DNA of 64,000 nucleotides from Patescibacteria group bacterium (GTDB lineage Bacteria; Patescibacteriota; Minisyncoccia; Phycocordibacterales; PALSA-1337), in contig JAZKBV010000003.1 in the NCBI GenBank assembly GCA_040388415.1, positions 47,571-111,570 on the forward strand. The letters are read 5' to 3'. Shown piece by piece: positions 1 through 64,000 of this stretch. The position numbers were made by a program, and so were the translations under genes. Under the pieces are notes generated by a model, which searched no databases, had not been told where the DNA came from, and saw nothing but the letters and a program-made list of their open reading frames with translations. How positions within the stretch are numbered: position 1 is the stretch's first letter; each line of letters starts with the position of its first letter.

Positions 1-1
1 C

Positions 2-1717
2 TGGTGGTATGAGAAGGGGGGAAAGCAGGAATTGGTCAAGAACAAAGATCTCTCTGAGCGCGAATGGGAAAGTGAAGATCTCATCAAAGAAAAGCTGCGC
101 ACGCAGGGCGACCAAGGGCATGAAAGCTTCCGCCTCCGCCTCATTCATGGCATCATCAACTTTCATCGTTTCTTACCGCTCTATGAACGATCAGTCAGAC
201 ACTATATCTTGGATAAGAAGCGCCGTCGTTTTATACTGATCAGCGTTGTCGTGCTCTTTGTCGCTTCAGTCGCGCTCATACCACTTGGCTTTGTTAAGAG
301 TGTTTTCTTTCCGATCCAAGATAGCGATTATGTGTATATAGATATACGTACGCCCGTTGGAACTAACCTGACTGAGACGAGCGCTCGCGTCGAAAGCATC
401 GAGCAGAGGTTGCTCGGCTACAAAGATATCTCCAACTTTTCAACAGTCATTGGACATGCGAGTCCCAACTCTGGTTCATTTGGCGCTGGCGCAGGCACGG
501 GATCGAACCTTGCCTCGATATCGATCATATTGAAAGATGCGGGCGTGCGCAGTATGAAATCATATGATTTTGCTGACAAACTGCGCGTTGATCTGGCTTC
601 GACCACTGGTATGGAAGCGAATGTCTCGACTTTGGCCGGTGGCCCACCGGCAGGAGCTGCTTTTGAAGCCCATATCGCTGGCGATGATCTCGATACACTT
701 TCGAAGATCGTGACCGATCTCAAGCCGATACTTTCATCTATTCCTGGCGTAATCAATGTGAGTGCTTCACAAAAAGAATCAGTGCCAGAGTATACCTTTG
801 AGCTTGATCCTGCAGCGATGGAACAAAATAGTCTCAATGCTGCGGTAGTCGGTTCAGTTTTGCGTACGGCAGTTTCCGGCATCGAACTGACCAAGATCAT
901 TCGAGGGGACAAAGAGATCCAGCTCGTCGCCACGTTCGATCAAAACGCTATCCCTGATCTTTCATCGATCCAAAATCTGCAGGTACTCAATACGCGTGGA
1001 CAGCCAGTATTCCTCAAAGACGTTTCGACTATTAGGCTCAAGCCTGCCGTAGACGTCATCACACGTATCGATCAAAAGCGCACCATCATCCTGTCGGCTG
1101 GCACTGATTCATCTACCAATGGTCAGGCAGTTCTCGCTGCCTTTGAAAAGAAGTTTGCTGAGTACACGATGCCCGCAGGATATTCGATCACCTATGGAGG
1201 AGAAAATGAACAGAATGCCGAGTCGGTCACTTCAGTTCTCCGTGCCATGATTATCGCTCTCATATTGATCGTCGCGACGCTCATCATACAGTTCAATTCA
1301 TTCCGCAAAGCTTTGATCGTGCTCGTGCCGATTCCGCTGGCTTTGATCGGCGTATTTCTGGGCATGGCGCTCTTTGATGTTCCTCTTTCATTCCCTGGTC
1401 TCATCGGTATTTTGGCTCTGTTCGGCATCGTCGTCAAAAACGCCATCATCCTCGTGGACAAGATCAATTTGAATATAAAAAGCGGCATCAAGTTCGAAGA
1501 TGCAATCGTTGATGCAGGCAGGTCTCGTCTCGAGGCTATCTTCATAACATCGATCTGTACGATCATCGGTATTTTGCCCGTCACTCTGTCCAATGAGCTT
1601 TGGCGTTCGCTTGGCGGAGCAGTGATCTTCGGTCTCACGCTGTCATCTTTCCTGACTCTCTATATCGTGCCGGCTTTCTTCCTCTTGCTGGTGAAAGATA
1701 AGAAACAGCACTTCTAA
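2..1717 (+). CDS. RND (AcrB/HAE1-family) efflux transporter, C-terminal half; 5' end lies outside window
   Basis: Frame open from window start; porter-domain-like soluble segment followed by ~6 TM helices (ALIVLVPIPLALIGVFLGMALF.., VIFGLTLSSFLTLYIVPAFFLLL) typical of second half of RND pumps. Confidence 0.65.
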   Translation, partial: WWYEKGGKQELVKNKDLSEREWESEDLIKEKLRTQGDQGHESFRLRLIHGIINFHRFLPLYERSVRHYILDKKRRRFILISVVVLFVASVALIPLGFVKSVFFPIQDSDYVYIDIRTPVGTNLTETSARVESIEQRLLGYKDISNFSTVIGHASPNSGSFGAGAGTGSNLASISIILKDAGVRSMKSYDFADKLRVDLASTTGMEANVSTLAGGPPAGAAFEAHIAGDDLDTLSKIVTDLKPILSSIPGVINVSASQKESVPEYTFELDPAAMEQNSLNAAVVGSVLRTAVSGIELTKIIRGDKEIQLVATFDQNAIPDLSSIQNLQVLNTRGQPVFLKDVSTIRLKPAVDVITRIDQKRTIILSAGTDSSTNGQAVLAAFEKKFAEYTMPAGYSITYGGENEQNAESVTSVLRAMIIALILIVATLIIQFNSFRKALIVLVPIPLALIGVFLGMALFDVPLSFPGLIGILALFGIVVKNAIILVDKINLNIKSGIKFEDAIVDAGRSRLEAIFITSICTIIGILPVTLSNELWRSLGGAVIFGLTLSSFLTLYIVPAFFLLLVKDKKQHF

Positions 1718-1736
1718 ACTTTTTGTCTGCGTACCG

Positions 1737-2258
1737 CTACTCCCACTTCGGTTTGATGCCTGTTTTCTTCATATATCTATATTCATGCCAGGTGAGCCAA
1801 ATGACAGTGATGTCCAGTATGGTAAATACGATGAGCCAGATCGATCCGCGATGAAAGTATTCGTACATCTGATATACGCCAAAGAGGGAAAAGACGGCGA
1901 TAGCGAGCGGATATGACCAGAGTCGTTCTCTAAAGAGATTGTAAACAAGGAAGCCTTTGATGATGCCATGGCTCAAGAGATATAGCGCGAAGAAGTGCTG
2001 TGAAGAGATAGAATATGACTGAGCAAAATGAACGAGGTAGTTGGCAAAAGCGTCCGTAGGGTCATCTGATAATTCATCTTGGGTGATCGACAAAACGATT
2101 CGAATGATAAAATCTTGGCTGATAAAAAGCACCACAAAACCGCCAATAATTTCAATTATGGCATGTGATCCTTTGAGTATCAGACCGATATCAAAAAGGC
2201 GGTGTATGTATTTTTCTTTTCGTTGAGGGTCCATAGATAACTCTATACTAACATGCAA
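1737..2258 (-). CDS. DUF2127-like small membrane protein
   Basis: 173 aa, 4 predicted TM helices, N-terminal HRLFDIGLILKG motif resembling DUF2127 family. Confidence 0.45.
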   Translation of the reverse strand: MHVSIELSMDPQRKEKYIHRLFDIGLILKGSHAIIEIIGGFVVLFISQDFIIRIVLSITQDELSDDPTDAFANYLVHFAQSYSISSQHFFALYLLSHGIIKGFLVYNLFRERLWSYPLAIAVFSLFGVYQMYEYFHRGSIWLIVFTILDITVIWLTWHEYRYMKKTGIKPKWE

Positions 2259-2310
2259 CTCGACTAACTTTTTTGTGCGCGCAAGGTTGCCTTACGCTGT
2301 GATTATTTTG

Positions 2311-2383
2311 TGCGCGCACTAGGATTCGAACCTAGGACCCCACCAGTATCAGTGGTGTGCTCTACCAACTGAGCTATGCGCGC
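2311..2383 (-). tRNA. tRNA-Ile (anticodon GAT)
   Basis: Reverse complement folds as cloverleaf: acceptor GCGCGCA/TGCGCGC, D-arm GCTCAGTTGGTAGAGC, anticodon stem CACCA/TGGTG with loop CTGATAC (GAT), T-arm CTAGGTTCGAATCCTAG, discriminator A; CCA not encoded. Confidence 0.85.
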
Positions 2384-2414
2384 GAATTTTGCACTTCAAA
2401 ATTCGGATCGAAAG

Positions 2415-2443
2415 ACTTTTTTTGGGCAAAGCCCGAAAAAAGT
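2415..2443. terminator. Symmetric hairpin flanked by T-run and A-run (bidirectional terminator-like)
   Basis: ctttttttgggc-aaa-gcccgaaaaaag, 12-bp stem with one G.U. Confidence 0.35.
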
Positions 2444-2546
2444 TTTCGACCAGAAGCTCTTTGCACTTAGTGAGATGAAGTACGGCTCAAAGATTGGATC
2501 GAGCTGATACCTCAAATCAGTGGGTATACACTATCAAAATTACCCG

Positions 2547-2574
2547 TTAAATGCAAAGACTCTCGTGGTATAAT
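2547..2574 (+). promoter_or_regulatory. sigma70-like promoter with extended -10 (TGGTATAAT) for downstream membrane protein gene
   Basis: TTAAAT -35-like, 16-nt spacer, TGgTATAAT, 9 nt before ATG region. Confidence 0.4.
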
Positions 2575-2582
2575 CAACCATT

Positions 2583-3572
2583 ATGAATACCAAAACAACC
2601 CCGAAGGATTTTTTCCTTCACCTTGGTGCGACCGTGGCGCTCTATATAGCTACAGGCGCTCTTATCAATCTTTCGTTCAGTGTCATCAACTATTATTTTC
2701 CTGATGCGCTGGCAGGGTACTTCTATGGCAATGCTGTTGCATGGCCAATATCTATCTTGGTCGTGCTCGTTCCTATATTGTATGTGCTCGAGTGGCTCAT
2801 CAATGGGGATATAAAGAAGATGCCTGAAAAGGCTGATCTCATGATTCGCAAATGGAGGATTTATCTCACCTTATTCTTGACCATAGTTCTTATGGGTGGA
2901 GACTTGATTGCTCTCATCAATACATACCTCAACGGAGAGATCACTTCGCGCCTCGTACTCAAAGTTATTCTTGTCCTCTTGGTTGCGGGTTCAGTAGGCA
3001 AGTATTATTACTTTAGTTTGAATACAACTCATCGTTGGTCAAAGCTCGCACGTCAGGTCAATGCATGGTTCGGCCTCGCATTGGTTATCATTGCTATTGT
3101 CGTCGGCTTCATCGCAGTTGGTTCACCTGCAAAACAACGTGCTCTACGCTTTGACGCACAACGCATCAATGATCTGAGCACGGTTCAGTGGAAAGTCGTC
3201 GGTTATTGGCAGCAAAAAGGGAAGCTTCCAACTGCACTCACTGATCTCAATGATACGATCGGAGGATTTACCATGCCTACCGACCCAGAGACAAAGGCTG
3301 TTTATGAGTATTCGATCAGGCCAGCAACAAGCACAAAATCTCTACCAACATTCGCTCTCTGTGCGACATTCGGTGAAAAATCACAAGACCTCGCTGGTAG
3401 AGGTGCTTATGGCGGTGGAAATGTTGGGTATCCAATCGCTTATGATGTTTCGGTATCGTATCCAGGACCAGGAGGAGGCATTTCAGATGTATGGAGCCAT
3501 GAAAAAGGTCGTACTTGTTTTGATCGTACGATCGATCCAGATGTATACCAAGTTATAAAGCCAGTCAAATAA
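2583..3572 (+). CDS. Hypothetical polytopic membrane protein with C-terminal type IV pilin-like soluble domain
   Basis: 329 aa; ~6 N-terminal TM helices; C-terminal segment FDAQRINDLSTVQWKVVGYWQQKGKLPTALTDL resembles the conserved region following the hydrophobic helix of pilins/pseudopilins. Confidence 0.4.
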   Translation: MNTKTTPKDFFLHLGATVALYIATGALINLSFSVINYYFPDALAGYFYGNAVAWPISILVVLVPILYVLEWLINGDIKKMPEKADLMIRKWRIYLTLFLTIVLMGGDLIALINTYLNGEITSRLVLKVILVLLVAGSVGKYYYFSLNTTHRWSKLARQVNAWFGLALVIIAIVVGFIAVGSPAKQRALRFDAQRINDLSTVQWKVVGYWQQKGKLPTALTDLNDTIGGFTMPTDPETKAVYEYSIRPATSTKSLPTFALCATFGEKSQDLAGRGAYGGGNVGYPIAYDVSVSYPGPGGGISDVWSHEKGRTCFDRTIDPDVYQVIKPVK

Positions 3573-3697
3573 TAATCTCAGCAAAATAGTATTTGTGAAG
3601 ATGGCTTTGACTTTCAGAGCCATTTTCCGTATGATAGAACCTCATTTAATTTATAAATAACCGCGCCTCAAAGCGCTTAATTAACCCCTTTTATCCT

Positions 3698-5125
3698 ATG
3701 AACCTCGGAAAGAAAACAAAGATCGTATGTACTATCGGCCCTGCTACAGAGACAGTCGAAAAGCTCGAAGCACTCGTCACTGCCGGCATGAACGTTATGC
3801 GCCTCAACTTCTCGCACGGAGATTTTGCTGAGCACCAAGGCCGCGTCGACAACCTTCGCACCGTCATGAAGAAGCTCGACAAGCCTGTCGCTATCCTCCA
3901 AGACCTCGGTGGCCCAAAGATCCGTATCGGCATGTTCAGCGATGAAAAGGGTATTGTGCTCAAGGCTGGCCAGACATTTACTCTCACCACAAACGAATCA
4001 GAAAAGCTCACCGGTGATGAACATCGCGTCTATATCAACTACCCAAAGCTTCCAAGTGAAGTGAAGGTTGGTGGTACGATCATGGTCCATGACGGCAAGA
4101 AACGTCTCCAGATCACCAAGATCAAAGGCAATGACATCATCTGTAAAGTCATCGTCGGTGGTCCTCTCGGCAACAAGAAGGGTGTCAACCTCCCAGACGC
4201 TGAGCTCACTATCCACGCTCTCACTGCAAAGGATCGCAAGGACCTTGAGTTCGGTCTCAAGAACAAGGTTGATTTCTTCGCACTTTCATTTGTCCGCCGT
4301 CCAGAAGATATCCATGAGCTCCGCGCTATCTTGAAGAAGGCAAAGTCAGACGCACGCATCATTGCAAAGATCGAGACTCCTCAGGCTCTCGATTGTCTCG
4401 ACGCTATCGTTGAAGCGGCTGACGGTATCATGGTTGCTCGTGGTGACCTCGCTATCGAGATCCCTGCAGAAGAAGTTCCTATCGCTCAAAAGCGCATGAT
4501 CGATGCCTGTATCGAAGCTGGCAAGCCAGTCATCGTTGCTACACAAATGCTCGAGTCTATGATCAAGAGTCCGATCCCAACACGCGCTGAAGTTTCAGAT
4601 GTCGCCAACGCTATCAAGGATGGCACAGATGCTATCATGCTTTCAGAGGAAACAACTCTCGGTGAGTACCCAGTTGAGGCAGTCCAGATGATGACCAAGA
4701 TCGCTCTCCGCGTCGAGCAAGATGCATGTTCATGTGAATCAATGGTTGATCATGTCGAAGCACACGGTGATACTGATGTCATCTCACAGGCTGCTGTTCG
4801 CATCGCCCATGACAGCAACGCATCATTCATCGTCGCTATGACTCGTTCAGGACGCACTGCGCGCATGATTGCTCGTTACCGCCCTGCAGAGCACACCCTC
4901 GTTATGTCAGATTCTCCAAAGCATTTGAACAAGCTCGCGCTATCATTCGGCTGTCAGCCAATCGAGACTGCTACATTCAAGACAGTAGAGGAGGCTATGG
5001 TCGTCGTTCGTGAAGTGGCTTTCAAGAACAAGCTCGCAAAGAAGGGGGAGAAAGTGGTCATCGTCTGGGGCTTCCCATTCGGCGGATCAAAGGATACCAA
5101 CCTTATCTTGGTTGAGACGCTTTAG
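3698..5125 (+). CDS. pyk: Pyruvate kinase
   Basis: KIVCTIGPAT, MNVMRLNFSHG, GDLAIEIP, MLESM motifs; 475 aa with C-terminal regulatory domain. Confidence 0.95.
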   Translation: MNLGKKTKIVCTIGPATETVEKLEALVTAGMNVMRLNFSHGDFAEHQGRVDNLRTVMKKLDKPVAILQDLGGPKIRIGMFSDEKGIVLKAGQTFTLTTNESEKLTGDEHRVYINYPKLPSEVKVGGTIMVHDGKKRLQITKIKGNDIICKVIVGGPLGNKKGVNLPDAELTIHALTAKDRKDLEFGLKNKVDFFALSFVRRPEDIHELRAILKKAKSDARIIAKIETPQALDCLDAIVEAADGIMVARGDLAIEIPAEEVPIAQKRMIDACIEAGKPVIVATQMLESMIKSPIPTRAEVSDVANAIKDGTDAIMLSEETTLGEYPVEAVQMMTKIALRVEQDACSCESMVDHVEAHGDTDVISQAAVRIAHDSNASFIVAMTRSGRTARMIARYRPAEHTLVMSDSPKHLNKLALSFGCQPIETATFKTVEEAMVVVREVAFKNKLAKKGEKVVIVWGFPFGGSKDTNLILVETL

Positions 5126-5137
5126 TACAGGAAGATA

Positions 5138-5164
5138 GGAGTAAGGAGAAGGGAGTAAGGAGAA
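5138..5164. repeat. Tandem 13-nt direct repeat ggagtaaggagaa x2 (two Shine-Dalgarno-like TAAGGAG motifs) in pyk 3' region
   Basis: Exact repeat separated by 1 nt; followed at ~5186-5212 by GC hairpin plus T-run (terminator-like). Confidence 0.5.
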
Positions 5165-5248
5165 TCGCAAAAACAGAAGGCGCCGGCGAAAGTCGGTGCT
5201 TTTTATTCACAATTGCCAAAACAAAATATTTGGTGCTAAAATATCCCC

Positions 5249-5989
5249 ATGCAGAACAGCCAATACATCATCCGCGACATACCGCTGGTTCTCGACCGGT
5301 CTCCTTTCGATGACGAGTATCCGCTCCTCATCAGGGATCTGCCTCCGGAAGGGAAACCGCGCGAAAAGCTCATGGCACATGGCCCGGAGGCTTTGACGGT
5401 GTCTGAGTTGGCCGCTCTGCTCATCGTGACCGGCACGACCAAAGAAGACGTGCTGGGCATGACCAACCGCATCATCAGAGATTATGGAGAGCGCAATATC
5501 TTTGCTGAGCACGATCCCACTAAGCTTTCGAAGGATCTCGATATACCGATCGTCAAAGCGTGCACCATCGTGGCTGCGGGAGAGCTCGGTCGTCGATTCT
5601 ACGCTCGGAACCAGAGCGGCTTCACGACGATCAGAAATGCTCACGACGTCTTCGACTACCTCGGAGAACTCCGCTCATTGCCGAAAGAACAGATGCGCGG
5701 TCTGTATCTCAATAGTCACAGTCGCATCATTCGCGACGAAGTCATATCTGTCGGTACGGTCGGGTCCAACTTCGCTCATCCACGCGAAGTGTTCCGTCCT
5801 GCTCTAGAATCGTCCGCTGTCGCCGTCATCCTCGCACACAACCATCCATCGGGAGAAGCTACGCCGAGCCCTGAAGACATCGAGATCACCAAACGACTCA
5901 TCCAGGCAGGCAAGCTCATGGGTATACGCCTCATTGATCACGTCATCATCACCAAAGACGGCTTTACGAGCGTCAAAGCCGATTACTAA
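5249..5989 (+). CDS. radC: RadC-family JAMM/MPN+ domain protein (UPF0758)
   Basis: ILAHNHPSGEATPSPEDIEITKRL JAMM motif, N-terminal HhH-like region. Confidence 0.85.
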   Translation: MQNSQYIIRDIPLVLDRSPFDDEYPLLIRDLPPEGKPREKLMAHGPEALTVSELAALLIVTGTTKEDVLGMTNRIIRDYGERNIFAEHDPTKLSKDLDIPIVKACTIVAAGELGRRFYARNQSGFTTIRNAHDVFDYLGELRSLPKEQMRGLYLNSHSRIIRDEVISVGTVGSNFAHPREVFRPALESSAVAVILAHNHPSGEATPSPEDIEITKRLIQAGKLMGIRLIDHVIITKDGFTSVKADY

Positions 5990-5993
5990 CAAC

Positions 5994-6308
5994 ATGTATA
6001 GAGATTACACCCTTACCTCACCATCGCTTGATGGTATTTTGCGTCACGACAGTATCACGTATGAAGGCCTCGAGCGCCCAGTAGATATTTTACGAGCTTT
6101 TGACAGGCCGAGCGACCAGATTCGCGATTTAGACAGGCCTGAGAACAGAAAAATACTCAATGATTACTATAATGACCTCTACGGACTCTTTATGAGGAAA
6201 ATGGGGCAGTTTATCGCTGAAAAGGCGGTTTCCCCTGAAGAAGAGCTCAAATTACAGGCTATTTTGCAGGAACTCATCAAAGTCAAAAAAGCATTGACTT
6301 TAGAGTAG
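5994..6308 (+). CDS. Hypothetical small protein (104 aa)
   Basis: ORF immediately after radC stop; ATG at 5994 chosen because upstream part of track ORF overlaps radC. Confidence 0.4.
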   Translation: MYRDYTLTSPSLDGILRHDSITYEGLERPVDILRAFDRPSDQIRDLDRPENRKILNDYYNDLYGLFMRKMGQFIAEKAVSPEEELKLQAILQELIKVKKALTLE

Positions 6309-6312
6309 TTTA

Positions 6313-6323
6313 TGTGGTATAAT
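6313..6323 (+). promoter_or_regulatory. Extended -10 promoter element TGtGGTATAAT
   Basis: Located ~70 nt upstream of 6391 start. Confidence 0.4.
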
Positions 6324-6390
6324 ACCACCAGCTGAAAGTTCTTTTAAAACGTGAGAACGGACGGCTAGAAAACATCAATCCGGAGCATAC

Positions 6391-7785
6391 ATGCTCCATA
6401 CTGAAAGGCTCGTTGTGAATAAAAAACTAGAAGAAGCAGTCAAGTTCCTTGCGCAATTCAACCAAGTGGTAATGCATAAATCCCCGCACTTGGATGAAAT
6501 CGTGGCATATTATCTCCTCAAGGTATACGGCATGCTCAAGGCGAGTGTTCGCTTTGTTGATGCTGACATTACCGGGACAGAAGCTGATCATGATCGTAAT
6601 TGTGTCCTACCAATCGGTTGTGGTGACAATTGTCGCTTCAATGAGCATCGCAAAGGTATCGAGCGACTCAAGGGTGAATGCGCAACGACTCTCGCTGCAA
6701 AATTCCTTGGGATTAACGAACTACCGGAAGTAAAACGCCTCATCGCTGAAGTCCTTAAGTGCGACACCGAAGCAGGTTGCATGCCGACGCAGTTGGCTGA
6801 GTTGGTCAAGGTTGCCAATCGTTCTATGCCGGGAAATTATCTTGGCGTTCTGACATGGGTGACGACTGCTCTCAAGGCAATCATTCACAATGAGCAATAT
6901 CACTTCACGGCTCTTCCCGGCGAGAAATCTCTGGTGGATCTTTTGAAGGCGATGGATGCTGAAGGTAAATACTTCAGCGAGGATTCACGGATCCGTGAGC
7001 ACCTCTTCCGGATATCGCATGACAGTTTGCGCCGTTCGGACAAATGCATAACGGAACTCGCGTCAATATTGCAGGCCATGCATCGTTTGCCCTACAAGGC
7101 AGAGGATATCAGCACTTGGCTCGAGACTCCGCTCTTGCAGATTACTTCAGACCAGCTCCAGTTTTGGCAGCTGGTTGACCTGTATAAAAAGCAGGAAATC
7201 ATTCCGGTGCGCGCGATGGATAACCGTGGCGAATACGAGCTCAAGCTCATGGTCATCGAAAGCGATGATCTGCAAGCGCCTCGTGCAGCTCGGTTTACTG
7301 GTGCAGATATCGTTCTTTGCCGCACTTCGAAGGGTAACGTGATGATCTCTGTTGACACGCGAATCCCCGACCTCAATCTCTCCAACGTGGTCCGCATGAT
7401 ACGTTGGATGGATTTACCTAAGAAGATCACGAATGAGCCGAGTTGGCTTGACTTAGGTGTTCCTGGTGCGCACGACTTGCATTGTTTGGCGCATTGGTAT
7501 TACTTCAAGAAGGGAGAGCAGATCTTCAACGGAAGCCAGACACATTCTGCTCCGCCGACCAAGATACCTACGGAGGCGCTGGTGGAGGCCATCAAGTATG
7601 GTTTGCATCCGCACTATGTCAAAATGTGGTGCAATGATCGGCGCATCGTCATGAACCCGAAACGCTTGGCTGAGGCGATGCAACACAGAAAGCAATCATC
7701 GGAGAAGCCGGCCGGCGACATGGGATTGAAGATTGATCTTCAGCCGAAAAATCGGGCGGCGACTAATGTCGTTGCTGTAGCGTAA
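6391..7785 (+). CDS. Hypothetical protein; N-terminal HxxxHxDE motif reminiscent of MYG1/UPF0160 metal-dependent hydrolases
   Basis: 464 aa; MHKSPHLDEIVAYYLL near N-terminus; no other recognisable motif. Confidence 0.3.
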   Translation: MLHTERLVVNKKLEEAVKFLAQFNQVVMHKSPHLDEIVAYYLLKVYGMLKASVRFVDADITGTEADHDRNCVLPIGCGDNCRFNEHRKGIERLKGECATTLAAKFLGINELPEVKRLIAEVLKCDTEAGCMPTQLAELVKVANRSMPGNYLGVLTWVTTALKAIIHNEQYHFTALPGEKSLVDLLKAMDAEGKYFSEDSRIREHLFRISHDSLRRSDKCITELASILQAMHRLPYKAEDISTWLETPLLQITSDQLQFWQLVDLYKKQEIIPVRAMDNRGEYELKLMVIESDDLQAPRAARFTGADIVLCRTSKGNVMISVDTRIPDLNLSNVVRMIRWMDLPKKITNEPSWLDLGVPGAHDLHCLAHWYYFKKGEQIFNGSQTHSAPPTKIPTEALVEAIKYGLHPHYVKMWCNDRRIVMNPKRLAEAMQHRKQSSEKPAGDMGLKIDLQPKNRAATNVVAVA

Positions 7786-7870
7786 GTTCGTTCCACGTCT
7801 CTCTCACGAGGGCCCTCATTTAATTGGGGGCTCTTTTTTTATTCAAAAATCATAGACTATTTGGTGGATT

Positions 7871-9220
7871 ATGCTCTATACTATCTCTATGAATACCCGA
7901 ACCTATTTCCAAGGAAAGCGCATCGCAGTCATAGGTCTGGGTCCGCACGGGGAAATGGTTGATGATGTGAAATTTCTCATAAAAGCAGATGCACTCGTCT
8001 CAGTGTATGATCTCCGTAGCGAAGCACGTCTCAAAAACCATATCATATTTCTTCGCTCAGTCGGCCTGGCGAACTATGTATGCAGCTCTATTCCGCCCGA
8101 TGATTTGCTCGATATGGATCTCATCATCTTGTCGCACGAGTATCCTCGCGATTCGTCCTTTCTCAAAGGCGCTCGTGAAAAGGGTATACAGATCGAATAC
8201 CCCGAAACTCTCTTTTTTCGTCTTGCGCCACCAGTGACAGTTGTCGGCGTCATGGGCGCATATGGCAAAGCCACGGTCGTCTCAGTGCTTGCGCCACTGT
8301 TGGAGATGGCCTGCGAAGCTGATGGCACTCAGGATATGTTCACGCTCGACCCGGAGTCCGGAGACGGTATCCTTATCGCATTGAAAAAGATAAAGAGCGG
8401 AGACATAGCACTCATACGCGTGATCGAATCTATGATGCCGGAACTTTATGAGATGCGCGTCAGCCCGCATGTCGCTATCTTTACGAGCGTTCCGCCGAAG
8501 GGCTCCTACACGACCTCGCCATTTGAGATACTAACCTATCAGACATATAACAATTTTATCATTGCGAGTGATGAGGTCATCGATGCTATCCATCGTTTCA
8601 AATTTCAGCCGAAGGCAAAGATGTTGCGTACGAAATCATCTATCATTCCGGCTTCGTGGTCGCTAGGCATTGAGAATGTAGGTCTTTGGAATCATGATCG
8701 CGATAATGCGGCGCTCGCTCTTCAGGCTGCGCAATTATTCAAGGTTCCTGATGAGGTTTCAGAGTCGCTTATGGAAAAATGGAAGCCGCTCAAAGGCAGG
8801 CTTGAATTCGTCAAAAAGGTAAAGAATATCGAATTTTATAATGATACTGCATCCGTTTCGCCCGGCTCTACGATCGTCGGCGTCCGTTGTTTGAATAAAG
8901 ATCGCAATCTCATTCTCATACTCGGTGGCGTTGATGCTGGCCAGGATTATAGAGAGTTGTATGCCGTATTACCGGTATGTGCTCATACAGTTATTTTGTT
9001 GCCTGGCAGCGGCACAATGAAAGAGCGTAAAACGTTGAATACGATTGATAATGTTACTGTTCTTTCAGCGCCAGATATCCAAGAAGCTGTCAGGCTTGCT
9101 CGTGACAATGCACGCCAAGGCGATCGAGTACTTTTCAGTCCAGGTTTTGCGGCTGGTGGACTTGAATCTTCACGCAAAGAGAGAGGAGAAGCGTTCGTGA
9201 GAGCAGTGAGGACGCTCTAA
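7871..9220 (+). CDS. Mur ligase family, MurD-like (UDP-MurNAc-L-Ala:D-Glu ligase-like) with divergent nucleotide-binding loop
   Basis: MurD-like N-terminal Rossmann (KRIAVIGLGPHG), central GAYGKAT in place of canonical G[ST]NGK[ST]T, C-terminal domain FYNDTAS / ILILGG. Confidence 0.55.
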   Translation: MLYTISMNTRTYFQGKRIAVIGLGPHGEMVDDVKFLIKADALVSVYDLRSEARLKNHIIFLRSVGLANYVCSSIPPDDLLDMDLIILSHEYPRDSSFLKGAREKGIQIEYPETLFFRLAPPVTVVGVMGAYGKATVVSVLAPLLEMACEADGTQDMFTLDPESGDGILIALKKIKSGDIALIRVIESMMPELYEMRVSPHVAIFTSVPPKGSYTTSPFEILTYQTYNNFIIASDEVIDAIHRFKFQPKAKMLRTKSSIIPASWSLGIENVGLWNHDRDNAALALQAAQLFKVPDEVSESLMEKWKPLKGRLEFVKKVKNIEFYNDTASVSPGSTIVGVRCLNKDRNLILILGGVDAGQDYRELYAVLPVCAHTVILLPGSGTMKERKTLNTIDNVTVLSAPDIQEAVRLARDNARQGDRVLFSPGFAAGGLESSRKERGEAFVRAVRTL

Positions 9221-9236
9221 GAAAATCGACTTAATT

Positions 9237-10118
9237 TTATTCGCCGCAAATAAGACAAACAACTGGCCCTTCAATTTTATGTCCTGCATACACTGCTTGC
9301 ATAGCGCCGACAACAGACAGTGCGCTGTTAGTTGAAATATCTAACCCGGTGTGTTTTTCGGTGAGCAGTTGAGCTGTCTCGATGTTTTCATTGGTTGCGA
9401 ACCAGCCATACCCGCCTGTCTTTTGAATGAGCGGGGTTAAGTCATTTTTTCTGTACGCTGTAATATCAGTGATTGCATCAGCGACCGAAGGCTCATCTGG
9501 CCCATCGTAGCTATTCAACCCATCAGAGAGCGGATGACATGAAGATGTTTGTATAATGTGTATCTGAGGAATCTTTGTGGCAGAATTATTTAAAAAATAT
9601 GTCGCCAATGCTTGAGCTGTCGTACCAGATGAGGTACCGATGAATATAGCACCGAGATTTTTGATCTGGCCAAGCTCTTCCGCGAGCGACTCATATCCTT
9701 TGAGAGCGAGGTTGTCGGTTGATTGGCGTAGACTGCGCATGCCATCATTCATCGCTTGAGTGAGTGCTTGGAGAGGGCGTTCTTTCTTGAGGATGCGGAT
9801 ATAGTCGTCGGCGTATGCGAGCAATTTTTGATATTTATGTTCAGCGACATGGTTTCCGACAAAAATATCTAATTCTAACAATGAATCTTTTTTCTCTTTG
9901 TTGAGTTTTTGGATATGGATAGCTGCAGCGAGCGCAGCATTTCCTGATGAAGAGATGGCAAAGCGGCTTTCTCCCTGATTGCGATACACTTCGATCATGA
10001 CTGGTATAGATCTGCCTTTATGTGAGCCATAGGGGCTCAAGTCTTCACGCTTGAAGTAAAGGTTGGTGACGCCAATGGCCGCTGCAAGGTCGCTATATTG
10101 TTCGAGGGGAGTCTGCAT
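9237..10118 (-). CDS. PLP-dependent fold-type-II enzyme, ACC deaminase/D-cysteine desulfhydrase-like
   Basis: LYFKREDLSPYGSHKGRS lysine motif, glycine-rich GTSSGTTAQ loop; 293 aa. Confidence 0.5.
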   Translation of the reverse strand: MQTPLEQYSDLAAAIGVTNLYFKREDLSPYGSHKGRSIPVMIEVYRNQGESRFAISSSGNAALAAAIHIQKLNKEKKDSLLELDIFVGNHVAEHKYQKLLAYADDYIRILKKERPLQALTQAMNDGMRSLRQSTDNLALKGYESLAEELGQIKNLGAIFIGTSSGTTAQALATYFLNNSATKIPQIHIIQTSSCHPLSDGLNSYDGPDEPSVADAITDITAYRKNDLTPLIQKTGGYGWFATNENIETAQLLTEKHTGLDISTNSALSVVGAMQAVYAGHKIEGPVVCLICGE

Positions 10119-10196
10119 GAAAGTATTGTCATACTATCGCATTTCAAGTACTATGGAAAGACAGCCTCGAATACATGAAGCTGCGATTTATTATCT

Positions 10197-10394
10197 ATGA
10201 TTCATCAAAACCTTAAAACCATGAATGCTAAACTTGTATGTCCAGAATGTAAAAATGACGTCGACCTATCGCGCTACCCAAACCTCGTCGTCGGTATGGT
10301 TGTCGAGTGTAACCACTGCGGTATGACGCTTGCTATCAAAGAGATCGCCGACAATGGCGAGGTCAAGGCAGATATCGTAGATGAGGGTAAATAA
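10197..10394 (+). CDS. LysW-like zinc-ribbon small protein (probable start at M9, nt 10221)
   Basis: CPECKNDVDL...PNLVVGMVVECNHCGMTLAI parallels LysW CPECGAELxLxNPELGExVxCxDCGAELEV, acidic C-terminal tail but ends DEGK, not the canonical terminal Glu. Confidence 0.4.
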   Translation: MIHQNLKTMNAKLVCPECKNDVDLSRYPNLVVGMVVECNHCGMTLAIKEIADNGEVKADIVDEGK

Positions 10395-10408
10395 GCTCGA
10401 TTAAAGAC

Positions 10409-11812
10409 TTAGCGGAGCTTATTGACTGTTTCCTCGATCATTCCTCTGAAGCCGTGTGACCCAAGAAAGACGATGCAGTCGTCTTTTTTTGTTTCTGCGA
10501 TGAGGAAGTTAACCAAAGCGGCGTCGTCTTCAAAGTACTTTACATTTTTGTGCGTTTGTTCGATCGTTTGAACCAGATCCGTGCCTTCCATAGGTTTAGC
10601 TGAATCGTCCTCGGGCACTTTGAGTTTTGTGAGACGGGGAATGACAACGACGTCAGCATCTTTAAAAGCATTGTCATATTTGTGGGCAGTTTCGTACTGA
10701 CGTCCACCGATGTTCGGTTCATATACTGCGATAATGTTGCTCTTGTACACTTCTCGGACGCTTTCGAGGACCGAGGTCGCTTTTTCGGCAGTCGGCGCAT
10801 GGCAGTCGAGGAGAGTAACGTCTCCTTCAAATCTTTTTTCAAAGCGGCGTTTGATGCCTTTGAAGTCTTTGATGGCATCGATGATCTTGTCTGTAGGTAT
10901 GCCGACTTCGTGCGCCATGGCAAAAGCAGCAGTTATATTTTCCACATTGAAACGTCCAAGCATTGGTGAATGAATTTCATAGCAGGCATCTTTTGATGTG
11001 ATCTGAAAATGAAGGCCATTTTTCGTGTAGGCGATAGAGTGATATGAATAGTCTGCAGATTCGTTTTTGCCGTAGGTGACGGCTTTTTTTCCCGTAGCCT
11101 CAAGAGTTTTTTTGACGCCATTTTCATCGATACATGCAACGATGAGACCGTCATCTGGAATGCCGGCAACTAATCTTTCAAATGTATCGAAGTAGTCCTT
11201 TTCCGTAGGATAAAGATCAGCATGGTCCCATGAGACAGAAGTGAGAAGGAGATAGGTAGGAGCATAGTACACGAACTTTGGACGGCGGTCTGAGATAGAG
11301 ACTTGGTACTCATCACCCTCGACGACGCTCCAATCAGAATCAGAAAGCGCGCCCGTAGGATGTGAAAGCGAAAGTCCACCGGTAAAATAACTTGGTGTGC
11401 GACCGCTACTGATCATGATAAATGAAAGAAGGGCGGATGCTGTCGTCTTGCCCCATGTGCCAGCAACCACGATTGAATTCTTTTTTATAAAGTATTTCTG
11501 AAGGACTTCGGCATATGAGAATGCAGGGATATTATGTTCTTGTGCGTATAGCGTTTCAGGATTAGAAGGGCTTGTACCGGTGCCACCGATCATGACGAAG
11601 TCAGGCGGTACGTTTCCGTTTGGACAGATGTTCTCAGGGTGCCAGCCAGCATAGTATTCGACGCCCGCATCTTTGAGGTATGTTGAAACAGGAGGAAAGA
11701 AACCCTTATCTGATCCAGTTACTTTGACGCCGGCTTTATGAAAAGCGATAGCGAGCGCGCTGGTTGCTACGCCGCAGATACCGATGACGTGGACGTGTTT
11801 AGGAAGATTCAT
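10409..11812 (-). CDS. Mur ligase, MurC/Mpl family (UDP-N-acetylmuramate:amino acid/peptide ligase)
   Basis: N-terminal HVHVIGICGVATSALAIAFHKAGVKVTGSDKGFFPPVSTYL (Mpl/MurC-type), P-loop VAGTWGKTT, 467 aa. Confidence 0.75.
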   Translation of the reverse strand: MNLPKHVHVIGICGVATSALAIAFHKAGVKVTGSDKGFFPPVSTYLKDAGVEYYAGWHPENICPNGNVPPDFVMIGGTGTSPSNPETLYAQEHNIPAFSYAEVLQKYFIKKNSIVVAGTWGKTTASALLSFIMISSGRTPSYFTGGLSLSHPTGALSDSDWSVVEGDEYQVSISDRRPKFVYYAPTYLLLTSVSWDHADLYPTEKDYFDTFERLVAGIPDDGLIVACIDENGVKKTLEATGKKAVTYGKNESADYSYHSIAYTKNGLHFQITSKDACYEIHSPMLGRFNVENITAAFAMAHEVGIPTDKIIDAIKDFKGIKRRFEKRFEGDVTLLDCHAPTAEKATSVLESVREVYKSNIIAVYEPNIGGRQYETAHKYDNAFKDADVVVIPRLTKLKVPEDDSAKPMEGTDLVQTIEQTHKNVKYFEDDAALVNFLIAETKKDDCIVFLGSHGFRGMIEETVNKLR

Positions 11813-11835
11813 AGAGCTATATTAGCAGATACTGC

Positions 11836-12513
11836 TTATTTCTTCACGAGTATTTTCTTCACTTCTTCAAGATCATCTGACCACTTTGTGCCATCGAACC
11901 ACTCAAGTCCAGCAAATTGGAGCTTGTAGGTATCTGTTGGGCGCTGGAGGGAACCGAGATAGACATATTTTTTAACTGTACCTTTCGCGTGGCTGATAGC
12001 CATGGTCATCATTCCCATGCCCATATCTTTTGGCGACATGTCGATATGATAAAACGGATATGAGTAATGTAGAATGTTTTTATTTTCATAACATATAGCG
12101 TAGCCAAGATTCTCCGCATCTTTTGAATATATGAAAAGGTTTGTGAAGTTGCTCTTGTTGGCATCCGTCAGCATCTCTTTTATCTTTTGCGCGCTCATGA
12201 TGCCTGGTCCGAACTTTTTCTCATAGAAATATTTCGCATCCATAGCCAACTTGTAATTGTAGTCTTTCAAAGGCACTTCAGTCGATTTGAGACTGAGTTC
12301 TTTATCAGTTGCGCCGACCTTCTTCAAAATCCTTTTATTTTCACTCGATAGCTCGAATTTACTCAAATCGATGCGCACGCTTCTTGTCTGGTGCATAACT
12401 CCTTTGCCGATGCGTGTAAAGACATAGCCCTGATCGTACATATCAGAGATATTCTTATCTGAAAAGTCAGTGATTATTTTTTCATTCCAGTGAAGGTATT
12501 CCATATAAACCAA
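11836..12513 (-). CDS. Aminoacyl-tRNA--protein transferase-like protein (Bpt/ATE_C-like, GNAT fold)
   Basis: C-terminal KYVYLGS...YKLQFAGLEWFDGTKW resembles Bpt/ATE1 C-terminal motif KYLYLGYWI..M.YK..F.P.E.L..G.W; 225 aa. Confidence 0.4.
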   Translation of the reverse strand: MVYMEYLHWNEKIITDFSDKNISDMYDQGYVFTRIGKGVMHQTRSVRIDLSKFELSSENKRILKKVGATDKELSLKSTEVPLKDYNYKLAMDAKYFYEKKFGPGIMSAQKIKEMLTDANKSNFTNLFIYSKDAENLGYAICYENKNILHYSYPFYHIDMSPKDMGMGMMTMAISHAKGTVKKYVYLGSLQRPTDTYKLQFAGLEWFDGTKWSDDLEEVKKILVKK

Positions 12514-12516
12514 GGG

Positions 12517-13644
12517 TTAGTGCAACGCCAGCCAGAATCCGAATACGACGAAGATAAAATGAATGACCCAGAAACGCATGACAGTTTTTTCTTCACTCCA
12601 ACCTTTGATCTCAAAATGATGATGAAGAGGAGCCATAGCAAAGACTTTTCTGCCAAAGAGGTATCGTGAGCCGACTTGTATGAGGACTGAAAAAGCTTCG
12701 ATATAGAACATGAAGCCGAGGAAAAAGAGAGAGCTGAGCTCACCGATAGCGAGCGTGTTCACTGCGAGGAGGGCACCCAAGCCGAGCGATCCCACGTCGC
12801 CCATCATGAATCGAGCTGGTTTGATATTGAAATACGTATAGGTCGCCAGTGCACCCACGGTTGTCGCATTCAGAATAGCGATCTCTCCAAAACCGTTGAT
12901 CCATGAGAGGAGGGCGAGGGCGCTAAATGTGGTGACGAGCATGCCGCCAGCGAGGCCGTCCATGCCATCAGCGATGTTGACTGCATTCGCTGTGAACATA
13001 ACTACAAGGATGACGATCGGCACGATGAACCAACCTGCATCGATCGCGAAGTTGAAAGGAAAATAGATGAAATGCCACGCAGGCCCGAGTCTCCAATAGA
13101 CCCACCAGGCGGTCACACTTCCAGCGATGAATTGGAGGATGAGCTTTTCATGGACAAGGACACCGCGACGTGTACGCGAACCGAACCAGACTGAGAGGCG
13201 CTTGAACATAGTCCAAGGGAGCGTGATGATGTACCAGAGACGCATCGACCACTGCTTGTGGATGCGTATGAGTATGAGGATATGTTTGAGCTTGCGTGAA
13301 TGGCGTTCTGCGCCATATATGCTCATGAGATCGTCGACTCCTCCCAAAAGAGCAGAGATGAGCATAACTGCAATCGGTACCCACGTAAAACTGCGAGACC
13401 AATTGAAAAGGAATGTGATGATAGCCACTGTCAGGATGACGAGTAGTCCTCCCATGACTGGTGTTTTTGATTTATATGCATGTGAGCCGAGCCCTTGAAG
13501 CTCAGTTTTGGCTCCTTTGACGACATTGTAGCGATAGAGCAGTCGAGTGAGGAATGGTGCCCAGAGAAAAGAAACGATGGTGCCTGCCAGCATAAAACCC
13601 ATAATATAAGCCAAATCAGCGGTTCCTTGGAGAATGCTTAACAT
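12517..13644 (-). CDS. mraY: Phospho-N-acetylmuramoyl-pentapeptide transferase
   Basis: KSKTPVMGGL, NAVNIADGMDGLAGG, MGDVGSLGLG, APLHHHFE motifs; 10 TM. Confidence 0.9.
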   Translation of the reverse strand: MLSILQGTADLAYIMGFMLAGTIVSFLWAPFLTRLLYRYNVVKGAKTELQGLGSHAYKSKTPVMGGLLVILTVAIITFLFNWSRSFTWVPIAVMLISALLGGVDDLMSIYGAERHSRKLKHILILIRIHKQWSMRLWYIITLPWTMFKRLSVWFGSRTRRGVLVHEKLILQFIAGSVTAWWVYWRLGPAWHFIYFPFNFAIDAGWFIVPIVILVVMFTANAVNIADGMDGLAGGMLVTTFSALALLSWINGFGEIAILNATTVGALATYTYFNIKPARFMMGDVGSLGLGALLAVNTLAIGELSSLFFLGFMFYIEAFSVLIQVGSRYLFGRKVFAMAPLHHHFEIKGWSEEKTVMRFWVIHFIFVVFGFWLALH

Positions 13645-13684
13645 ACGTTACAGCGTAGCATGTTTTACTGTTATTTTGAACCTT

Positions 13685-14464
13685 TTAGGAGAAGATGTGC
13701 AGGCGTCGAAGCGAGGTGAGTGATTTTTGTGCACGGGCATATATACGGTTCATTGGGCCCGTAGTGCCACCTTCGGTCCAAACTTGTTCAGTGATCGGTT
13801 TTTCTGGATTAAGTATCTCGACGACGCCTTGCTTGATGCCGCTTCCGTATATGCCATCTTCAGGATACGCGACTGCATGCGCATAGTGTATTTTTGCTGG
13901 AGTGAAGTTTTGATATTCAATCTGATATATGACAAGCACATGATCGCGATCTGTGCCATCAGGTCCGCCGATCATAGTAATGATATCTCCAGGTTGAGCT
14001 TCTTTGATCTCGATTGTTCTACTGTTTTTCTCATGAGCAAATGTTGCGACGTCACAATTCTCGATAGGGCGGAGAGCGCAGCGTACTTTACCGATCAATC
14101 CGGTGCAGTTAATGAAATGTATATGTTTGTCGAGCGATCCTTTTTTTAATTCTTGGGATTCAGTATTCAATACATAGTAAGCAAATGCTGAACAGTCGAT
14201 ACCTATGTTGTTATCAGTGAGTGTTTTTTTGAGGAGCTCATTTGTGACTGCCGACTGATCAGCATGATCTTTGAGCATGATGCTCTTTATCTCCTCGAAT
14301 ATTTCTTGCGGGCTACCTTTGCCTATAGTGCTTCGGAGGGCGGCGCGTGCTCGCGTCGTCTTGTTGTTGAAATAAGGTATAGAGCAAACCGCTCCGCCAA
14401 TAGTAAAATGGAGATATTGGTCGATGACAGATAAGGCTCGGTTTGAGAGTGTCTTGGTATTCAT
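13685..14464 (-). CDS. Putative papain-fold cysteine hydrolase (NlpC/P60-CHAP-like)
   Basis: GIDCSAFAYYVL (Cys motif) and GDIITMIGG...DHVLVIY (His motif) in correct order; 259 aa. Confidence 0.35.
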   Translation of the reverse strand: MNTKTLSNRALSVIDQYLHFTIGGAVCSIPYFNNKTTRARAALRSTIGKGSPQEIFEEIKSIMLKDHADQSAVTNELLKKTLTDNNIGIDCSAFAYYVLNTESQELKKGSLDKHIHFINCTGLIGKVRCALRPIENCDVATFAHEKNSRTIEIKEAQPGDIITMIGGPDGTDRDHVLVIYQIEYQNFTPAKIHYAHAVAYPEDGIYGSGIKQGVVEILNPEKPITEQVWTEGGTTGPMNRIYARAQKSLTSLRRLHIFS

Positions 14465-14479
14465 ATGTGGATTATATCA

Positions 14480-15730
14480 CTACTGACTGCTCATCACGTC
14501 GACGATCTCTTTTCCTCGCTTGTTGAATCTACCATGAGTCTCCATGATGCCAAGCATGCTCTGGATACGGAGAAGATCAGTATTCTCATCAATATTAGGG
14601 TAAAGAATAGTCTGATGTCCAAGCTTGGCAAGAGCTTGTAACTGTTTATCAGAAATACTTTGTGTGATGCGGGTCACGCGCTGGATGATCTGTGAGCCGT
14701 CGTTTATCGGAATGATGCGCTCTTCTCCTTTCTCCTTTCTCCTTTCTTCTAATGCGCCAAGGTGCGCCTCAAATATAGTCTGACCATCGACGCCGAGCTC
14801 ACGATTCTTCTGTTGCAACTGCGACTCATATGTCGTTGATGCTGGCTGGCGCGCATTGATCTCGATCAAGAATATCTTGTTCAATTCATCGTCGCGCATA
14901 ACATCGATGCCGAAGAGGCCTCTCCAACCGTCAGTCTGTAGTTTGCCTGCTACATCGGTAGCCATGGCTTCTATGACGCCGATCTCATCTTCATTCAATA
15001 GGGAATGGGTGAGCGACCAGTCGTTACCTATTGTGGTGAACAGATTTTCGGTGAATGGGGGAATACCAGTGATCTGGTAGCTGATATTGCCGAGAAATAT
15101 ATTTTTTTCACTGACTACGACATTGAGTGTGAACGAAGGGCCGTGCACATATGAACTGACGCGCGCAAGTCTTTCAGGAAATTTTTCTTGCACAGCTTTG
15201 AGTTCATCGGCTGAATTGACCAATGTGGTACCGAGACCCGTATGGCTATGGGCCCATTGAATGATTAACGGCTTCTTATTCCACATGATATCTTTGGCTA
15301 TGGTAAGCGAATGAGCAGGGAGGTATTTTTCACCGAGTGCGCCAAGATATTCTACTTGGGTCATTTTATTTTCGATCTTTTCTGCGAGCATGCTTGAGGG
15401 GTTCAACAAGTTCCAGTTATTTTTTTTGCAGATTTCTTCTATCTGAGGTGTATTTTTGAATACAAGAATCGAGATATTATTTACAGCGATATTTTTAATG
15501 AATGAATGGACAGCCTCATGGTTGAGCAACTCGCGCGTATCCAAAAGCTCGCCATCTTTTTGCGTTGTTTCTATCAAATGAATAAAGTCAGGATAGATTT
15601 TTTTGACTGATTCCGCATACGCAGTCTTATTCGCCATGATTTGATAGCCTGCATGTGGCTGTGCGCCTAAAGCGCGTTCAATATCGCGTGTGACGTAGAG
15701 TGCAACAGGGGTTTCGGATGATTTTGCCAT
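14480..15730 (-). CDS. ATP-grasp domain ligase with N-terminal extra domain
   Basis: C-terminal GWRGLFGIDVM...KIFLIEINARQ ATP-grasp signature; 416 aa. Confidence 0.6.
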   Translation of the reverse strand: MAKSSETPVALYVTRDIERALGAQPHAGYQIMANKTAYAESVKKIYPDFIHLIETTQKDGELLDTRELLNHEAVHSFIKNIAVNNISILVFKNTPQIEEICKKNNWNLLNPSSMLAEKIENKMTQVEYLGALGEKYLPAHSLTIAKDIMWNKKPLIIQWAHSHTGLGTTLVNSADELKAVQEKFPERLARVSSYVHGPSFTLNVVVSEKNIFLGNISYQITGIPPFTENLFTTIGNDWSLTHSLLNEDEIGVIEAMATDVAGKLQTDGWRGLFGIDVMRDDELNKIFLIEINARQPASTTYESQLQQKNRELGVDGQTIFEAHLGALEERRKEKGEERIIPINDGSQIIQRVTRITQSISDKQLQALAKLGHQTILYPNIDENTDLLRIQSMLGIMETHGRFNKRGKEIVDVMSSQ

Positions 15731-15758
15731 AGAGCCAGTTTACTGTTAAAGTGCATTC

Positions 15759-16457
15759 ATGTCCATATTTTCTATTATCGGAACCCCTATCGGCAACCTC
15801 GACGACATTACGCTTCGTGCATTGAAGACTCTTGCGAGCTCAAATCTCGTTTTGTGTGAAGATACGCGTATGACAAAGCGATTATTCGACAGGCATGCTA
15901 TTTCAGTACCGATGAAGTCGTACCACATGCATAGCAAGATATCTCGTGTCGACGAGATTATCTCTCTTCTCAAAGAAGGTAAGAACATTTCTCTCGTTTC
16001 AGATGCAGGCACTCCTGGCATCTCTGATCCTGGCGCAGAGCTTGTCACAAGGATTAGAAAAGAGTGCGCGGTTGAAATTGTGAATGGCGAACTGAAGATA
16101 GAAGCGATCCCTGGCCCATCAGCACTGACGTCAGCTCTTTCTATTGCGGGCGTACCATGTGCAGATTTCACCTTCCTCGGTTTTTTGCCTCATAAAAAGG
16201 GGAGAGAAACTCTTTTTAAAGAAATCGCTGTATCAGAACGCACGATGGTCTTCTATGAATCGCCACATCGTATTTTGAAAACACTTGATTCTCTGGTTGA
16301 ACATCTCGGTATCACGAAAAAAGTCACTGTGTGCCGCGAGCTTACAAAAATATTTGAAGAAGTGGTCGCAGGTACAGCACAGGAAGTAAAAGCATATTTT
16401 GAAGTACATGCAGATAAAGTGCGCGGCGAGTTCGTGGTCATTGTGAGCGGGGAATAA
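15759..16457 (+). CDS. rsmI: 16S rRNA (cytidine1402-2'-O)-methyltransferase
   Basis: GTPIGNLDDITLRALKTL, LCEDTR, tetrapyrrole-methylase fold, 232 aa. Confidence 0.85.
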   Translation: MSIFSIIGTPIGNLDDITLRALKTLASSNLVLCEDTRMTKRLFDRHAISVPMKSYHMHSKISRVDEIISLLKEGKNISLVSDAGTPGISDPGAELVTRIRKECAVEIVNGELKIEAIPGPSALTSALSIAGVPCADFTFLGFLPHKKGRETLFKEIAVSERTMVFYESPHRILKTLDSLVEHLGITKKVTVCRELTKIFEEVVAGTAQEVKAYFEVHADKVRGEFVVIVSGE

Positions 16458-16490
16458 AAACCGCAGGTGTTGATGCTGCGGTGTGTTACT
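16455..16490. terminator. Hairpin ccgcag-gtgttgat-ctgcgg between convergent genes
   Basis: 6-bp GC stem, flanked by A-run upstream and T-rich downstream. Confidence 0.4.
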
Positions 16491-16932
16491 TGGGCCGTTC
16501 TCGTGCCAATGAAATAAATTCATTGACATCGTGTATATCTTCATCACGAGTTGAAAGGATGGCTAGTCCATCGCTGAACTGTATGATGAGCGTCTGGTCG
16601 CATTCTTTTTCTGAAAGAACTTTGTGTGTATCAATCAACTTGAATGGTTGCCAGTGATCCGAAAATTGAATTACTGGATCACTTGTTAGAATTAGGTGGT
16701 GATCTAAGTTGATTTCCGCTCGGATTTCTTCGCCGGGGCAATATTCAGCCATTGGCTGCACACGAAGTTTGCACTCCAGTCCAGAATCTATAGTGATACT
16801 GGATAGGAATCCGATAAACCATTTTTCTTTTTTGTAAATCCGCACAACTGCCCTTTGGTCGTCCGAACGACTTTCAGGCAAGTACGGATGTATCATTTCC
16901 TCGGTGAGAGGAATAGTGTCGCTAATTTTCAT
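16486..16932 (-). CDS. Hypothetical protein (148 aa)
   Basis: Clean ORF convergent with rsmI; no recognisable motif. Confidence 0.45.
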   Translation of the reverse strand: MKISDTIPLTEEMIHPYLPESRSDDQRAVVRIYKKEKWFIGFLSSITIDSGLECKLRVQPMAEYCPGEEIRAEINLDHHLILTSDPVIQFSDHWQPFKLIDTHKVLSEKECDQTLIIQFSDGLAILSTRDEDIHDVNEFISLARERPK

Positions 16933-17004
16933 ATCCGTATTTTGTTGTGTTTTAACGTTTCCTTCTGGTGCTATCGTATCATTTTAAGGTATAATCGTAA
17001 AACT

Positions 17005-17289
17005 ATGTCAAAACGCCAATTAATTATTCTATTTGCTGCTCTTATTATTTTATTCACTCTCGTTCTAGGTCTACGGTCAGTGTGGACGTCGACGCTCAAC
17101 ATCATATTGGCTCTTCTTATCATCGCGGTTGCGTATACAACCACTCGACCATCTCAAAATTCGGCCAAGAAATCAATGAATGCGCCGTACGTCGACGCTC
17201 ATGGTGGCACATCATCCGCGCCAGCATTCCGCGCTCCTGCTCCGTCTGAACCTGAACCAGAAGCAAAAGAACCAACTCCACAAATATAA
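17005..17289 (+). CDS. Small membrane protein with Pro/Ala/Glu-rich tail (94 aa)
   Basis: ATG at 17005 preceded by TATAAT at ~16990; one or two TM helices (LIILFAALIILFTLVLGL; LNIILALLIIAVAY). Confidence 0.45.
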   Translation: MSKRQLIILFAALIILFTLVLGLRSVWTSTLNIILALLIIAVAYTTTRPSQNSAKKSMNAPYVDAHGGTSSAPAFRAPAPSEPEPEAKEPTPQI

Positions 17290-18524
17290 TGAAGATTCGC
17301 GAGTATAGCGCAAAAGCCCAGATCGCAACGGTCATTGTAGTGGCTTTTGTTCTTGTCCTTGCAGGTGTCTCGTGTGCGTGGTTCTTGCCACTCGGTAAAG
17401 TTTCATATTCAGATCAATCAGCTTATGCCGCTACGAGCACACCTGCTGTTGTCGCAGTTGAAATTGCCTCTACAACTCCTGTATTTGTGGTCACCCATAT
17501 CACTACACCTCAACCAGTCAAAGCGGCATACTATACCAGTTGGGCTGCGGGCACACCTTCATTTAAAAAACAAATGTTCGCGCTCATCGATGATTCTGAG
17601 CTTAATAGTCTCGTCATCGACGTAAAAGATTATAGTGGACGAATCAGTTTTCCCATGGATGACCCAAAGATACGTAAGATAGGATCGGTGCAGGAGCGCA
17701 TCCCTGAGATCAAAGAGATGATAGGGCAGCTTCATGACAAGGGTATATATGTCATCGGCCGGGTGGCAGTCTTCCAGGATCCATTTATTGTGAAGGTCCA
17801 CCCTGAATGGGCGGTGCTCGACAAACGAACAGGTAAACAATGGAAAGATTCGGGCGGTGCATATTGGGCTGATCCAGACAAAAAAGAGATGTGGGATTAT
17901 GTCACTACGATCGCCAAAGAGGCATATGCGGTCGGCTTTGATGAAATCAATTTTGACTACGTACGTTTTCCTTCTGATGGTGCTCTTGGCAATGCTCTAT
18001 TTGATAAGCCAGCAAGTACGACGAAGGCAGTTGCACTCAAAGAGTTTTTCTCATATCTACATGATGAATTATCACCACTTGGTATCACGATTTCAGCGGA
18101 TATTTTTGGTCAGGTGACAAGCGATAAAGGAGACATGGGCATAGGTCAGCATTTTGAGAATGTATTGCCATATTTTGATTACGTCAGTCCTATGGTATAT
18201 CCGTCCCATTACATCTCAGGATTTTTGAATTATACAAAGCCCGCAGAGCATCCTTACGAGATCGTTAAATATGAATTGGATACAGCGGTAGCGCGAGCAA
18301 TCGCTGCTTCATCAAGCCCAGAGAAGATCCGTCCATGGCTTCAGGCATTCGATCTCGGCGCTATCTATACACCTGCAATGGTTCATACCCAGATGCAAGC
18401 CACAGCTGACGCGGGCGCGAATGGGTGGCTGCTTTGGAATGCAGGATCAGTGTACAAGAGGGAATTTGTCATGCCATATATGCACGCAACGACTACAGCA
18501 AAAGCTCCTGTGAAAGTCATATAG
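17289..18524 (+). CDS. Putative secreted/membrane-anchored glycoside hydrolase-like TIM-barrel protein (DUF4015/GHL-like)
   Basis: N-terminal TM anchor, then SLVIDVKDYSG, YVIGRVAVFQD, GFDEINFDYVRFP, YVSPMVYPSHY motifs typical of putative glycosyl hydrolase-like family. Confidence 0.4.
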   Translation: MKIREYSAKAQIATVIVVAFVLVLAGVSCAWFLPLGKVSYSDQSAYAATSTPAVVAVEIASTTPVFVVTHITTPQPVKAAYYTSWAAGTPSFKKQMFALIDDSELNSLVIDVKDYSGRISFPMDDPKIRKIGSVQERIPEIKEMIGQLHDKGIYVIGRVAVFQDPFIVKVHPEWAVLDKRTGKQWKDSGGAYWADPDKKEMWDYVTTIAKEAYAVGFDEINFDYVRFPSDGALGNALFDKPASTTKAVALKEFFSYLHDELSPLGITISADIFGQVTSDKGDMGIGQHFENVLPYFDYVSPMVYPSHYISGFLNYTKPAEHPYEIVKYELDTAVARAIAASSSPEKIRPWLQAFDLGAIYTPAMVHTQMQATADAGANGWLLWNAGSVYKREFVMPYMHATTTAKAPVKVI

Positions 18525-18662
18525 TCGCTCTTGCGCTTTTTCGTAGGAGTGGTACTATTTATATCCGGAGCACACTGGCCTGGAACTATCGAAACCAGAC
18601 CTGCACGCATAGTGTAAGGTGTGCTGCTCATTCAAAGTTAGTCAAACAAAGAAAGACATGTT

Positions 18663-18893
18663 ATGGCAAGAAAAATTGTGGCAGACGTACCGGAAACGCC
18701 GGTTGTGAACAGCAGCAAAATCACCAGGATGGTCAACCGCATTGTCGACGAAGCACCGATTGCAGGTTCCTATCTCTCTGTGTCACTCAGACGCGGGGAT
18801 GAAAAAATGAACACGTTGGTGAATGGAAACACCATCGACGGTGCGAAGCAGGCAGTTCGCGTGTTCGTCCAGGAAGGCTGGGTCCCGGCGTAA
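18663..18893 (+). CDS. Hypothetical small protein (76 aa)
   Basis: ORF preceded by structured leader, followed by intrinsic terminator. Confidence 0.4.
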   Translation: MARKIVADVPETPVVNSSKITRMVNRIVDEAPIAGSYLSVSLRRGDEKMNTLVNGNTIDGAKQAVRVFVQEGWVPA

Positions 18894-18923
18894 TTCGTAT
18901 TTGTCACCATAACTTTTATATGC

Positions 18924-18960
18924 AACCCGACGCCTGGAGGCCGTCGGGTTGTTTTCTTTT
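18924..18960 (+). terminator. Rho-independent terminator
   Basis: aacccgacg-loop-cgtcgggtt followed by gttttctttt. Confidence 0.6.
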
Positions 18961-19014
18961 GTTTATAGTTGCTACTTAATTTATGATACAATAGTATCAA
19001 ACACCGTTATTTAT

Positions 19015-20952
19015 ATGGACGACAACCGCGTTACATATTTCGCCGAGACTGATGCCCGCAACAAACGGGTAAAGTTTGGCATCAAGTCTATCGATCGCAC
19101 CAAGCACGTCTATGTGATTGGTAAAACAGGCATGGGCAAGTCTACCTTGCTCGAGAACATGGCTGTGCAAGATATTCAGAATGGAGCCGGCATGGCATTC
19201 ATCGATCCACACGGAAAGACCGCTGACCTCCTCCTTGAGTATGTTCCAAAAGAGCGTATCCGCGACGTCATTGTCATTGCGCCATTTGATACGGATTATC
19301 CTATTTCATTCAACGTTCTTGAAAGCGTTGATCCAAAGAAACGTCACCTCGTCGTCGGCGGTCTCATGAGCACCTTCAAAAAGATCTGGGAAGATGCCTG
19401 GTCAGCGCGTATGGAGTATATTTTGACCAATACGCTTCTTGCTCTTCTCGAAGTGCCAGGTACAACTCTCCTCGGTGTCAACCGTTTGCTTTCCGATAAG
19501 GCATATAGAAATGAGATTGTCGCTCAAGTCCAAGATCCTTCGGTCAAGGCTTTTTGGGTAAAAGAGTTCGCCAACTATACTGAGCGTCAGGCCGCTGAAG
19601 CCGTGCCTGCAATCCAAAATAAAGTTGGTCAATTTACTGCAAATCCATTGATCAGAAACATGATTGGTCAGCCGGTTTCGTCTTTTGATTTTCGTAAAGC
19701 GATGGATGAAGGGAAGATCATCATTATCAACCTTTCAAAAGGACGCATCGGCGACGAGAATATGAAGCTCCTTGGAGGATTGCTTGTGACCAAGATTTAC
19801 CTCGCTGCCATGTCGCGCGCTGATGTGCCAGATCGTGTGGTCAAGATGTTGCCACATTTCTATCTTTTTGTGGATGAATTCCAAAACTTCGCCAATGCGT
19901 CATTCTCCGACATTCTCTCAGAGTCGCGTAAATACAAGCTCAACCTCACTATCGCTCATCAATATATCGAACAAATGGATGAAAATGTCAGTGCTGCTGT
20001 ATTCGGCAACGTGGGTACTATGATTGTATTCCGCGTGGGCGCGACTGATGCAGAAGCACTTGAAAAGGAATTCGCTCCTCAGTTCACTATGGAGGATCTG
20101 GTAAATCTCGGACAGTTCCAGATGTATCTCAAGCTTATGATCAACGGACTGACATCTGCGCCATTTTCTGCTACATCGATGCCACCTATACCACAGCAAA
20201 AAATCTCATATGTAAAAGAGATTATGGATGCATCACGCGAGCAGTTTGCTCGTCCACGTGCTGAAGTTGAAGAGATTATTATGAAATTCCATGAGCCGAC
20301 ACCTGCACCAAAGAAGGAGCCTGTAGCCGGTAAAGCGCCCCTTACTGGTGACTTGAGGAAGCCTGAGCAAAAAATGCCGCCAGCTCCTGTACCAAAAGCT
20401 GACGCACCGGCGACTGTGCCAATGCCAACATCAGCGCCAAAGCCAGAGCAAAGACCAGTTTCAAAATTCGTCCCACCAGTGAGAGCGACTGCGCCCTCGC
20501 CGTTGCTCAAAGATACACTTGCAAAGCTTGTTGCACAGCCACGACCTGCGCCGAAGGAAACCCCGCCTCCTGCACCAAAGCTTGAAGTTGAGCCAGCAGA
20601 AGCCAAGCATCAGCCATTCAAAAAAGCTTTTGATGCAGTTCAGTCGACGAAACCTACGCCACTTACAAATCCCGCTCCGGTACCAGTTCCAGTGCCAGCC
20701 GTAAGACCTGTATCGCTTTCTGCTTTGAGTAAACCAAGCCTTGTCTCGTCAGCTTCGCCCGCATCGCCACGTCCCGATCAGAAAGCACAGACGCCTCAAA
20801 ATGTCAGCCAATTAAAAAATGCGTTGGCGGCAGCACTTGCGAAATCGAAGCCCGCGGATACACAGAAGCCAATTGAGACAATTAAGCCAGTTTCAGAGCA
20901 GCCAAACGAGGTTCCCGAAGAAGTGCTCAAGAAGGTCTTGAAGATTGACTAA
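19015..20952 (+). CDS. TraD/TrwB/VirD4-like type IV secretion coupling-protein ATPase with long Pro/Ala/Lys-rich low-complexity C-terminal tail
   Basis: Walker A VIGKTGMGKSTLL, Walker B HFYLFVDEFQNF, TIAHQYIEQM; start moved to ATG 19015 because track ORF start lies inside upstream terminator; last ~240 aa PAPKKEP/PAPVP repeats. Confidence 0.55.
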   Translation: MDDNRVTYFAETDARNKRVKFGIKSIDRTKHVYVIGKTGMGKSTLLENMAVQDIQNGAGMAFIDPHGKTADLLLEYVPKERIRDVIVIAPFDTDYPISFNVLESVDPKKRHLVVGGLMSTFKKIWEDAWSARMEYILTNTLLALLEVPGTTLLGVNRLLSDKAYRNEIVAQVQDPSVKAFWVKEFANYTERQAAEAVPAIQNKVGQFTANPLIRNMIGQPVSSFDFRKAMDEGKIIIINLSKGRIGDENMKLLGGLLVTKIYLAAMSRADVPDRVVKMLPHFYLFVDEFQNFANASFSDILSESRKYKLNLTIAHQYIEQMDENVSAAVFGNVGTMIVFRVGATDAEALEKEFAPQFTMEDLVNLGQFQMYLKLMINGLTSAPFSATSMPPIPQQKISYVKEIMDASREQFARPRAEVEEIIMKFHEPTPAPKKEPVAGKAPLTGDLRKPEQKMPPAPVPKADAPATVPMPTSAPKPEQRPVSKFVPPVRATAPSPLLKDTLAKLVAQPRPAPKETPPPAPKLEVEPAEAKHQPFKKAFDAVQSTKPTPLTNPAPVPVPVPAVRPVSLSALSKPSLVSSASPASPRPDQKAQTPQNVSQLKNALAAALAKSKPADTQKPIETIKPVSEQPNEVPEEVLKKVLKID

Positions 20953-20972
20953 AGGTGTGGGAGCATTGATAT

Positions 20973-22157
20973 ATGACATCACGACGCATACTCATTTTCT
21001 CTTTTGCGTACTATCCGCGCTTCGTCGGCGGGGCAGAGGTTGCGATAAAAGAGATCACTGACCGTATCCCTCCTGAAACAATTGAGTTTGACCTTATCTG
21101 TCTCCGCCTCGATTCGCGCTTGCCAGCTTTCGAGCGTATCGGCAATGTGAACGTGCACCGTATCGGTTTCTCACAGCATAAAGAATTTTCGACAGATTCG
21201 TTGCCGTGGTACCTCCATATAAATAAATATTTGTATCTTTTTACGGGAGTGCGAAAAGCTCTCTCGCTTCACCGAAAAAGAAAGTACGATGCTATCTGGT
21301 CGCTCATGGCTACCTATAGCTCATTTGCAGCAGTTATATTCAAGATCCTCAAACCAAAGATTCCTTTCATCTTTACTCTGCAGGACGGCGACCCCATCCC
21401 ATATATCAAGCGTAAAGCCTTGCCGCTGTACCCATTATTTAAAATGATGTTTACCCGCGCTGATCATATACAAACTATTTCAACGTATCTTGCAGAGTGG
21501 GCAAAAGATATGGGCGCAAAGTGTCCTGTGACTGTGGTGCCAAATGCAGTCGACTTCGACTTATTCTCGACAAAAGAGTCTGTTGAACAACAAAGCGAGC
21601 TGAAAGAAAAACTCGGTAAAAAAGAAGGTGATGTCTTTATCATTACCACATCACGGCTTGTGGTAAAAAATGCAATCAACGATGTCATCGACGCGCTTTC
21701 ATATGTGCCTGAAAATGTGAAGTTTATTATCCTTGGTCAAGGGTACCAGGAGGCACAGCTCAAGGCACAGGTAGCTGAGCTTGAATTACAGGATCGCGTG
21801 AAGTTCCTTGGTTATGTTCCACACAAAGAGATGCCGAAGTATCTGCATATATCAGATATATTCATCCGTCCTTCGCTTTCAGAAGGGTTTGGTAATTCAT
21901 TCATTGAAGCCATGGCTGCAGAGATACCTGTCATAGCTACACCTGTTGGTGGTATCACCGATTTTCTCATTGAAGGAGAAACGGGACTATTCTGCGACGT
22001 ACATAGTCCGCGCAGTATCGCTCAGAAGGTAGAAAAATTGATCAGGGACAAAGAGTCGAAGGATTACATTGTCGCTCGCGCAAAAAAGATGGTCCAGGAA
22101 AAATATGAATGGAATATCATTGTCGAACGCATGCAAGACATTTTCCTCAGTATGTAA
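20973..22157 (+). CDS. Glycosyltransferase family 4
   Basis: EGFGNSFIEAMAAEIPVIAT, GT-B fold. Confidence 0.85.
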   Translation: MTSRRILIFSFAYYPRFVGGAEVAIKEITDRIPPETIEFDLICLRLDSRLPAFERIGNVNVHRIGFSQHKEFSTDSLPWYLHINKYLYLFTGVRKALSLHRKRKYDAIWSLMATYSSFAAVIFKILKPKIPFIFTLQDGDPIPYIKRKALPLYPLFKMMFTRADHIQTISTYLAEWAKDMGAKCPVTVVPNAVDFDLFSTKESVEQQSELKEKLGKKEGDVFIITTSRLVVKNAINDVIDALSYVPENVKFIILGQGYQEAQLKAQVAELELQDRVKFLGYVPHKEMPKYLHISDIFIRPSLSEGFGNSFIEAMAAEIPVIATPVGGITDFLIEGETGLFCDVHSPRSIAQKVEKLIRDKESKDYIVARAKKMVQEKYEWNIIVERMQDIFLSM

Positions 22158-22164
22158 AGTGAAT

Positions 22165-22176
22165 CCGTAGTATAAT
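22165..22176 (+). promoter_or_regulatory. -10 element TAGTATAAT upstream of 22184
   Basis: Consensus TATAAT 8 nt before ATG region. Confidence 0.35.
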
Positions 22177-22183
22177 TACTCTT

Positions 22184-23221
22184 ATGAAAATCCTTATTGC
22201 TTCTGGCATATATCCCCCTGACATTGGCGGTCCTGCGCAGTACGCGCGCAACCTCTATGAGACATGGAAAGGCCGAGATCACGATGTTAAAGTCGCTGCC
22301 TATCGTTGGGAGCGTGCGTTTCCTCCGCTCGTCAGGCATTTTTTGTACTTCCTCAAGATCATTCGTAAAGGCTGGAAGGCTGACCTTATACTCGTGCTCG
22401 ATACATGGTCAGCGGCAGTGCCGACGATGCTCGCATGTTCGCTTATGGGAAAAAAATACATTCTCCGCACGGGAGGAGACTTTTTGTGGGAGACATATGT
22501 TGAGAGAACGGGAGATCTTGTTTTGTTCAAAGACTTTTATGGAAAAGATAATGCAGCCGGCTCAGAATTCGTGGCAAAGCTATCAACGAAGGAAAAGCTC
22601 GTCTTTAAGCTCGGTGGGGCTTCGCTTCGTCGCGCGCATAAGGTCATATTCAGCACCCCATGGCAAAAACAGATTTTTGAAAAAGCATACAATCTCGATT
22701 CAAAGAAAGATATCATCGTTGAAAATTATTGTGGGGAACGCATGGATGCAGTTGAACCAGATAACAGAACTTTTTTAGCAAGCACGCGCATTTTGAAGTG
22801 GAAGAATATCGATTTGCTTAAAGAGGCGTTCGCAGAGGCCCAGGCCGAGGTTAAGCGCCGTGGTCTGCCAGATATTGATATGGATACGAGCAAGGCCATG
22901 TACTCGAACTTCGTCGAGCGCATGCATCGTTCATATGCGGTCATCCTTGCTTCTCTTGGTGACATCAGCCCGAACATGATTTTTGATGCAGTGATGACTC
23001 GTACGCCGTTTATCGTCACAAAAGAGATCGGTATCACAGAGAGGATTACAGACGCCGCTATTTTCATCGATCCAAAAAATAAGCAAGACATCGTAAATAA
23101 GATCGTCTGGATGGCAGATCCGGCGAATCGTGCAGTACAAGCAAAGAAAGTCCAAGCGCTGCCATTTATGCATTCGTGGGACGATATAGCTCGTGAGATC
23201 TTGGAGATAGGGAAGAAGTAA
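22184..23221 (+). CDS. Glycosyltransferase, GT4-like (divergent)
   Basis: N-terminal GIYPPDIGGPAQYARNL typical GT4 N-domain. Confidence 0.5.
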   Translation: MKILIASGIYPPDIGGPAQYARNLYETWKGRDHDVKVAAYRWERAFPPLVRHFLYFLKIIRKGWKADLILVLDTWSAAVPTMLACSLMGKKYILRTGGDFLWETYVERTGDLVLFKDFYGKDNAAGSEFVAKLSTKEKLVFKLGGASLRRAHKVIFSTPWQKQIFEKAYNLDSKKDIIVENYCGERMDAVEPDNRTFLASTRILKWKNIDLLKEAFAEAQAEVKRRGLPDIDMDTSKAMYSNFVERMHRSYAVILASLGDISPNMIFDAVMTRTPFIVTKEIGITERITDAAIFIDPKNKQDIVNKIVWMADPANRAVQAKKVQALPFMHSWDDIAREILEIGKK

Positions 23222-23230
23222 AAACATAAT

Positions 23231-24244
23231 ATGAAGAGATTATTGATGGTATCGACAGATCGAAAGATATTTGAGGCGGGGAGCGCTGTTCGCGCGCGTC
23301 AGATTGAATACGCAAAAAACTTTGAAGAAGTGCATATCATTGTTTTTGCAAAAGGTCAGCATGAGACGCACAATGAAATTGTGATCGGACCGAACTGCTG
23401 GGCGTATTCGACGCAGTCGTTGTCACGCTGGCTGTACACTTTTGACGCCTTACGCCTCGCCAAATTTATCGTTTCAAAAAGAAATATTACAGATGTCACT
23501 TGTCAGGATCCTTTTCAAACCGCATCAGTCGGCGTCTCGCTCAAAAAACAGTTTCCACAGGTACAGTTAGAACTGCAGGTACATACTGATATTGGTTCTC
23601 CGCATTTTACCTATACGTGGGGCAATAAGATTAGAAAGACAATGGCGCTATCGTATCTCGTAAAAGCTGACTACATCCGCGTCGTTTCAAATAAAATTAA
23701 AAATTATTTGATTGAGACATTGAAAATTGAGGACTCAAAGATTGAGGTGCGACCTGTGCCCGTTGATGTGGAAAAAATTAAACATGCGCCGATTATTTCT
23801 GGTGCAGATCTGCATAAAAAATATCCTCAGTTTGAAAAGATTGTTTTGATGGCATCACGCATTGAAAAAGAAAAGAATATTGTGCTCGCTATTGAAGCAT
23901 TTAAAAAAGTGGTTGAGAAGGTTCCAAAAGTAGGTCTGATTATTGTGGGCGAAGGTTCTCTTAGCTCCTACCTCCTAGCTCTTACCTCAAAACTTGGTCT
24001 AAGCGATTCCGTCATCTTTGAATCATGGGCAGATCAACATACGCTTTATTCTTACTATAAAACCGCTGACATCTTTCTTGTTACCTCGCTATTTGAAGGG
24101 TACGGCATGACTCTCATTGAGGCGAACGCTGCTGGTTGTAAGATCGTCTCGACTGATGTCGGTGTCGCCCGAGAAATCAGCGCGACCGTCGTTCTAGACA
24201 CCCCACAAAGCGTTTCAGAGGGAATCATTGGAATTATCAGTTAA
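23231..24244 (+). CDS. Glycosyltransferase family 4
   Basis: EGYGMTLIEANAAGCKIVST. Confidence 0.8.
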   Translation: MKRLLMVSTDRKIFEAGSAVRARQIEYAKNFEEVHIIVFAKGQHETHNEIVIGPNCWAYSTQSLSRWLYTFDALRLAKFIVSKRNITDVTCQDPFQTASVGVSLKKQFPQVQLELQVHTDIGSPHFTYTWGNKIRKTMALSYLVKADYIRVVSNKIKNYLIETLKIEDSKIEVRPVPVDVEKIKHAPIISGADLHKKYPQFEKIVLMASRIEKEKNIVLAIEAFKKVVEKVPKVGLIIVGEGSLSSYLLALTSKLGLSDSVIFESWADQHTLYSYYKTADIFLVTSLFEGYGMTLIEANAAGCKIVSTDVGVAREISATVVLDTPQSVSEGIIGIIS

Positions 24245-24267
24245 AAAGCGATATACTGGGCTTTATT

Positions 24268-25146
24268 ATGGCTGACATGACCAAACCCCTCATCGGATTT
24301 ATCGGACAAGGCTGGATCGGTAAGAACTACTCGAATGACCTCGAAGCGCGCGGGTATACCGTCGTGCGTTATGGTCTGGAAGATGAATATAAGGGCAATA
24401 AAGCAAAGATCAAAGGGTGCGATGTTGTATTTATCGCTGTACCGACGCCTACAACTAAGAAGGGTTTTGACGATAGCTATGTGCGTTCAGTTCTGCCTCT
24501 CATCGGCAAGGGCAAGATCGCTATTATCAAATCGACACTGATCGTCGGGTGCACCGAGCGGTTGCAGAAGTCATTTAAAAATATTATCGTCACCCACTCG
24601 CCAGAATTCTTGAGCGAAAAGACTGCAGCATATGATGCAGCTCATCCTGATCGCAATATAGTGGGCATTCCGGTCAACAACAAAAAATATGTTGATGCTG
24701 CGAATCTTGTTATATCAGTATTGCCACCAGCGCCGTTTTCGTTGGTCTGTAGTTCATCTGAAGCTGAGCTCATTAAATACAGCCACAATGTACACGGCTA
24801 CATCCAAGTGGTCTTTGCCAATATCCTTTACGATCTTGCCCAAGAATTTTCGATGGATTGGGAAGTGCTTTTCAAGGCGTTCTCAGCTAACCCTCTCATG
24901 GTTCCACGATATCTTCGTCCAGTTCATCAGAGCGGTCGTGGCGCGGGCGGAAACTGCTTTGTGAAAGATTTTGAGGCCTTCATACGTCTCTTTGAGAACA
25001 AGGTGAATGATAAGACGGGTATTGCTGCGCTCAAAGCGATACGTGAAAAAAATATCCAACTCCTCGTCTCTTCTGGAAAAGATTTGGAAAAGATTAAAGA
25101 AATGTATGGTCAGGGTGTAATCAAAAAACATCAAAAAAATAAATGA
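24268..25146 (+). CDS. Nucleotide-sugar (UDP-glucose/GDP-mannose) dehydrogenase-like protein lacking C-terminal domain
   Basis: IGFIGQGWIG Rossmann, FIAVPTP, catalytic-Cys-like GGNCFVKD; only 292 aa. Confidence 0.5.
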   Translation: MADMTKPLIGFIGQGWIGKNYSNDLEARGYTVVRYGLEDEYKGNKAKIKGCDVVFIAVPTPTTKKGFDDSYVRSVLPLIGKGKIAIIKSTLIVGCTERLQKSFKNIIVTHSPEFLSEKTAAYDAAHPDRNIVGIPVNNKKYVDAANLVISVLPPAPFSLVCSSSEAELIKYSHNVHGYIQVVFANILYDLAQEFSMDWEVLFKAFSANPLMVPRYLRPVHQSGRGAGGNCFVKDFEAFIRLFENKVNDKTGIAALKAIREKNIQLLVSSGKDLEKIKEMYGQGVIKKHQKNK

Positions 25147-26225
25147 AGCTCCTCATCCTTACTCAAAAAGTAGATAAGCTTGATCCGATTCTCGGTTTCT
25201 TTCATCGTTGGATAGAGGAGTTTGCTGCGCAAGCAGAAAAGGTGACAGTTATAACACTTAATGAAGGTGTCCATCAATTACCAGCGAATGTGACTGTTTT
25301 GTCGCTCGGTAAGAGCAAGGAACAGAAGGTTGGTTTTAAGGATAGAGCGCGATTCGTCTTTAGATTTTATGGTTATATTTGGAGCCAGAGGAAAAATTAT
25401 GATACGGTTTTTGTACATATGAACCCGATATACGTCGTCTTTGGTGGATTATTCTGGAAAATATTTGGCAAGAAAATATCGATGTGGTACACACACCGCG
25501 CCGTGGATCTGAAATTGCGCGTCGCTGAAGTATTTGCCGATGTTATTTTCACCGCCGCAAAAGAAAGTTTCAAATTGCCAAGTAACAAAGTGGTCGTTAC
25601 AGGTCATGGTATCGACGTTTCTCAGTTTCTCAGCATGCAGCGTTCGAAAGCGATCGGCACTGAGCCTATCCGCCTGTTGCATGTTGGGCGTGTCACGCAG
25701 ATCAAAAACTGCGATACGTTGATTGAAGCAGCAAAAATCCTTGCTGAGAAGTGGGACAAGAAGTTTGAGGTGGTCTTTGCGGGCAGTCCTATCACCGACG
25801 CTGACAGATCCTATATGGCATCACTATCTTCGCTTATTTCGACGTATAAGCTCGATGACATCATTCATTTCATCGGCCACGTCGCACCATCTGATATCAG
25901 CAAGCAATATGCTGCCTGCGATGCAACGGTCAATCTCACGCCCACAGGTGGTATCGACAAAGCTGTGCTCGAATCAATGGCTTCAGGAGTAGCGGTATTT
26001 TCTTCAAACCAAGCGTTTGTGAATTATTTTGATCGATATGCAGGTAGACTCATTTTCAAAGAGCGCGACCCAGCCGATTTGGCACATAAAATAATGGATC
26101 TATTTTCAACTGGTCCAGAAAAAGCTGGTGCAGATCTGCAAAAGATAGCCGAAGAGAAGGCGGATGTTGGTGTGCTTATACATACTATCTCTGATAAACT
26201 GACTTTGTTATGGAAAAACAAGTAA
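25143..26225 (+). CDS. Glycosyltransferase (GT-B, GT4-like)
   Basis: LTPTGGIDKAVLESMASGVAVFSS C-terminal donor-binding motif. Confidence 0.6.
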   Translation: MKLLILTQKVDKLDPILGFFHRWIEEFAAQAEKVTVITLNEGVHQLPANVTVLSLGKSKEQKVGFKDRARFVFRFYGYIWSQRKNYDTVFVHMNPIYVVFGGLFWKIFGKKISMWYTHRAVDLKLRVAEVFADVIFTAAKESFKLPSNKVVVTGHGIDVSQFLSMQRSKAIGTEPIRLLHVGRVTQIKNCDTLIEAAKILAEKWDKKFEVVFAGSPITDADRSYMASLSSLISTYKLDDIIHFIGHVAPSDISKQYAACDATVNLTPTGGIDKAVLESMASGVAVFSSNQAFVNYFDRYAGRLIFKERDPADLAHKIMDLFSTGPEKAGADLQKIAEEKADVGVLIHTISDKLTLLWKNK

Positions 26226-26830
26226 ACAAGGATCATTATAATTTCAAAGTATATTCTCATCTCGGCAGATGGGTGAGCTATTTCTTTCAACTTGAGCAAG
26301 TCTTTTCTTTTAGCCCAACATCTATCCTTGAGATCGGTGTCGGCGACCGTGTCTTTGGGGATTATATAAAAAATAATACTAGTATAAAGTATCTCTCAGC
26401 CGATGTAGCCGAAGATCTCAAGCCTGATGTAGTTGCAAGTGTGACAGCATTGCCTTTCACTGACGGAGAGTTCGATGTCTCATGTGCTTTTGAAGTACTT
26501 GAGCATATTCCATTTGATTCATTTGGAGTGGCGTTGCGAGAGATGTCTCGTGTGTCAAAAAAAGCAGTTATTATCAGCCTTCCGCACTTCGGCCCCTCAT
26601 GTGAGCTTTCATTCAAGATTCCTTTTATCAAAAGAGTAAAGCTTGCCTTCAAGCTTCCATTCCATCCGATTCATGTCTGGAATGGTGAGCATTATTTCGA
26701 AATAGGAAAAAAAGGGTATGAGATTAGCGAGATACGTAAAGTACTACGAAAAGATTTTGTCATCCAAAAAGATTTTGTGCCATTTGAAAACCAGTATCAC
26801 CATTTCTTTGTTCTTGTTCCAAAAAAGTAA
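26210..26830 (+). CDS. Class I SAM-dependent methyltransferase
   Basis: ILEIGVGDRVFG motif I, FEVLEHIP post-II. Confidence 0.6.
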   Translation: MEKQVNKDHYNFKVYSHLGRWVSYFFQLEQVFSFSPTSILEIGVGDRVFGDYIKNNTSIKYLSADVAEDLKPDVVASVTALPFTDGEFDVSCAFEVLEHIPFDSFGVALREMSRVSKKAVIISLPHFGPSCELSFKIPFIKRVKLAFKLPFHPIHVWNGEHYFEIGKKGYEISEIRKVLRKDFVIQKDFVPFENQYHHFFVLVPKK

Positions 26831-26841
26831 TCGTTACGCGT

Positions 26842-27873
26842 ATGAAAATAGCTTTCATTCCACCAAAGAAGAGAAGTGAGTACCTGACCAATACCGTGTT
26901 GGACGGTCTTTTGTGGTTGAAGCGCGATGGGAATGGTCCTACCTCTGACATTGAGCTTGCGTTGCCGCCTGAAGAATACCTTTGTCCGTACGATATTTCA
27001 CCATATGTTTTAAGTCAGGCAGAATTTGATACGTTTGCCCAATCAGCTGATTTGATCATTCTTACGTTTGGAAAAAACACTACCAACTATGAGCTCGCAG
27101 AAAAAATAGGTCGTTGGGACAAAACTGTTTTTATCGATGGTGGGGAACTTGGTAAAGATAGGCGTTATGATGCTGGTATCCGCGCTCAAGTTGAAACAAT
27201 GACTTATGACGGCTTTGGTCGCATATACACTGATATGCTTAACAAATGTGCGCTCTACTTCCGACGTGAAAAACCCTATATCAAAGGCATCATTCCACTA
27301 CCGTTCGGCATTGAGTCGCGTTATTTGGCTCAATATGATCCGACTAAAAAAAGAGACATAGATTTTTGCTGTATTTTCGGTCAGGATGAATACCCGATCC
27401 TGCGCAGGAAAGTGACAAAACTGCTTGAGAAATTTTGCAAGAAAAATGGTTTTACCTGCCAGACAAAGAAGACTAAAGGATTTACTTTTGAAGATGATCA
27501 GAAGGTGGCGGGCAGAGATCCGTTCTACGAGATTCTCTCGCGTTCAAAAGTGGGCATATCGATCGGTGGTGGCGGCTTCGATACAGCACGCTTTTGGGAG
27601 ATATTGGGCAATGATTGCATGCTCATAACGGAGACTATCGATATATATGAAAAAGAAAATACCTTACTGGATTATAAGAGGATCATTCAGTTCAAGGATC
27701 TGGCTGAATTCGAAGCAAGATTACTTGAAGTCGCTGATTTTATCAAAAATAGCTATAATCAAACCGATAGATCAAGAGAGTACGCAGAAATCATCGATAC
27801 GCATTCAAGCAAGGCTCGAGCACTGACTGTTCTCACCGAGGCAGCGAAAAAGGGCATTATTTCTTTTAATTAA
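26842..27873 (+). CDS. Hypothetical protein in glycan locus (possible non-canonical glycosyltransferase)
   Basis: 343 aa, no clear motif. Confidence 0.35.
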   Translation: MKIAFIPPKKRSEYLTNTVLDGLLWLKRDGNGPTSDIELALPPEEYLCPYDISPYVLSQAEFDTFAQSADLIILTFGKNTTNYELAEKIGRWDKTVFIDGGELGKDRRYDAGIRAQVETMTYDGFGRIYTDMLNKCALYFRREKPYIKGIIPLPFGIESRYLAQYDPTKKRDIDFCCIFGQDEYPILRRKVTKLLEKFCKKNGFTCQTKKTKGFTFEDDQKVAGRDPFYEILSRSKVGISIGGGGFDTARFWEILGNDCMLITETIDIYEKENTLLDYKRIIQFKDLAEFEARLLEVADFIKNSYNQTDRSREYAEIIDTHSSKARALTVLTEAAKKGIISFN

Positions 27874-27879
27874 AACAAT

Positions 27880-28665
27880 ATGACGACATCTCAGTATGAT
27901 TGCGCGATAGTTATCCCTTCATGTGACTCATATGAAGAAGCGTGGGGCCCCTTTTTCGGTTTCTTTTTCAAATACTGGCCCGATTGTCCATTTCCTATTT
28001 ATCTCATCACCGAAACAAAAAAATTCGACGATCCTCGAGTGCAGATGATTAATCTTGGTAAAGACTTTGGTTGGGCGAACAATATGATCAAATCACTCGC
28101 TATCATTCCCGAAAATAATTTTATCTATTTTCTCGAGGATGTCTTTATCATGAAGAAAGTAGATACGGCTCGTGTACTCTCGCTTCTCAATCTTCTCAAA
28201 AAAGATACTATCTCATGTTTGCGCCTCTTTCCATTACCTGGACCTAGTACACAGTACGGTGACACAAAAGACCTCGGACTCATCGCTCAAAACGCCGAAT
28301 ATCGCGTCTCGACCATGCCAGCGATCTGGAATAAAGCTGCATTCAGTAGATTGCTCGTCGCGGGTGAGAATGCATGGCAAATGGAGCTCGATGGCACCAA
28401 GCGCGCTCATGCTATGAATGAATTGTTCGTAAGCGTCTGGCCGGGCGATGCGGTCATAGATATATTTGCTACTGCTATCAAGCGCGGACGCTGGCTCTAC
28501 GATGCGGTTCAGCTGTGTCACAAAGAGGGCATACCAGTAAAGCCGGTGAGACCAGTAGAAAGTTTCAATGAATATGTCATACGCAAAGCATGTTATCTTC
28601 CTGTCATCGGTGGATTCTTCAGGGTAGGGCATCGCTGGTATCACGCTCGGGGTAAAAAGAAGTAG
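27880..28665 (+). CDS. Hypothetical protein in glycan locus
   Basis: 261 aa, no clear motif. Confidence 0.35.
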   Translation: MTTSQYDCAIVIPSCDSYEEAWGPFFGFFFKYWPDCPFPIYLITETKKFDDPRVQMINLGKDFGWANNMIKSLAIIPENNFIYFLEDVFIMKKVDTARVLSLLNLLKKDTISCLRLFPLPGPSTQYGDTKDLGLIAQNAEYRVSTMPAIWNKAAFSRLLVAGENAWQMELDGTKRAHAMNELFVSVWPGDAVIDIFATAIKRGRWLYDAVQLCHKEGIPVKPVRPVESFNEYVIRKACYLPVIGGFFRVGHRWYHARGKKK

Positions 28666-28670
28666 ATAAG

Positions 28671-28709
28671 AAAAAACAGCGTTCCTCGAAAGGAACGCTG
28701 TGTGTTTTT
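28671..28709. terminator. Bidirectional intrinsic terminator
   Basis: aaaaaac-agcgttcct-cgaa-aggaacgct-gtgtgtttttg between convergent genes. Confidence 0.65.
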
Positions 28710-28714
28710 GTGAA

Positions 28715-29536
28715 TCAATGTAAGACTTCGAAATTGAGGCGCGCTGCTGCGAGCTCCATTGAAGCATTGATACGCGCACGTTGCACGTCGCGTTTTTCAC
28801 GCATCCCTGCATCATCTTCGGCCAGCTGTTCGGGCGGATGAACATAATCAACCGTGACCGACTTCACTTCGAGGCCAGCATCGAGGAACCAGAGGACTGG
28901 GACAAACAAAATCTGCCATTTGTCACTGTCAGAATCCGGTTCGTCAGCGCCGTTGTAAATGGCCATCATGCGAGCAGCTTCAGCTGTCATCACACGTGGG
29001 CCAAAGTAGAGATCAAGGGCAGGCTGATTGGTGATGTTGGCCAGCTCCCAGTTTCCGCGGTATTCCGAGAATTGCTGATAGGGTGGATAACCGTCAAGAT
29101 TCTTCCGGCGCGGGATAACCACATCGGCTTCTTCGAAGACGATTTCATTGAGGCAGGGAACAAGCAACGGAATGAGCGTGTGTTTTTCCGGCTCAAGCCA
29201 AACGATGATGTCCGCGCCAGAATCGATACCTGCTCCGAGAGCTTGGCGGCGGGATGCACCCATACCAGACTCTTTCTGATCAATGACAATGACTCCTGTT
29301 TCCCGTAGCGCTTTCTTGAAGGAAAGACACGGACTGCCGTCAATGACGATAAGGTTGTAACCATGCTGCTTGCATGCGAGGCACGTCTTGATCGCTAGGC
29401 GAGCACGTGGCTCGTCGACTGACTGATATGAAGTTGTCGTCACGAGGACGACTTTTTTTAAATGTTCACTCACGGCATAGTCCTTTTTGTTGTGCGTTTG
29501 CTGTGTCAGTCCGATGTTGTATCGAACTAAATTCAA
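28715..29536 (-). CDS. Hypothetical protein, GT-A-fold glycosyltransferase-like; compositionally GC-richer than neighbours
   Basis: KVVLVTTTSYQS...IVIDGSP pattern; visibly higher GC than flanking glycan genes. Confidence 0.3.
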   Translation of the reverse strand: MNLVRYNIGLTQQTHNKKDYAVSEHLKKVVLVTTTSYQSVDEPRARLAIKTCLACKQHGYNLIVIDGSPCLSFKKALRETGVIVIDQKESGMGASRRQALGAGIDSGADIIVWLEPEKHTLIPLLVPCLNEIVFEEADVVIPRRKNLDGYPPYQQFSEYRGNWELANITNQPALDLYFGPRVMTAEAARMMAIYNGADEPDSDSDKWQILFVPVLWFLDAGLEVKSVTVDYVHPPEQLAEDDAGMREKRDVQRARINASMELAAARLNFEVLH

Positions 29537-29629
29537 GCACCATTATAACATTTTATGTACTTAATGTCAATTTGTAGATTTACGTTCGTATCTCTGATAT
29601 AGTACGAATCTAAACGCTTATATTTCCAC

Positions 29630-30670
29630 ATGAAAAAAGCACTCATCACAGGCATTACCGGACAAGATGGATCATATCTCGCAGAGTTTCTTCTGAACAA
29701 AGGTTATGAGGTGCATGGACTCATTCGCCGCGCATCTTCTTTTAATACTGGCCGCTTGAGTCATATTTTTCAGGATCCCCATGAGAAGAATAAAAAGCTC
29801 ATCCTTCATTATGGAGACTTGTCAGACTCAAGCAACATCTCGCGACTTCTCGAAAAGATTCGTCCTGATGAGATCTACAACCTCGGTGCACAGAGCCATG
29901 TCCGTGTCAGCTTTGATATACCAGAATATACCGGCGACATCGTTGGTCTCGGCACGCTCCGCCTCCTCGATGCGATCAAGGATACACAGATAAAGACAAA
30001 GTTCTACCAAGCTTCATCGAGCGAGATGTTCGGTAAAGCGGTTGAATTGCCTTTGACTGAAAAATCAGCATTTCATCCCCGCTCGCCCTATGGCTGTGCA
30101 AAAGTGTTCGCCTATTGGACGACCAAGAACTATCGTGAGAGCTACGGCATCTTTGCGGTCAACGGCATCCTTTTCAATCATGAGTCTCCTCGCAGAGGTG
30201 AGACGTTCGTAACGCGCAAGATCACTCGCGGACTATCTCGCATCAAGCTTGGTTTGGAAGACAAGCTCCACCTCGGTAATCTCGATGCAAAGCGCGATTG
30301 GGGTCATGCCCAAGACTATGTAGAGGGTATGTGGCTCATGCTACAAGCAAAAAAACCTGATGACTACGTGCTCGCTATGGGAGAGATGCATTCCGTTAGA
30401 GAGTTCGTTGAACTTGCTGCAAAATGCTTGGGTATCGACCTCATCTGGAAAGGCAAAGGTATCAAAGAAGTTGGTATAGATAAAAAGACAAAGAAAGTAA
30501 TCATTGAGATTGATCCGCACTATTTCAGACCAGCAGAAGTTGATGTGTTACTCGGTGATTCAAAGAGAGCGCGAAAAGAGCTTGGTTGGAAGCCGAAGAT
30601 TTCATTCAAACAGCTCATCGAGCTCATGGTGGATGCTGATATGGAAAAGGAATCAGGAAAGAAGAAATAA
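29630..30670 (+). CDS. gmd: GDP-mannose 4,6-dehydratase
   Basis: [19 protein letters not shown], YxxxK SDR motif, full-length 346 aa. Confidence 0.95.
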
Positions 30671-30673
30671 ACT

Positions 30674-31834
30674 ATGATTAAACTCGTCAAATCAACTTTC
30701 TATAAAGAAAAAGAAACCAAGGCATCTTTGGCAGAGTTCATACTCAAGACAGATATTTTGAGTATGGGTGATGAGTGTAAAAAATTCGAGGCGGCATTTG
30801 CTAAAAAACAAAAAAGAAAATACGCGCTACTCGTTTCGAGTGGTTCAATGGCCAACCAAGTCTTGATCCAGTCAGTGCTGAATAAAGGTTTGCTTAAAAA
30901 AGGCGATAAGGTCGCAGTGTCCGCACTCACCTGGGCGACCAATATCATGCCGCTACTCCAGCTTGGTCTTGAGCCAGCTATCCTCGACGTTGATATCGCC
31001 ACATTCAACGTCTCTTCAGTTGAGCTTGAAAAACACATAAAAGGCATCAAAGCATTTTTCATAACTAATGTGCTCGGCTTGTGCGGCGATATGACTCAGA
31101 TTAAAAAAGTATGTGACAAGCATGGTGTACTTTTGCTCGAAGATAATTGCGAGTCGCTCGGCTCAGAGATCGACGGCAAGCTTCTGGGTAACTTTGGACT
31201 TGCCTCGACGTTCTCATTTTTTGTCGGACATCATCTCTCAACAATCGAGGGTGGCATGGTCTGTACTGATGATGAGGATTTATACAATATGCTCGTTATG
31301 GTACGTGCGCATGGTTGGGACCGAAACCTTTCTCCTGAAATACAGCAGAAGCTCAGAAAAGAAGCTGGCTGTGACGATTTTTATGCCAAGTATACATTTT
31401 ATGATCTTGCCTATAATGCTCGTCCAACTGAGATCACTGGTTTTCTCGGTAACTCTCAGCTTCCATATCTCGATCTGATGATCGCCAAGCGTGTTTCAAA
31501 TTTTAAGCGTTTTGCTGAAGCGGTGAATGCAAATGATGATTTTATGAATATTGATTATTCACATGTCGATATAGTTTCAAATATGGCTATGCCTATCGTA
31601 TGCAAGACGCCAGAAAAAGCCGAGATCTATAAAAAGAAATTTGCTGGTGCTGTGGAGATACGACCGGTTATTGCGGGCAACATGCTCAATCAACCATTTT
31701 ATAAAAAATATGTGACGAGCAGTGCTACATATCCGAACACTGACTTTGTTCATCAGAACGGCTTTTATTTTGCCAACAATGCAGAATTAACAGATGAAGA
31801 AGTTGACCTTATCGTTTCACTGCTTCAAAAATAA
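30674..31834 (+). CDS. DegT/DnrJ/EryC1-family PLP enzyme with His replacing catalytic Lys: GDP-4-keto-6-deoxymannose 3-dehydratase (ColD)-like
   Basis: SFFVGHHLSTIEGG where aminotransferases have K 8 residues before GEGG; flanked by gmd and fcl-like genes. Confidence 0.6.
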   Translation: MIKLVKSTFYKEKETKASLAEFILKTDILSMGDECKKFEAAFAKKQKRKYALLVSSGSMANQVLIQSVLNKGLLKKGDKVAVSALTWATNIMPLLQLGLEPAILDVDIATFNVSSVELEKHIKGIKAFFITNVLGLCGDMTQIKKVCDKHGVLLLEDNCESLGSEIDGKLLGNFGLASTFSFFVGHHLSTIEGGMVCTDDEDLYNMLVMVRAHGWDRNLSPEIQQKLRKEAGCDDFYAKYTFYDLAYNARPTEITGFLGNSQLPYLDLMIAKRVSNFKRFAEAVNANDDFMNIDYSHVDIVSNMAMPIVCKTPEKAEIYKKKFAGAVEIRPVIAGNMLNQPFYKKYVTSSATYPNTDFVHQNGFYFANNAELTDEEVDLIVSLLQK

Positions 31835-31835
31835 T

Positions 31836-32783
31836 ATGAATACAATTAAAAAAAATTCAAAGATATATATCGCTGGCCACACAGGCTTGGTCGGCAGTGC
31901 GATCGTCAGAAAACTGCAAGCTGAAGGCTATACCAGCATCGTTACACGCATACGCACAGAGCTGGATCTCTTGGATGCAAAAGCAGTCGGTCATTTCTTT
32001 TCTATAGAAAAACCTGAGTATGTTATCGATGCCGCAGCTCGAGTTGGAGGCATAAAAGCAAACATGACCTTTCCTGCAGAATTTCTCTATGAGAACCTCC
32101 AGATACAAAATAATCTCATTTGGTCAGCGCATCGGCATGAAGTCAAAAAATTCCTATTCCTTGGCAGCTCATGCATATATCCCCGCAGCGCTCCTCAACC
32201 GATGAAAGAAGAGTATTTTCTCGACGGGAAGCTCGAGCCGACCAACGAAGGATATGCTCTGGCAAAAATCTCAGGCATGAAGCTGTGTGAAAAGATCAAT
32301 ACTGAATATAAAAAAGATTTTATTTCTTGTATGCCGACGAACATCTATGGTCCTCATGATAATTTCAGCGAAGAATCATCTCACGTTATTCCAGCTCTTA
32401 TCCAACGTTTCCATAAAGCAAAGCTTGCTCACGATCCTGAAGTAGTGATTTGGGGTAGTGGCATCAGTCGCAGAGAATTCTTGTACGTTGACGATCTGGC
32501 TGAAGCGATTGTTTGGCTCATGGAGAACTACGATCAAAAAGAATTTTTGAATGTAGGCACCGGCGAGGATGTATCTATCAAAGAATTGGCTACGCTCATA
32601 AAAGAGATCGTGGGTTATGAAGGCAAGCTCGTATTTGATACGACAAAGCCCGACGGTATGCCAAAAAAGCTTCTCGACGTTTCAAAGCTCACGGCTCTCG
32701 GTTGGCAGTCAAAAACGAAGCTCGAAGATGGTCTCAAGCAAAGCTACGCATGGTTTTTGGAATACGGGCAAAAACAAAAATAA
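31836..32783 (+). CDS. GDP-L-fucose synthase family epimerase/reductase (Fcl / GDP-L-colitose synthase ColC-like)
   Basis: KIYIAGHTGLVGSAI, YAxAK motif; start taken at ATG 31836 right after upstream stop. Confidence 0.8.
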   Translation: MNTIKKNSKIYIAGHTGLVGSAIVRKLQAEGYTSIVTRIRTELDLLDAKAVGHFFSIEKPEYVIDAAARVGGIKANMTFPAEFLYENLQIQNNLIWSAHRHEVKKFLFLGSSCIYPRSAPQPMKEEYFLDGKLEPTNEGYALAKISGMKLCEKINTEYKKDFISCMPTNIYGPHDNFSEESSHVIPALIQRFHKAKLAHDPEVVIWGSGISRREFLYVDDLAEAIVWLMENYDQKEFLNVGTGEDVSIKELATLIKEIVGYEGKLVFDTTKPDGMPKKLLDVSKLTALGWQSKTKLEDGLKQSYAWFLEYGQKQK

Positions 32784-32808
32784 TCCAAATCATGATAGTA
32801 TAGCCTCT

Positions 32809-33489
32809 ATGAATACATCTACTCCAGACAGCAGATTTGACCCTGTGGCATCGTCAAAGACATTCAATAGGATCTTGGATGGTCTCTCTCTTCGTGACAC
32901 AAAAACCCTTGATCTTGGTTGTGGCTACGGTGAGTATCTTGTAAAGTTTGGCGCTGGGAGTGTTGGCGTGACGACGACATTGGCTGAAGTTGAATATGGC
33001 AAAACGCATAACCTCAATATAGTAAAAGGGAATGTGGAGCTCATCGACACACTTGGCCTCGATAGATCTTTTGGGGCGATCTGGGCGAATAATCTTTTTG
33101 AACATTTGCTCGCGCCACATGCTTTTTTGATAAAGCTTAAAACAATCACTAAACCCGAGGGACTACTCATTCTTGGTGTTCCGGTGATCCCTGTCATACC
33201 TGCCATGATGAAGATAGGTAAATTCCGGGGCGCACTAGCTGTTGCTCATGTGAATTTCTTTACACGAGAAAGCTTGAAGCTGAGCGTCGAGCGTGCTGGC
33301 TGGAAAGTGTCAGCCGTTCGCCCCTTTATCTTTTCAAATAAGATTTTGGATACTGTTGCAAGCTATTTTGCGCCACATCTTTATGTCGTTGCGCGCAATA
33401 ATGCAGACTTTAAATATGATGTAAAGAAATTGAAAGAGTGGAAAGACGACGCTCACTATAAGAGCATTCTCGATATCACTGGGCAATGA
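32809..33489 (+). CDS. Class I SAM-dependent methyltransferase
   Basis: LDLGCGYGEYL motif I; start at ATG 32809 after fcl stop. Confidence 0.6.
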   Translation: MNTSTPDSRFDPVASSKTFNRILDGLSLRDTKTLDLGCGYGEYLVKFGAGSVGVTTTLAEVEYGKTHNLNIVKGNVELIDTLGLDRSFGAIWANNLFEHLLAPHAFLIKLKTITKPEGLLILGVPVIPVIPAMMKIGKFRGALAVAHVNFFTRESLKLSVERAGWKVSAVRPFIFSNKILDTVASYFAPHLYVVARNNADFKYDVKKLKEWKDDAHYKSILDITGQ

Positions 33490-34610
33490 AAATCCTCTAT
33501 CTACAGAATATAAGGCTGCCCACGGAAAAGGCTCATGGTCTGCAGGTCATGGAAACTTGTCACTCATTGGCTCTCGCTGGCCATGAGGTCAACTTGGTCA
33601 TAGGTTCATATTTGTCGCTCGAGGAAAATGGCATTTTTGGCGTCTACGATATAGAAAAGAATTTTTCAATTAAAAAAGTCCCCGTAAGCTTCGGTCGGCA
33701 AGATCCCGAGCATACCAGTTTTTTGATGAAATCGATCATATTTGTCTATAATGCCTGGAGATCATATGGAAAAAGTTCGTTTGATATCGTCTATACGCGC
33801 GACACGCTGACCGCATTAGTATTTTCTATGCTCGGTAAAAAAGTGTTCTATGAGATTCATGATGTGCGCCATAGTCTGCTCCAGAAATTAGCCTTACAGA
33901 AAGCGGTGGGAGTGATCAGTATCACTCGCGGCTTAGTAGATTATTGTGAAAGCATCGGTGTAAAGAAAGAAAAGATCTGCATCGCGCCTGACGCAGTGGA
34001 CTTGGCCGAGTTCCAAATACGCGCTACGCAGCGTGAATGCAGGGAAAAGCTCGGTTTACCTCAAGATAAAAAGATCGTTTTGTATACAGGTCATCTCTAT
34101 TCATGGAAAGGGGCCGATACTTTTGCCGAGTCAGCGCAGTTTCTGGATGAAAATACAATGGTCTCTTTTGTTGGTGGGCATGATTATGATATCGAAGTGT
34201 TCAAGAAACGTTTTGCTAATGCGCATATCTCTGTGCTTGGGCGTAAATCCCATGACCTCATGCCATACTACATGAAAGCAGCTGATGTTCTCGTGCTCCC
34301 AAATAGCGCCAAAGAAGACATATCGCGCCTTTATACATCGCCGATAAAACTATTTGAGTACATGGCAAGCAGTCAGCCGATCGTCGCGTCAGATTTGCCG
34401 TCACTACGCGAGGTGCTTACTGAGAAAAATTGTACTTTTTTTGAAGCAGACAATGCAGAGTCGCTCGCAGGCACTATAAAGAAAGTCTTGGTTGATGCGC
34501 AGTCAGCGGGTATACTTGCCGAGCAAGCTTTGATCGATGTGCAAGAGTATACGTGGCAAAAGCGCGCGCAAAAGATCATCGATTTCATCAAGACTACCAA
34601 ACATGATTAA
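33486..34610 (+). CDS. Glycosyltransferase family 4
   Basis: GT-B, C-terminal ...PIKLFEYMASSQPIVAS. Confidence 0.8.
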   Translation: MKILYLQNIRLPTEKAHGLQVMETCHSLALAGHEVNLVIGSYLSLEENGIFGVYDIEKNFSIKKVPVSFGRQDPEHTSFLMKSIIFVYNAWRSYGKSSFDIVYTRDTLTALVFSMLGKKVFYEIHDVRHSLLQKLALQKAVGVISITRGLVDYCESIGVKKEKICIAPDAVDLAEFQIRATQRECREKLGLPQDKKIVLYTGHLYSWKGADTFAESAQFLDENTMVSFVGGHDYDIEVFKKRFANAHISVLGRKSHDLMPYYMKAADVLVLPNSAKEDISRLYTSPIKLFEYMASSQPIVASDLPSLREVLTEKNCTFFEADNAESLAGTIKKVLVDAQSAGILAEQALIDVQEYTWQKRAQKIIDFIKTTKHD

Positions 34611-35316
34611 AGATCCAGCATTTTATAATAAAGAAAGCGCGCAGTATTCTGCGAAGCGTTATCCAGTCGTAGCAACGAACTACATTCAGTTTTTCTTTAA
34701 AAAAAGGCTCAGTCTGACCCTCTCACATTTGAGAAGTTTATTCGGCAAGAGCAATGGTCTCAATCTACTCGAGGTCGGGTGCGCTGATGGGGTAGTATTG
34801 CGCGATATACAGAAAAAACTGCCTGCAGTATTTTCAGGCATGACTGGGATCGATACAGCAAAAGATATGATCGTTGCTGCTGCCTCGCTCGATAGTACCC
34901 ATAAGATGAAGTTTTATGTCCGTGGTGAAGAGCCTGTGCAGACGTACGATACGATCGTTGAGATCGGGGTTGCTAACTATGCTGATTTTGACACGGAGCT
35001 TGTCTATGCGAGTGAACATCTCAAAGTGGGAGGCGCATACATACTTTCTATTGCTGGGAACGATTCGCTCAATGCGCGTCTCGGTGGTGGGGTAGGGTAT
35101 AATAATTTCTTATCTTATGCTGAATATCAAAAGAAGATACGTGCGGTATTTGATATAAAAAAGATAATCCCGGTTGGATTTCATGTTCCATTCATCTGGA
35201 GAGTTCCTTTTATTGCACGTTGCATTCAGCCGATTGTTGAGCTGATTTTTCTCCATACGTTACCTCGCCTCGCTCATGAAAAAATCTTCTTTTTAAAGAA
35301 AAAGAATGTGTTATAA
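34603..35316 (+). CDS. Class I SAM-dependent methyltransferase
   Basis: LLEVGCADGVV motif I; ATGATTAA overlap with upstream stop. Confidence 0.6.
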   Translation: MIKDPAFYNKESAQYSAKRYPVVATNYIQFFFKKRLSLTLSHLRSLFGKSNGLNLLEVGCADGVVLRDIQKKLPAVFSGMTGIDTAKDMIVAAASLDSTHKMKFYVRGEEPVQTYDTIVEIGVANYADFDTELVYASEHLKVGGAYILSIAGNDSLNARLGGGVGYNNFLSYAEYQKKIRAVFDIKKIIPVGFHVPFIWRVPFIARCIQPIVELIFLHTLPRLAHEKIFFLKKKNVL

Positions 35317-35325
35317 TTTGAAACC

Positions 35326-36207
35326 ATGATGTTTTATACTAAGGCAAATAACAGCAAAAGCTTCGTGTACCACCGTATGGCAATGATCGCTGGATGGAGA
35401 AGTGGAGCGCTTACATTCCAAGATGCAATCTTACTCGCGTTACCAGCTCGTATTTTGCCACGCAGAAATGAGCTCACCTCACGTTATGAATCTTTTCTGA
35501 ATGAGCAATCTGAAAAAGAAATAAGAACATTTATGGATAAAGACTACCCGAATGTTTTTGAAAATATACTGGGAAATTCTAAGTTATCACTTATTTTTCA
35601 AATTTTTGTCAAAGATGAGTATAAAGCAAAAAGCTTTCTGAAACCTGACTCAGTAGTCATAGATGCAGGAGGAAATATCGGCATTTTTGCGATCTTCTCA
35701 TCCTTGCATTGTCCGCAAGGAAAAATATTCTCATTTGAACCAGTGACAAAAACATATGGTATTATGCTTGAAAATATAAAGAAGTATCCCAACATAAGAG
35801 CTATGAATATCGGACTTGGAGAGAAAGGGGGCGATCAAACGATTCTCACATCTTCTTGGAATGCTGGTATAAGCGCAGTCAGTGATAGTAGTCTAGCTCT
35901 CAAAAATAGCCGGTTTTTTGATGGATCAGAAAAAATTCAGATTATAACTATTGATGACATGGTGGAACATGAGCATATATCACATGTTGATGTGATCAAG
36001 ATCGACACTGAGGGCTATGAAGCAAGCATATTAAAGGGTGCTCAAAAAACTATTTTTAGAGACAAACCAATAATAACCATGTCTGCTTACCACAATAAAG
36101 ACGATAAGACAGATCTGCCTAAAATCCTTAAAGCGATTTGCCCAGAATATAAATGCGAACAATACAATCGGTATGAAGAGGACATGGTCTGTTCGGTTAC
36201 ATCATAA
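35326..36207 (+). CDS. FkbM-family methyltransferase
   Basis: VIDAGGNIGIFAI ... IKIDTEGYE. Confidence 0.8.
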   Translation: MMFYTKANNSKSFVYHRMAMIAGWRSGALTFQDAILLALPARILPRRNELTSRYESFLNEQSEKEIRTFMDKDYPNVFENILGNSKLSLIFQIFVKDEYKAKSFLKPDSVVIDAGGNIGIFAIFSSLHCPQGKIFSFEPVTKTYGIMLENIKKYPNIRAMNIGLGEKGGDQTILTSSWNAGISAVSDSSLALKNSRFFDGSEKIQIITIDDMVEHEHISHVDVIKIDTEGYEASILKGAQKTIFRDKPIITMSAYHNKDDKTDLPKILKAICPEYKCEQYNRYEEDMVCSVTS

Positions 36208-37111
36208 GCCATTCTTCGGGAATAAGATCATGTGCGATAGTCTTTGGGTCGCCAAAGCGTTGTTTTGGCGCTACGACGATCTTTTGTGGGTTAGTGTTAA
36301 GCCAAGCACCCCACCAGCTATATGAGCTCTTGGCGATGATGTTATGTGAGCATGAACTCATGATGATGAGCTCTTCATAGTCCGGAATCTTATATTTGGA
36401 TATATAGACAGCGTCAGCGCCAAAATCCATATTGTTTTTGACCCACTCTATCTCATCAGAAAATACAAAGATGCGGAGCGGAGCACCGTTAGTTTTTTCT
36501 TTTATATACTGAAGCGCTTTCGAATAATATTCGCGCGTGAGCTCACCATGTTTTTTGAGCAGCGCGGGATCATTCGCTTGGTCGCCGCGGCGAATATGGA
36601 TCGATACTGAAAGAGCGGATTCGATCATTTTCTCTAGTTCAGCAGCTTTGTCTGAAAGCGGTTTTTTGAGCTGTAAATCATTTCGGATGACAGCTTCAAA
36701 TCCTTTGAAATATTTTTCACTTTGCCAGACGCCAGATAGATAGCTGTCATGATCAATGCTCATGACTTCAGGTATAAAGTCGAAACCAGGCTCGAGAATG
36801 ACCTTTCTTTTATGGAGTGGTTTAATCGATTCGATGAATCTAAATCCTTTGCGAATGATCTTTGAGAGTGTGTCTTGCTTGATAGGATCTGGAATGCCTG
36901 TTTTAATGAAGTCGCTATCAGTGGCGATAAGCTGTTCTATATTTGTAATATTGAAGTGGGGAAGCTTGAATGAACGATCTGGTTCGATATTAAGGCCGTA
37001 GAAGTGCGTATCTAGTCTGAGTTCAGTGCTATTTTTGAGCGACAAGGCCCGCCCAAGGGCGTACTGGAAGAGTTGATTGCCTATGCCTCCTGATATGCGG
37101 GTGATGATCAT
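36197..37111 (-). CDS. GT11 alpha-1,2-fucosyltransferase-family glycosyltransferase
   Basis: ISGGIGNQLFQYA, HIRRGD motifs. Confidence 0.8.
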   Translation of the reverse strand: MIITRISGGIGNQLFQYALGRALSLKNSTELRLDTHFYGLNIEPDRSFKLPHFNITNIEQLIATDSDFIKTGIPDPIKQDTLSKIIRKGFRFIESIKPLHKRKVILEPGFDFIPEVMSIDHDSYLSGVWQSEKYFKGFEAVIRNDLQLKKPLSDKAAELEKMIESALSVSIHIRRGDQANDPALLKKHGELTREYYSKALQYIKEKTNGAPLRIFVFSDEIEWVKNNMDFGADAVYISKYKIPDYEELIIMSSCSHNIIAKSSYSWWGAWLNTNPQKIVVAPKQRFGDPKTIAHDLIPEEWLMM

Positions 37112-37122
37112 AGTGATGATTG

Positions 37123-39168
37123 TTATTTAAAAAATGCTTTGTATTTTTCTTTGTTCTCAAGAAGATATTGTGGCAGATCTGATTCATCTACCCATAGTTT
37201 TACATTTTTGCCACGGTGGTCGATATTTTTTGTGATTGCATCTTCAAGCTCGGCTATGTATTTTTTGTTTCCATAAAATGGATGGTCTGCTTCAGTAATC
37301 TTTCTTCGGGCACCGTCTATGCCCCCTTGAAAGTTGAAGTGCCAACCGCCGTTTCGAAGAACAGTGAATGCTGTTTTACCCTTTAAGCTGCGGATATCAT
37401 TGAGAGACCGAGCCTTTATGTTCTTGTATTTTGTCACAACCGTCCCGCTCCAACCCATCCAATCTTCATCTGATCGATTATTGAGATAATACATATAAGG
37501 CAATTGACGAGGCTTGAAGTAGCTATCCTGAGAATAATCAATAACAAGCTTCGGGTTCCATATTTCATCAAGGTCAGATAGGTAACATACATCAGCATCA
37601 TTCAACCCGACAAGCGCTTTCCTAATAGATTCTTTCATGTAGCATTCTTTGACCCAATATGGCTTTGAATGGTCAATTGTATCGTTTGAAATGCAATATT
37701 CAAGTGTTTCTCTGTCGATAGTTTGAGCTTCGCTGAGCTGAGACAATCTTTTTTTCATGTCAGTATCGTCTTGAGGTATATCGTCGATGACATGGTGGAT
37801 TATTTTGTGCGCCCATTTTTTGTAGCGGTTTTTGTTCTCTTCAAAATGCAGCTTTTTCTTATTTCCTGAAAATGTTTCTGCATACTCGACTATAACAAAA
37901 TAGTCGACATATGGGTCAAGGATATTCAGGCGTATCTCCAAGAGGTCGAGCTCATTGAAAAAGGGGAAGACATCGTATATCTTTATTTTTTTTCTGTATT
38001 CGGCGATTTGATTCTTTGCTAGCCATACCATTTTTCTAAGTCTAATTTCGTTTATTGCTTCGATTACCTGATTTGGATATTTGAGTATTTTCTTGACTAT
38101 ACGTTTGCTATTTTTTCTTGTTATAAAAGAAAACTTTTTGGCATTGCGAATAGTTCTTGTAATATTATCTTTTATCCAGATAGCGCTTCGAAGCCCTCGT
38201 GCACGGAAGAGCCAGATGAGCGCATATATCACCGTAACGTCATTTCTAATCGCTTTAAATATCTGCCAATTATTTTTTATCCGGTTCACAATAGTTTTTT
38301 TGAATTTGCCTGAATGAGCAGTATAAAGCGCTTCATTTCTTTTCATATAATCAGCAAGCTCAGAGGCGCACGAGTCATACCCACTTAGATCTCCTTTTCT
38401 ATCTAAATACATCCAGCTTTGCGTAAGGTTATATCCCAAGCTCCAATATCCATCTGAGATGTTGTGCCGCGCCCAATATTTAGGAGCTATGCAGAATTTG
38501 AGGTCTTCCGAAAGCCATGCAGGGAACCAGGCGAAGCTCGAATTTGAGAGTATGAGGTATTTTGCATTTTTGATCACCGCGTAATCTTTGCCGATATTCC
38601 AATGGTTGACCTCAAAATCAGGGAAGAATTTTTTTGCTGTCTTTACGTCATCGGTAACGACGACGAATCTGAAATTAGGGTTGATATTTCGCATATGGGC
38701 GATCGCATTATCCCAGTATCGTTGTGGCAAGAAAAAATCTACGTCGAACGCATATCCGCCGCCCCGAAAATTGATGATGCATATGCTCTCGTCTGAGTAA
38801 TCCCTGCAATCGAATTCAGGCCTGATTCGCAGCCACTCGCGAATCTCGTTTTTTCGATGGGCGATGTATTGTTCGTCCTGCATGTAGCCATCGATTTGCG
38901 TGCCGTTAGGCACGTTCACTAGATCGGCGTCATACGTGCGTATATCCGATCCGTTGAGAGAGTGAATGATCTCCTTTTCCTGATAATAGTTCGTCACGCT
39001 TTTAATTTCTTCACCCAAGTTGATCGGCATGAAATCATGACCTTTGAATAACTCTGGCGAAACTAAGCCGAAATCGCATCCGCGATCTTTTGCGATGACG
39101 CGGGCAGTCACATAGCACCAAAGCTGGTTGCCAAGTCCTTGTCCGTTGTAGAATTTAGTCGATATCAT
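37123..39168 (-). CDS. Fused two-domain glycosyltransferase: N-terminal GT11-like + C-terminal GT17-like
   Basis: N-term NGQGLGNQLWCYV (GT11 motif variant); C-term YDVFPFFNELDLLEIRLNIL...VDYFVIVE (GT17-like); start at 39168 gives ATGA overlap with upstream GT2 stop. Confidence 0.5.
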   Translation of the reverse strand: MISTKFYNGQGLGNQLWCYVTARVIAKDRGCDFGLVSPELFKGHDFMPINLGEEIKSVTNYYQEKEIIHSLNGSDIRTYDADLVNVPNGTQIDGYMQDEQYIAHRKNEIREWLRIRPEFDCRDYSDESICIINFRGGGYAFDVDFFLPQRYWDNAIAHMRNINPNFRFVVVTDDVKTAKKFFPDFEVNHWNIGKDYAVIKNAKYLILSNSSFAWFPAWLSEDLKFCIAPKYWARHNISDGYWSLGYNLTQSWMYLDRKGDLSGYDSCASELADYMKRNEALYTAHSGKFKKTIVNRIKNNWQIFKAIRNDVTVIYALIWLFRARGLRSAIWIKDNITRTIRNAKKFSFITRKNSKRIVKKILKYPNQVIEAINEIRLRKMVWLAKNQIAEYRKKIKIYDVFPFFNELDLLEIRLNILDPYVDYFVIVEYAETFSGNKKKLHFEENKNRYKKWAHKIIHHVIDDIPQDDTDMKKRLSQLSEAQTIDRETLEYCISNDTIDHSKPYWVKECYMKESIRKALVGLNDADVCYLSDLDEIWNPKLVIDYSQDSYFKPRQLPYMYYLNNRSDEDWMGWSGTVVTKYKNIKARSLNDIRSLKGKTAFTVLRNGGWHFNFQGGIDGARRKITEADHPFYGNKKYIAELEDAITKNIDHRGKNVKLWVDESDLPQYLLENKEKYKAFFK

Positions 39169-39950
39169 TTGGTGTAGCCTATAATGCTTACGATACAAGA
39201 CTTTATGAAACTTTTCATTCTTTTTGCTTTATATAGCAAGAGCAGGGCATGTTTGTGTCTTATCTTATGTTTTTTCAGCACATAGGCATACTCAGTCTCT
39301 CTCCGTTTCGTTGGGCTCGAATTGCCCATTTGGTTTTCGTGAACGCGTATAGCTATATCGACGCTGCCCAAGATTTTCGGGTTACCATAAAGGTTAAAAA
39401 GCGCGCGATAAAAATCAAGATCTTGCCACCAGATCAAGTTCGTATCAAATAAAGGGATGCTCGGGCTATTTTTTATAGTGACCACGGATGGCGCGCTCAC
39501 GGTATTTTTTTCTAGTATTTTTTCTCCATTAAAGCGAGGGTGGAACTCTCTAAAATAATTCGCTCCATCTTTTGTATGGATGCAGGCTGTTATAAGCCAT
39601 GCATCTTTTGCTAGGTCAAAATTATCGACGATATGTTGGAGCGACTCACTGTGATAAAGGTAGTCATCCAAGAAGAGTATTTTGATCAGTTTCCCGGTTG
39701 CGCGCTTTAGTGCATTATTCGTATTATCCGAAGGTGTTGCCCGAGGGTCTTCCTTGAAATAATGGATATCAAGCCTGTCGCCGTATTCGCGGCACACATC
39801 TTCGATCGCTGTATTTTTTGATTGATCAGAAACAACAATGTCAAAATCTTTGAATGTTTGGATGCACATCATATCGAAGCTGCGCTTTAGATACTGTGCA
39901 CCCTTACCACCCATTTCATATGCCGAGATGCAGATACTGATATGCTTCAT
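39165..39950 (-). CDS. Glycosyltransferase family 2 (GT-A)
   Basis: ISICISAYE...DIVVSDQS N-terminal GT2 pattern. Confidence 0.55.
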   Translation of the reverse strand: MKHISICISAYEMGGKGAQYLKRSFDMMCIQTFKDFDIVVSDQSKNTAIEDVCREYGDRLDIHYFKEDPRATPSDNTNNALKRATGKLIKILFLDDYLYHSESLQHIVDNFDLAKDAWLITACIHTKDGANYFREFHPRFNGEKILEKNTVSAPSVVTIKNSPSIPLFDTNLIWWQDLDFYRALFNLYGNPKILGSVDIAIRVHENQMGNSSPTKRRETEYAYVLKKHKIRHKHALLLLYKAKRMKSFIKSCIVSIIGYTK

Positions 39951-40008
39951 TTGTGTTTAGAATACTACTATAAGTTGCGATTTTTGCCCACTTGAAGATT
40001 ATCGAACT

Positions 40009-41628
40009 TTACATGAGAAGCTCGTTGATAATGGATCGTATTTTCTTATCTCTATCTTCTTGATCGCGCACGGTCTTCCAACCTGAAGCGCCGAAGATAT
40101 GCATCCAGTCGCCTATGTATTCTACCTCATCCAATGATAGGTCATTCACGGTCGTCGTGGGATTTTTTTGTTCCCGGATTTTTTTATGCGAATATGCAGG
40201 AAAAATGATCTTTTCTTGTTGAATCTTTGAATAGAACGAGTCCCAATTCATGCCACCAGTATCAACGGCAGTGCCATGTATCCTTCCATTGAGAAAATTC
40301 GCATGTATCCCGTCAAATGCTGATGCAGTATAAAAACAGAATCCAGCCCAGAGATACCACAACGAACCTCTCATCTGGAGATGGCCATATATGCGTTGCG
40401 AATCGAGGTGAGGAACGATGGATGTTTTTCTAATCGGAAAAATGTCATGGTCAAGAAAGCCGAAATAACGTGCGCCTCGCTTGCTCACATAATTTTTGTA
40501 AATCCAGTTGAGCGATGCGCCGTGGGAGGCCGAGCGTGTGAGAGGGTTTTTCGGAAGCTTCACATAAGCCACATTTTCGATTGCGCATAACTCTTTAATT
40601 TCCGCTGCTATTTTTATGTCAGGCGTGTTATCGAATACAGTATAAAAATAAGGATCAGTAAGGTTTTTTCGGAGCAGCTTGATCTGCCACTCGATGACTT
40701 CTTTATTGTTAAAAGCAACGGTGGCAAGGTCGATGACATATTTATTTTTGAGCGGAAGGATATCGCAGTTGATATGGTCGCATGCATTGAAGGGTATGCG
40801 ATAGAAGGCCTGTTCTCTGTATCTCAGGTATATCTTTTTAAAATGGAATCTAGCTTTGCTCATTACTATTCTCAAAATAAATAAGCACATATACCAAAAG
40901 TATACAGGCTGGATTATTTTGTATTTTTTAATCAAAAATGAAAGATATTTTTTTTGTACGTTCATGAGCTCGATGCCTCGCACCCGACTTTCGAAATATG
41001 TGCTTATCTGGTCCGCATGGATCCTTTTCTTGAGCAAGACCTCGGGTACATTTGCGATACATAATCCAGCGCTCATTGCTCGGACGTATAAGTCGTATTC
41101 ATTCTCGTAACGGTATTTTTCAGTATAGGCCAGACTCTTCCTCTCTAGATCGCTTTTACGGATAATGAGAGAAGATGATTCAACTTCATTTTTGAGAAGC
41201 ATTCCGCTGTGAACGTGCGTGACGAACTGAGGATATTTCCTAATCGCATTTCTTGATCCTATCTCTTGGATCTGACTTCCTGCAATGGCTATTTCTGGAT
41301 GAACATCCATGAAATGTACAAGTGTCTCAATTCTTGCAGGATAGCTGATATCATCGGCGTCCATTCTCACGATGTACTCGCCACGCGCCGAGCTTAATCC
41401 CTGGTTGAGCGCTTTAGTGATGCCGGTATTCTTTTCATTCTTTAAATAGGTGATCCGGCGGTCTTTGATCGACGCCACTATTTTTTCTGTCACGTCTAAT
41501 GATCCATCATTGATAATGATCAGTTCAAAATCAGGAAAAGTCTGGTACAGGATGCTGTCGATAGCATCTTTGATATATTTTTTGCCATTGAATACAGGTA
41601 GTATAACCGAAACTTTTGGATTACTCAT
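40009..41628 (-). CDS. Glycosyltransferase family 2 with additional ~300-aa C-terminal domain of unknown function
   Basis: VSVILPVFNGKKYIKDAIDSILYQTFPDFELIIINDGS...RMDADD; C-terminal half with FDNTPD / GFLDHD motifs. Confidence 0.75.
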   Translation of the reverse strand: MSNPKVSVILPVFNGKKYIKDAIDSILYQTFPDFELIIINDGSLDVTEKIVASIKDRRITYLKNEKNTGITKALNQGLSSARGEYIVRMDADDISYPARIETLVHFMDVHPEIAIAGSQIQEIGSRNAIRKYPQFVTHVHSGMLLKNEVESSSLIIRKSDLERKSLAYTEKYRYENEYDLYVRAMSAGLCIANVPEVLLKKRIHADQISTYFESRVRGIELMNVQKKYLSFLIKKYKIIQPVYFWYMCLFILRIVMSKARFHFKKIYLRYREQAFYRIPFNACDHINCDILPLKNKYVIDLATVAFNNKEVIEWQIKLLRKNLTDPYFYTVFDNTPDIKIAAEIKELCAIENVAYVKLPKNPLTRSASHGASLNWIYKNYVSKRGARYFGFLDHDIFPIRKTSIVPHLDSQRIYGHLQMRGSLWYLWAGFCFYTASAFDGIHANFLNGRIHGTAVDTGGMNWDSFYSKIQQEKIIFPAYSHKKIREQKNPTTTVNDLSLDEVEYIGDWMHIFGASGWKTVRDQEDRDKKIRSIINELLM

Positions 41629-41633
41629 GGATG

Positions 41634-43016
41634 TTAAATCGGATTAACTGGAGTAACTGTTGTAGCCTCAAGTGGTTTCTTTCGAATAAAAATGATGATT
41701 TGTAGTCCGAACAGAATAAAGTTCAAGAGTATTTGAGCCCAGAGCAATCCCCAGATGCCATAGAAGTAGAGCAATACTGAAAGCAATAGTATTCTCAGTG
41801 TTGGCATGACAAAGCTGACGATATAGAGCTCTTTCGTTTTGCGTTGAGCAATGAGAGCCATTTGCACGACCGTGGTGACGAGTGAGAAAAAAGATAGGGC
41901 ATAGATCTGCGTATAATGTATAGAATCGACATATGCAGGAAAGAACGTATGGAACGCCCATGGAGCGAACGCCGCATAGCTGCCTTCGCTTACGACGACA
42001 AGGACGACTATGACCCATAGCTTTTTCTTCAAGATATCTTTTACCTGTTCCTCTGATCGGTCTGATAATCTGAGAAGCACGAGGTTTGGAATGAATTTGA
42101 GGATGCCAGAGATCTTTTCTGGTATGATCGTGGCAAATGAATATATAGCGAGAGCGGTTGAGCCGATGAAATGGAAAACAAGCAGAGAGTCGAGCTGTCC
42201 CGCCAATGTTCCAAAGATATTCATTACAGACAGATGGATACCATAGGAAATGGTCTCATTATCTCTTTTTTCGTTTGGCGGAATATGTTTTATGACATAC
42301 AGATATAAGATGAAGTTGGTGAGAAATATGAAAAAGTAGTTTGCCGCCACGATCCAGAGAACATTTCTTGTAAAGTAAAGCGCAAGAAGGATCGGGACGT
42401 AGCTGATTATATTGTTGAAAAGTCCGTAGTATGTACCAATACGAAATAATTTTTTCCCGCCCAGATATGCGACCCACGTATTGAATGCGTTTCCAAGGGG
42501 GAGAAAAATAGCAATCAATATAAATGCTGTTCCGAGCGTATAGTTGCTGTGTATGAAGTACCATGACGATACGCTGAGTCCGAGAACGGCAGGGATGATA
42601 CCTGCCATGAGCTGGAAATGAACCGAATGCTTGAATTCTCCTTCAAATCCACGCGCCACTGCACGAGTGACAGCGCCGTTCATGTTATTGAGTGTTGTTG
42701 CGCCGATGAGCCCTGCAATAGCAAGTATGTATTGATACGTTCCGTAGGCATCTTTGCTCATGTATCGTGCAAACAAGAGCGATCCAGCAAAAGACATGAT
42801 CGTCACTATTGCCATGTTGAAATTGCTCCAAAATGTGCCGCTCGCCAAGTACACCATATCCGTCTTGGTGTACTGCTCTGACCAGCGAAGAAGTGAAATA
42901 AGTCTATTTTTCATGCGTTTGACTATGTTGGAAAGGTGATTGTGCAATACTAACATATCTTGCACCAGCTTGTTGAGTATTTGTCGTACATTAAGTATGA
43001 TGTATGAATTACCCAT
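41634..43016 (-). CDS. Wzx-like oligosaccharide flippase (MOP superfamily); alternative start at 42914
   Basis: ~12 TM helices, length and topology typical of polysaccharide flippases. Confidence 0.65.
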   Translation of the reverse strand: MGNSYIILNVRQILNKLVQDMLVLHNHLSNIVKRMKNRLISLLRWSEQYTKTDMVYLASGTFWSNFNMAIVTIMSFAGSLLFARYMSKDAYGTYQYILAIAGLIGATTLNNMNGAVTRAVARGFEGEFKHSVHFQLMAGIIPAVLGLSVSSWYFIHSNYTLGTAFILIAIFLPLGNAFNTWVAYLGGKKLFRIGTYYGLFNNIISYVPILLALYFTRNVLWIVAANYFFIFLTNFILYLYVIKHIPPNEKRDNETISYGIHLSVMNIFGTLAGQLDSLLVFHFIGSTALAIYSFATIIPEKISGILKFIPNLVLLRLSDRSEEQVKDILKKKLWVIVVLVVVSEGSYAAFAPWAFHTFFPAYVDSIHYTQIYALSFFSLVTTVVQMALIAQRKTKELYIVSFVMPTLRILLLSVLLYFYGIWGLLWAQILLNFILFGLQIIIFIRKKPLEATTVTPVNPI

Positions 43017-43028
43017 ATATAAATTAAT

Positions 43029-45236
43029 ATGCCACTCAAATCCCTTACTCGATTCCTTACGCTTGCACCGCTATTCCTTATACCGTTCTTTCCTTTGATC
43101 GTTGAGAATTCATTCTTCTTTCCATTCATTACCGGCAAAGCTTTCTATTTCCGTATTCTCGTTGAGATCGCTTTTGCTAGTTGGATTATCCTCGCATGTC
43201 TCGACGCAAAGTATCGTCCAAAGATAAACGCACTCACACTCGGCGTCACTGCATTCGCGCTCATCACGCTCGCCGCTGACCTTCTCGGCGTGAACCCGCT
43301 CCGCAGTCTCTGGTCAAACTTTGAGCGTATGGAAGGTTGGATCGTTATCGCGCATCTCTGGATGTTCTTCATGGTCATAACTCATGTATTTGGCGCAGGG
43401 GAGATAGGCAAGAAACTGTGGCGTCAATGGTTGAATGTTTCCCTCGTCGCGTCGCTCTTGGTTGCCTGCTATGGTTTCGCGCAGCTATTTGGTTGGGCTG
43501 AGATCCATCAAGGATCGGTTCGTATCGATGCGTCTCTCGGCAATGCAGCATACATGGCCGTGTATATGCTCATCAGCACTGGATTTGCCGTATTCCTCTT
43601 TTTGGAATCACGAGCGCGCCGCACAGTAAAAAACATCTTTGACCTCAGCGTATTCGAGTGGCTCTACGCTATCGGCGCTCTTGTCTTCGCTTTCTTGCTT
43701 TTTGAAACAGCGACTCGCGGTACTGCATTTGGCTTGATTGGTGGCGCCATGCTCGCCCTCTTCTTGTATGCTCTCCTCGCTGGTCCAACAAAGAAAGCTT
43801 CTCGCATGGTCGCTGGCGGCATCATCGTCGTCATCATGCTTATCGGCGGCGCACTATGGTCAGCGCGCGATACGTCTTTCGTAAAGAATAATCAAGCGCT
43901 CAACCGTCTCACATCCATCACTCTTTCTGAGATACAGACACAAGGCCGCGCCTATATCTGGCCTATGGCAGTAAAAGGATCGCTTGAGCGCCCTGTTCTC
44001 GGTTGGGGCCAGGAAAATTTCAATTATATCTTCAACGCCAACTATAACCCTGCCATGTATAACCAAGAGCAGTGGTTCGATCGCGCGCACAGCGTCTATC
44101 TCGACTGGTTGGTTGCATCTGGCTTCGTAGGTTTGTTGGCATATCTGGCATTATATGTATTCTTCTTGCTCGCTGTATGGAGATCGACTCTCACCATCGC
44201 CGAAAAGAGCGCATTGACTGGCCTTCTTGTTGGTTATGCGATCCACAACGTCTTTGTGTTCGATAACCTTGCGAGCTATGTATCATTTTTCGCCCTTCTC
44301 GGTCTCGGCGCTTCATTGAAGTCAGCAAAGGCACAAGATGTTCCAAAGCCAGTGCGCGAGATAAGTCCTGATATCATCGAATACGTCATTGCACCGCTCT
44401 CGATCATCATTCTTTTGGGCGGGCTCTATATGTTTAATGTTCGTCCGATCCAGGAAAATACTCGTCTGATCGATGCGCTTCGTGCATGTAGTGGTAGCAG
44501 CATGCCTGATGCCACGCTCTTCCAGCGCGCCCTAGATGCAGGGTCATATATGGGCATGCAGGAGATTCGTGAGCAGATATTCTCATGTACGCCAAATGTC
44601 ATTAACTCTCAACAGATACCTGGTCCCACAAAGCAGGCGTTCGGCGAGCTTGCAATGACTGCGATTACGGATCAGATCGCCGCTTCTCCAAAGGATGCTC
44701 GTATATATACTCTCGCTGGTTCATTCCTCGAGCAAGTCGGCTCATTCCAACAAGCTGTTCCATTCCTTGAAACAGCGCACAAGCTTTCTCCTGCAAAGCA
44801 GACCATCGCATTTGCGCTTTCAACGGCATACATCAATATCGGCAAATATGATCAGGCTATCGCATTGCTCAAGCAAGCATATGAATCGGCGACAGAAAAT
44901 GCGGATGCAAAGTCAGCCTATCTCACCGCGCTTATCATCGGAGGACAGGAGTCGCAAGCGAAAGCGCTTTTCGGCAGCATGCCTGAGCTCTTCAATAATG
45001 AACGCGTTGCGCAGGCATACGCATTGAATAAGCAGTACGATAAAGCCATTGCCATTTACAAAAATATCATCGGTACAAGCACTGATCAAGTCAGTACCCA
45101 GTTCAGACTTGCGGAAATACTCTTTAGCGCAGGACGATCATATGAATCAGTCGCGCTTCTGAAAGCGATCGAAACTGCTCATCCAGAGTACAAGGCTCAG
45201 CTCGAAGCTGCTATAAAGCAGATTCAATCAAAATAG
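43029..45236 (+). CDS. O-antigen ligase/polymerase-like (Wzy_C domain) membrane protein with C-terminal TPR repeats
   Basis: Multi-TM N-domain with RAHSVYLDWLVASGFVGLL (Wzy_C-like), periplasmic loop, ~250-aa C-terminal TPR-like region. Confidence 0.6.
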   Translation: MPLKSLTRFLTLAPLFLIPFFPLIVENSFFFPFITGKAFYFRILVEIAFASWIILACLDAKYRPKINALTLGVTAFALITLAADLLGVNPLRSLWSNFERMEGWIVIAHLWMFFMVITHVFGAGEIGKKLWRQWLNVSLVASLLVACYGFAQLFGWAEIHQGSVRIDASLGNAAYMAVYMLISTGFAVFLFLESRARRTVKNIFDLSVFEWLYAIGALVFAFLLFETATRGTAFGLIGGAMLALFLYALLAGPTKKASRMVAGGIIVVIMLIGGALWSARDTSFVKNNQALNRLTSITLSEIQTQGRAYIWPMAVKGSLERPVLGWGQENFNYIFNANYNPAMYNQEQWFDRAHSVYLDWLVASGFVGLLAYLALYVFFLLAVWRSTLTIAEKSALTGLLVGYAIHNVFVFDNLASYVSFFALLGLGASLKSAKAQDVPKPVREISPDIIEYVIAPLSIIILLGGLYMFNVRPIQENTRLIDALRACSGSSMPDATLFQRALDAGSYMGMQEIREQIFSCTPNVINSQQIPGPTKQAFGELAMTAITDQIAASPKDARIYTLAGSFLEQVGSFQQAVPFLETAHKLSPAKQTIAFALSTAYINIGKYDQAIALLKQAYESATENADAKSAYLTALIIGGQESQAKALFGSMPELFNNERVAQAYALNKQYDKAIAIYKNIIGTSTDQVSTQFRLAEILFSAGRSYESVALLKAIETAHPEYKAQLEAAIKQIQSK

Positions 45237-45247
45237 CGTCGACGCTA

Positions 45248-45275
45248 TTGCAGCTGCAAGATACTATAGTATAAT
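45248..45275 (+). promoter_or_regulatory. Strong sigma70-like promoter TTGCAG-16-TATAAT in non-coding region
   Basis: Overlaps perfect palindrome TTGCAGCTGCAA; adjacent upstream palindrome GCGTCGACGC. Confidence 0.45.
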
Positions 45276-45281
45276 TGGTCT

Positions 45282-45346
45282 GTGAGTACCCTAGGTGGGC
45301 ACTCTCCAATAAATGTCTCGCAAAGTGCCGCCCTCGGCGGCCTTTT
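45282..45346 (+). ncRNA. Candidate small non-coding RNA (~65 nt) bounded by promoter and intrinsic terminator
   Basis: 5' hairpin GAGUACCC/GGGCACUC, then terminator gccgcc-ctc-ggcggc-cuuuu; no ORF. Confidence 0.3.
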
Positions 45347-45502
45347 GCGTTAAGAGATAATTTCTTGGTATACTTGAGTGCAGATTGCACCAAATGACGG
45401 CGAGCGGCTGTACTCACATTATATTTAGACATATTATTTGGAGCTCACACCCGCTCGCCATCATTGGGTACAATTACCACGTTCGTGGATATACCTTAGA
45501 TT

Positions 45503-46597
45503 ATGATTATTCAAGAAAATATATCTCTAGCTCAATATACGACATTCAAGATCGGCGGTTCAGCTCGATTTTTTTGTTTAGTGACGGGCATAGATGAATT
45601 AAAGGAAGCAGTCAAGTTCGCAAAAGAAAAAAACGTACCTTTCTTTGTCCTTGGTGGAGGGTCAAATGTGCTCATCTCAGATGAAGGATTCCATGGCCTG
45701 GTCATAAAGATGGAGATAAAGGGGAAAGTTAAAAGGCAAAAGTTAAAAGGCAAAAATGAAAGTCAAAAGAGTGAAAATATAGAACTTGAGATTGTTTCTG
45801 CTGGCGCAGGAGAAATGTGGGATGATTTTGTCGAATGGACACTTGCTAACGGTTTCAATGGATTGGAAAATCTTTCAGCTATTCCTGGCACTGTCGGCGC
45901 TGCGCCTGTGCAGAATATCGGCGCGTATGGAGCAGAGATCGGACAGTTTGTTTCGAGTGTTCATGCATTTGATACTCATACGATGAAAGAGATTGAATTG
46001 AATGCTCGTGACTGTCATTTCGGTTACAGAAACAGCTTGTTCAAACACGAAAAGGGAAGATATATTGTCACTTGCGTTGATTTTTCTTTGAAGAAAGATG
46101 GGAAGGTGAATGTTGAGTACAGGGATTTGAAGGAGTATTTTAATAAGTTACAAGTGACAAGTGGACCCAGTGGCGAATCTGCTGATTCGAAGGTACAAGA
46201 AATCACACCATCGCAGGTTCGTGAGGCAGTGATTGATATTCGTTGGCATAAATTGCCTGATTGGAATAAGTGGGGCACTGCAGGATCGTTTTTCAAAAAC
46301 CCTGTGGTCACACAAGAAAAGTTTGATGAGTTGAAAGTTAAGTACCCAGCGATGCCGAGCTTCCCCGAGGCTAGTGGCGGCGTCAAAATACCGCTTGGTT
46401 GGATACTCGATAATGTGTGTCATCTCAAAGGCGTTATGACTGGCGGTGTAGGCACCTATGAAAAGCAGGCACTGGTCATCGTCACCAAGCCAGGAGCTAA
46501 AGCAAAAGAGGTAGTCGATTTTACGCATGATTTGATGAAGCAAGTGAAGGACGCGACCGGGATTACGATCGAAGCTGAGGTGGAATGGGTGAATTAG
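45503..46597 (+). CDS. murB: UDP-N-acetylenolpyruvoylglucosamine reductase
   Basis: FAD-binding FKIGGSARFF, VLGGGSNVL; C-terminal MurB domain; contains short Lys-rich tandem-repeat insertion. Confidence 0.9.
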   Translation: MIIQENISLAQYTTFKIGGSARFFCLVTGIDELKEAVKFAKEKNVPFFVLGGGSNVLISDEGFHGLVIKMEIKGKVKRQKLKGKNESQKSENIELEIVSAGAGEMWDDFVEWTLANGFNGLENLSAIPGTVGAAPVQNIGAYGAEIGQFVSSVHAFDTHTMKEIELNARDCHFGYRNSLFKHEKGRYIVTCVDFSLKKDGKVNVEYRDLKEYFNKLQVTSGPSGESADSKVQEITPSQVREAVIDIRWHKLPDWNKWGTAGSFFKNPVVTQEKFDELKVKYPAMPSFPEASGGVKIPLGWILDNVCHLKGVMTGGVGTYEKQALVIVTKPGAKAKEVVDFTHDLMKQVKDATGITIEAEVEWVN

Positions 46598-46762
46598 CCG
46601 AGGTCCGACCTCAGTATTGACATTTACTCAATAAAGCGTAGTTTTGGTATCAGGTTTGTTCGTTGTCAACAAAACTGCTCTGAAAGGAGCTCGCATAAAC
46701 AATGTTTCTGAGAGGAAACATGGCAACACTAATGCCTGAAAGGGCAGAAAGCAGAGGTAGTT

Positions 46763-47557
46763 ATGAAAAATGCAACGCAGGTCCGTAAATTACTGGTTGG
46801 CGACTTGATGCCAAAAGCGGTCACTGATGCAGAGAAGGAAATTCTTGCAACAGTGTTTGATCGTCTCATTGAAGCGCCCGATTGGGCAATTGTCCCGCAG
46901 ATAGTTGTCGAATTGGTTGATTCGACCGCTGATTCAGACTTGTCTGGGTCAATACCGACACGACGGTTGAAAAGCGGGGAATCGATAGAAAATATCTTGG
47001 AGGCACTGATCAATGCGTTTCCAGGACAAGCAGGAAACATGCCCGAAATCGTCCATTTGGCGATGAAAAATATTAACCAGGACAAAAATTTCAAGGATGA
47101 TCTTGGTCAGCATGCAGTCTTAATGACTTTTCTCTTCGAGCTTGCGGATTTTAATGTATTCAAGTTCGATAAGGTGACATTCGATAAACATCTCATTGAG
47201 TTTTTGGGAGAGGGGTTTACGAAGTGCTATTTTAGGAGGTCGCTGATATACAACAATCAGTCGGGTAAACTTTCGAATCATATTGCGAAATTCATCACGA
47301 ACGCTCAGATTTCGCTTAAGACAGACAAAGTAAGTAATCGTTGGGATTCTTTGTTGGGGTTACTGACTATTGCTAGACAGGCATTTCCTGACCACGCTCC
47401 AATGGGTGATGCGTCACTGGAGTATGCACTACTCAACGACTTGTGTTTCAAGATGTTTGGCACGCTATCGCCCATCAAGAAGCTTGATGTTGTTAATGGT
47501 TACTTTAATGCAACCAGTGCGCCAGTTGCTCCCTCGAATGAGCTTGTGACAAAATAA
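46763..47557 (+). CDS. Hypothetical protein (264 aa)
   Basis: Clean ORF, no recognisable motif. Confidence 0.45.
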
Positions 47558-47570
47558 AAACTCCTTTCTC

Positions 47571-47607
47571 ACACCCACCCTGGTTCGCAGGAGTGGGTTT
47601 TTTTATT
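47571..47607 (+). terminator. Rho-independent terminator
   Basis: acccaccctg-gttcg-caggagtgggt + 7 T. Confidence 0.6.
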
Positions 47608-47636
47608 GTCTCAAATATGCTAAAGTGCCTGTTACT

Positions 47637-50195
47637 ATGTCTATTTTCAGCAAACTATTTGGGGGCGATCATACTGCATCGGTGAAGCGATTTGAGCCTA
47701 TGGTGGCCCAGATCAACGCTCTTGAACCTGTCATTCAAAAACTATCAGATACAGAGCTCAAAGAGAAAAGCTTTGGCTTTAGGAAGCGTCTCCAGGAAAC
47801 AAAAAATAGAGAAGAAGAAAATAAGATCCTCGAAGAAATCCTTCCCGAGGCTTTTGCACTTGTGCGCGAAGCGGGTCGTCGCACGCTCGGTCAGCGCCAT
47901 TTCGATGTGCAGCTTATCGGTGGTATGGTCCTCAACTCCGGTGGCATCGCTGAAATGCGTACCGGTGAAGGAAAGACGCTTGTCGCTACACTTCCTGCGT
48001 ATCTCAATGCGTTGTCAGGAAAGGGTGTGCATGTTGTCACAGTGAATGATTACCTTTCACGTCGTGACGCTGCGTGGATGGGTCAGATATATTACGCTCT
48101 CGGTTTGTCAGTAGCCGTCATCAACCACGAAAGCTCATTTGTATATGATCCTGCTCACACAACCAAAGAAGAAGATGAGAAAGAAGATGAGCTCGGTTCA
48201 TTCAAGATCGTTCATGAGTTCTTGCGCCCTGTCACACGCCGTGAGGCCTATGCTGCTGATATCACCTACGGTACGAACAACGAATTCGGCTTCGACTACC
48301 TCCGCGATAACCTCGAGTATGATCCTGCCAAGCTCCGCCAGCGCGAACCGAACTATGTTGTCGTGGATGAGATCGACTCTATTTTGATTGACGAAGCGCG
48401 TACACCACTCATCATCTCTGCACCTACTCGCGACGCTGAAAGTGTCTACAAGCAGTTTGCGTCGCTCACATCTTCATACAAGAAAGATGAAGATTTTACT
48501 GTTGATGAAAAGCGTAAAGCGATCCAGCTTCTCGGTCCAGGTATCGAAAAAGCTGAGAAGTCTCTCGGCATCACGAACCTTTATACAGATGCAGGTATCA
48601 AGTTCGTTCACCACCTCGAGACCGCCGTTCGCGCCAAGGCTCTCTACAGTAAGGATGTTGACTATGTGGTCAAGGATAATGAGATTGTGATCGTGGATAC
48701 ATTTACTGGTCGTCTCCAGCCGGGACGCCGTTGGTCAGAAGGTTTGCATCAGGCGATTGAAGCGAAAGAGGGCGTCAGTATTCAGCAAGAGTCACGCACT
48801 TATGCGTCGATCACCTTCCAAAACTTTTTCCGCATGTATCCAAAGCTTTCAGGTATGACAGGTACGGCATCGACTTCAAGCGAAGAATTTTTCAAAGTGT
48901 ATGGCCTTGCCGTCTATCAGGTTCCTACAAACAGGAAAGCGGTCCGTATCGACAGTCAAGATCAGATCTTCCAGACGGAGATCGGCAAGTTCAAGGCGAT
49001 CGCACGCAAGGTCAAAGAGCTTCATTCAAAAGGTCAGCCAGTTCTGATTGGTACGGTCTCTATCGAGAAAAACGAATTGCTCTCGCAGTTTTTGAAGAGC
49101 GAAGGCGTGCCTCATGAGATGCTCAATGCAAAGAACCATGAGCGCGAAGGTGAGATCGTCGCTCAGGCAGGTAAGAAGGGTGCAGTGACTATCGCTACCA
49201 ACATGGCGGGTCGCGGCGTTGACATCAAGCTCGGTGGCAACCCGAACACGCCTGTATTATATGAAGAGATAAAGACAGCAGGTGGACTCTTTGTTCTCGG
49301 TACTGAACGTCATGAAGCGCGTCGTATCGATGATCAGCTCCGTGGTCGTGCAGGACGTCAGGGTGATCCAGGTGAGACGCAGTTCTTCGTTTCTCTCGAG
49401 GATTCACTCATGCGCGTCTTTGCTTCTGATACGCTCAAGTCTATGATGGGTAAGCTCGGTGTCAAAGAAGATGAGCCGATCCAACACAGTATCATCTCAA
49501 AGTCTCTCGAAAATGCTCAAAAGAAGATCGAAGGATTCAACTTCGACTCGCGCAAGCATGTCTTGGAGTTTGATGATGTCATCAACAGTCAGCGTACGAG
49601 TATCTACAAGAAGCGTAGAGCATTGCTTCTTGGCTCAGTTGATGAAGTAGAAAAAGAATTGAATGAGATTTTGGGGGTGAATGATCAAGTATCAATAACC
49701 AATGACATAATAGCGACAAAGGAAATTGTCGATAAGAAAATAGCTGAATTCGGCCGCGAAGATTTCCTCAATGCTATTCGTATTGTTCTCCTACAAACGA
49801 TTGATATGTATTGGGTCGAGCACCTCGAAGTGATGGATTACACTCGTTCAAGTGTGAACCTACGTGCCTACGGTCAACGTGATCCGCTCATTGAATATAA
49901 GAAAGAAGGTTTAAGATTATTCCGCGAAATGAACACAGCTATCCGCGATCAATTCATCCGTATTCTGCCAAATATAGTTCCAGTCAATAAGAATGCTAAC
50001 AATCCAAATATAAAGGGCGTACAAGATGCCGAGTTCAAAGAGATTCACGAAAATGCCCAGGTGATCGGCGCTGGTGATGGTTCAAGTAAAGGCAACAACT
50101 CTCAAGTAAAAAGTGCTCCCGAGGTCGGAAGAAATGATCCTTGTCCATGCGGTTCAGGTAAGAAATACAAGAAGTGCCATGGGGTTGGTAAGTAA
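47637..50195 (+). CDS. secA: Preprotein translocase ATPase SecA
   Basis: DEAD motor motifs, C-terminal zinc finger [14 protein letters not shown]; ATG 47637 preferred over GTG 47625. Confidence 0.95.
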
Positions 50196-50202
50196 ATCAA
50201 TC

Positions 50203-50685
50203 ATGAAGCCTCGCAAACTCCTCACTCTCTGTCTCATCGTCAAAGATCATCGAGTACTGCTCGGGATGAAAAAGCGAGGTTTCGGCGAAGGGCACTGGAA
50301 TGGCTTTGGTGGGAAAGTTGAACCAGGTGAAGAGATTGAGTCTGCGGCGAAAAGGGAAGTCTTTGAAGAAGCTGGAGTGACGCTCTCATCGGCTGAAAAG
50401 ACTGGCGTACTTAATTTCGAATTCGAGAGCGATCCAGAGAAGCTTTTGGAAGTTCATGTCTTTAGGTCCGATGTTTTTACTGGTGAACCGATTGAGACAG
50501 AAGAAATGAGACCGCAGTGGTTCGCTTTCGATGAGATACCATACGATAAAATGTGGTCAGATGATGCGTACTGGCTGCCTCTCTTGTTGAAAGGGAAAAA
50601 ATTTGAGGGATATTTTCTTTTTGATAAGCCTTCAAGTGCTACGTATCAGGCAAAGATAGTTAGGCAGGAACTTACAGTTAAATAA
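50203..50685 (+). CDS. Nudix hydrolase, MTH1/NUDT1-like 8-oxo-dGTP diphosphatase
   Basis: LLGMKKRGFGEGHWNGFGGKVEPGEEIESAAKREVFEEAGV closely parallels MTH1 N-terminus and Nudix box. Confidence 0.75.
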   Translation: MKPRKLLTLCLIVKDHRVLLGMKKRGFGEGHWNGFGGKVEPGEEIESAAKREVFEEAGVTLSSAEKTGVLNFEFESDPEKLLEVHVFRSDVFTGEPIETEEMRPQWFAFDEIPYDKMWSDDAYWLPLLLKGKKFEGYFLFDKPSSATYQAKIVRQELTVK

Positions 50686-50686
50686 A

Positions 50687-50899
50687 ATGCTTAAACTTGG
50701 CGTATATAAACACTATAAAGGAAATGAGTACGAAGTGATTGGTTTTGCTAAGCATAGTGAAACTCTGGAAGACATCGTTATCTATCAAGCTCAATATGGA
50801 GACAAACAGACATGGGTTCGTCCGCTCAAGATGTTTACGGAAGTAGTCGAAGTGAACGGAAAGAAGGTGCCGAGATTTGCTTTCATTGGAGAAAAATAA
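50687..50899 (+). CDS. DUF1653 family protein
   Basis: YKHYKGNEYEV...VRP...VPRFAF. Confidence 0.65.
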   Translation: MLKLGVYKHYKGNEYEVIGFAKHSETLEDIVIYQAQYGDKQTWVRPLKMFTEVVEVNGKKVPRFAFIGEK

Positions 50900-51111
50900 T
50901 GAAAAAGAAAATAGAAAAATTGAAGGGCACGCTTTCCGTCGAACATCTGCATCATTTTCGTTGCGGTGCATGCGACAAGTGGTGGTCAATCGGTGATCCT
51001 TCTATCGCTTTGCCAGGCAAACAGTCGGCCACGAAAAGAGAATGGTTTTGTCCTTGGTGTGGAGAGAAGAATATCTTTGGTGATGGAACGGAGATTAAGA
51101 GGGAGTTTTAG
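50899..51111 (+). CDS. Small zinc-ribbon protein (CxxC...CxxC), hypothetical
   Basis: FRCGACDKWW ... FCPWCGEK; TAATG overlap with upstream. Confidence 0.4.
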   Translation: MKKKIEKLKGTLSVEHLHHFRCGACDKWWSIGDPSIALPGKQSATKREWFCPWCGEKNIFGDGTEIKREF

Positions 51112-51169
51112 GTAGAATGCCGCGTAAAACTTGAATAAAAGCCCAATTTATTGTACTATAGGTTCCCTA

Positions 51170-52189
51170 ATGGCATTCATCGACGAAATACAATTTCATG
51201 CGAAAGCAGGCCGTGGCGGAGACGGCGTTGTTCGTTGGCGCCATGAACGTGGAAAAGAGTTCTCTGGCGCGGCTGGCGGTAATGGTGGCAAAGGCGGTGA
51301 CATCTATGTTCGCGCTGTCCGCGATATCAATATTCTCGCACGCCACAAAGTCGTGAAGGAGTTCAAGTCACGCAGCGGCGATGAAGGTCAAAACTGGAGC
51401 CGTCAGGGAGCATCAGGCGAAGATTTCTATATCGAGCTTCCTATAGGCTCAGTCATCCGCAACCTTCAGACAGATCGTGTCGTTGAACTTGTCGAAGATG
51501 GTCAGGTCTCAAAGCTCCTTCATGGCGGTCGCGGCGGTGTCGGTAACGAGCATTTCAAAGCTTCAACGAACGTTACCCCTATGCAGTCGACTCCTGGCAT
51601 GCCCGGCGAAGAAGCTGACTTTGTCGTTGAGCTTAACCTCATTGCTGACGCTGGTCTCATCGGTCTCCCAAATGCGGGCAAGTCGAGTCTTTTGAATGCG
51701 CTCACTCGTGCCAATGCAAAAGTAGCGAGCTACGCCTTTACGACACTCGATCCAAACCTTGGCGCACTCGCCGGTGGATATGTCCTCGCTGATATTCCAG
51801 GTCTTATCGAAGGTGCGTCAGAAGGCAAAGGTCTCGGTCATAAGTTTTTGAAGCACGTGAAGCGCACCAAGATTCTCCTCCACCTCGTTTCTCTTGAAAA
51901 TAAAGCTCTCGTGGGCACCTATAAAACTGTCCGTAAGGAGCTTGAGAAGTACGGTCATGGACTCACAGATAAGAAGGAAATTTTGATATTAAGTAAGACT
52001 GATACAGTTACTGGTACACCTACTGAGATAGCAAAAAAGATCAAGGCCGCAAAAACTGCGCTCAAAAAGTACAATAAAAACATTTTGGAAGTCTCTATCC
52101 TCGATGATGCGTCGCTCAAGAAGCTCGCAGATCAGATCGTGGTGCTCATTCGTCAGCAACAGGCTGATGAAGCGAAGGTTACAGAGTAG
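51170..52189 (+). CDS. obg: GTPase Obg/CgtA
   Basis: Obg-fold glycine-rich N-domain (AKAGRGGDG, GGNGGKGGD), G1 GLPNAGKSSLL, G3 DIPGLIEGA. Confidence 0.9.
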   Translation: MAFIDEIQFHAKAGRGGDGVVRWRHERGKEFSGAAGGNGGKGGDIYVRAVRDINILARHKVVKEFKSRSGDEGQNWSRQGASGEDFYIELPIGSVIRNLQTDRVVELVEDGQVSKLLHGGRGGVGNEHFKASTNVTPMQSTPGMPGEEADFVVELNLIADAGLIGLPNAGKSSLLNALTRANAKVASYAFTTLDPNLGALAGGYVLADIPGLIEGASEGKGLGHKFLKHVKRTKILLHLVSLENKALVGTYKTVRKELEKYGHGLTDKKEILILSKTDTVTGTPTEIAKKIKAAKTALKKYNKNILEVSILDDASLKKLADQIVVLIRQQQADEAKVTE

Positions 52190-52256
52190 TTTGCATTCTA
52201 GTCTTTTTGGCGCTACAGTTATATTTCAGAACAACCTCTTTTGAGAAAGGAACGCT

Positions 52257-52541
52257 ATGAACAAAGTAACCTATGGGCTGGATACTATTATCCAGCACTT
52301 TCCTGAAATGCTTGACCAAGCTAAAGCAGGGCATGTTGTTGTTTCAAAAATTGTCACAGCCAAGGGGATACTGGTTGCACGCGTCGTGCATTTTCCAAAT
52401 ATTTCCCTTTTTTCGCCGGATGACTATTTGAAAAGACAAGTTGAAGCCCTTTTGTTGCATGATTGTGTTGGTCAAATTCGAATCAAGCGTCGCGGAGCAC
52501 ACGGAATTTCGTTTGTTGGTCGACCGCTAATACGCCTTTAG
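52257..52541 (+). CDS. Hypothetical small protein, weak Phd/YefM-antitoxin-like N-terminus
   Basis: 94 aa; no cognate toxin gene adjacent. Confidence 0.25.
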   Translation: MNKVTYGLDTIIQHFPEMLDQAKAGHVVVSKIVTAKGILVARVVHFPNISLFSPDDYLKRQVEALLLHDCVGQIRIKRRGAHGISFVGRPLIRL

Positions 52542-52547
52542 TCTCAC

Positions 52548-52573
52548 AGCGCCGGCATTATCGGCGCTTTTTA
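52548..52573 (+). terminator. Intrinsic terminator
   Basis: agcgccg-gcattat-cggcgct + tttt. Confidence 0.5.
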
Positions 52574-52575
52574 AT

Positions 52576-53427
52576 TTAGCGAGAACTATATTTCTTCAAG
52601 ATATTTGTCGCCATAGTCTCATAGAATCTCGGTAACTCCTCCAAGAATTCGGTTGAAGTAAAACAAGTCATTTTCCGGGCATGTGATATCGACAGGCGAG
52701 AGTGTCTGAGGATCTTTCGGGCCACACGAGGGGAGACCGTTGTGTCGAATGCTTTTCTGTATTCACGAACAGATCTACCTTTGCCAATAGCTTGTTCAAG
52801 CCATAGGGTGACGAGGGTATGCTGACCCTTTTTCATATCTTCCGGCCAATCGAGAGCGTCATCTGAGAGTTGGCGTGCACCGATGAAGTGATAGAAGTAT
52901 TTCTGGCATAGCCTGATGTGTTTTAGCTCTACTTGCATTTTCATCATTAAAGCTAGCAGCGGCACAGACGCAGCCGCTGATTTTAATATATACGGTGATC
53001 TTATTGTTGTTGAGCACATTTTAGAATTTGCGCATTCCATCATGCCGATTTTTCCGATCAGCTTGTTTTTTAGTTTTTTATTTAGGCGCAAACTGTGAAT
53101 CATCTCATCGACCATCGGTCGCAGAGTGGAAAATATAGCTAAGCTATCATGTTCAAACTTTTTTTCATCTCGTATTTCATCAAGCGCTGTCCACGCGGTC
53201 CATGCAACGATTCCTATAGCTACGCACGTTTTGTAATCAAGGTCGTGCTTATTTTTATGGGCAAAATATTTTTGTTCAAATGAGTCGTACGCAAGCTTCG
53301 GTAACAATATGATCGCTCGAAAGCCTTTTTTCTTAATTGTGTCCTTAAGATGTATTTCAACGCACTTCCATTGTTTCTCTGTAATAATATATGAGCTATT
53401 TTTAATACGATGTATCTCTGCTTTCAC
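52576..53427 (-). CDS. Isoprenoid-synthase-fold protein, squalene/phytoene synthase-like (two Asp-rich motifs)
   Basis: TALDEIRDE (DxxxD) and LSDDALDWPEDMKKGQ (second Asp-rich motif cf. NxxRDxxEDxxxGR); 283 aa; overlaps HK gene end by 26 nt. Confidence 0.35.
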   Translation of the reverse strand: MKAEIHRIKNSSYIITEKQWKCVEIHLKDTIKKKGFRAIILLPKLAYDSFEQKYFAHKNKHDLDYKTCVAIGIVAWTAWTALDEIRDEKKFEHDSLAIFSTLRPMVDEMIHSLRLNKKLKNKLIGKIGMMECANSKMCSTTIRSPYILKSAAASVPLLALMMKMQVELKHIRLCQKYFYHFIGARQLSDDALDWPEDMKKGQHTLVTLWLEQAIGKGRSVREYRKAFDTTVSPRVARKILRHSRLSISHARKMTCFTSTEFLEELPRFYETMATNILKKYSSR

Positions 53428-54892
53428 GTGTTGGTAAAGTGATTATGATTGAAGTGCCAAAACCCTTTTTGCTGACGACGTCAATGGTGCCGCCAAGCTC
53501 GCTTGTGATGATGGAGTGCGTGTTCATCAAGCCGATTCCTGTGCCGTGAGATTTTGTCGTCTTTGGATGAGTAAATAATCTTTTGACATGTTCGTCATCC
53601 ATACCGCATCCATTGTCTGATATTGTTATGCGCACCGCATCATGTAGATGCTCACCGTCAATATGAATAGTCTTTTCTACCCCAGCATCTTTGATCGCCT
53701 CGGCTGAAGCGCATGCATCGATCGCATTTGAAAGCAGATTGATCAGCATGTATTGAATGCGTAACGGGTTCGCGTCGATAGTTATCGACTCGCTGATATT
53801 CATCACGATACGCACATTATTTCGCCGAGCATTATACGCTATAACATCGTATGCCATATGCACCTTTTTGTTCAGGTTTGAGCATTTGTTCTCATGAAGC
53901 TGTATAGGCGATATGAGATTGTGTGCGCTTTCCATGAATGAGTTCATCCGTTGCGATGCTTGGAGCGTCTTGTTGATCATTGCTCGAGTTGCATCTATTG
54001 AATATTTTTCTGGATTATTACCAACCTCCTCCATGTATAAACTCATCGAAGTAAGAGGGTTCATCAAGTCATGAATGATACCTCTGGCAAGCTCGCCGAC
54101 TTTCACGACACGATCCATTTCAGCTAGTCTTTTTCGTTGGCTGGCGATAAGCTCCTCCGTGCGCTCACTGACCTTCTGTTCGAGAGTGTTTCGTTCTTTT
54201 TGGAGCAGACACTCAGATATCCTTGCTCTCTGCAATGATCTGTCGATCTCTCTGTTTGAAAGCCAAACAATAAAGCTGATGAACAAAAACATGACCGAAT
54301 AGGTGATGACATCAGTTACGCTTATCTCGTCGAGACGCCAGTCAGGCACATTGAGATGGATTGCTTCGTGAACACCAAGCACTGACAGGCTCAAAATCAT
54401 AATTCCTGCAGTTATAAATCCAAACGTTGAATTTATCAGTACACTTGCAATAGCGATCACGAGCACGGTCAACAATAGTGTTTCAGGCAAACTCGCGCCC
54501 CATTGCCATCCTGTATATATCGTCCCAACTGCATTTATGAACAAAAGTAGGGCAGTGGAGATCCTCCAATAACCTTTCTTTGAAAGATAAAGTAGTGTTG
54601 CGTACAAAATGATGATAAACGTAAAAAGCACGGGGCTCATGCCAGCGTATGCTTCTACTGTCGCAGCATTCCAATAGAGCGTAGCGCCGAGGGTACTCAA
54701 TGCACAAAGTGAAATAACGAGGATGACGTTCAGTATATACTCACGACGTCTGTCATCTTCATTTTTGGACAGTGGCTGAAGCACTCTTTTGAATCCTTTT
54801 GAACATATTATCAAACACAATGTCGCACGAGCCATCCACGCTCGTGCGACCATACCCATTTTCTTTACTGCCTGTACAAGAAAATAAGACAT
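53402..54892 (-). CDS. Sensor histidine kinase
   Basis: ~6 TM N-domain, HisKA (ELARGIIHDLMNPLT), HATPase_c (ISDNGCGMD ... GTGIGL). Confidence 0.85.
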   Translation of the reverse strand: MSYFLVQAVKKMGMVARAWMARATLCLIICSKGFKRVLQPLSKNEDDRRREYILNVILVISLCALSTLGATLYWNAATVEAYAGMSPVLFTFIIILYATLLYLSKKGYWRISTALLLFINAVGTIYTGWQWGASLPETLLLTVLVIAIASVLINSTFGFITAGIMILSLSVLGVHEAIHLNVPDWRLDEISVTDVITYSVMFLFISFIVWLSNREIDRSLQRARISECLLQKERNTLEQKVSERTEELIASQRKRLAEMDRVVKVGELARGIIHDLMNPLTSMSLYMEEVGNNPEKYSIDATRAMINKTLQASQRMNSFMESAHNLISPIQLHENKCSNLNKKVHMAYDVIAYNARRNNVRIVMNISESITIDANPLRIQYMLINLLSNAIDACASAEAIKDAGVEKTIHIDGEHLHDAVRITISDNGCGMDDEHVKRLFTHPKTTKSHGTGIGLMNTHSIITSELGGTIDVVSKKGFGTSIIITLPTRESRDTSY

Positions 54893-54901
54893 GTGTATGT
54901 G

Positions 54902-55129
54902 TTAGCTATTCCAGGGAGCGTAAGCTCCACCGTTCTGTTGACCGAGGGTTCGGGTACCCTGGTCAGTAGGTCTGCGCATCATTGGTGGTTTTGTCATCAT
55001 GTTAATAATAGTTATGTCGACACATAACTGGATACAGCATAACAAGTCAAGATAAAGAACTGATAAAAAAGTCTTCAAAAAGCGATAAAGTTCTGATAAA
55101 GGATTGATGAATTTTTCCAAAGTCACCAT
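54902..55129 (-). CDS. Possible small hydrophobic protein encoded between response regulator and kinase genes
   Basis: 75-aa ORF exactly filling RR-HK gap on same strand; hydrophobic segment FLSVLYLDLLCCIQLCVDITII; could be non-coding. Confidence 0.25.
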   Translation of the reverse strand: MVTLEKFINPLSELYRFLKTFLSVLYLDLLCCIQLCVDITIINMMTKPPMMRRPTDQGTRTLGQQNGGAYAPWNS

Positions 55130-55132
55130 CAG

Positions 55133-55828
55133 TTATTTTCTAAAGCGCGCCAGGTTCGCAGGAATATCCATCATGTACCCATGTCCCGGTACATTAGCTA
55201 TCAAATCTTTCTTTTTACCTGCGTTTATCTTTTTGCGTAAATTGCGGATGTGCGCCTCAACGGTATTTGAAAATGGGTCACTATCCGCTGTCCACACATG
55301 TTCCATAATAGTGCTTCTTGATAAAATAATACTTTGGTGCCTCATCATATACTCGAGTAGCGCAAATTCTTTCTTCGTTAAATGAATGTGTTTACCGCCT
55401 CGCTGTGCGCTATGGGAATTTGGCTCAAGGATCAAATCATCAATGATACGTTGATTACTTTGAACTGTGGGCGTACGACGAGCTACTGCCTTGATACGAG
55501 AACGCAGTTCGATGAATGAGAATGGTTTGACCATGTAATCGTCAGCTCCGCTATCAAGCGCCAGCACTTTTGTTTCTACTCCTCCGGTGACTGAGATAAA
55601 AATAATCGGCGTCATTTTTCCTGCACCTCGAATGTCGCTGCATACGGTCAATCCATTTTTTCCTGGCAAAGAATGATCGAGCAGGATGCAATCGTAATCA
55701 TAGTTTCTTCCGAGAAAAGATCCTTCATTCCCATTTGGCGCAATGTCGACGGCGTGAGTGTCAGCGCGAAGGCCAAGCGACAGGGCATCTGAGATGGAGG
55801 GATCGTCTTCAACAAGGAGAATTTTCAT
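55133..55828 (-). CDS. Response regulator, OmpR/PhoB family
   Basis: Receiver (MKILLVEDD ... DHSLPGKNG ... KPF) plus winged-helix trans_reg_C. Confidence 0.9.
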   Translation of the reverse strand: MKILLVEDDPSISDALSLGLRADTHAVDIAPNGNEGSFLGRNYDYDCILLDHSLPGKNGLTVCSDIRGAGKMTPIIFISVTGGVETKVLALDSGADDYMVKPFSFIELRSRIKAVARRTPTVQSNQRIIDDLILEPNSHSAQRGGKHIHLTKKEFALLEYMMRHQSIILSRSTIMEHVWTADSDPFSNTVEAHIRNLRKKINAGKKKDLIANVPGHGYMMDIPANLARFRK

Positions 55829-55857
55829 GGCGATAGTATATCAGGAAATTATTTCGA

Positions 55858-55886
55858 TTGACAAATGTTCCTGTGGAATATATGTT
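55858..55886 (+). promoter_or_regulatory. Promoter-like TTGACA-17-TATGTT in divergent intergenic region
   Basis: Followed by AAGGGA SD-like and ATG 55900. Confidence 0.35.
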
Positions 55887-55899
55887 GATAAGGGAATTT

Positions 55900-56298
55900 A
55901 TGACAACTAAAAATAATCTTAAACCACATGTGAATGTGGGTCGGATCAGTCACCCGCGAGCTTCATTGTTCATCGGTCTGCTTACTGCAGGCATTGTGAC
56001 CTTTCGTCGTGAGCCATATCTTCGCGAAGTAAGTCTTACCTGTCTTGAAGACCTTCACTTATCTGGCAAGCCGCCAGGGCAATATGTCGAACAGCTTGTG
56101 CTCATCATACCCGATCCGGTAGATGAGCGTCAGCTCACGTCGATCATGGAGGCGCTTTCGGTCAAGTTGTTTCCAAGTTCATCACCAAGTGCTTCAGGTG
56201 AATCTTGGCCACCACCACTCAAAAAACGCGTGCCACTGAAGTATCTTCCTGGACACAAACATCGTGTCGCAATCCACTCATCCCGCGCTCGTCGATAA
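55900..56298 (+). CDS. Hypothetical protein (132 aa)
   Basis: ATG with SD-like aaggga; no motif. Confidence 0.4.
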   Translation: MTTKNNLKPHVNVGRISHPRASLFIGLLTAGIVTFRREPYLREVSLTCLEDLHLSGKPPGQYVEQLVLIIPDPVDERQLTSIMEALSVKLFPSSSPSASGESWPPPLKKRVPLKYLPGHKHRVAIHSSRARR

Positions 56299-56325
56299 TG
56301 CCATTATCGACGGTGCGGTTTTTTA
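56290..56325 (+). terminator. Intrinsic terminator (perfect 11-bp palindrome + T-run)
   Basis: cgtcgataatg-c-cattatcgacg then gtgcggtttttta. Confidence 0.6.
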
Positions 56326-56350
56326 TTTGTATATGGTATAGAATATCCTC

Positions 56351-56602
56351 ATGACTCCCTTCAAAGAAAAAATCTTCAACATCGTCCGTAAAATTCCAAA
56401 AGGAAAAACAATGACTTACAAAGAAGTTGCCATCAAAGCTGGCAGACCTCAGGCTTTTCGTGCTGTCGGCAATATTTTGAATACGAACTATGACCCAAAG
56501 ATTCCTTGTCATCGTGTTGTTAGAAGCGATGGTAAAACTGGCGGATGGAACAGGGGGATGAAGCAGAAAGCTGAGTTACTCAAAAAAGAGAGGGGTAATT
56601 GA
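56351..56602 (+). CDS. MGMT-family protein (methylated-DNA-protein-cysteine methyltransferase DNA-binding/active-site domain only)
   Basis: AGRPQAFRAVGNILNTN...IPCHRVV active-site motif; 83 aa. Confidence 0.8.
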   Translation: MTPFKEKIFNIVRKIPKGKTMTYKEVAIKAGRPQAFRAVGNILNTNYDPKIPCHRVVRSDGKTGGWNRGMKQKAELLKKERGN

Positions 56603-56637
56603 CTCGTTTTTGATTAAGTTGTAGTGTGTGTTTAGAT

Positions 56638-57063
56638 ATGAAAAAACTCATCACAATAGATACTGTTACGTATGACCTTTACATCAAAACATTCGGACTC
56701 GAAGCAAACGCTCGTCTCGTCGAACACCTAGGTGCGCAAGACTTCGAGAATTACGTGGTTAGTCGTCGGCTTGGCGGCAAACCAATCGAACTTGTCTCGA
56801 TCACGAAAGACAAGCTTGAAGATTTCATCGAAACCAATAAGCGCGGAATTGTCTTCAAGTTCGACACCTATATTGGCAAACGCGGTGAACGCGATGTGTT
56901 CCCAGTTGTGGTCAGCGTGCTCAATAATGACACGACGTTCAAATCGGCATTTCAACAAGCGATTGACGTTCGTCTCGTCGCCTTCAAATTGGCATCAAAA
57001 CCGCCCAGTCGTGTCAAAATGGTGCACAAAAGAAAACTCGCATACACAGGCTCTACGCCCTAG
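56638..57063 (+). CDS. Hypothetical protein (141 aa)
   Basis: Clean ORF between MGMT and nuclease genes. Confidence 0.4.
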   Translation: MKKLITIDTVTYDLYIKTFGLEANARLVEHLGAQDFENYVVSRRLGGKPIELVSITKDKLEDFIETNKRGIVFKFDTYIGKRGERDVFPVVVSVLNNDTTFKSAFQQAIDVRLVAFKLASKPPSRVKMVHKRKLAYTGSTP

Positions 57064-57079
57064 TTGTTATTTCACTCAT

Positions 57080-57111
57080 GCCGTCATCCTTTGTTGGGTG
57101 GCGGCTTTTTT
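57080..57111 (+). terminator. Intrinsic terminator
   Basis: gccgucaucc-uuuguu-gggúggcggc (G.U-containing stem) + tttttt. Confidence 0.5.
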
Positions 57112-57127
57112 ATGTTAAAATACCCCC

Positions 57128-57898
57128 ATGTCAGACTTCTACAACCCCCGCCGAACACGCAATGTATTTGACCCGCAGAGTGCCGAATACTTCAAAGCGA
57201 GCCGTTCAAAGATAGATCTCTTTTTGAATTGCCCATTGTGCTACTACCTCGATGCGCGCCTCGGTGTCGCTCGTCCTCCTGGTTTTCCATTTTCACTGAA
57301 CTCTGCTGTCGATACGCTCCTCAAAAAAGAGTTCGATATCCTCCGCGAAAAGAAGCGTCCGCATCCGCTCATGCACGCCTTTGGTGTTCGTGATGTCATC
57401 CCATTTGCACATGAAGATATGGATATTTGGCGCTCGAATTTCAAAGGCATCACGTACCTCGACCCTGAGACGAATCTGCTCATTACCGGTGCCGTGGACG
57501 ACGTTTGGATAAATGAAAAAGGGGAACTCATCATCGTTGACTACAAATCGACCAGCAAAGAAGAAAAAGTGACTCTCGATAAAGAATGGCAGATTGGCTA
57601 TAAACGTCAGATGGAAGTGTACCAGTGGCTGTTCCGCAAGAATGGATTCACTGTTTCACCGACAGGATACTTCGTCTATTGCAACGGTAAGACTGATGTG
57701 AAGTCATTTGATGCGAAGCTGGAATTCGATATCGACCTTATCCCTTATACCGGCAATCCCGATTGGATCGAGCCATTGCTCCCAAAAATGAAAGCATGTC
57801 TCATGAGTGAAAAGCCTCCAAAACCGAACACTGAGTGCGACTATTGTCGTTACCGCAAGGCTGCGCGCGATGTGCAGGAAGAGCAGAAGAAGGGGTAG
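57128..57898 (+). CDS. PD-(D/E)XK nuclease superfamily protein with 2+2 cysteines (Cas4/RecB-nuclease-domain-like)
   Basis: IIVDYKST core motif; CPLCYY near N-terminus and CDYCRY near C-terminus. Confidence 0.55.
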   Translation: MSDFYNPRRTRNVFDPQSAEYFKASRSKIDLFLNCPLCYYLDARLGVARPPGFPFSLNSAVDTLLKKEFDILREKKRPHPLMHAFGVRDVIPFAHEDMDIWRSNFKGITYLDPETNLLITGAVDDVWINEKGELIIVDYKSTSKEEKVTLDKEWQIGYKRQMEVYQWLFRKNGFTVSPTGYFVYCNGKTDVKSFDAKLEFDIDLIPYTGNPDWIEPLLPKMKACLMSEKPPKPNTECDYCRYRKAARDVQEEQKKG

Positions 57899-57907
57899 TT
57901 TCACTTT

Positions 57908-58201
57908 CTACGGCGAAACCTCGAAACTATCAACGATAATCTTTGTAATCCCCTCAACATCTTTCGTATAAATAAATACATACTGCACAGCCCCATTACC
58001 ACGAACGACAGCTTTTACGCCTCCACTTATCGGTAAAAATTTTATATCACGTCTACCACCAGACACGTGCCTGATCTCTCCCAGGCTTATTTTAGTTACC
58101 TCGGAAAGTCTGGTGACAAGATTTACCACCTCAGCAGACGCATCAGTTGTCGTACCGTGACTGCTGGTTATTTTGCCACCGAGTTTAGTATTTGGTGCCA
58201 T
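57908..58201 (-). CDS. Hypothetical small protein (97 aa) downstream of dnaE
   Basis: Same strand as dnaE, 16 nt after its stop. Confidence 0.35.
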   Translation of the reverse strand: MAPNTKLGGKITSSHGTTTDASAEVVNLVTRLSEVTKISLGEIRHVSGGRRDIKFLPISGGVKAVVRGNGAVQYVFIYTKDVEGITKIIVDSFEVSP

Positions 58202-58216
58202 GGATTTTTATTAACC

Positions 58217-61200
58217 CTACAACACCTTCACTCTCTCCAAGATAAAACCTTTCTCATCATTGCGACTGTTTACTGCCGCTTTGATCGCTAGACACTTATC
58301 TATGACGAGATGCGCAGCAAATTCTTTATAAGATCGAGGGAATACAACAACCTCCGCAGAACCAGAAAAGTCCGCAACGGTCATGAAAGCCATAGTTTCA
58401 TTTTTCTTGGTTTGGATAGGGCGTATAGCCGTGACGATGACAGCTATGACGACAGCATCACCATCTTTCTTTGTTTCCAAAGCCTTTTTAATATTAATAT
58501 CGCTCTTGGTAATGTTGTCGCGGTACTTCTCAAGTGGATGGCCTGAGAGATATAAACCAAGTAACTCCTTTTCCCATGCCAGACGGTCTTTCATATCTAT
58601 TGGCGGTGCAGAAAGAAGTTTGAGTGCAGGTACAGAAGCGCTATCAGCCATCATGCCAAAAAGTGAGGTTTGATCGCTGTGACCTGCTCCGCTTTCTTTG
58701 TTATAGGCCAGAAGAAGATCGAGGTTGCCTAGGAGGACGGCACGGTCTTCACCAAAACAATCGAGCGCGCCGGCTTTGATGAGAGATTCAAGTGATTTTT
58801 TATTGAGATTTCTATCTTTGATACGCTCAAGAAAACTTGAAAGAGAAATGAATGGGCCATTTTTCTTGCGCTCATCGATGATGGTTGTTGCTATGCCTTG
58901 GCCGAAGTTTTTGATTGTCACAAGCCCGAATCGGATACGATCCTTCTTATCTCTTACCTCTTGGCTCTTACCTCCCTTTACGACAGTGAACTGACTAAAG
59001 CTTTCATTGACATCAGGTGGCAATACAGGAATCTCCATACGCTTACATTCTTCGATAGTCTCAGCGACTTTTTCTGTATCGCCAGACTCTGATGATAGTA
59101 CGGCTGAGAGATATATCTCAGGAAAATGAGCTTTGAGGTATGCGGTAATATATGCCACGCGACCGTATGACACTGAGTGAGCTTTGTTGAAACCATAGGC
59201 TGCAAATGGCTCGATCCACTTCCAGACCTCTTTTGCTTTCTTTGGCGACCATTTGCTGTGGCTGATACAACCTTCGATGAACTTCTCTTTTTGCTTAGCC
59301 ATCTCTTCTGGAATCTTTTTACCGACGGCTTTACGAAATTTATCCACTTCGCCCCATGAGTAACCAGCGATGAGATGCGCCATCATGAGAAGGTCATCTT
59401 GGTACACGAGGATGCCGTAGGTCTTGTCGAGGATCTTTTCCAGCATGGGGTCGAGATACTGGATGAGTGAACGGTCATGCTTACGGGCGATATAATCAGG
59501 GATAAAGCCAATAGGACCAGGACGATAGAGGGCCACCATAGCGTTGATATCGTGGATGGTAGTTGGCTTGAGGTCTTTGAGGAAGCGCGTCATACCGTCG
59601 CCGTTCAACTGGAACAGGTCAGCTGTCTCTCCGCGCGCCAGCATTTCAAATGTTTTTTTATCATCGATAGGCACATTTTCATAATCGACAGTAACGCCTT
59701 CGATGGTTTTGATACGGGCGATAGCGTCAGCGATGATGGTCAAGTTTTTGAGGCCGAGGAAGTCGAACTTGAGGAGACCTGCTTCTTCGATGGAATACAT
59801 ATCGTACTGGCTGATGATCTTGCCTTCGCCCTTTGGATCGAACTGGAGCGGAGTAAAATCGGTGAGCGCAGTGGGGGCGATGACGACACCAGCAGCATGG
59901 ACGCCGATGTGACGGGCACATCCTTCGATCTTCAGTGCCATGTCGATGATGCGTCGCGTATCAGGTTCGGTGTCATACATAGTTTTGAGTTCGGGTGTCT
60001 CAGTGAGGGCGCGTTGTATAGTCATGGCGAAGCCTTGTGAACCCATCGGGATCATCTTGGAGATACGATCACCAGTTGCCACAGGGAAACCGAGGGCACG
60101 AGCAACGTCACGGACTGAACCGCGTGCTGCCATCGTTCCGAAGGTACCGATCTGGGCCACTTTTTCCGCACCATATTTTCTGCGAACGTAGCCAATCATC
60201 TCGTCACGGCGGTCATCGGCATAGTCCATATCGATATCAGGGGCTGAAGGACGATCAGGATTCAAGAAACGCTCGAAGGGAATCTCATACTCGATCGGGT
60301 TGATATTGGTAATACCAGAAAGATACGTCACAAGAGAACCAGAGACGGATCCACGAATGTTGGAGAGGATGCCGTTTTCTTTGGCGAAGCGGAGAAGGTC
60401 AGCCACTACGAGGAAGTACGGCGCATATCCTTTGTCGCGGATGACTTTGAGCTCATACTCAGCGCGTTTGACGAGTTCAGGTGTCTGCTCGAGTCCGCGG
60501 ACAGGAAATCCTTCGTATACGAGGTGTTTGAGTTCATCATCGGGTGTGCGTCCACTTTCCACAACGAATGCAGGGAATACCCATTTACCAAGTTCCATTT
60601 CGAACGTACAGCGCTCAACTATTTTCGCAGTATTTTCCAAGGCCTCCGGCATATCACGGAAAAGTTCTTCTGCACGTTCGCCAGAGATAAAAGAAAAATC
60701 ATCTTCATCATTTTCAGACATGCGATCAGATGAGTCGCTGTGACTGTTGACGCGAACGAGGGTCTCACGAGCCAGGCGGTCATCAGGAACCATATAGTAC
60801 ACGTCGTGTGCAGCCATAACAGGGATATTTTGACTCTTGGCGAAAGTAGCGAGAGTTGTCATGTTCACTTCGTGGCCGTCCATCTCAGGGTGGCGAGTGA
60901 TCTCTATGTAAAGGCGATTTTCTTCGGGTGTTTTTCCGCCAAATGTTTTTTTGTACCATTCAGCGATCTCTTTGGCTTTGTCTTGATTTCTGCCCTTGAG
61001 TGCTTGGACTATGTCGCCAGAAAATGAAGGAGAAATAGCGATGAGACCTTCATTGTATTTTTCGAGAAGTTCGCGGTCGATGCGGGGCTTATAGTAAAAG
61101 CCTTCGAGGTGAGAGAGGGTGACGAGGTGAATGAGATTACGATAGCCGGTTTCATTCATGGCGAGGAGGACAAGACGGGTGCGACGATTGTCGATACCAG

Positions 61201-61438
61201 CCTGCATGTCCTTGCGTCCGCGGATTGCCATGAAAAAGTCGACACCGATGATTGGTTTGATCCCGGCTTTCTGGGCGGCTTTGAAGAATTCGATGGCGCC
61301 ATAGAGATTACCGGCATCGGTGAGAGCGAGCGCTGGCATCCCAAACTCGACGGCTTTATCTACGAGTTCATCCACTTTCGGTAAGGCAGAGAGGAGAGAG
61401 TAGTGCGAGTGAGTGTGGAGGTGGGAGAAGCGGGACAT
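58217..61438 (-). CDS. dnaE: DNA polymerase III alpha subunit
   Basis: PHP domain HLHTHSHYSLL, polymerase core and OB-fold; 1073 aa. Confidence 0.95.
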   Translation of the reverse strand: MSRFSHLHTHSHYSLLSALPKVDELVDKAVEFGMPALALTDAGNLYGAIEFFKAAQKAGIKPIIGVDFFMAIRGRKDMQAGIDNRRTRLVLLAMNETGYRNLIHLVTLSHLEGFYYKPRIDRELLEKYNEGLIAISPSFSGDIVQALKGRNQDKAKEIAEWYKKTFGGKTPEENRLYIEITRHPEMDGHEVNMTTLATFAKSQNIPVMAAHDVYYMVPDDRLARETLVRVNSHSDSSDRMSENDEDDFSFISGERAEELFRDMPEALENTAKIVERCTFEMELGKWVFPAFVVESGRTPDDELKHLVYEGFPVRGLEQTPELVKRAEYELKVIRDKGYAPYFLVVADLLRFAKENGILSNIRGSVSGSLVTYLSGITNINPIEYEIPFERFLNPDRPSAPDIDMDYADDRRDEMIGYVRRKYGAEKVAQIGTFGTMAARGSVRDVARALGFPVATGDRISKMIPMGSQGFAMTIQRALTETPELKTMYDTEPDTRRIIDMALKIEGCARHIGVHAAGVVIAPTALTDFTPLQFDPKGEGKIISQYDMYSIEEAGLLKFDFLGLKNLTIIADAIARIKTIEGVTVDYENVPIDDKKTFEMLARGETADLFQLNGDGMTRFLKDLKPTTIHDINAMVALYRPGPIGFIPDYIARKHDRSLIQYLDPMLEKILDKTYGILVYQDDLLMMAHLIAGYSWGEVDKFRKAVGKKIPEEMAKQKEKFIEGCISHSKWSPKKAKEVWKWIEPFAAYGFNKAHSVSYGRVAYITAYLKAHFPEIYLSAVLSSESGDTEKVAETIEECKRMEIPVLPPDVNESFSQFTVVKGGKSQEVRDKKDRIRFGLVTIKNFGQGIATTIIDERKKNGPFISLSSFLERIKDRNLNKKSLESLIKAGALDCFGEDRAVLLGNLDLLLAYNKESGAGHSDQTSLFGMMADSASVPALKLLSAPPIDMKDRLAWEKELLGLYLSGHPLEKYRDNITKSDINIKKALETKKDGDAVVIAVIVTAIRPIQTKKNETMAFMTVADFSGSAEVVVFPRSYKEFAAHLVIDKCLAIKAAVNSRNDEKGFILERVKVL

Positions 61439-61474
61439 GGGAGAAGTATAGCAAATAAGGGGTTTTTACTGTGA

Positions 61475-61502
61475 TTGACATTTATCTAAAAAGTGATATA
61501 AT
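61475..61502 (+). promoter_or_regulatory. Consensus sigma70 promoter TTGACA-16-TATAAT
   Basis: Both hexamers perfect; ~130-nt leader to ATG 61631. Confidence 0.55.
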
Positions 61503-61511
61503 TCACTCAGA

Positions 61512-61529
61512 ACGTTAAAAAATTAACGT
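61512..61529 (+). promoter_or_regulatory. Perfect inverted repeat ACGTTAA-aaaa-TTAACGT just downstream of promoter (operator-like)
   Basis: 7-bp arms, 4-nt spacer at about +10 to +27. Confidence 0.35.
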
Positions 61530-61630
61530 GACATTAATGAATCACATCTTTGGTTCATATCGTATGACATCAAGTGTTTTGGTGTAACGATCCATGTTGG
61601 TGATGAAAAATCTCTGAAAGGAGATATAAG

Positions 61631-62116
61631 ATGAAAACAAAAGACGAAAAGTATATTGTAAATTTAGCGAATCAGCTAATCGGAAATTTGAAGGTTCCAA
61701 TCCAGTTGGTATCAGGAGAAATGAATCCTCGGGAGTTTAACCTTCTCTTCAGGAAATGGGGTTTTGGAAGTCGATTGGAAACAATTATTCGGAAAATGAA
61801 TCCGGAAACTCTGGGGCACATCGTTATGCATGCCATAAATGATTACGAGGATTCTTCAGATTTTCGGCGGACGATGTTTCAGGACATTTTCCAGGAAGGA
61901 GAAGTTTTCTTCAAGCGGTCCGATATCGGTCTTCATGTGCTTCAAGAAGTTGCTTATGGAGTAGTTGTTGCGACGATGTATGACATTCTTATCACTGAAT
62001 GGTGGATTGGGAACGTTGAAGAAGGATCTGTTGATCCTGACACTTTAGGTTATAAAACTCGCCCCGCTATGAGAATCTTTGTTCGTTCGGTTCGGTTGCA
62101 TGATTTATTGCAGTAA
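61631..62116 (+). CDS. Hypothetical protein (161 aa)
   Basis: SD aaaggag, own promoter and terminator. Confidence 0.5.
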   Translation: MKTKDEKYIVNLANQLIGNLKVPIQLVSGEMNPREFNLLFRKWGFGSRLETIIRKMNPETLGHIVMHAINDYEDSSDFRRTMFQDIFQEGEVFFKRSDIGLHVLQEVAYGVVVATMYDILITEWWIGNVEEGSVDPDTLGYKTRPAMRIFVRSVRLHDLLQ

Positions 62117-62135
62117 TTTGATTTTGTTCTTCATG

Positions 62136-62169
62136 GCCCTTCGCACTCATCATGCGACGGGCTTTTTTT
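62136..62169 (+). terminator. Intrinsic terminator
   Basis: gcccttcgca-ctcatca-tgcgacgggc + ttttttt. Confidence 0.6.
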
Positions 62170-62173
62170 ATTG

Positions 62174-62202
62174 TTGACCAGCTCTCTGGTCGGGTGTATA
62201 AC
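62174..62202 (+). promoter_or_regulatory. Promoter TTGACC-17-TATAAC overlapped by perfect inverted repeat GACCAG-ctct-CTGGTC
   Basis: IR spans -35 and spacer (62176-62191). Confidence 0.5.
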
Positions 62203-62255
62203 TACTTTAGATAAACCAAAGCATAGCCAATGAATGGTTATGCAGAAAGGAAATA

Positions 62256-62777
62256 ATGCCCACTAACACAGAGTTGCTTACAGCTGTGAATAATCTCACT
62301 AAAATCGAACCGGCAAAAGACCTTATTTTGCCCAATCAAAGGACGAAGGGTTGGATTGAGTATATGCATTTAGTGCTCTTCGTTCATCCGGTTGATGGTG
62401 TGTTACGGATTTGGACCGGACACATTACAAGTTTGCCTGGCAGCCACGGTGACGGTTTTGAGATCGACAACGTCGTCAAGACAGTCGTCTGGACTGACCT
62501 ACCGCTCCGGAATTGTGATCGTCTGAATGATTGTCATGAGAAGACATTCAAAGTGAACAACCCGCTTCTTATCCGTCGCGATGAAGTTCACTTTTTCAAG
62601 GATGAAAATCTGGCTCTCAAATGGTTCCATGGAGTCTTGTCACCGGAGGAGATTGGTCTGGTCGTCAAACTTCTTTCAATGGAAGATTTTGGTCTGTCAT
62701 TTCAGGCGCCTGAAATGAAAGGCAGCACTCGGCGATTCGAAGAGGTTCCCAGTGCACAATCCAGCTGGTGGAAATAA
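62256..62777 (+). CDS. Hypothetical protein (173 aa)
   Basis: Own promoter/terminator; no motif. Confidence 0.5.
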   Translation: MPTNTELLTAVNNLTKIEPAKDLILPNQRTKGWIEYMHLVLFVHPVDGVLRIWTGHITSLPGSHGDGFEIDNVVKTVVWTDLPLRNCDRLNDCHEKTFKVNNPLLIRRDEVHFFKDENLALKWFHGVLSPEEIGLVVKLLSMEDFGLSFQAPEMKGSTRRFEEVPSAQSSWWK

Positions 62778-62793
62778 CGCACATTTTGGTTCA

Positions 62794-62827
62794 AGCCCTT
62801 CGCATTCACAACGCGCTGGGCTTTTTT
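62794..62827 (+). terminator. Intrinsic terminator, sequence-related to the one at 62136
   Basis: agcccttcgcattcacaacgcgctgggc + tttttt. Confidence 0.45.
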
Positions 62828-62859
62828 ATTATCTATTACGTAGTAAGATAGTTTTACTT

Positions 62860-63468
62860 ATGAAATCTCTCAAACCCCAATTCCTCATCGGCATAGACGA
62901 AGTGGGACGTGGCCCTATTGCAGGTGCTGTGGCTGTTGGAGCTTTTTGTATTCCAATTAAAAATCTCATCAAAGTCCGCCGCATTTTTCGTGGCGTCAAA
63001 GAGTCAAAGCAATTATCTGAACAGCAGAGGGAAGGATGGTTCGGTATCATTCAACAGAGTCAAAAGGTTGGACTGATCGATTTTGCGGTCACATTTCAAA
63101 GCGAGAAAATCATTGATACAAAAGGTCTGTCGTATGCCATTAAGCGTGCGCTCGCGATTTCCTTAAATACTATCGCTCCTAAACCGGATGTAATCCAAGT
63201 CCTTCTCGATGGAGGTTTGAAAGCACCTGCTGAATTCACGAATCAAAAAACGATCATAAAAGGCGATGAAAAAGAGTTAGTCATTGCACTGGCATCTATT
63301 TGTGCAAAAGTGCTGCGTGATCGAAAAATGAATGCACTGGCGAAGAAATATACTCAATATGGTTTTGAAAAGCATAAAGGATATGGGACCCGCGCGCATT
63401 ATGAAGCGATAAAAAAATATGGGCAGCTTCCCCTTCATCGAACTTCTTTTCTAAAAGCAAAAAGCTAG
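62860..63468 (+). CDS. rnhB: Ribonuclease HII
   Basis: LIGIDEVGRGPIAGAVAVGA, DSK, 202 aa from ATG 62860. Confidence 0.9.
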   Translation: MKSLKPQFLIGIDEVGRGPIAGAVAVGAFCIPIKNLIKVRRIFRGVKESKQLSEQQREGWFGIIQQSQKVGLIDFAVTFQSEKIIDTKGLSYAIKRALAISLNTIAPKPDVIQVLLDGGLKAPAEFTNQKTIIKGDEKELVIALASICAKVLRDRKMNALAKKYTQYGFEKHKGYGTRAHYEAIKKYGQLPLHRTSFLKAKS

Positions 63469-63592
63469 TGGCGTGACAGAAGATGTCATCCGACCACTAG
63501 CGACTCCTTACCGTGCGCAATATGGAACTGACCATTCACATTGTCATATTGCCCAGCCGATTTTATGCTAGCACTAAAATGTAGATTGTACA

Positions 63593-64000
63593 CTAGATGG
63601 TAAAAACCAAGAAAAGTATGAGAAAGGTGATCGCCAAAATAATATTAATTACAACGCCAGTAAGCGTTCCTATCACTCCAACAGTTGCTGCCTTGAGGGC
63701 ATGAGTACTACTCTGTTTTCGTCTCAATTCACCAATGATGATACCGATAAATAGCCCGAGAAATCCCCCAAATAAAGGGAAAATGATCGTGCCAATGATT
63801 GCCCCTGCAATACCATAGAGAAATGTTTTACCACGTGCGCCACCATAGTGTGCGCCGAGGATGCCAGCGAGTTGGTCGATGATTACTGAACAAATGGCAA
63901 TGATGCCGAGGATAAGGAGCTCGTTTAGGCTGAGGCGAGTGAAATGATCGATAAAGCCATATATGAGGGCTACAATAAAGAGATATGGTATACCTGGCAG
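63593..64000 (-). CDS. DUF456-family membrane protein, 5' end outside window
   Basis: Reverse-strand frame open to window edge: ...LAGILGAHYGGARGKTF...GELRRKQSS...; stop TAG at 63593-63595. Confidence 0.45.
   Translation of the reverse strand: MPGIPYLFIVALIYGFIDHFTRLSLNELLILGIIAICSVIIDQLAGILGAHYGGARGKTFLYGIAGAIIGTIIFPLFGGFLGLFIGIIIGELRRKQSSTHALKAATVGVIGTLTGVVINIILAITFLILFLVFTI

Follow-up and report, generated by a model that had tools for sequence, protein, structure and literature searches.

The question raised by this locus is to which acceptor a CPR bacterium would attach an oligosaccharide that is made, flipped and handed over by machinery of the O-antigen kind. CPR bacteria (Patescibacteria) have genomes of less than 1 Mb and depend on hosts, and their surface chemistry is almost unknown. 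They are monoderm, so that lipid A-core is probably not applicable as acceptor here; no LPS genes are present in the window, that is, in the whole stretch of 64,000 nucleotides that was analysed. The DNA belongs to a Patescibacteria MAG (Paceibacteria-type), in agreement with the CPR-like host suspected in an earlier note on this DNA; a protein identical to its glycan ligase is recorded from a Patescibacteria MAG. The contiguous locus of about 22 genes described there was borne out by the ORF map and Pfam scans, which reproduced nearly every item: the island at 20973-45236 (~24 kb) consists of 22 real genes, with about ten glycosyltransferase domains (GT4, GT2, GT11, GT17) and four methyltransferases. 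Our reading, to which we assign a probability of roughly 0.6, is that a variable surface-glycan island feeds a conserved, lineage-wide ligase, for which a conserved surface protein is the most probable acceptor. The features are as follows.

20973..22157, plus strand: g1, GT4 glycosyltransferase (PF00534, 145 bits; closest relative 90% identity)
22184..23221, plus strand: g2, GT4-like (PF00534/PF13439, ~23 bits, below the cut-off of 26-28; closest relative 91%)
23231..24244, plus strand: g3, GT4 glycosyltransferase (PF00534, 101 bits)
24268..25146, plus strand: g4, short NDP-sugar dehydrogenase-like protein, N-terminal and central domains only (PF03721, PF00984)
25143..26225, plus strand: g5, GT4 glycosyltransferase (PF00534, 68 bits)
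26210..26830, plus strand: g6, SAM methyltransferase (PF08241, 33 bits)
26842..27873, plus strand: g7, conserved, no family assignment (gene-like codon usage; closest relative 87% identity)
27880..28665, plus strand: g8, conserved, no family assignment (closest relative 91% identity)
28715..29536, minus strand: g9, hypothetical, possibly GT-A fold (codon score, homologs)
29630..30670, plus strand: g10, GDP-mannose 4,6-dehydratase, Gmd (TIGR01472)
30674..31834, plus strand: g11, ColD-type GDP-4-keto-6-deoxymannose 3-dehydratase (ColD 2gms best in PDB)
31794..32783, plus strand, likely true start 31836: g12, Fcl/ColC-type epimerase-reductase (NF047922; relative's gene 312 aa)
32617..33489, plus strand, likely true start 32809: g13, SAM methyltransferase (PF13489, 53 bits; relative's gene 226 aa)
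33486..34610, plus strand: g14, GT4 glycosyltransferase (PF00534, 71 bits)
34537..35316, plus strand, likely true start about 34603: g15, SAM methyltransferase (PF08242, 31 bits)
35326..36207, plus strand: g16, FkbM-type methyltransferase, also RfbT-like (PF05050, 66 bits)
36197..37111, minus strand: g17, GT11 alpha-1,2-fucosyl- or colitosyl-transferase-like (PF01531, 89 bits)
37123..39198, minus strand: g18, two-domain transferase, GT17 C-terminus and marginal GT11-like N-terminus
39165..39950, minus strand: g19, GT2 glycosyltransferase (PF00535, 37 bits)
40009..41628, minus strand: g20, GT2 glycosyltransferase with an extra C-terminal domain of ~280 aa (PF00535)
41634..43016, minus strand: g21, Wzx (MOP-family) flippase (PF01943)
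43029..45236, plus strand: g22, WaaL-fold glycan ligase, 735 aa, 13 membrane helices, C-terminal TPR (residues 472-735)
45327..45341, plus strand: terminator-like GC hairpin 3' of g22 (six G-C pairs, then a T-run; weak evidence)

Four of the five GT4 transferases claimed earlier (g1, g3, g5, g14) score above the cut-off, and g2 falls below it. Both GT2 proteins, g19 and g20, were recovered, g20 with 117 bits over residues 7-135 and one hydrophobic segment at 238-256; so were the GT17 domain (g18 residues 400-478; PF04724, 69 bits) and the four SAM methyltransferases (g6, g13, g15 and the FkbM-type g16), which may point to heavy O-methylation of the sugars. The division into a plus-strand and then a minus-strand block holds with the exception of g9, which lies on the minus strand inside the plus block. 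This ORF is taken as a real gene because it has a codon score of 0.23, whereas the plus-strand ORF that overlaps it has -0.03, and because 77 homologs were found, one of them carrying PF00535 and one named glycosyltransferase. For g7 there were no matches in Pfam, NCBIfam or PDB; for g8 there was none in Pfam and NCBIfam, and its sole PDB match was non-significant (E 0.79). The g4 protein scored 113 bits against TIGR03026, below the cut-off of 190, and its short form recurs, 93% conserved, in the closest relative. The mechanical ORF starts of g12, g13 and g15 had been placed too early. The G+C content of the two blocks (0.435 and 0.414) is only mildly lower than that of the flanks (0.45-0.47).

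The dideoxyhexose pathway proposed before was recognised in g10-g12. The Gmd equivalog TIGR01472 is matched by g10 with 571.6 bits (cut-off 415). The top PDB match of g11 is ColD of E. coli O55 (2gms, E 2e-63), perosamine synthases reaching only about 1e-24, and its His186 falls on ColD His188, the catalytic residue that is mutated in 3b8x, with no Lys at this site; by homology g11 is assigned as a PMP-dependent 3-dehydratase with His in place of the Schiff-base Lys. The Fcl model NF047922 gave 471.6 bits for g12, just below the cut-off of 500; ColC and Fcl are homologous, and g12 may serve both sugars. The predicted gmd-colD-colC pathway would yield GDP-colitose, a 3,6-dideoxyhexose, and possibly fucose as well. 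Colitose is associated mainly with Gram-negative O-antigens, and here it is predicted in a monoderm CPR bacterium. Of the two GT11 domains claimed, g17 belongs to the alpha-1,2-fucosyltransferase family, with HIRRGD (HxRRxD) at residues 172-177, but the N-terminus of g18 does not, since it is marginal against PF01531 (23.6 bits, cut-off 23.9) and the HxRRxD motif is absent.

The Wzx and Wzy_C assignments were likewise upheld. The flippase g21 scores 39.1 bits against PF01943 (cut-off 28.2), has about 13 hydrophobic segments and is 65% identical to the Wzx of the related locus L005. In g22 a Wzy_C domain (PF04932, 68.9 bits, cut-off 31.7, residues 216-373) is joined to the C-terminal TPR module, as had been noticed before. 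At the sequence level the membrane domain matched nothing in the PDB; at the level of structure g22 has the polytopic fold of solved WaaL, which is its top match, and a large loop that follows helix 9 faces outward. This loop contains the His motif H[NSQ]x9Gxx[GTY] as H354-S-x9-G365-xx-G368. Across 43 sequences H354, R230, R293 and R307 do not vary, and R215 of E. coli WaaL is aligned with R230 in a weak alignment (hhalign, 11% probability). A topology with the N-terminus inside, 13 helices and the TPR domain outside is predicted because of the AlphaFold2 helices, the positive-inside count (14 vs 5) and the invariant C487/C520 pair.

Pfam Wzy_C spans polymerases as well as ligases, the window contains a Wzx and g22 is its only Wzy candidate; g22 could therefore be a Wzy-type polymerase of Wzx-flipped repeat units, with an unrelated ligase elsewhere attaching a capsule or wall polysaccharide. 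Its neighbourhood in other genomes makes this improbable. The exporter upstream of the ligase is of the Wzx type in 31 and of the ABC type (Wzm/Wzt) in 30 of 67 related loci, and both together were found in none, whereas ABC exporters do not use Wzy. Furthermore, g1-g15 and g17 have counterparts of 73-97% identity in the closest relative, and the ligase has one of 79%, but Wzm/Wzt stand there in the slot of Wzx, g21 being absent; DNA similarity is back 60 bp before the ligase start codon, and g16 has no DNA match there, a GT2+FkbM fusion being present instead. This alternation, together with the swap in situ, argues that the ligase can work with either export route and that it is not a Wzy polymerase. 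The position downstream of Wzx and ABC export, used as a criterion for WaaL-type enzymes, is seen here as genomic association. Wzy polymerases diverge fast, but in this family identity stays at 36-83% over at least 585 species genomes; the WaaL His motif and the structural match speak against a polymerase too, as does the lack of a Wzz/PCP co-polymerase domain in the window. The flip-then-ligate scheme with unknown acceptor, put forward in the earlier note, is still the best reading, and it gains strength from the pairing of the ligase family with Wzx in some relatives and with Wzm/Wzt in others.

The conservation of the ligase is extensive. There are more than 4000 homologs, of which the best 120 are 50-83% identical with 99-100% coverage, and 3020 representatives of 50%-identity clusters at E<=1e-30 are mostly of the same length (~730 aa). 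The ligase belongs to the conserved core of the lineage and is not specific to this locus; the glycan genes are a variable island beside it. The synteny that had been proposed as a check recurs in related genomes, with an exporter upstream of the ligase and murB downstream (in 42 of 61 loci), usually as ligase-murB-secA, and other cell-wall genes lie near it in the window. In some distant relatives the ligase has no island as neighbour and is flanked by secY-adk-map-ndk and murB (the housekeeping order there being secY-adk-map ... murB-secA-obg), so that adjacency to glycan genes is not obligatory. This would suit a housekeeping ligase fed by donors from elsewhere and beside an island only by chance, the product of the island being used independently, e.g. 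as a free exopolysaccharide. We consider such a coincidence very improbable: 56 of the 67 species-level loci have an exporter gene no more than 3.5 kb upstream of the ligase, as a rule in divergent orientation and separated by a median of 92 bp, and the replacement export cassette of the closest relative landed in the same slot. Additionally, a lipid-linked glycan flipped in a cell without outer membrane would presumably leave its carrier only with the help of a transferase.

With the conserved ligase fed by the island as the preferred reading, the nature of the acceptor has to be weighed. No S-layer protein, pilin or other candidate acceptor was recognised in the 64-kb window. By analogy with WsfB, the TPR-bearing S-layer O-oligosaccharyltransferase, a surface protein is the most likely acceptor: where a TPR module is fused to a glycan-transferring enzyme, that enzyme is typically directed at proteins, WsfB and PglL having the motif at the C-terminus and WsaB a TPR protein next door (PMC2943079). 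The same pathway might end on a membrane glycolipid (lipoglycan, LTA-like anchor) or on a peptidoglycan-linked wall polymer or linkage unit, which we regard as less likely. The acceptor of WaaL, whose fold g22 shares, is a lipid; WpaA/WpaB, of the WaaL/Wzy clan, were proposed for assembly of the secondary cell wall polysaccharide of Bacillus anthracis (PMC6030368), which offers a precedent; and the high conservation of the acceptor-side part of the ligase throughout the lineage is in keeping with a universal envelope component. The neighbourhood of murB and other cell-wall genes can be counted in the same direction, but murB adjacency also occurs in the plain housekeeping order and may carry no functional meaning, and the terminator-like hairpin lies between g22 and murB, such hairpins being no more frequent in the g22 region than expected. 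The earlier note had named a teichoic-acid or capsule locus with an ABC transporter as what would contradict it; no TagF/TagB-type polymerase, TagGH, Wzm/Wzt or LCP ligase was found in any ORF of the window, which weighs against wall polymers too.

For the surface-protein reading the following course of events can be proposed. The pathway would begin in the cytoplasm with the formation of GDP-L-colitose, and probably also of GDP-L-fucose, by Gmd, ColD and the Fcl/ColC-type reductase. The approximately ten glycosyltransferase domains would assemble one large oligosaccharide on a carrier, presumably polyprenyl-pyrophosphate, primed by an enzyme encoded beyond the window: the only PF00953 protein in the window is MraY, inside the mur cluster, and no priming phosphoglycosyltransferase was found there or in the Pfam-annotated neighbourhoods of relatives. 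The GT11 enzymes may attach deoxyhexose residues and the four methyltransferases may modify sugars, after which Wzx would flip the finished lipid-linked glycan to the outer side of the membrane. The 13-helix g22 would then hand it over en bloc to an extracytoplasmic acceptor selected by its outward TPR domain, most likely a conserved surface protein that would be O-glycosylated as by WsfB.

The donor genes vary like O-antigen loci while the terminal ligase is conserved in hundreds of species, which provides one conserved enzyme for the hunt for the acceptor and a marker locus for surface diversity. About 24 kb spent on one glycan is roughly 3% of a genome as large as those of complete relatives (0.75-0.88 Mb). 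Tentatively, the TPR-fused WaaL-fold ligase might define a surface glycosylation system not described before and shared by the whole lineage of Paceibacteria-type CPR, with a conserved acceptor and a hypervariable O-antigen-like island in which the exporter switches while most glycosyltransferases are kept; the coat would then be what chiefly varies on the surface of these ultra-small episymbionts. If this were true, the make-up of the coat would differ between species (colitose/fucose, nonulosonic acids or methylated sugars), and as the main variable surface it would help to determine how CPR cells recognise hosts and evade phages. The change from Wzx to ABC with most assembly genes kept is a natural experiment on the interchangeability of export routes for lipid-linked glycans.

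Among known systems, the S-layer O-oligosaccharyltransferases with Wzy_C, WsaB of Geobacillus stearothermophilus and WsfB of Paenibacillus alvei, and their slg loci offer the comparison from monoderm hosts (PMC2943079). The g22 locus shares with them Wzy_C and TPR, a likeness based on the published descriptions; the island resembles the slg loci in the glycosyltransferase cluster making a lipid-linked glycan, in export of the Wzx or Wzm/Wzt type, in methylation and in a ligase gene transcribed on its own (PMC2943079), and the AsnB-like gene recurrent in related islands resembles wsfA of P. alvei. Unlike in the slg loci, an S-layer gene and a priming WsaP-like transferase are not in or near the locus, and the CPR ligase forms its own strongly conserved family at a fixed chromosomal position beside murB-secA. 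At the level of the Pfam domain g22 is similar also to PglL and PilO/TfpO, the general and the pilin-specific O-oligosaccharyltransferases (Neisseria, Pseudomonas). These transfer Und-PP-linked glycans en bloc and have a relaxed donor specificity, as fits a conserved enzyme beside a hypervariable donor island, although they act in the Gram-negative periplasm and there is no pilin or other acceptor gene nearby here.

With WaaL (7tpj/7tpg of Cupriavidus metallidurans; E. coli) g22 has in common Wzy_C and the loop between helices 9 and 10 with the His motif. WaaL works downstream of a Wzx or an ABC export route, and both routes are mirrored in the 67 loci of the g22 family. It differs from WaaL in sequence (15% identity) and in a predicted additional helix, the 13th, and TPR domain of 260 residues outside the cytoplasm, and in a CPR host the lipid A-core acceptor is not expected. 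The enterobacterial colitose O-antigen clusters (E. coli O55/O111 type) share Gmd, the His-for-Lys ColD, an Fcl-like reductase and the HxRRxD of GT11 with the island; like it they are hypervariable loci in a constant chromosomal position, and their priming enzyme is encoded apart, as wecA is in E. coli and as is proposed for the island. The island differs from the O55/O111 clusters in its monoderm CPR host, in the absence of Wzy and Wzz and in the adjoining ligase, and in the related CPR loci Wzx and ABC exporters alternate at the same site while most of the glycosyltransferase genes are kept.

The surface-glycan island at 20973-45236 holds 22 densely packed genes (g1-g22 in order), in agreement with the earlier note, which had claimed about 22, and almost every item of its gene list was recovered by searches of Pfam, NCBIfam and the PDB. 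The principal features are:

7871-15730, peptidoglycan cluster: a MurD-like and a MurC-like protein, MraY, an NlpC/P60 protein and an ATP-grasp protein
16855-20952, type IV secretion-like genes that border the island upstream: one for a PrgI-like protein and one for a VirD4/TrwB-like ATPase, separated by a DUF4015 glycosyl-hydrolase-like gene
24268-25146, g4, 292 aa: UDP-glucose/GDP-mannose dehydrogenase-like, with the N-terminal and central domains only
26842-28665, g7 and g8: gene-like codon usage, 87-91% conserved in the closest relative, GCA_028713005.1
28715-29536, minus strand, g9
43029-45236, plus strand, g22, the ligase: 735 residues, a Wzy_C domain (69 bits) followed by TPR repeats
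46763-47557, 264-aa ORF between murB and secA, without a Pfam match

The fusion of a Wzy_C/WaaL-type ligase to TPR repeats had been claimed and is borne out by g22; likewise both GT2 proteins (g19 and g20), one GT17 domain (69 bits, C-terminal half of the two-domain g18), four methyltransferases, one of them FkbM/RfbT-like, and the Wzx flippase (g21, MOP family, 39 bits where the cut-off is 28, about 13 hydrophobic segments) were found. Two counts stood only in part: from the at least five GT4 transferases g1, g3, g5 and g14 score clearly in Pfam whereas g2 is sub-threshold, and from the two GT11 domains that of g17 is firm (89 bits, with the family motif HxRRxD as HIRRGD at 172-177) whereas the N-terminal half of g18 is marginal (23.6 bits, cut-off 23.9). 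The block 20973-36207, described as plus-strand, contains a single minus-strand gene, g9. Its codon score is 0.23 versus -0.03 for the overlapping plus-strand ORF 28781-29308, which was rejected as a gene; g9 is a real gene. It is annotated by NCBI as a hypothetical protein and has 77 homologs; the family is small, consisting of about 77 hypothetical proteins, and the few source names given are all of Patescibacteria type. Since one homolog carries PF00535, g9 may be an unrecognised GT-A enzyme. No significant match to g7, g8 or g9 was obtained in Pfam, NCBIfam or the PDB, and g7 and g8 may be undescribed glycan-modifying enzymes. The short form of g4 is kept in the closest relative (93%), therefore it is not a pseudogene. 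The mechanical ORFs of g12, g13 and g15 start 5' of the likely true start codons, and the G+C content of the island is slightly lower than that of the flanks.

The dideoxyhexose pathway of the earlier note was recognized in the trio g10-g11-g12 (Gmd, ColD-type and Fcl/ColC-like). g10 is a Gmd equivalog in NCBIfam (572 bits). The nearest solved structure to g11, a DegT-family protein, is E. coli O55 ColD (2e-63, PDB search), and His186 of g11 aligns with ColD His188, a catalytic residue that is altered in the H188N entry 3b8x; g11 is not an aminotransferase. The RfbT-like methyltransferase had raised the idea of a perosamine synthase, which was rejected for g11, as ColD is the best match and His186 replaces the Lys; perosamine synthases matched at only about 1e-24, some 40 orders of magnitude worse than ColD. 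The score of g12 falls just below the Fcl cut-off, which is what the Fcl homolog ColC would give. From a Gmd, a ColD-like and a near-Fcl protein it follows that the trio should encode GDP-L-colitose synthesis, and GDP-L-fucose may also be made through the Fcl-like g12. The GT11 enzymes of the island would be the natural users of both donors.

The ligase has more than 4000 homologs, the best 120 being 50-83% identical with 99-100% coverage, and a relative is present in at least 585 species-representative genomes. With a profile of its membrane domain 3020 cluster representatives were retrieved (E<=1e-30), most of them close to 730 residues in length. A protein identical to g22 is recorded for an NCBI MAG named 'Patescibacteria group bacterium', its relatives are found in MAGs of Paceibacterota, Parcubacteria, Taylorbacteria, Nomurabacteria and Campbellbacteria, and the flank genes of the window (PrgI- and VirD4-like type IV secretion, DUF5671, Mur ligases, MraY, MurB, SecA) fit a Patescibacteria origin. 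In the 80 loci mapped by local phmmer and clustering the usual order is variable glycan genes, exporter, ligase, murB, secA and obg, with murB after the ligase in 42 of 61. Among the 67 loci with sufficient upstream sequence the exporter is of Wzx type in 31 and Wzm/Wzt in 30, never both; exporter and ligase are mostly transcribed divergently, and the gap between them has a median of 92 bp. The 10 kb upstream of these loci yielded 590 ORFs in 196 clusters with 135 singletons, including FkbM and other methyltransferases, GT2, GT4, Gmd/Fcl, GT11/GT17, AsnB-like, YfhO-like and radical-SAM genes. The extent of donor-sugar variation among the islands is seen in locus L038, where a nonulosonic-acid pathway (3710-6762; NeuC-like epimerase, NeuB, CMP-transferase) is present without colitose or fucose genes. 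In some distant relatives the ligase stands between secY-adk-map-ndk and murB without any island. The wide conservation, the fixed neighbours and the variable upstream genes thus indicate that the ligase is not locus-specific; it behaves as a core gene with a hypervariable island beside it.

Several further features of these loci were recorded. In the 10 kb upstream of loci L005-L084, GT4 genes occur in 18 of 33 Wzx-type versus 3 of 31 ABC-type islands (Fisher p 1.5e-4), and YfhO-like GT-C proteins in 6/33 versus 0/31. The apparent tandem ligase copies of L021 and L036 were rejected as paralogs, being split genes. The secA of L004/L006 (OY969557.1, about 13766-16426 in locus coordinates) consists of several ORFs and encloses a minus-strand ORF of 210 aa, as could result from an insertion, from an intein-like element or from frameshifts in the assembly. 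L077 (JBEBJM010000018.1), an 8.9-kb contig labelled Nitrospira sp., carries a typical Paceibacteria-type Wzx-ligase locus and is probably mis-binned. A VirD4-like gene lies upstream of the island in L011, and one borders it in GCA_028713005.1 too (81% identical).

The ligase of GCA_028713005.1 is 79% identical to g22, and the VirD4-like border gene, g1-g15 and g17 are collinear with 73-97% protein identity; the DNA is about 80.7% identical over 12 kb without large indels, and the flanks are similar. The g16 slot holds a GT2+FkbM fusion instead, and g18-g20 are far more divergent (45-62%). Wzx has no counterpart; its slot is filled by Wzm and a Wzt with a Wzt_C domain, and DNA similarity returns 60 bp 5' of the ligase start codon. 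In the next relative, L005 (ligase 75%), Wzx is 65% identical to g21. The comparison with GCA_028713005.1 displays a Wzx-to-Wzm/Wzt swap directly. The corresponding slot of GCA_028713005.1 holds a 268-aa ORF to which the 264-aa ORF shows no detectable similarity, although the genes on either side are 80-92% identical; the 264-aa ORF is evolving very fast.

In O-antigen pathways the ligase works with either export route, whereas the Wzy polymerase depends on Wzx. Here the Wzy_C protein is constant and its partner is Wzx in some loci, an ABC exporter in others, which argues for ligase behaviour; judged by conserved sequence, position and partner slot, g22 would act like a ligase. The proposal that a lipid-linked glycan is flipped by Wzx and then ligated is supported, the same ligase being paired with Wzx or Wzm/Wzt in relatives. 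The contrary possibility of a teichoic-acid or capsule locus with an ABC transporter gained nothing from the 64-kb window, where no ABC transporter, teichoic-acid polymerase or LCP ligase was found. As the window offers no second Wzy candidate and, in domain searches of its ORFs, no Wzz-type protein, this genome most likely makes one large oligosaccharide, which would be finished in the cytoplasm before flipping and en bloc transfer. A priming phosphoglycosyltransferase was found neither in the window nor in the relatives' annotated neighbourhoods examined. The only PF00953 protein of the window (12517-13644) was rejected as a WecA-type enzyme: it scores 183.6 bits as MraY versus 36 as WecA and lies among Mur ligases. 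Its MraY score is slightly below the TIGR00445 cut-off of 192. Many E. coli O-antigen clusters also lack a priming enzyme and rely on wecA elsewhere.

An AlphaFold2 model of g22 was built from a 43-sequence alignment (pLDDT 83). The outward loop 279-355 contains the invariant GWGQENFNY and EQWFDRAH354, and H354-S-x9-G365-xx-G368 matches the published WaaL motif H[NSQ]x9Gxx[GTY]. R230, R293 and R307 are invariant; E. coli WaaL R215 falls on R230 in a weak hhalign alignment (11% probability). From the helix boundaries and the Lys and Arg counts of the loops (14 inner, 5 outer), g22 is predicted to be an N-in protein with 13 helices. WaaL is described with 12, and the additional helix would place residues 472-735 outside, beside the catalytic loop; the invariant C487 and C520 of this segment fit such a placement. 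Conservation peaks in the outward loop (70%) and remains at 62% where the C-terminal domain lies nearest the membrane, which points to a conserved acceptor. With the full model Foldseek returned TPR proteins only; the membrane domain modelled alone was poor (pLDDT 64), and its sequence and profile searches against the PDB gave no match.

No acceptor candidate was recognised in the 64-kb window. Given the predicted outward TPR domain and the monoderm setting, the nearest described analogues are probably the S-layer O-oligosaccharyltransferases. Wzy_C is present in WsaB and WsfB, a C-terminal TPR motif occurs in WsfB and PglL, and a TPR protein adjoins WsaB (PMC2943079). wsfB is transcribed separately, on its own transcript (PMC2943079), and here a GC-rich hairpin lies 3' of g22. 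A lipid or wall polymer is also a candidate acceptor, with a precedent in WpaA and WpaB of the WaaL/Wzy clan, for which a role in Bacillus anthracis wall polysaccharide assembly was proposed (PMC6030368). The literature searched contained no account of this ligase family, or of the locus, from CPR bacteria. The system is of a kind already known, a glycoconjugate pathway with Wzx or ABC export ending in a WaaL-family ligase; its distinctive features are the lineage-wide ligase with a predicted outward-facing TPR domain, the O-antigen-like hypervariable island anchored to it, the export cassette exchanged in situ between close relatives, and the predicted colitose pathway in a CPR bacterium.

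What the first reader, a model, noticed from the sequence alone, without database searches (positions are those of the whole stretch)
37123..39168. Single polypeptide fusing GT11 (fucosyltransferase-like) and GT17 (bisecting-GlcNAc-transferase-like) domains
The N-terminal third carries the GT11 signature G-L-G-N-Q-L (NGQGLGNQLWCYV). The C-terminal half carries the YDVFPFFNELDLLEIRLNIL motif seen in bacterial GT17 homologues. A GT11-GT17 fusion is rare and predicts a processive two-linkage enzyme. It lies directly downstream of a stand-alone GT11 gene (36197-37111). The 4-nt ATGA overlap with the upstream GT2 gene indicates translational coupling.
Basis: partly seen in the sequence, partly recalled or inferred. 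Interest (0 to 1): 0.55.

Follow-up and report, generated by a model that had tools for sequence, protein, structure and literature searches.

The report
Two-module glycosyltransferase (GT11-like plus GT17)
This gene of an uncultured Patescibacteria bacterium does encode one protein with two separate sugar-adding enzyme modules, but the design is common in this group and is one fused version of a gene set that other bacteria keep as separate neighbouring genes.

Summary
The ORF is real: minus strand, 37123-39168, 681 aa, and public gene callers call it identically. It holds two independent, confidently predicted folds (AF2 mean pLDDT 92.6).

- **N module (res 1-~283):** a fucosyltransferase-type GT-B fold and a divergent GT11 relative. 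hhalign gives 99.6% probability against canonical GT11, but Pfam scores 22-23.5 bits, just under the 23.9 cutoff. The GT11 motif HxRRxD is reduced to NFRGGG, keeping only the invariant R135.
- **C module (res ~385-681):** a GT17-family GT-A fold (Pfam 69-75 bits against a cutoff of 26) with an invariant D532-x-D534.
- **Linker:** about 100 residues, helical, strongly cationic (26 K/R, 4 D/E), poorly conserved, with no transmembrane segment.

The fusion is not rare. At least 120 database clusters share the architecture, and relatives occur in 196 species genomes. In 65 of 65 loci holding the N-type, GT17 and canonical GT11 modules, the N-type comes before GT17 on the same strand. The modules are fused, split, or interrupted by DUF3431 or FkbM domains. 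Four loci instead fuse GT17 to the canonical GT11.

The locus is a surface-glycan cluster with Gmd and Fcl, a Wzx-like flippase and a Wzy-like protein. The protein most likely adds two consecutive sugars to a lipid-linked glycan. Processivity is untested. I rate it an ordinary but uncharacterised bifunctional glycosyltransferase.

The parts
37123..39168 (-). Whole ORF, 681 aa plus stop: the two-module glycosyltransferase. It is identical to the NCBI entry 'MAG: hypothetical protein V4524_02700 [Patescibacteria group bacterium]'.
38320..39168 (-). N module, residues 1-283: fucosyltransferase-superfamily GT-B fold, a divergent GT11-like subfamily.
39112..39144 (-). GQGLGNQLWCY, residues 9-19: the N-terminal GT11-type motif. 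G13, N14, Q15, L16 and Y19 are invariant in 72 homologues.
38752..38781 (-). CIINFRGGGY, residues 130-139. It aligns with the GT11 motif I, HxRRxD. Only the first Arg (R135, invariant) is kept; His, the second Arg and Asp are lost.
38512..38547 (-). SNSSFAWFPAWL, residues 208-219: counterpart of the C-terminal GT11 motif (ANSSFSWWGAWL in canonical GT11).
38017..38319 (-). Linker, residues 284-384. It is predicted helical (H293-310, H313-380), strongly cationic, poorly conserved and variable in length. Other family members carry a DUF3431 or FkbM-methyltransferase domain at this position.
37126..38016 (-). C module, residues 385-681: GT17-family GT-A fold.
37918..37977 (-). D399, F401, E406, L410, R413 and L417 are invariant.
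37552..37578 (-). SDLDEIWNP, residues 531-539: candidate DxD metal and nucleotide-sugar binding motif. D532, D534, W537 and P539 are invariant.
39165..39168 (-). ATGA: the start codon of the fusion gene overlaps the stop codon of the upstream GT2 gene.
   Evidence: same arrangement in L003/L004
39165..39950 (-). Upstream small GT2 glycosyltransferase gene (261 aa by ORF, called as 249 aa in public records).
36197..37111 (-). Downstream stand-alone canonical GT11 gene (304 aa, HIRRGD present).
   Evidence: Pfam 89 bits. A canonical GT11 gene lies within 10 kb in 65 of 81 related loci.
40009..43016 (-). The first two genes of the same minus-strand gene string: a Wzx-like flippase (41634-43016) and a 539-aa GT2 with an unassigned C-terminal half (40009-41628).
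29630..32783 (+). GDP-sugar supply genes of the locus: Gmd (29630-30670), a DegT/RfbH-like aminotransferase (30674-31834) and Fcl (31794-32783).

Best explanation
The ORF encodes a genuine bifunctional, two-module glycosyltransferase of a surface-glycan locus in a Patescibacteria (Parcubacteria-type) genome.

**The two modules and the linker**
- Module 1 (res 1-283) is a GT-B enzyme of the fucosyltransferase superfamily and a divergent sister of GT11. I infer that it uses a GDP-activated 6-deoxyhexose, most simply the GDP-L-fucose made by the Gmd and Fcl enzymes of the same locus.
- Module 2 (res 385-681) is a GT17-family GT-A enzyme with an invariant DxD motif. I infer that it uses a UDP-sugar plus a divalent metal and makes a beta linkage.
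- The two modules are tethered by a cationic helical linker of about 100 residues. I infer that the linker holds the enzyme against the anionic cytoplasmic face of the membrane.

**Proposed action.** The two modules add two consecutive sugars to an undecaprenyl-phosphate-linked oligosaccharide. The product is then finished by the neighbouring canonical GT11 and GT2 enzymes and the methyltransferases, and exported by the Wzx-like flippase.

**Evolutionary setting.** The protein is one fusion state of a conserved gene module, N-type GT -> (DUF3431) -> GT17 -> GT11. This module occurs in several phyla as separate, adjacent or variously fused genes.

**Shown versus inferred.** Shown: ORF, two folds, family relationships, conservation of motifs, distribution, gene context. 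Inferred: donors, linkages, acceptor, membrane association, order of action.
For: - **ORF and start:**
- **Two confident, separate folds with a helical linker:** (pLDDT 92.6).
- **GT17 membership:** Pfam above cutoff in the query and in 72 of 72 homologues. The C module aligns end to end (query residues 3-296 of 299, E=2e-56) with P0144. P0144's Pfam GT17 hit spans profile positions 61-299 of 348 at 216 bits.
- **GT11 relationship:** the N module aligns over 232 columns to a profile of 66 canonical GT11 proteins, 99.6% probability.
- **Constraint on both modules:** both carry many invariant polar residues (R135, D174, N209; D399, E406, R413, D422, E428, K512, E513, D532, D534, H610). The linker is unconstrained.
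- **Autonomy of the modules:** both exist as stand-alone proteins elsewhere.
- **Conserved partnership:** the N-type comes before GT17 on the same strand in 65 of 65 loci with all three modules. Alternative fusions exist, namely GT17+GT11 in 4 loci and three-domain forms.
- **Locus context:** Gmd meets its equivalog cutoff and Fcl scores 472 bits. The locus also has GT4 and GT2 genes, methyltransferases, a Wzx-like flippase and a Wzy_C-TPR protein.
- **Linker properties:** 26 K/R against 4 D/E, amphipathic (muH up to 0.76), no TM-grade hydrophobic window.
Against: - Motif I of GT11 (HxRRxD), which binds the GDP-fucose diphosphate in the fucosyltransferase superfamily, is degenerate (NFRGGG). 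The donor of the N module, and even its activity, is therefore uncertain.
- Position 138, which aligns with the Asp of that motif, is E in 37 homologues and G in 28, including this protein.
- Gmd and Fcl lie within 10 kb in only 14-18 of 81 related loci. Fucose supply is thus not tightly linked to the module, though the genes could lie elsewhere in those genomes.
- No bacterial GT17 has a known activity (PMC4202792), so the UDP-sugar and beta-linkage assignment rests on the mammalian MGAT3 precedent and the GT-A/DxD pattern.
- pTM is 0.58, so the relative placement of the modules is not predicted.
- Membrane association of the linker rests on composition only.
Confidence: 0.6

Rival explanations
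1. Processive co-polymerase. The two modules alternate on a growing chain and build a polymer of a disaccharide repeat in the cytoplasm. This would resemble the two-domain polymerases K4CP and PmHS2, or the O-antigen polymerases of ABC-transporter-dependent pathways.
For: - The protein has a two-GT architecture.
- The fold search also touches the two-domain polymerases K4CP, PmHS2 and CHSY3 through their GT-A domains.
- In 14 of 81 related loci the gene lies next to a Wzm/Wzt-type ABC transporter. In L001 it follows Wzt (with a Wzt_C domain) directly, with overlapping codons.
- The split forms in Citrifermentans and Lachnospiraceae sit beside an ABC exporter.
- Related GT17 modules occur in giant multi-GT plus FkbM proteins of 1000-2250 aa, typical of such polymerases.
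Against: - This window's locus has a Wzx-type flippase and a Wzy_C-domain protein and no Wzm/Wzt genes among the ORFs scanned.
- 28 of 81 related loci carry a Bac_transf priming enzyme and 27 a Wzy-like protein.
- The locus encodes many further GTs (at least 5 GT4, 2 GT2 and 1 GT11). That fits a complex repeat unit built stepwise.
- Nothing in sequence or model tests processivity.
Confidence: 0.22
2. Only the GT17 module is catalytic. The N module is a degenerate pseudo-glycosyltransferase that serves as an acceptor-binding, scaffolding or regulatory domain.
For: - It has lost His, the second Arg and Asp of HxRRxD.
- It scores below the Pfam GT11 cutoff.
- A canonical GT11 with an intact motif is encoded right next to it and in 65 of 81 related loci. 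The fucosyl transfer may therefore already be covered.
Against: - The N module is the more conserved half (column conservation 0.62-0.89).
- R135, G136 and Y139 are invariant inside the remnant motif. The other GT11 motifs are kept (GLGNQL, TDD, SNSSFxWxxAWL).
- The N-type protein exists as a stand-alone gene in Lachnospiraceae, Citrifermentans, Elusimicrobia and Thiobacillus.
- From my own knowledge, not tested here: other fucosyltransferase families keep only the first Arg of this motif.
Confidence: 0.15
3. Artefact: two adjacent genes joined by an assembly or frameshift error, or a chance pair of motifs.
For: Many related loci carry the two modules as separate adjacent ORFs (18 of 81), so joined and split states both occur.
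Against: - The identical 681-aa product is called on independent assemblies, one from NCBI and one from a Logan run.
- At least 120 clusters from many samples share the same continuous architecture.
- The AF2 model is confident through the junction.
- The E-values exclude chance.
Confidence: 0.01

Closest known systems
CAZy/Pfam family GT17 (PF04724). The only characterised activity is mammalian MGAT3/GnT-III, a beta-1,4-N-acetylglucosaminyltransferase that adds the bisecting GlcNAc.
   Same: The family HMM is matched above its curated cutoff. The fold is GT-A. An invariant D-x-D-E-I motif is present. The N-terminal motif block N-E-x-D-L-L-x-x-R lies inside the Pfam match.
   Different: The protein is bacterial and cytoplasmic, with no signal anchor. 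It is fused to a second GT. The Pfam alignment covers only profile positions 68-146 directly. The eukaryotic acceptor, an N-glycan core beta-mannose, is not expected here. Bacterial GT17 proteins are uncharacterised (PMC4202792).
CAZy/Pfam family GT11 (PF01531): alpha-1,2-fucosyltransferases such as H. pylori FutC, E. coli WbsJ/WbwK/WbiQ and human FUT1/2.
   Same: Profile-profile homology extends over the whole GT11 length (99.6%). The shared motifs are GxGNQ at the N terminus, the [ST]DD motif and the SSFSWW-AWL-type motif. The fold is the fucosyltransferase-type GT-B. GDP-fucose synthesis genes lie in the locus.
   Different: The score is below the Pfam cutoff (22.2-23.5 against 23.9). HxRRxD is replaced by NFRGG(E/G)Y. 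There is a family-specific extension (res 236-283). The module forms its own subfamily and co-occurs with, rather than replaces, a canonical GT11.
Two-domain bacterial glycosyltransferases and polymerases: E. coli K4 chondroitin polymerase K4CP, Pasteurella heparosan synthase PmHS2, and the multi-module O-antigen enzymes WbbB and WbdA (the last two from my own knowledge).
   Same: Several catalytic GT modules sit in one polypeptide of a polysaccharide locus. K4CP and PmHS2 appear among the fold matches. A long helical segment lies between modules, as in WbbB (my own knowledge).
   Different: Those enzymes combine GT-A+GT-A or other families, not a GT-B fucosyltransferase-like module with GT17. 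The linker here is cationic, poorly conserved, variable in length (70-141 residues) and replaceable by a domain. It therefore does not look like a conserved coiled-coil ruler. Processivity is unknown.

Membership tests
GT17 (PF04724) | Match to the family HMM at or above the curated gathering score | tested here: met
   69.2 bits for the full protein and 75 bits for the C module alone, cutoff 26. 72 of 72 homologues match. The direct alignment covers only profile positions 68-146 of 348. The rest is supported by end-to-end alignment to proteins with 200+ bit GT17 hits over positions 61-299.
GT17 (PF04724) | GT-A fold with a DxD motif | tested here: met
GT17 (PF04724) | UDP-GlcNAc:beta-mannoside beta-1,4-GlcNAc transferase activity | not testable with these tools
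   This needs an enzyme assay. The eukaryotic acceptor is not expected in this organism.
GT11 (PF01531) | Match to the family HMM at or above the curated gathering score | tested here: not met
   22.2 bits for the full protein and 23.5 bits for the N module alone, against a cutoff of 23.9. 47 of 72 homologues hit at E<=0.01, best 5.9e-10.
GT11 (PF01531) | Homology to bona fide GT11 over the whole catalytic domain | tested here: met
   hhalign of the N-module profile against 66 canonical GT11 sequences from the related loci: 99.6%, E=4.9e-24, 232 columns, template positions 1-288 of 304. BLASTP to the neighbouring GT11 gives E=7e-6.
GT11 (PF01531) | Motif I HxRRxD (GDP-fucose binding) | tested here: not met
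   The motif aligns with N133-F-R135-G-G-G138. Only the first Arg is kept and it is invariant. Position 138 is E in 37 and G in 28 of 72 sequences.
GT11 (PF01531) | Fucosyltransferase-type GT-B fold | tested here: met
GT11 (PF01531) | Transfer of L-fucose from GDP-fucose | not testable with these tools
   Only contextual evidence exists: Gmd (572 bits, equivalog cutoff met) and Fcl (472 bits, cutoff 500) lie 4-7 kb away in the same locus.
Processive two-domain polysaccharide polymerases | Two catalytic GT modules in one polypeptide | tested here: met
Processive two-domain polysaccharide polymerases | Repeated alternating transfer onto a growing chain, usually paired with an ABC-transporter or synthase export route | tested here: inconclusive
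   Processivity cannot be tested with these tools. This locus has Wzx-like and Wzy_C genes rather than Wzm/Wzt. However, 14 of 81 related loci carry Wzm/Wzt next to the gene.

The most novel reading that the evidence does not exclude
The N-type GT, the GT17 module and the canonical GT11, often with DUF3431, form a horizontally mobile three- or four-enzyme cassette. It would build one conserved fucose-containing glycan motif in Patescibacteria, Lachnospiraceae, Geobacter relatives, Elusimicrobia, Thiobacillus and even an Altiarchaeales MAG. In Patescibacteria the fused N-GT17 enzyme would act as the chain-building polymerase of that glycan. If true, this would give the first function for bacterial GT17 and for a new GT11-like subfamily that works without the HxRRxD motif.
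Probability: 0.2. Interest if true: 0.5.

Novelty: new member of a known kind. Interest (0 to 1): 0.3.

Why it matters
Bacterial GT17 proteins have no assigned activity, and the N-type GT11-like subfamily with a degenerate HxRRxD motif is undescribed in the literature I could search. The fixed N-type -> GT17 partnership occurs in fused, split or domain-interrupted forms. It offers a concrete, testable pair of enzymes. Cultured carriers of the split form exist for genetics (Citrifermentans bremense R1, Lachnospiraceae COE1 and G11). Surface glycans of Patescibacteria are also of interest because these cells live attached to hosts. Beyond that, multi-module glycosyltransferases in polysaccharide loci are routine, and nothing here contradicts current understanding.

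Tried and rejected
- **PDB sequence searches.** A single-sequence search and a 72-sequence profile search of the PDB found no relative. No GT11 or GT17 structure could be used as a direct reference.
- **AFDB Foldseek library.** It was unavailable, so the model could not be compared with predicted MGAT3-type structures.
- **NCBIfam.** It has no model for the protein.
- **Molecular-ruler idea for the linker.** I considered the linker as a WbbB/WbdD-like coiled-coil ruler and rejected this as the main reading. It is poorly conserved, its length runs from 70 to 141 residues without a fixed class, it carries net charge +22, and it is replaced by whole domains in relatives.
- **Transmembrane anchor.** Rejected: the maximum Kyte-Doolittle 19-residue mean is 1.31.
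- **Orthology of the 539-aa GT2.** I tested whether the window's 539-aa GT2 is the orthologue of the GT2+DUF5672 gene that precedes the module in Citrifermentans. Only the GT2 domain aligns.
- **Literature searches.** Searches for GT17/GT11 fusions, PF04724, DUF3431/DUF5672 and Patescibacteria fucosyltransferases found no description of this family.
- **Promoter and terminator scan of the operon.** It showed nothing above the shuffled expectation.
Full report
**1. The observation**

The interval holds one uninterrupted ORF on the minus strand. The ATG at 39168 gives 681 aa, and a TTG 30 nt upstream is also open. Three lines favour the ATG. Homologues begin at the same Met (M1 nearly invariant in 72 sequences). 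Independent public gene calls give the identical 681-aa product, from NCBI GCA_040384245.1 and a Logan assembly. The ATG also forms the ATGA overlap with the stop of the upstream GT2 gene.

The two quoted peptides are present. NGQGLGNQLWCYV is at residues 8-20 and YDVFPFFNELDLLEIRLNIL at residues 398-417.

Two details of the finding are wrong.
- Both genes are on the minus strand, so the stand-alone GT11 gene (36197-37111) lies downstream of the fusion gene, 11 nt after its stop.
- The fusion is not rare (section 4).

The exact protein is in NCBI as 'MAG: hypothetical protein V4524_02700 [Patescibacteria group bacterium]'. The rest of the window fits such a genome: Mur ligases, MraY-type GT4, MurB, SecA and DUF5671.

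**2. Anatomy**

Pfam assigns residues 390-468 to Glyco_transf_17 (E=4.5e-19, 69 bits, cutoff 26). It assigns residues 149-236 weakly to Glyco_transf_11 (22.2 bits, cutoff 23.9). Scanned alone, the C part scores 75 bits with two stretches. The N part scores 23.5 bits and the linker matches nothing.

In an alignment of 72 full-length homologues (A1), column conservation is high in residues 1-275 and 385-681. It collapses to 0.16-0.33, with up to 64% gaps, in residues 281-380.

AlphaFold2 with this alignment gives mean pLDDT 92.6 and no segment below 50. It shows an alpha/beta domain to about residue 283, helices 293-310 and 313-380, and a second alpha/beta domain from 385. pTM is only 0.58, so the mutual orientation of the domains is not determined.

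Foldseek agrees.

**3. Family relationships**

*C module.* All 72 homologues pass the GT17 model. An exhaustive search with the C module alone finds 6883 cluster representatives at E<=1e-3. Many are stand-alone proteins of 250-330 aa. The module aligns end to end (residues 3-296 of 299, E=2e-56) with P0144. It also aligns with giant multi-GT proteins whose Pfam GT17 hits span profile positions 61-299 of 348 at 200-216 bits. I therefore treat the whole C module as a GT17 catalytic domain, although Pfam aligns only its first 80 residues directly. Its invariant residues are D399, E406, R413, D422, E428, K512, E513, D532, D534, W537, W609 and H610. S-D532-L-D534-E-I-W-N-P is the obvious DxD candidate.

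*N module.* BLASTP against the neighbouring canonical GT11 gives E=7e-6. A profile of the 72 N modules aligns with a profile of 66 canonical GT11 proteins taken from the related loci. The result is 99.6% probability, E=4.9e-24, over 232 columns covering GT11 positions 1-288 of 304.

The GT11 motifs GxGNQ(L/M)xxY, [ST]DD and SSFSWWxAWL have clear counterparts: GLGNQLWCY, T-D-D174 and SNSSFAWFPAWL. Motif I (consensus iHVRRgDY) aligns with I-N-F-R135-G-G-(E/G)-Y. The first Arg is invariant. His, the second Arg and Asp are lost, and position 138 is E in 37 and G in 28 of 72 sequences.

The N module is thus a distinct, divergent GT11-like subfamily. By the strict tests (Pfam cutoff, HxRRxD) it is not a member of GT11.

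No relative of either module has a solved structure detectable by sequence.

**4. Distribution and the wider gene module**

The word-indexed search found 460 clusters at E<=1e-3. All 120 listed carry both modules in the same order. They include the following forms.
- Two-domain forms of 616-730 aa.
- Three-domain forms of 850-980 aa. In these a DUF3431 (PF11913) or FkbM-type methyltransferase (PF05050) domain sits between the modules, where this protein has its linker.
- One form with a SAM-methyltransferase appended (P0099).

Sources name some members 'alpha-1,2-fucosyltransferase', 'DUF3431 domain-containing protein' or 'hypothetical protein'.

A scan of one genome per species found relatives in 196 genomes, of which 80 loci were kept. 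Most are Patescibacteria: Paceibacterota/Parcubacteria, Nomurabacteria, Vogelbacteria, Minisyncoccia and MAGs labelled Saccharibacteria. Others include Lachnospiraceae (with the cultured COE1 and G11), Citrifermentans bremense R1, Elusimicrobia, Thiobacillus, Chitinophagaceae and an Altiarchaeales MAG.

I called ORFs in these loci and searched them with the two modules and the context proteins. Among 81 non-redundant loci the states are as follows.

| State | Loci |
|---|---|
| Single ORF with a short linker | 17 |
| Single ORF with an inserted domain | 8 |
| The two modules as adjacent separate ORFs | 18 |
| Separate ORFs up to a few kb apart | 34 |
| Only the N-type gene in the fetched stretch | 4 |

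- A canonical GT11 gene distinct from the N-type ORF lies within 10 kb in 65 of 81 loci.
- In all 65 loci with the three modules, the N-type comes before GT17 on the same strand.
- In 4 loci it is GT17 and the canonical GT11 that are fused (P0127 type: GT17 at 11-297, GT11 at 416-589 with 120 bits), while the N-type is separate.

In Citrifermentans bremense R1 the genes are separate, in this order: ABC exporter, epimerase, GT2+DUF5672, N-type, DUF3431, GT17, methyltransferase, GT11, epimerase, GT2. Lachnospiraceae COE1 has ABC exporter, N-type, DUF5672, GT17, GT2, DUF3431.

The window's gene is therefore one fusion state of a conserved N-type -> GT17 -> GT11 module. Alternative fusions of the same partners are classical evidence that they act in one pathway. 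Some of the 'adjacent separate' cases may be MAG frameshifts; I did not check this.

**5. Locus context in the window**

The gene is fourth in a five-gene minus-strand string with gaps of 5, 58, -4 and 11 nt.
1. Wzx-like flippase (41634-43016)
2. 539-aa GT2 (40009-41628)
3. Small GT2 (39165-39950)
4. The fusion gene
5. Canonical GT11 (36197-37111)

This string is divergent from a Wzy_C+TPR gene (43029-45236). The plus-strand block 20973-36207 encodes the following.
- Four or five GT4 enzymes
- A short Ugd-like protein
- Four methyltransferases, including an FkbM type
- Gmd (572 bits, equivalog cutoff met)
- A DegT/RfbH-like aminotransferase
- Fcl (472 bits against a cutoff of 500)

This is a surface-polysaccharide or glycoconjugate locus with a GDP-L-fucose supply. 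Across related loci the export context varies: Wzm/Wzt next to the gene in 14 of 81, a Bac_transf priming enzyme in 28, Wzy-like proteins in 27, and Gmd and Fcl within 10 kb in 14 and 18.

**6. Mechanism**

Shown: there are two separately folded modules, each under strong constraint at polar positions typical of active sites. Each is able to exist as an independent protein elsewhere, and they are always paired in the same order.

Inferred: the N module transfers a GDP-activated 6-deoxyhexose, most simply L-fucose. The GT17 module transfers a UDP-sugar with metal assistance, giving a beta linkage. Both act on a lipid-linked intermediate at the cytoplasmic membrane face.

The linker has 26 K/R against 4 D/E and amphipathic stretches with muH up to 0.76. 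It has no window hydrophobic enough for a transmembrane helix (maximum 1.31). I read it as a flexible, membrane-hugging tether. It is not a conserved coiled-coil ruler, because its length (70-141 residues) and sequence are not conserved and whole domains can replace it.

With Wzx and Wzy_C genes in this locus, stepwise addition of two sugars per repeat unit is more likely than cytoplasmic polymerisation (about 0.6 against 0.2). The ABC-transporter context of some relatives keeps the polymerase reading alive. A non-catalytic N module (about 0.15) cannot be excluded given the degenerate motif I. Its high conservation and its stand-alone occurrence argue against that.

**7. Comparison with what is known, and novelty**

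GT17 is known biochemically only from MGAT3. A review states that GT17 contains uncharacterised bacterial proteins and that no bacterial MGAT equivalents are known (PMC4202792). My literature searches found no paper on this fusion, on PF04724 in bacteria, or on DUF3431/DUF5672 function.

Multi-module glycosyltransferases are a familiar kind, and the architecture is already visible in public domain annotations. I therefore class this as a new (uncharacterised) member of a known kind.

**8. Verdict**

Interest is 0.3. The protein would be a useful handle on bacterial GT17 and on Patescibacteria surface glycans, but it is not surprising.

Noticed in passing
window 40009-41628 (-): The 539-aa GT2 protein upstream has a C-terminal half of about 300 aa (res 231-539) with no Pfam match even at E<=10. 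The sequence contains DNTPD and LDHD-like motifs, so it may be a second two-module glycosyltransferase in the same operon. It is not the orthologue of the GT2+DUF5672 gene that precedes the module in Citrifermentans; only the GT2 domain aligns.
   Followed up: partly
L013 11006-12781; also L029, L033, L034; protein P0127: A second kind of GT17/GT11 fusion exists. It has the GT17 module first and a canonical GT11 (120 bits, intact family match) second, with the N-type GT as a separate upstream gene. The same three partners are therefore fused in different combinations.
   Followed up: partly
proteins P0132 (2250 aa), P0144 (1824 aa), P0135 (1005 aa): These are giant multi-module proteins that combine up to four GT2 domains, two GT17 domains and FkbM or SAM methyltransferase domains. 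They look like single-polypeptide assembly lines for methylated polysaccharides. Their source organisms are unknown.
   Followed up: no
L067 10984-11841; L081 13683-14606 and 11049-11789; three-domain proteins such as P0063: DUF3431 (PF11913) and DUF5672 (PF18922) proteins travel with the N-type/GT17 module. They occur either as separate genes or inserted between the two modules. Their function is unknown, and no paper describing a function turned up.
   Followed up: partly
L020 (Altiarchaeales archaeon A3 MAG), L046 (Polynucleobacter sp. GWA2_45_21 MAG), L033/L034/L045 (MAGs labelled Gammaproteobacteria): Single-ORF or near-identical forms of the Patescibacteria-type gene sit on contigs assigned to unrelated taxa. 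The cause is either horizontal transfer or mis-binned Patescibacteria contigs.
   Followed up: no
window 24268-25146 (+): This nucleotide-sugar dehydrogenase homologue is only 292 aa. It matches positions 72-305 of a 413-position model and lacks the C-terminal domain, so it may be truncated or a pseudogene.
   Followed up: no
window 26842-27873 (+) and 27880-28665 (+): Two ORFs (343 and 261 aa) inside the polysaccharide locus have no Pfam match at E<=1e-3.
   Followed up: no
window 18949-20952 (+): A 667-aa TraG/TrwB/VirD4-like coupling-protein homologue (TrwB_AAD_bind, TraG-D_C) lies immediately upstream of the glycan locus.
   Followed up: no
window 35326-36207 (+) / 36197-37111 (-): The FkbM methyltransferase gene and the canonical GT11 gene converge, and their 3' ends overlap by 11 nt.
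   Followed up: no

Follow-up and report, generated by a model that had tools for sequence, protein, structure and literature searches.

Conserved complementary RNA elements upstream of murB suggest control of its leader by a neighbour-encoded small RNA in Paceibacterota

Results

Two elements lie between a cell-surface polymer gene and murB

The window (the whole stretch of DNA that was analysed, 64,000 nucleotides or 64 kb) comes from an uncultivated Paceibacterota (CPR) bacterium. Its spacer at 45237-45502, between a cell-surface polymer gene and murB, which encodes UDP-N-acetylmuramate dehydrogenase, contains two elements, termed E1 and E2. The features are as follows.

45248..45275, plus strand: E1 promoter, -35 TTGCAG (45248-45253), 16-nt spacer, -10 TATAAT (45270-45275); from the sequence and relatives
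45282..45350, plus strand: E1 small RNA, predicted transcript of ~68 nt; from fold, conservation and proximity to E2
45282..45289, plus strand: E1 seed A, GUGAGUAC, which forms the predicted 5' end and is complementary to 45410-45417; from intermolecular alignment
45284..45304, plus strand: E1 hairpin P1 (GAGUACCC / GGGCACUC); from alignment of relatives
45304..45318, plus strand: E1 seed B, CUCCAAUAAAUGUCU, predicted single-stranded, complementary to 45427-45443; from complementarity and opening energy
45319..45351, plus strand: E1 intrinsic terminator (CGCAAAGUGCCGCC-CUC-GGCGGCCUUUUGCG plus UU); from fold and covariation
45345..45374, plus strand: predicted E2/murB promoter, -35-like TTGCGT (45345-45350), 18 nt, -10 TATACT (45369-45374); from relatives
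45384..45474, plus strand: E2, predicted 5'-terminal murB leader hairpin, 28-bp stem with conserved mismatches and 35-nt loop (45412-45446); from fold and covariance model
45410..45417, plus strand: E2 site A', GUACUCAC, invariant in 41 of 41 loci
45427..45443, plus strand: E2 site B', AGACAUAUUAUUUGGAG, containing an SD-like GGAG; from complementarity to E1 and opening energy
45503..46597, plus strand: murB, downstream of E2, with Pfam domains FAD_binding_4 and MurB_C

E1 has the features of an independent small-RNA gene

The near-consensus promoter TTGCAG-16-TATAAT described in the first-pass annotation is present, and its -35 and extended -10 positions are conserved in relatives. In 23 distinct relatives the promoter consists of a TTGnnn -35, a spacer of 16-17 nt and a (TG)nTAnnnT -10; the hexamer positions are kept and the spacer sequence varies. 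The -10 box is separated from GTGAGTAC by 6-7 nt in the 23 distinct sequences, except for 10 nt in locus L027. The predicted transcript (GTGAGTACCC) begins at 45282 and folds with an energy of -29.9 kcal/mol (z = -4.1). The arms of its 5' hairpin P1 are invariant but for three C to U changes yielding U-G pairs; the P1 loop ranges from ~4 to 9 nt among relatives and is variable in sequence too. As loop length changes in steps of 1-5 nt, including non-multiples of three, E1 has no conserved reading frame. A 40-aa TTG ORF (45275-45397) begins before the point where transcription is predicted to start.

The terminator, likewise proposed earlier, has its core, GCCGCC-CTC-GGCGGC-CTTTTGCGTT, at 45327-45351. 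Its stem carries two compensatory pairs in relatives (7 sequences have U-A for C-G, 3 have C-G for G-C), and its covariation score was reached by 0 of 500 shuffles. A- and U-tracts flank the terminator stem. Combined, the conserved promoter, the covarying terminator and the lack of a conserved frame support the view that E1 is an independent non-coding small-RNA gene, and the promoter- and terminator-bounded small RNA postulated at first is supported at ~45282-45350.

Two perfect palindromes had also been reported here. Both exist, GCGTCGACGC at 45236-45245 and TTGCAGCTGCAA at 45248-45259, the start of the former having been misplaced by one base: it lies one base further left and overlaps the G of the TAG stop. 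GCGTCGACGC sits at the centre of a longer perfect palindrome of 18 nt, AATAGCGTCGACGCTATT (45232-45249), and a third perfect palindrome that had been overlooked, ATACTATAGTAT, occupies 45261-45272. Palindromes of 12 nt are as frequent in the window as in shuffles (16 observed, 15.9 in shuffles); one of 18 nt is rarer (0.26 expected) and three within 41 nt are unusual. The stacked palindromes are absent from every relative and are thus specific to this genome.

E2 is a covarying hairpin that runs into murB

The arms of E2 form a 28-nt inverted repeat (45384-45411 with 45447-45474) that was not part of the first-pass annotation. Folding the E2 region gave a z-score of -6.5 on the plus strand and -8.6 on the minus strand. 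In the stem, 8 pairs are changed on both sides and there is a paired indel; the covariation score was reached by 0 of 500 shuffles. Conserved non-canonical positions are found at columns 29/73 (C-C) and 10/92 (A-C). Counts of G-U against A-C in the stem (20 G-U cells on the plus strand, 32 that would be G-U on the minus strand) did not tell the strands apart. The loop is near-invariant, and its apical region forms a conserved 5-bp helix, CUC.CA with UGGAG. Loop parts that do not pair with E1 are conserved too (CUCACA and, less strictly, an A/U linker), which suggests that the loop is constrained by something besides E1. Examined for riboswitch features, E2 consists of one hairpin, whose loop is conserved and which includes the 5-bp apical helix, and has neither a terminator nor an SD.

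In 40 of the 40 loci with enough upstream sequence to read, GATTG is preceded at 7-8 nt by a TATAAT or TATACT box, and most loci have a TTGnnn hexamer 16-18 nt upstream of this -10 box. The hairpin runs directly into murB with no terminator in between. The distance from hairpin base to murB ATG is ~0 to 85 nt in relatives, and at most ~3 nt in L003, L017, L024, L025, L029, L030 and L043. Since E2 has its own conserved promoter and continues into murB, it is taken to be the murB 5' leader. A separate leaderless murB promoter between E2 and the ATG was rejected: there is no consistent -10 at the proper distance, and several loci have no room for one. An SD-like motif precedes just 3 of 43 genes in the window and many genes carry a -10 box at 6-9 nt upstream of their ATG, so that a long structured leader at murB would be exceptional for this genome.

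Both elements are more conserved than the genes around them

Nucleotide identity to relatives is 94-100% for E1 and 90-98% for E2. In the same relatives, identity is 60-74% over the first 450 nt of murB, 50-70% in the upstream gene and 34-73% in the E1-E2 spacer. When murB loci were picked by protein similarity alone (54-62% identity), E2 was found directly upstream of murB and E1 nearby in 11 of 11; the same held for the 4 of 4 Paceibacterota loci reached via MurB in genomes. By the E2 covariance model, a Saccharibacteria murB (L005) has no such element upstream of it. Conservation spans at least the Paceibacterota/Taylorbacteria-type lineages sampled.

E2 is always oriented with murB, none of 41 loci shows it away from murB, and it stays before murB where the upstream gene differs (L003, L015, L019, L023, L028, L043). 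E1 lies within 1 kb of E2, on either strand, in 38 of the 39 loci with enough upstream DNA; the distance reaches ~800 nt and another gene is sometimes found in between. In five loci (L002, L022, L024, L027, L042) the E1 gene is inverted relative to E2, and the E1 promoter moves together with it. The E2 covariance model scores 81-112 bits with a single copy per locus, and a scan with it found no second copy in the window. A repetitive palindromic element (REP/MITE) was ruled out, there being one copy in the window and one per locus, always before murB. Phage origin was also rejected: scans of viral contigs gave chance 15-mer matches alone and no true E1 or E2.

No known RNA family accounts for these elements. 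In a search with Rfam 15 over the window only tRNA-Ile reached the gathering threshold; over 44800-45900 the best scores were those of miRNA-precursor models (17.5-29 bits against thresholds of 49-100), a generic hairpin resemblance. The check for a known housekeeping RNA, suggested with the first-pass annotation, hence returned no match to E1 or E2, and the accompanying check in relatives found both conserved at murB loci. Set against the consensus features of SRP, 6S, tmRNA and RNase P RNAs, E2 appears to lack the SRP GGAA tetraloop region and the hallmarks of the others. A published description of E1 or E2 was not found in the literature. Coding potential was rejected on both strands, with frame-shifting indels, non-conserved starts and no Pfam match.

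E1 and the E2 loop are complementary in two blocks

A long-range inverted repeat of the 5' end of the transcript had been noted from the start, and it is real and conserved. The 9-mer GTACTCACA at 45410-45418 is its sole other copy in the 64 kb, which is weak by a chance test (0.22 matches expected; 3 of 100 shuffles give two or more); it is conservation in relatives, not window statistics, that raises the finding above chance. A second complementarity, of 45304-45318 with 45427-45443, had escaped notice, and both seed A (GUGAGUAC) and the single-stranded CUCCAA..AUGUCU are complementary to the E2 loop region. Seed B has no further matching site in the window.

Over 15 distinct E1/E2 combinations, the seed A helix is 98% paired; changes on its E1 side are A to G giving G-U, except in the outlier L041, where two pairs are broken. 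The core helices are paired in 14 of the 15, L041 losing helix B1 as well as the two helix A pairs. In five loci (L034, L036, L039, L040, L043), AUGUCU:AGACAU is jointly changed to AUGUUU:AAACAU (C-G to U-A), and E2 AAACAU is seen only where E1 has AUGUUU. The remaining 10 changed core-helix cells are all on the E1 side, either A to G opposite U or C to U opposite G; changes of this kind preserve wobble pairs and are neutral only if it is these two strands that pair as RNA. Cognate E1:E2 duplexes have an energy of -15.6 kcal/mol, compared to -14.8 kcal/mol for non-cognate ones (permutation p = 0.0004). A true double change affects just one intermolecular base pair, and it may have arisen only once among the five loci that have it. 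Shuffle controls of the intermolecular alignment were not significant, because almost nothing varies (too few variable columns). The complementarity appears conserved with compensatory or wobble-only change, support that is thin as so little varies. As the E1 gene is inverted in five loci, the complementarity holds for the RNAs and not for the DNA.

The cost of opening is 0.02 kcal/mol for AUGUCU in E1 and 0.67 kcal/mol for AGACAU in E2. Block A alone is energetically unfavourable (duplex -10.4, opening +14.9). Both blocks occur in the same 5'-to-3' order in E1 and E2, and the full complex would therefore be pseudoknot-like.

A duplex scan for other E1 targets in the window gave several with energies between -33 and -36 kcal/mol, against a background with a mean of -18 (sd 4.2); these were discarded as long gapped alignments typical of the background tail. 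A perfect 10-mer complement of the E1 5' end at 4662-4671 is antisense to an ORF and probably due to chance. An extended nested pairing of E1 with the E2 3' arm (GUACCC:GGGUAC) was also set aside, since GGGUAC is not conserved and reads GGCGC or GGCAC in most relatives.

Discussion

Proposed control of the murB leader by a small RNA

From the conservation, promoters, terminator, hairpins, orientation independence and conserved complementarity with one compensatory pair, we infer that E1 and E2 are made as RNAs and pair in the cell, and likewise the sign and mechanism of the effect on murB. The explanation that we favour, and hold to be probable, is that E1 is a neighbour-encoded base-pairing small RNA acting on the murB leader in post-transcriptional control. 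The spacer would contain two separate plus-strand transcription units cooperating at the RNA level: a small RNA of ~68 nt, in which a 15-nt single-stranded stretch links the 5' hairpin to the intrinsic terminator, and the 5' end of the murB mRNA, with its 28-bp hairpin ~2 nt after the predicted transcription start and its near-invariant 35-nt loop. E1 would bind this loop via the two blocks. Pairing would most likely nucleate at the fully accessible AUGUCU:AGACAU and proceed to CUCCAA:UUGGAG; afterwards the 5'-terminal GUGAGUAC of E1 would pair with GUACUCAC, opening the E1 5' hairpin and the small helix atop E2. The consequence would be post-transcriptional control of murB, in the preferred version repression, with E1 covering the only single-stranded, GGAG-containing platform of the leader. 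The murB start codon would lie at the foot of a very stable hairpin, and E1 might create or alter an RNase III substrate.

Loop binding alone cannot open the -38 kcal/mol E2 stem. In another version, which we regard as quite unlikely, E1-guided or E1-gated cleavage (e.g. with RNase III cutting the E2 stem or the duplex of E1 and E2) would yield a translatable, near-leaderless murB mRNA. The long hairpin leader would here block the start codon in a lineage where nearly all mRNAs appear to be leaderless or near-leaderless and to lack an SD. If true, such small-RNA-licensed 'leader removal' would switch peptidoglycan synthesis in a CPR bacterium that lives as an episymbiont.

Other explanations of the conserved pattern

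E1 and E2 might instead together make up a stable, constitutively made bipartite non-coding RNA that has its own function and is probably bound by protein, with E2 co-transcribed with murB and then cut off, murB not being the target; E. coli 6S RNA is co-transcribed with ygfA. The near-invariance of the E2 loop even where it does not pair with E1, conserved non-canonical stem positions that resemble protein-binding features, and the strong, constitutive look of both promoters would agree with this, as would a structured leader that is out of place among apparently leaderless genes and would fit removal by processing. However, E2 is never separated from murB in 41 loci, even with a different upstream gene, neither a terminator nor a recognisable processing signal lies between E2 and an ATG as close as ~3 nt, and the distribution is lineage-restricted with no matching Rfam housekeeping family; we consider this reading unlikely. 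A role of E2 as a cis-acting leader for a protein or small ligand (riboswitch-like or autoregulatory), with the E1 complementarity secondary or a relic of an inverted duplication, is decidedly unlikely. It would account for an extremely conserved apical region with a conserved small internal helix, always before one biosynthetic gene, but E2 is a single hairpin with an A/U-rich loop, no multi-helix junction and no expression platform (no terminator, no SD to sequester). It also leaves unexplained the equal conservation, constant proximity and own promoter and terminator of E1, and a complementarity kept via compensatory and wobble-only changes.

The shared motifs, GTGAGTAC at +1 of E1 and GTACTCAC at ~+29 of E2, could also be DNA operators of one transcription factor on both promoters. 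Such sites function in either orientation, fitting the inverted E1 genes, and a protein co-evolving with its sites could lie behind the parallel change from AGACAT to AAACAT in the two copies. Against this, the half-motifs are spaced differently in E1 and E2 (bulges of one or two bases), the E1 copy in several loci differs by transitions that keep RNA wobble and make the DNA sites unequal, and the flanking stems covary as RNA; operators are therefore very improbable.

We find hardly credible the arrangements envisaged in the first-pass annotation, namely convergent or cis-antisense transcripts with a common terminator, or a type I toxin-antitoxin locus whose toxin would be encoded by the 73-aa ORF or a smaller one. 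A minus-strand TATAAT does adjoin GTGAGTAC in the window, the terminator stem has A- and U-tracts on its sides, and E2 folds more stably on the minus strand (-50.4 compared to -38 kcal/mol). However, the downstream copy of the repeat, the supposed start of the convergent transcript, sits at the 5' arm/loop junction of a conserved murB-oriented hairpin with a plus-strand promoter. The minus-strand -10 (ATTATA) is lost in L034, L036, L037 and L043, and no minus-strand -35 is conserved. E1 and E2 do not overlap, and E1 is inverted or split from E2 by other genes in several loci, so that their relative orientation is not fixed as a cis-antisense pair would have it. The 73-aa minus-strand ORF exists, at 45211-45432, but has no Pfam match and runs through a spacer whose length varies between ~20 and more than 700 nt. 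Frames through E2 are shifted by a 1-nt indel in each arm and an ATG/GTG start is not conserved (L024, for example, has none); with no conserved small ORF on either strand, the locus would not be of the type I toxin-antitoxin kind. What stands of the proposed likeness to small RNA pairs is the layout, a small RNA beside its putative target and complementary over a limited length to that target's 5' leader, which resembles the divergently encoded type I antitoxin system IstR-1/tisB in mechanism.

Comparison with known systems

In IstR-1/tisB, OhsC/shoB and Zor/Orz, as for E1 and E2, the antitoxin small RNA gene has its own promoter and lies beside, not opposite, its target. In the IstR-1/tisB type, ~20 nt of complementarity are directed at a single-stranded site far upstream in a structured leader and not at the start codon, which is again what E1 and E2 resemble. 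The site paired in tisB serves as the ribosome standby site, and its pairing results in cleavage by RNase III. The putative target of E1 differs in being an essential peptidoglycan enzyme and not a toxic peptide, with no small ORF; the predicted pairing is in two blocks, and the lineage is CPR.

In IS10 RNA-OUT/RNA-IN and plasmid R1 CopA/CopT, a free 5' end or loop of one RNA base-pairs to the loop at the apex of a long, imperfect hairpin in the other, and pairing spreads by opening helices, CopA/CopT forming a four-way junction. Likewise, seed A lies at the predicted 5' end of E1, and the two E1 seeds are directed at both strands of the E2 apical helix. Those pairs, however, are fully complementary products of opposite strands of the same DNA, whereas E1 and E2 come from separate genes and are complementary over 8 + ~15 nt. 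GlmZ/GlmY-glmS and DsrA/RprA-rpoS are comparable to the proposed role of E1 in that a small RNA controls a leader whose hairpin affects start-codon access, and glmS belongs to the same pathway as murB (UDP-GlcNAc to peptidoglycan precursors). These small RNAs pair with an SD-masking stem arm and open the hairpin, need Hfq and are not encoded beside their target; in contrast, E1 would pair with a loop in a genome that hardly uses SD. The RNase III-processed leaders of E. coli pnp, rnc and adhE resemble E2 in having a 5' mRNA stem of at least 20 bp with internal mismatches. These stems determine mRNA stability or translatability, and we know of no trans-acting small RNA partner for them. E2 might be cleaved by RNase III.

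Significance

CPR bacteria have tiny genomes with few recognisable regulators and are mostly unculturable; to our knowledge, almost nothing is known of their gene regulation. E1 and E2 are RNA elements far more conserved than the surrounding proteins, and the pattern points to an undescribed RNA-based control of cell-wall synthesis. The long murB leader amid leaderless-looking starts would offer an entry point to translation initiation in this group. Two short defined RNAs (68 and ~95 nt) with a natural compensatory variant are usable in vitro and searchable in metatranscriptomes, and they supply covariance-model seeds for annotating these genomes. If the favoured explanation is true, the locus would represent a candidate post-transcriptional circuit on an essential cell-wall gene in CPR bacteria.

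The spacer upstream of murB encodes two predicted RNA elements

The 266-nt spacer 45237-45502 separates two plus-strand genes and contains both elements analysed here, a predicted small-RNA gene (E1) and a hairpin in the murB 5' leader (E2). The secA gene lies further downstream of murB. MurB homologues place the organism in the Paceibacterota (Parcubacteria) group of the CPR.

Features of the locus
43029-45236, plus strand, upstream gene, 735-aa Wzy_C (O-antigen-ligase-like) and TPR membrane protein, from a domain search
45282-45350, plus strand, E1, predicted small-RNA gene of ~68 nt
45384-45474, plus strand, E2, hairpin preceding murB
45503-46597, plus strand, murB, downstream gene, with FAD_binding_4 and MurB_C domains

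The first-pass annotation had described a small-RNA locus bounded by a promoter and a terminator, and the elements on which it relied are present: GCGTCGACGC at 45236-45245, within an 18-nt perfect palindrome (45232-45249), a second palindrome TTGCAGCTGCAA (45248-45259), a promoter TTGCAG-16-TATAAT (45248-45275), the predicted transcript start GTGAGTACCC at 45282, the terminator (45327-45351), the downstream repeat copy GTACTCACA (45410-45418) and a 73-aa minus-strand ORF. Taken alone, these features exceed chance only weakly. For the 9-mer repeat, chance predicts about 0.2 copies in each window, and 16 palindromes of 12 nt were observed vs 15.9 in shuffled sequence; the 18-mer palindrome and the presence of three palindromes within 41 nt are unusual for the window, and folding of the predicted E1 RNA gave z = -4.1. 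The largest feature had been overlooked: an inverted repeat with 28-nt arms (45384-45411 and 45447-45474, 86% complementary) and a 35-nt loop, whose fold has a z of -6.5 on the plus strand and -8.6 on the minus strand. A second complementarity, of 45304-45318 with 45427-45443, was also absent from the annotation. The observation was confirmed and its interpretation was right in part, the small RNA being retained and the convergent transcript and type I toxin-antitoxin readings being disfavoured by the comparisons described below.

Three perfect palindromes (AATAGCGTCGACGCTATT, TTGCAGCTGCAA and ATACTATAGTAT) stand back to back at 45232-45272, reaching from the upstream gene's stop codon to the E1 -10 box. 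This cluster is unusual because the whole window has just 16 palindromes with arms of at least 6 nt. The window's palindromes had no counterpart in any relative examined, and the trio could be due to chance, or could serve as a strain-specific operator or as restriction-type sites. The longest palindrome of the window is TCATTTCAGGCGCCTGAAATGA (22 nt, perfect, 62697-62718). Between murB and secA sits a 264-aa ORF without Pfam match (46763-47557, plus strand); similar-sized ORFs without recorded Pfam match occupy the equivalent position in the relatives' loci L034, L036, L037 and L041. In L033 (876-kb contig), secA is called in three pieces (4132-6792) with a 210-aa opposite-strand gene between them, perhaps because of an insertion or intein-like interruption, or through a frameshift or assembly problem.

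E1 and E2 are conserved in relatives

Loci of relatives were gathered in three samples. In four Paceibacterota genome loci retrieved via MurB (MurB identity 55-80%), E2 was directly upstream of murB in 4/4, and E1 was found at the same place in the two closest and 600-700 nt upstream in the other two. Scanning metagenomes for exact matches to 21 nt of the E2 loop yielded 25 further loci, and murB follows E2 in every one whose downstream sequence is present. As such a scan forces conservation of the loop, 11 loci were also fetched with MurB homologues of 54-62% identity as sole criterion; all 11 carried both E1 and E2, the latter scoring 81-108 bits against a covariance model made from the initial set. 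E1 was present within 1 kb of E2 in 38 of the 39 loci with enough upstream DNA, the lone exception (L015) being a short contig. E2 is single copy per locus and no second E2 was found elsewhere in the 64-kb window; no copy of E1 or E2 was found in the viral contigs scanned.

Nucleotide identity to relatives, with the window as reference
E1: 94-100%
E2: 90-98%
First 450 nt of murB: 60-74%
End of upstream gene: 50-70%
E1-E2 spacer: 34-73%

This pattern reflects selection on nucleotide sequence and not on protein. Long near-perfect palindromic insertions (40-150 nt) occur between E1 and E2 in L001 (3790-3860), L043 (2300-2375), L009, L014, L016, L008 and L039, and none of this sort is found there in the window. 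Those of L001 and L043 have the core GCAGGGTAG(G/A)CCTGCG...CGCAGG(C/T)CTACCCTGC in common; those of L009, L014 and L016 share a core of ~35 nt flanked by genome-specific inverted repeats of 20-25 nt. They could be MITE-like elements, extra hairpin RNAs or terminators.

E1 is a predicted small-RNA gene and E2 a predicted murB leader

The E1 promoter has the -35 hexamer TTGnnn and the -10 hexamer TAnnnT, the latter often with a TGn extension; their spacing to GTGAGTAC is kept in 23 distinct sequences that differ between and around the hexamers. In the 5' hairpin, the arms GAGUACCC and GGGCACUC are invariant and the loop varies in length and sequence, a variation incompatible with a reading frame. 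The terminator stem shows compensatory changes at two pairs (GCCGCC/GGCGGC, GCUGCC/GGCAGC, CCCGCC/GGCGGG), with a covariation score reached by 0/500 shuffles. Five loci (L002, L022, L024, L027, L042) have all of E1, together with its promoter, inverted with respect to E2 and murB, and in several loci the Wzy-TPR gene is replaced upstream by other genes. On comparative grounds, E1 is best described as an independent plus-strand small-RNA gene. A perfect 10-nt complement of its 5' end (GGGTACTCAC) at 4662-4671 (minus strand), antisense to ORF 3698-5125, is probably a coincidence, the chance expectation being about 0.1 sites.

Every locus with sufficient upstream sequence has a TATAAT/TATACT box 7-8 nt ahead of the base at which the E2 stem begins (GATTG), and in most a TTGnnn hexamer is found 16-18 nt upstream of this box; transcription is therefore predicted to start ~2 nt before the hairpin. 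In the loci examined, the hairpin is not followed by a terminator. The stem base is about 0 to 85 nt from the murB ATG, and in L003, L017, L024, L025, L029, L030 and L043 it is within ~3 nt, which leaves no room for a separate murB promoter. Eight pairs of the stem are changed on both sides and a one-base indel is paired; the covariation score was reached by 0/500 shuffles, and the stem is 85% paired vs at most 48% with the partner columns slid. Certain mismatches (C-C, A-C) are themselves conserved. As counts of G-U vs A-C cells do not tell the transcribed strand, the strand is assigned from the promoter, the fixed orientation with murB and the E1-E2 RNA complementarity. E2 is not coding, because frames shift with the stem indel and no start is conserved. 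These data identify E2 as the probable murB 5' leader.

E1 is complementary to the E2 loop

The predicted 5' end of E1, GUGAGUAC, is complementary to GUACUCAC in E2 (helix A, E2 45410-45417), and CUCCAAUAAAUGUCU is complementary to AGACAUAUUAUUUGGAG over 15 bp with two one-base bulges (block B). In the 15 distinct E1/E2 combinations compared, pairing reaches 98% in helix A, is complete in the core of CUCCAA:UUGGAG and is almost complete in AUGUCU:AGACAU. E1 reads AUGUUU in all 5 loci where E2 reads AAACAU, a C-G to U-A double change that may be a single evolutionary event. The 10 other changed core-helix cells, L041 aside, are all on the E1 side (A to G opposite U, or C to U opposite G) and retain RNA wobble pairs for exactly these two strands. 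The outlier L041 has lost the CUCC block and two helix A pairs and gained a contiguous 9-10-bp match around AUGUCU. Duplex energy is -15.6 kcal/mol for cognate vs -14.8 for non-cognate pairs (permutation p = 0.0004, which ignores shared ancestry); intermolecular shuffle statistics are not significant because there is very little variation.

The two hexamers are unpaired in both predicted ensembles and cheap to open (0.02 kcal/mol for AUGUCU, 0.67 for AGACAU), which makes them a likely nucleation site; pairing of block A alone does not cover its opening cost. RNAalifold predicts pairing of CUC.CA with UGGAG within the E2 loop, so that each of the two E1 seeds would target one strand of a small apical helix. 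Since the order of the two blocks is the same in E1 as in E2, the complete complex would be pseudoknot-like. Combined, the comparisons indicate two conserved transcription units, their structures and an RNA-level complementarity independent of gene orientation.

Possible role of the pair and other explanations

We infer that E1 binds the murB-leader loop and changes murB expression. Of the window's 43 long ORFs, just 3 are preceded by an SD-like motif (-18 to -4), and many carry a TATAAT-like box 6-9 nt ahead of the ATG (e.g. starts 2583, 13685(-), 22184, 35326, 55133(-), 58217(-)), which suggests that the organism uses mostly leaderless or very short-leader mRNAs. Against this background murB is an exception, its start codon lying at the base of a hairpin with a predicted energy of -38 kcal/mol. 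The sole exposed platform of this predicted leader is the GGAG-containing loop, exactly the part that E1 would cover. We favour repression, in which E1 would occlude this platform, with RNase III cleavage acting alongside or in its place as in IstR-1/tisB. Alternatively, E1 could activate murB by guiding the processing of its transcript into a near-leaderless mRNA.

The pair could also be a constitutive two-piece stable RNA merely co-transcribed with murB, like 6S RNA with ygfA; this is possible, as loop positions outside the E1 sites are conserved too, but E2 is never found away from murB. A ligand- or protein-binding leader is unlikely, since it leaves E1 unexplained. We give still less credence to the shared motifs being DNA operators: the spacing of the half-sites is unequal, the two copies show wobble-type differences and the flanking stems covary as RNA. 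Least probable is the proposal of the first-pass annotation, a convergent transcript sharing the terminator or a type I toxin-antitoxin-like locus, given that the minus-strand -10 is not conserved, the orientation and distance of E1 vary and there is no conserved ORF.

An Rfam scan gave no family at threshold for E1 or E2, and the literature searched described neither this element nor small RNAs from this group. E1/E2 is of the kind in which a small RNA encoded next to its target base-pairs with the leader of the target mRNA. IstR-1/tisB is nearest in layout, and RNA-OUT/RNA-IN or CopA/CopT in pairing geometry; E1/E2 is not a member of these families. The comparative evidence argues that this strongly conserved RNA pair upstream of murB in Paceibacterota is real, and it is apparently undescribed. 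Its weight lies in extreme conservation, an essential target and easy testing in vitro, with intermolecular covariation that is thin.
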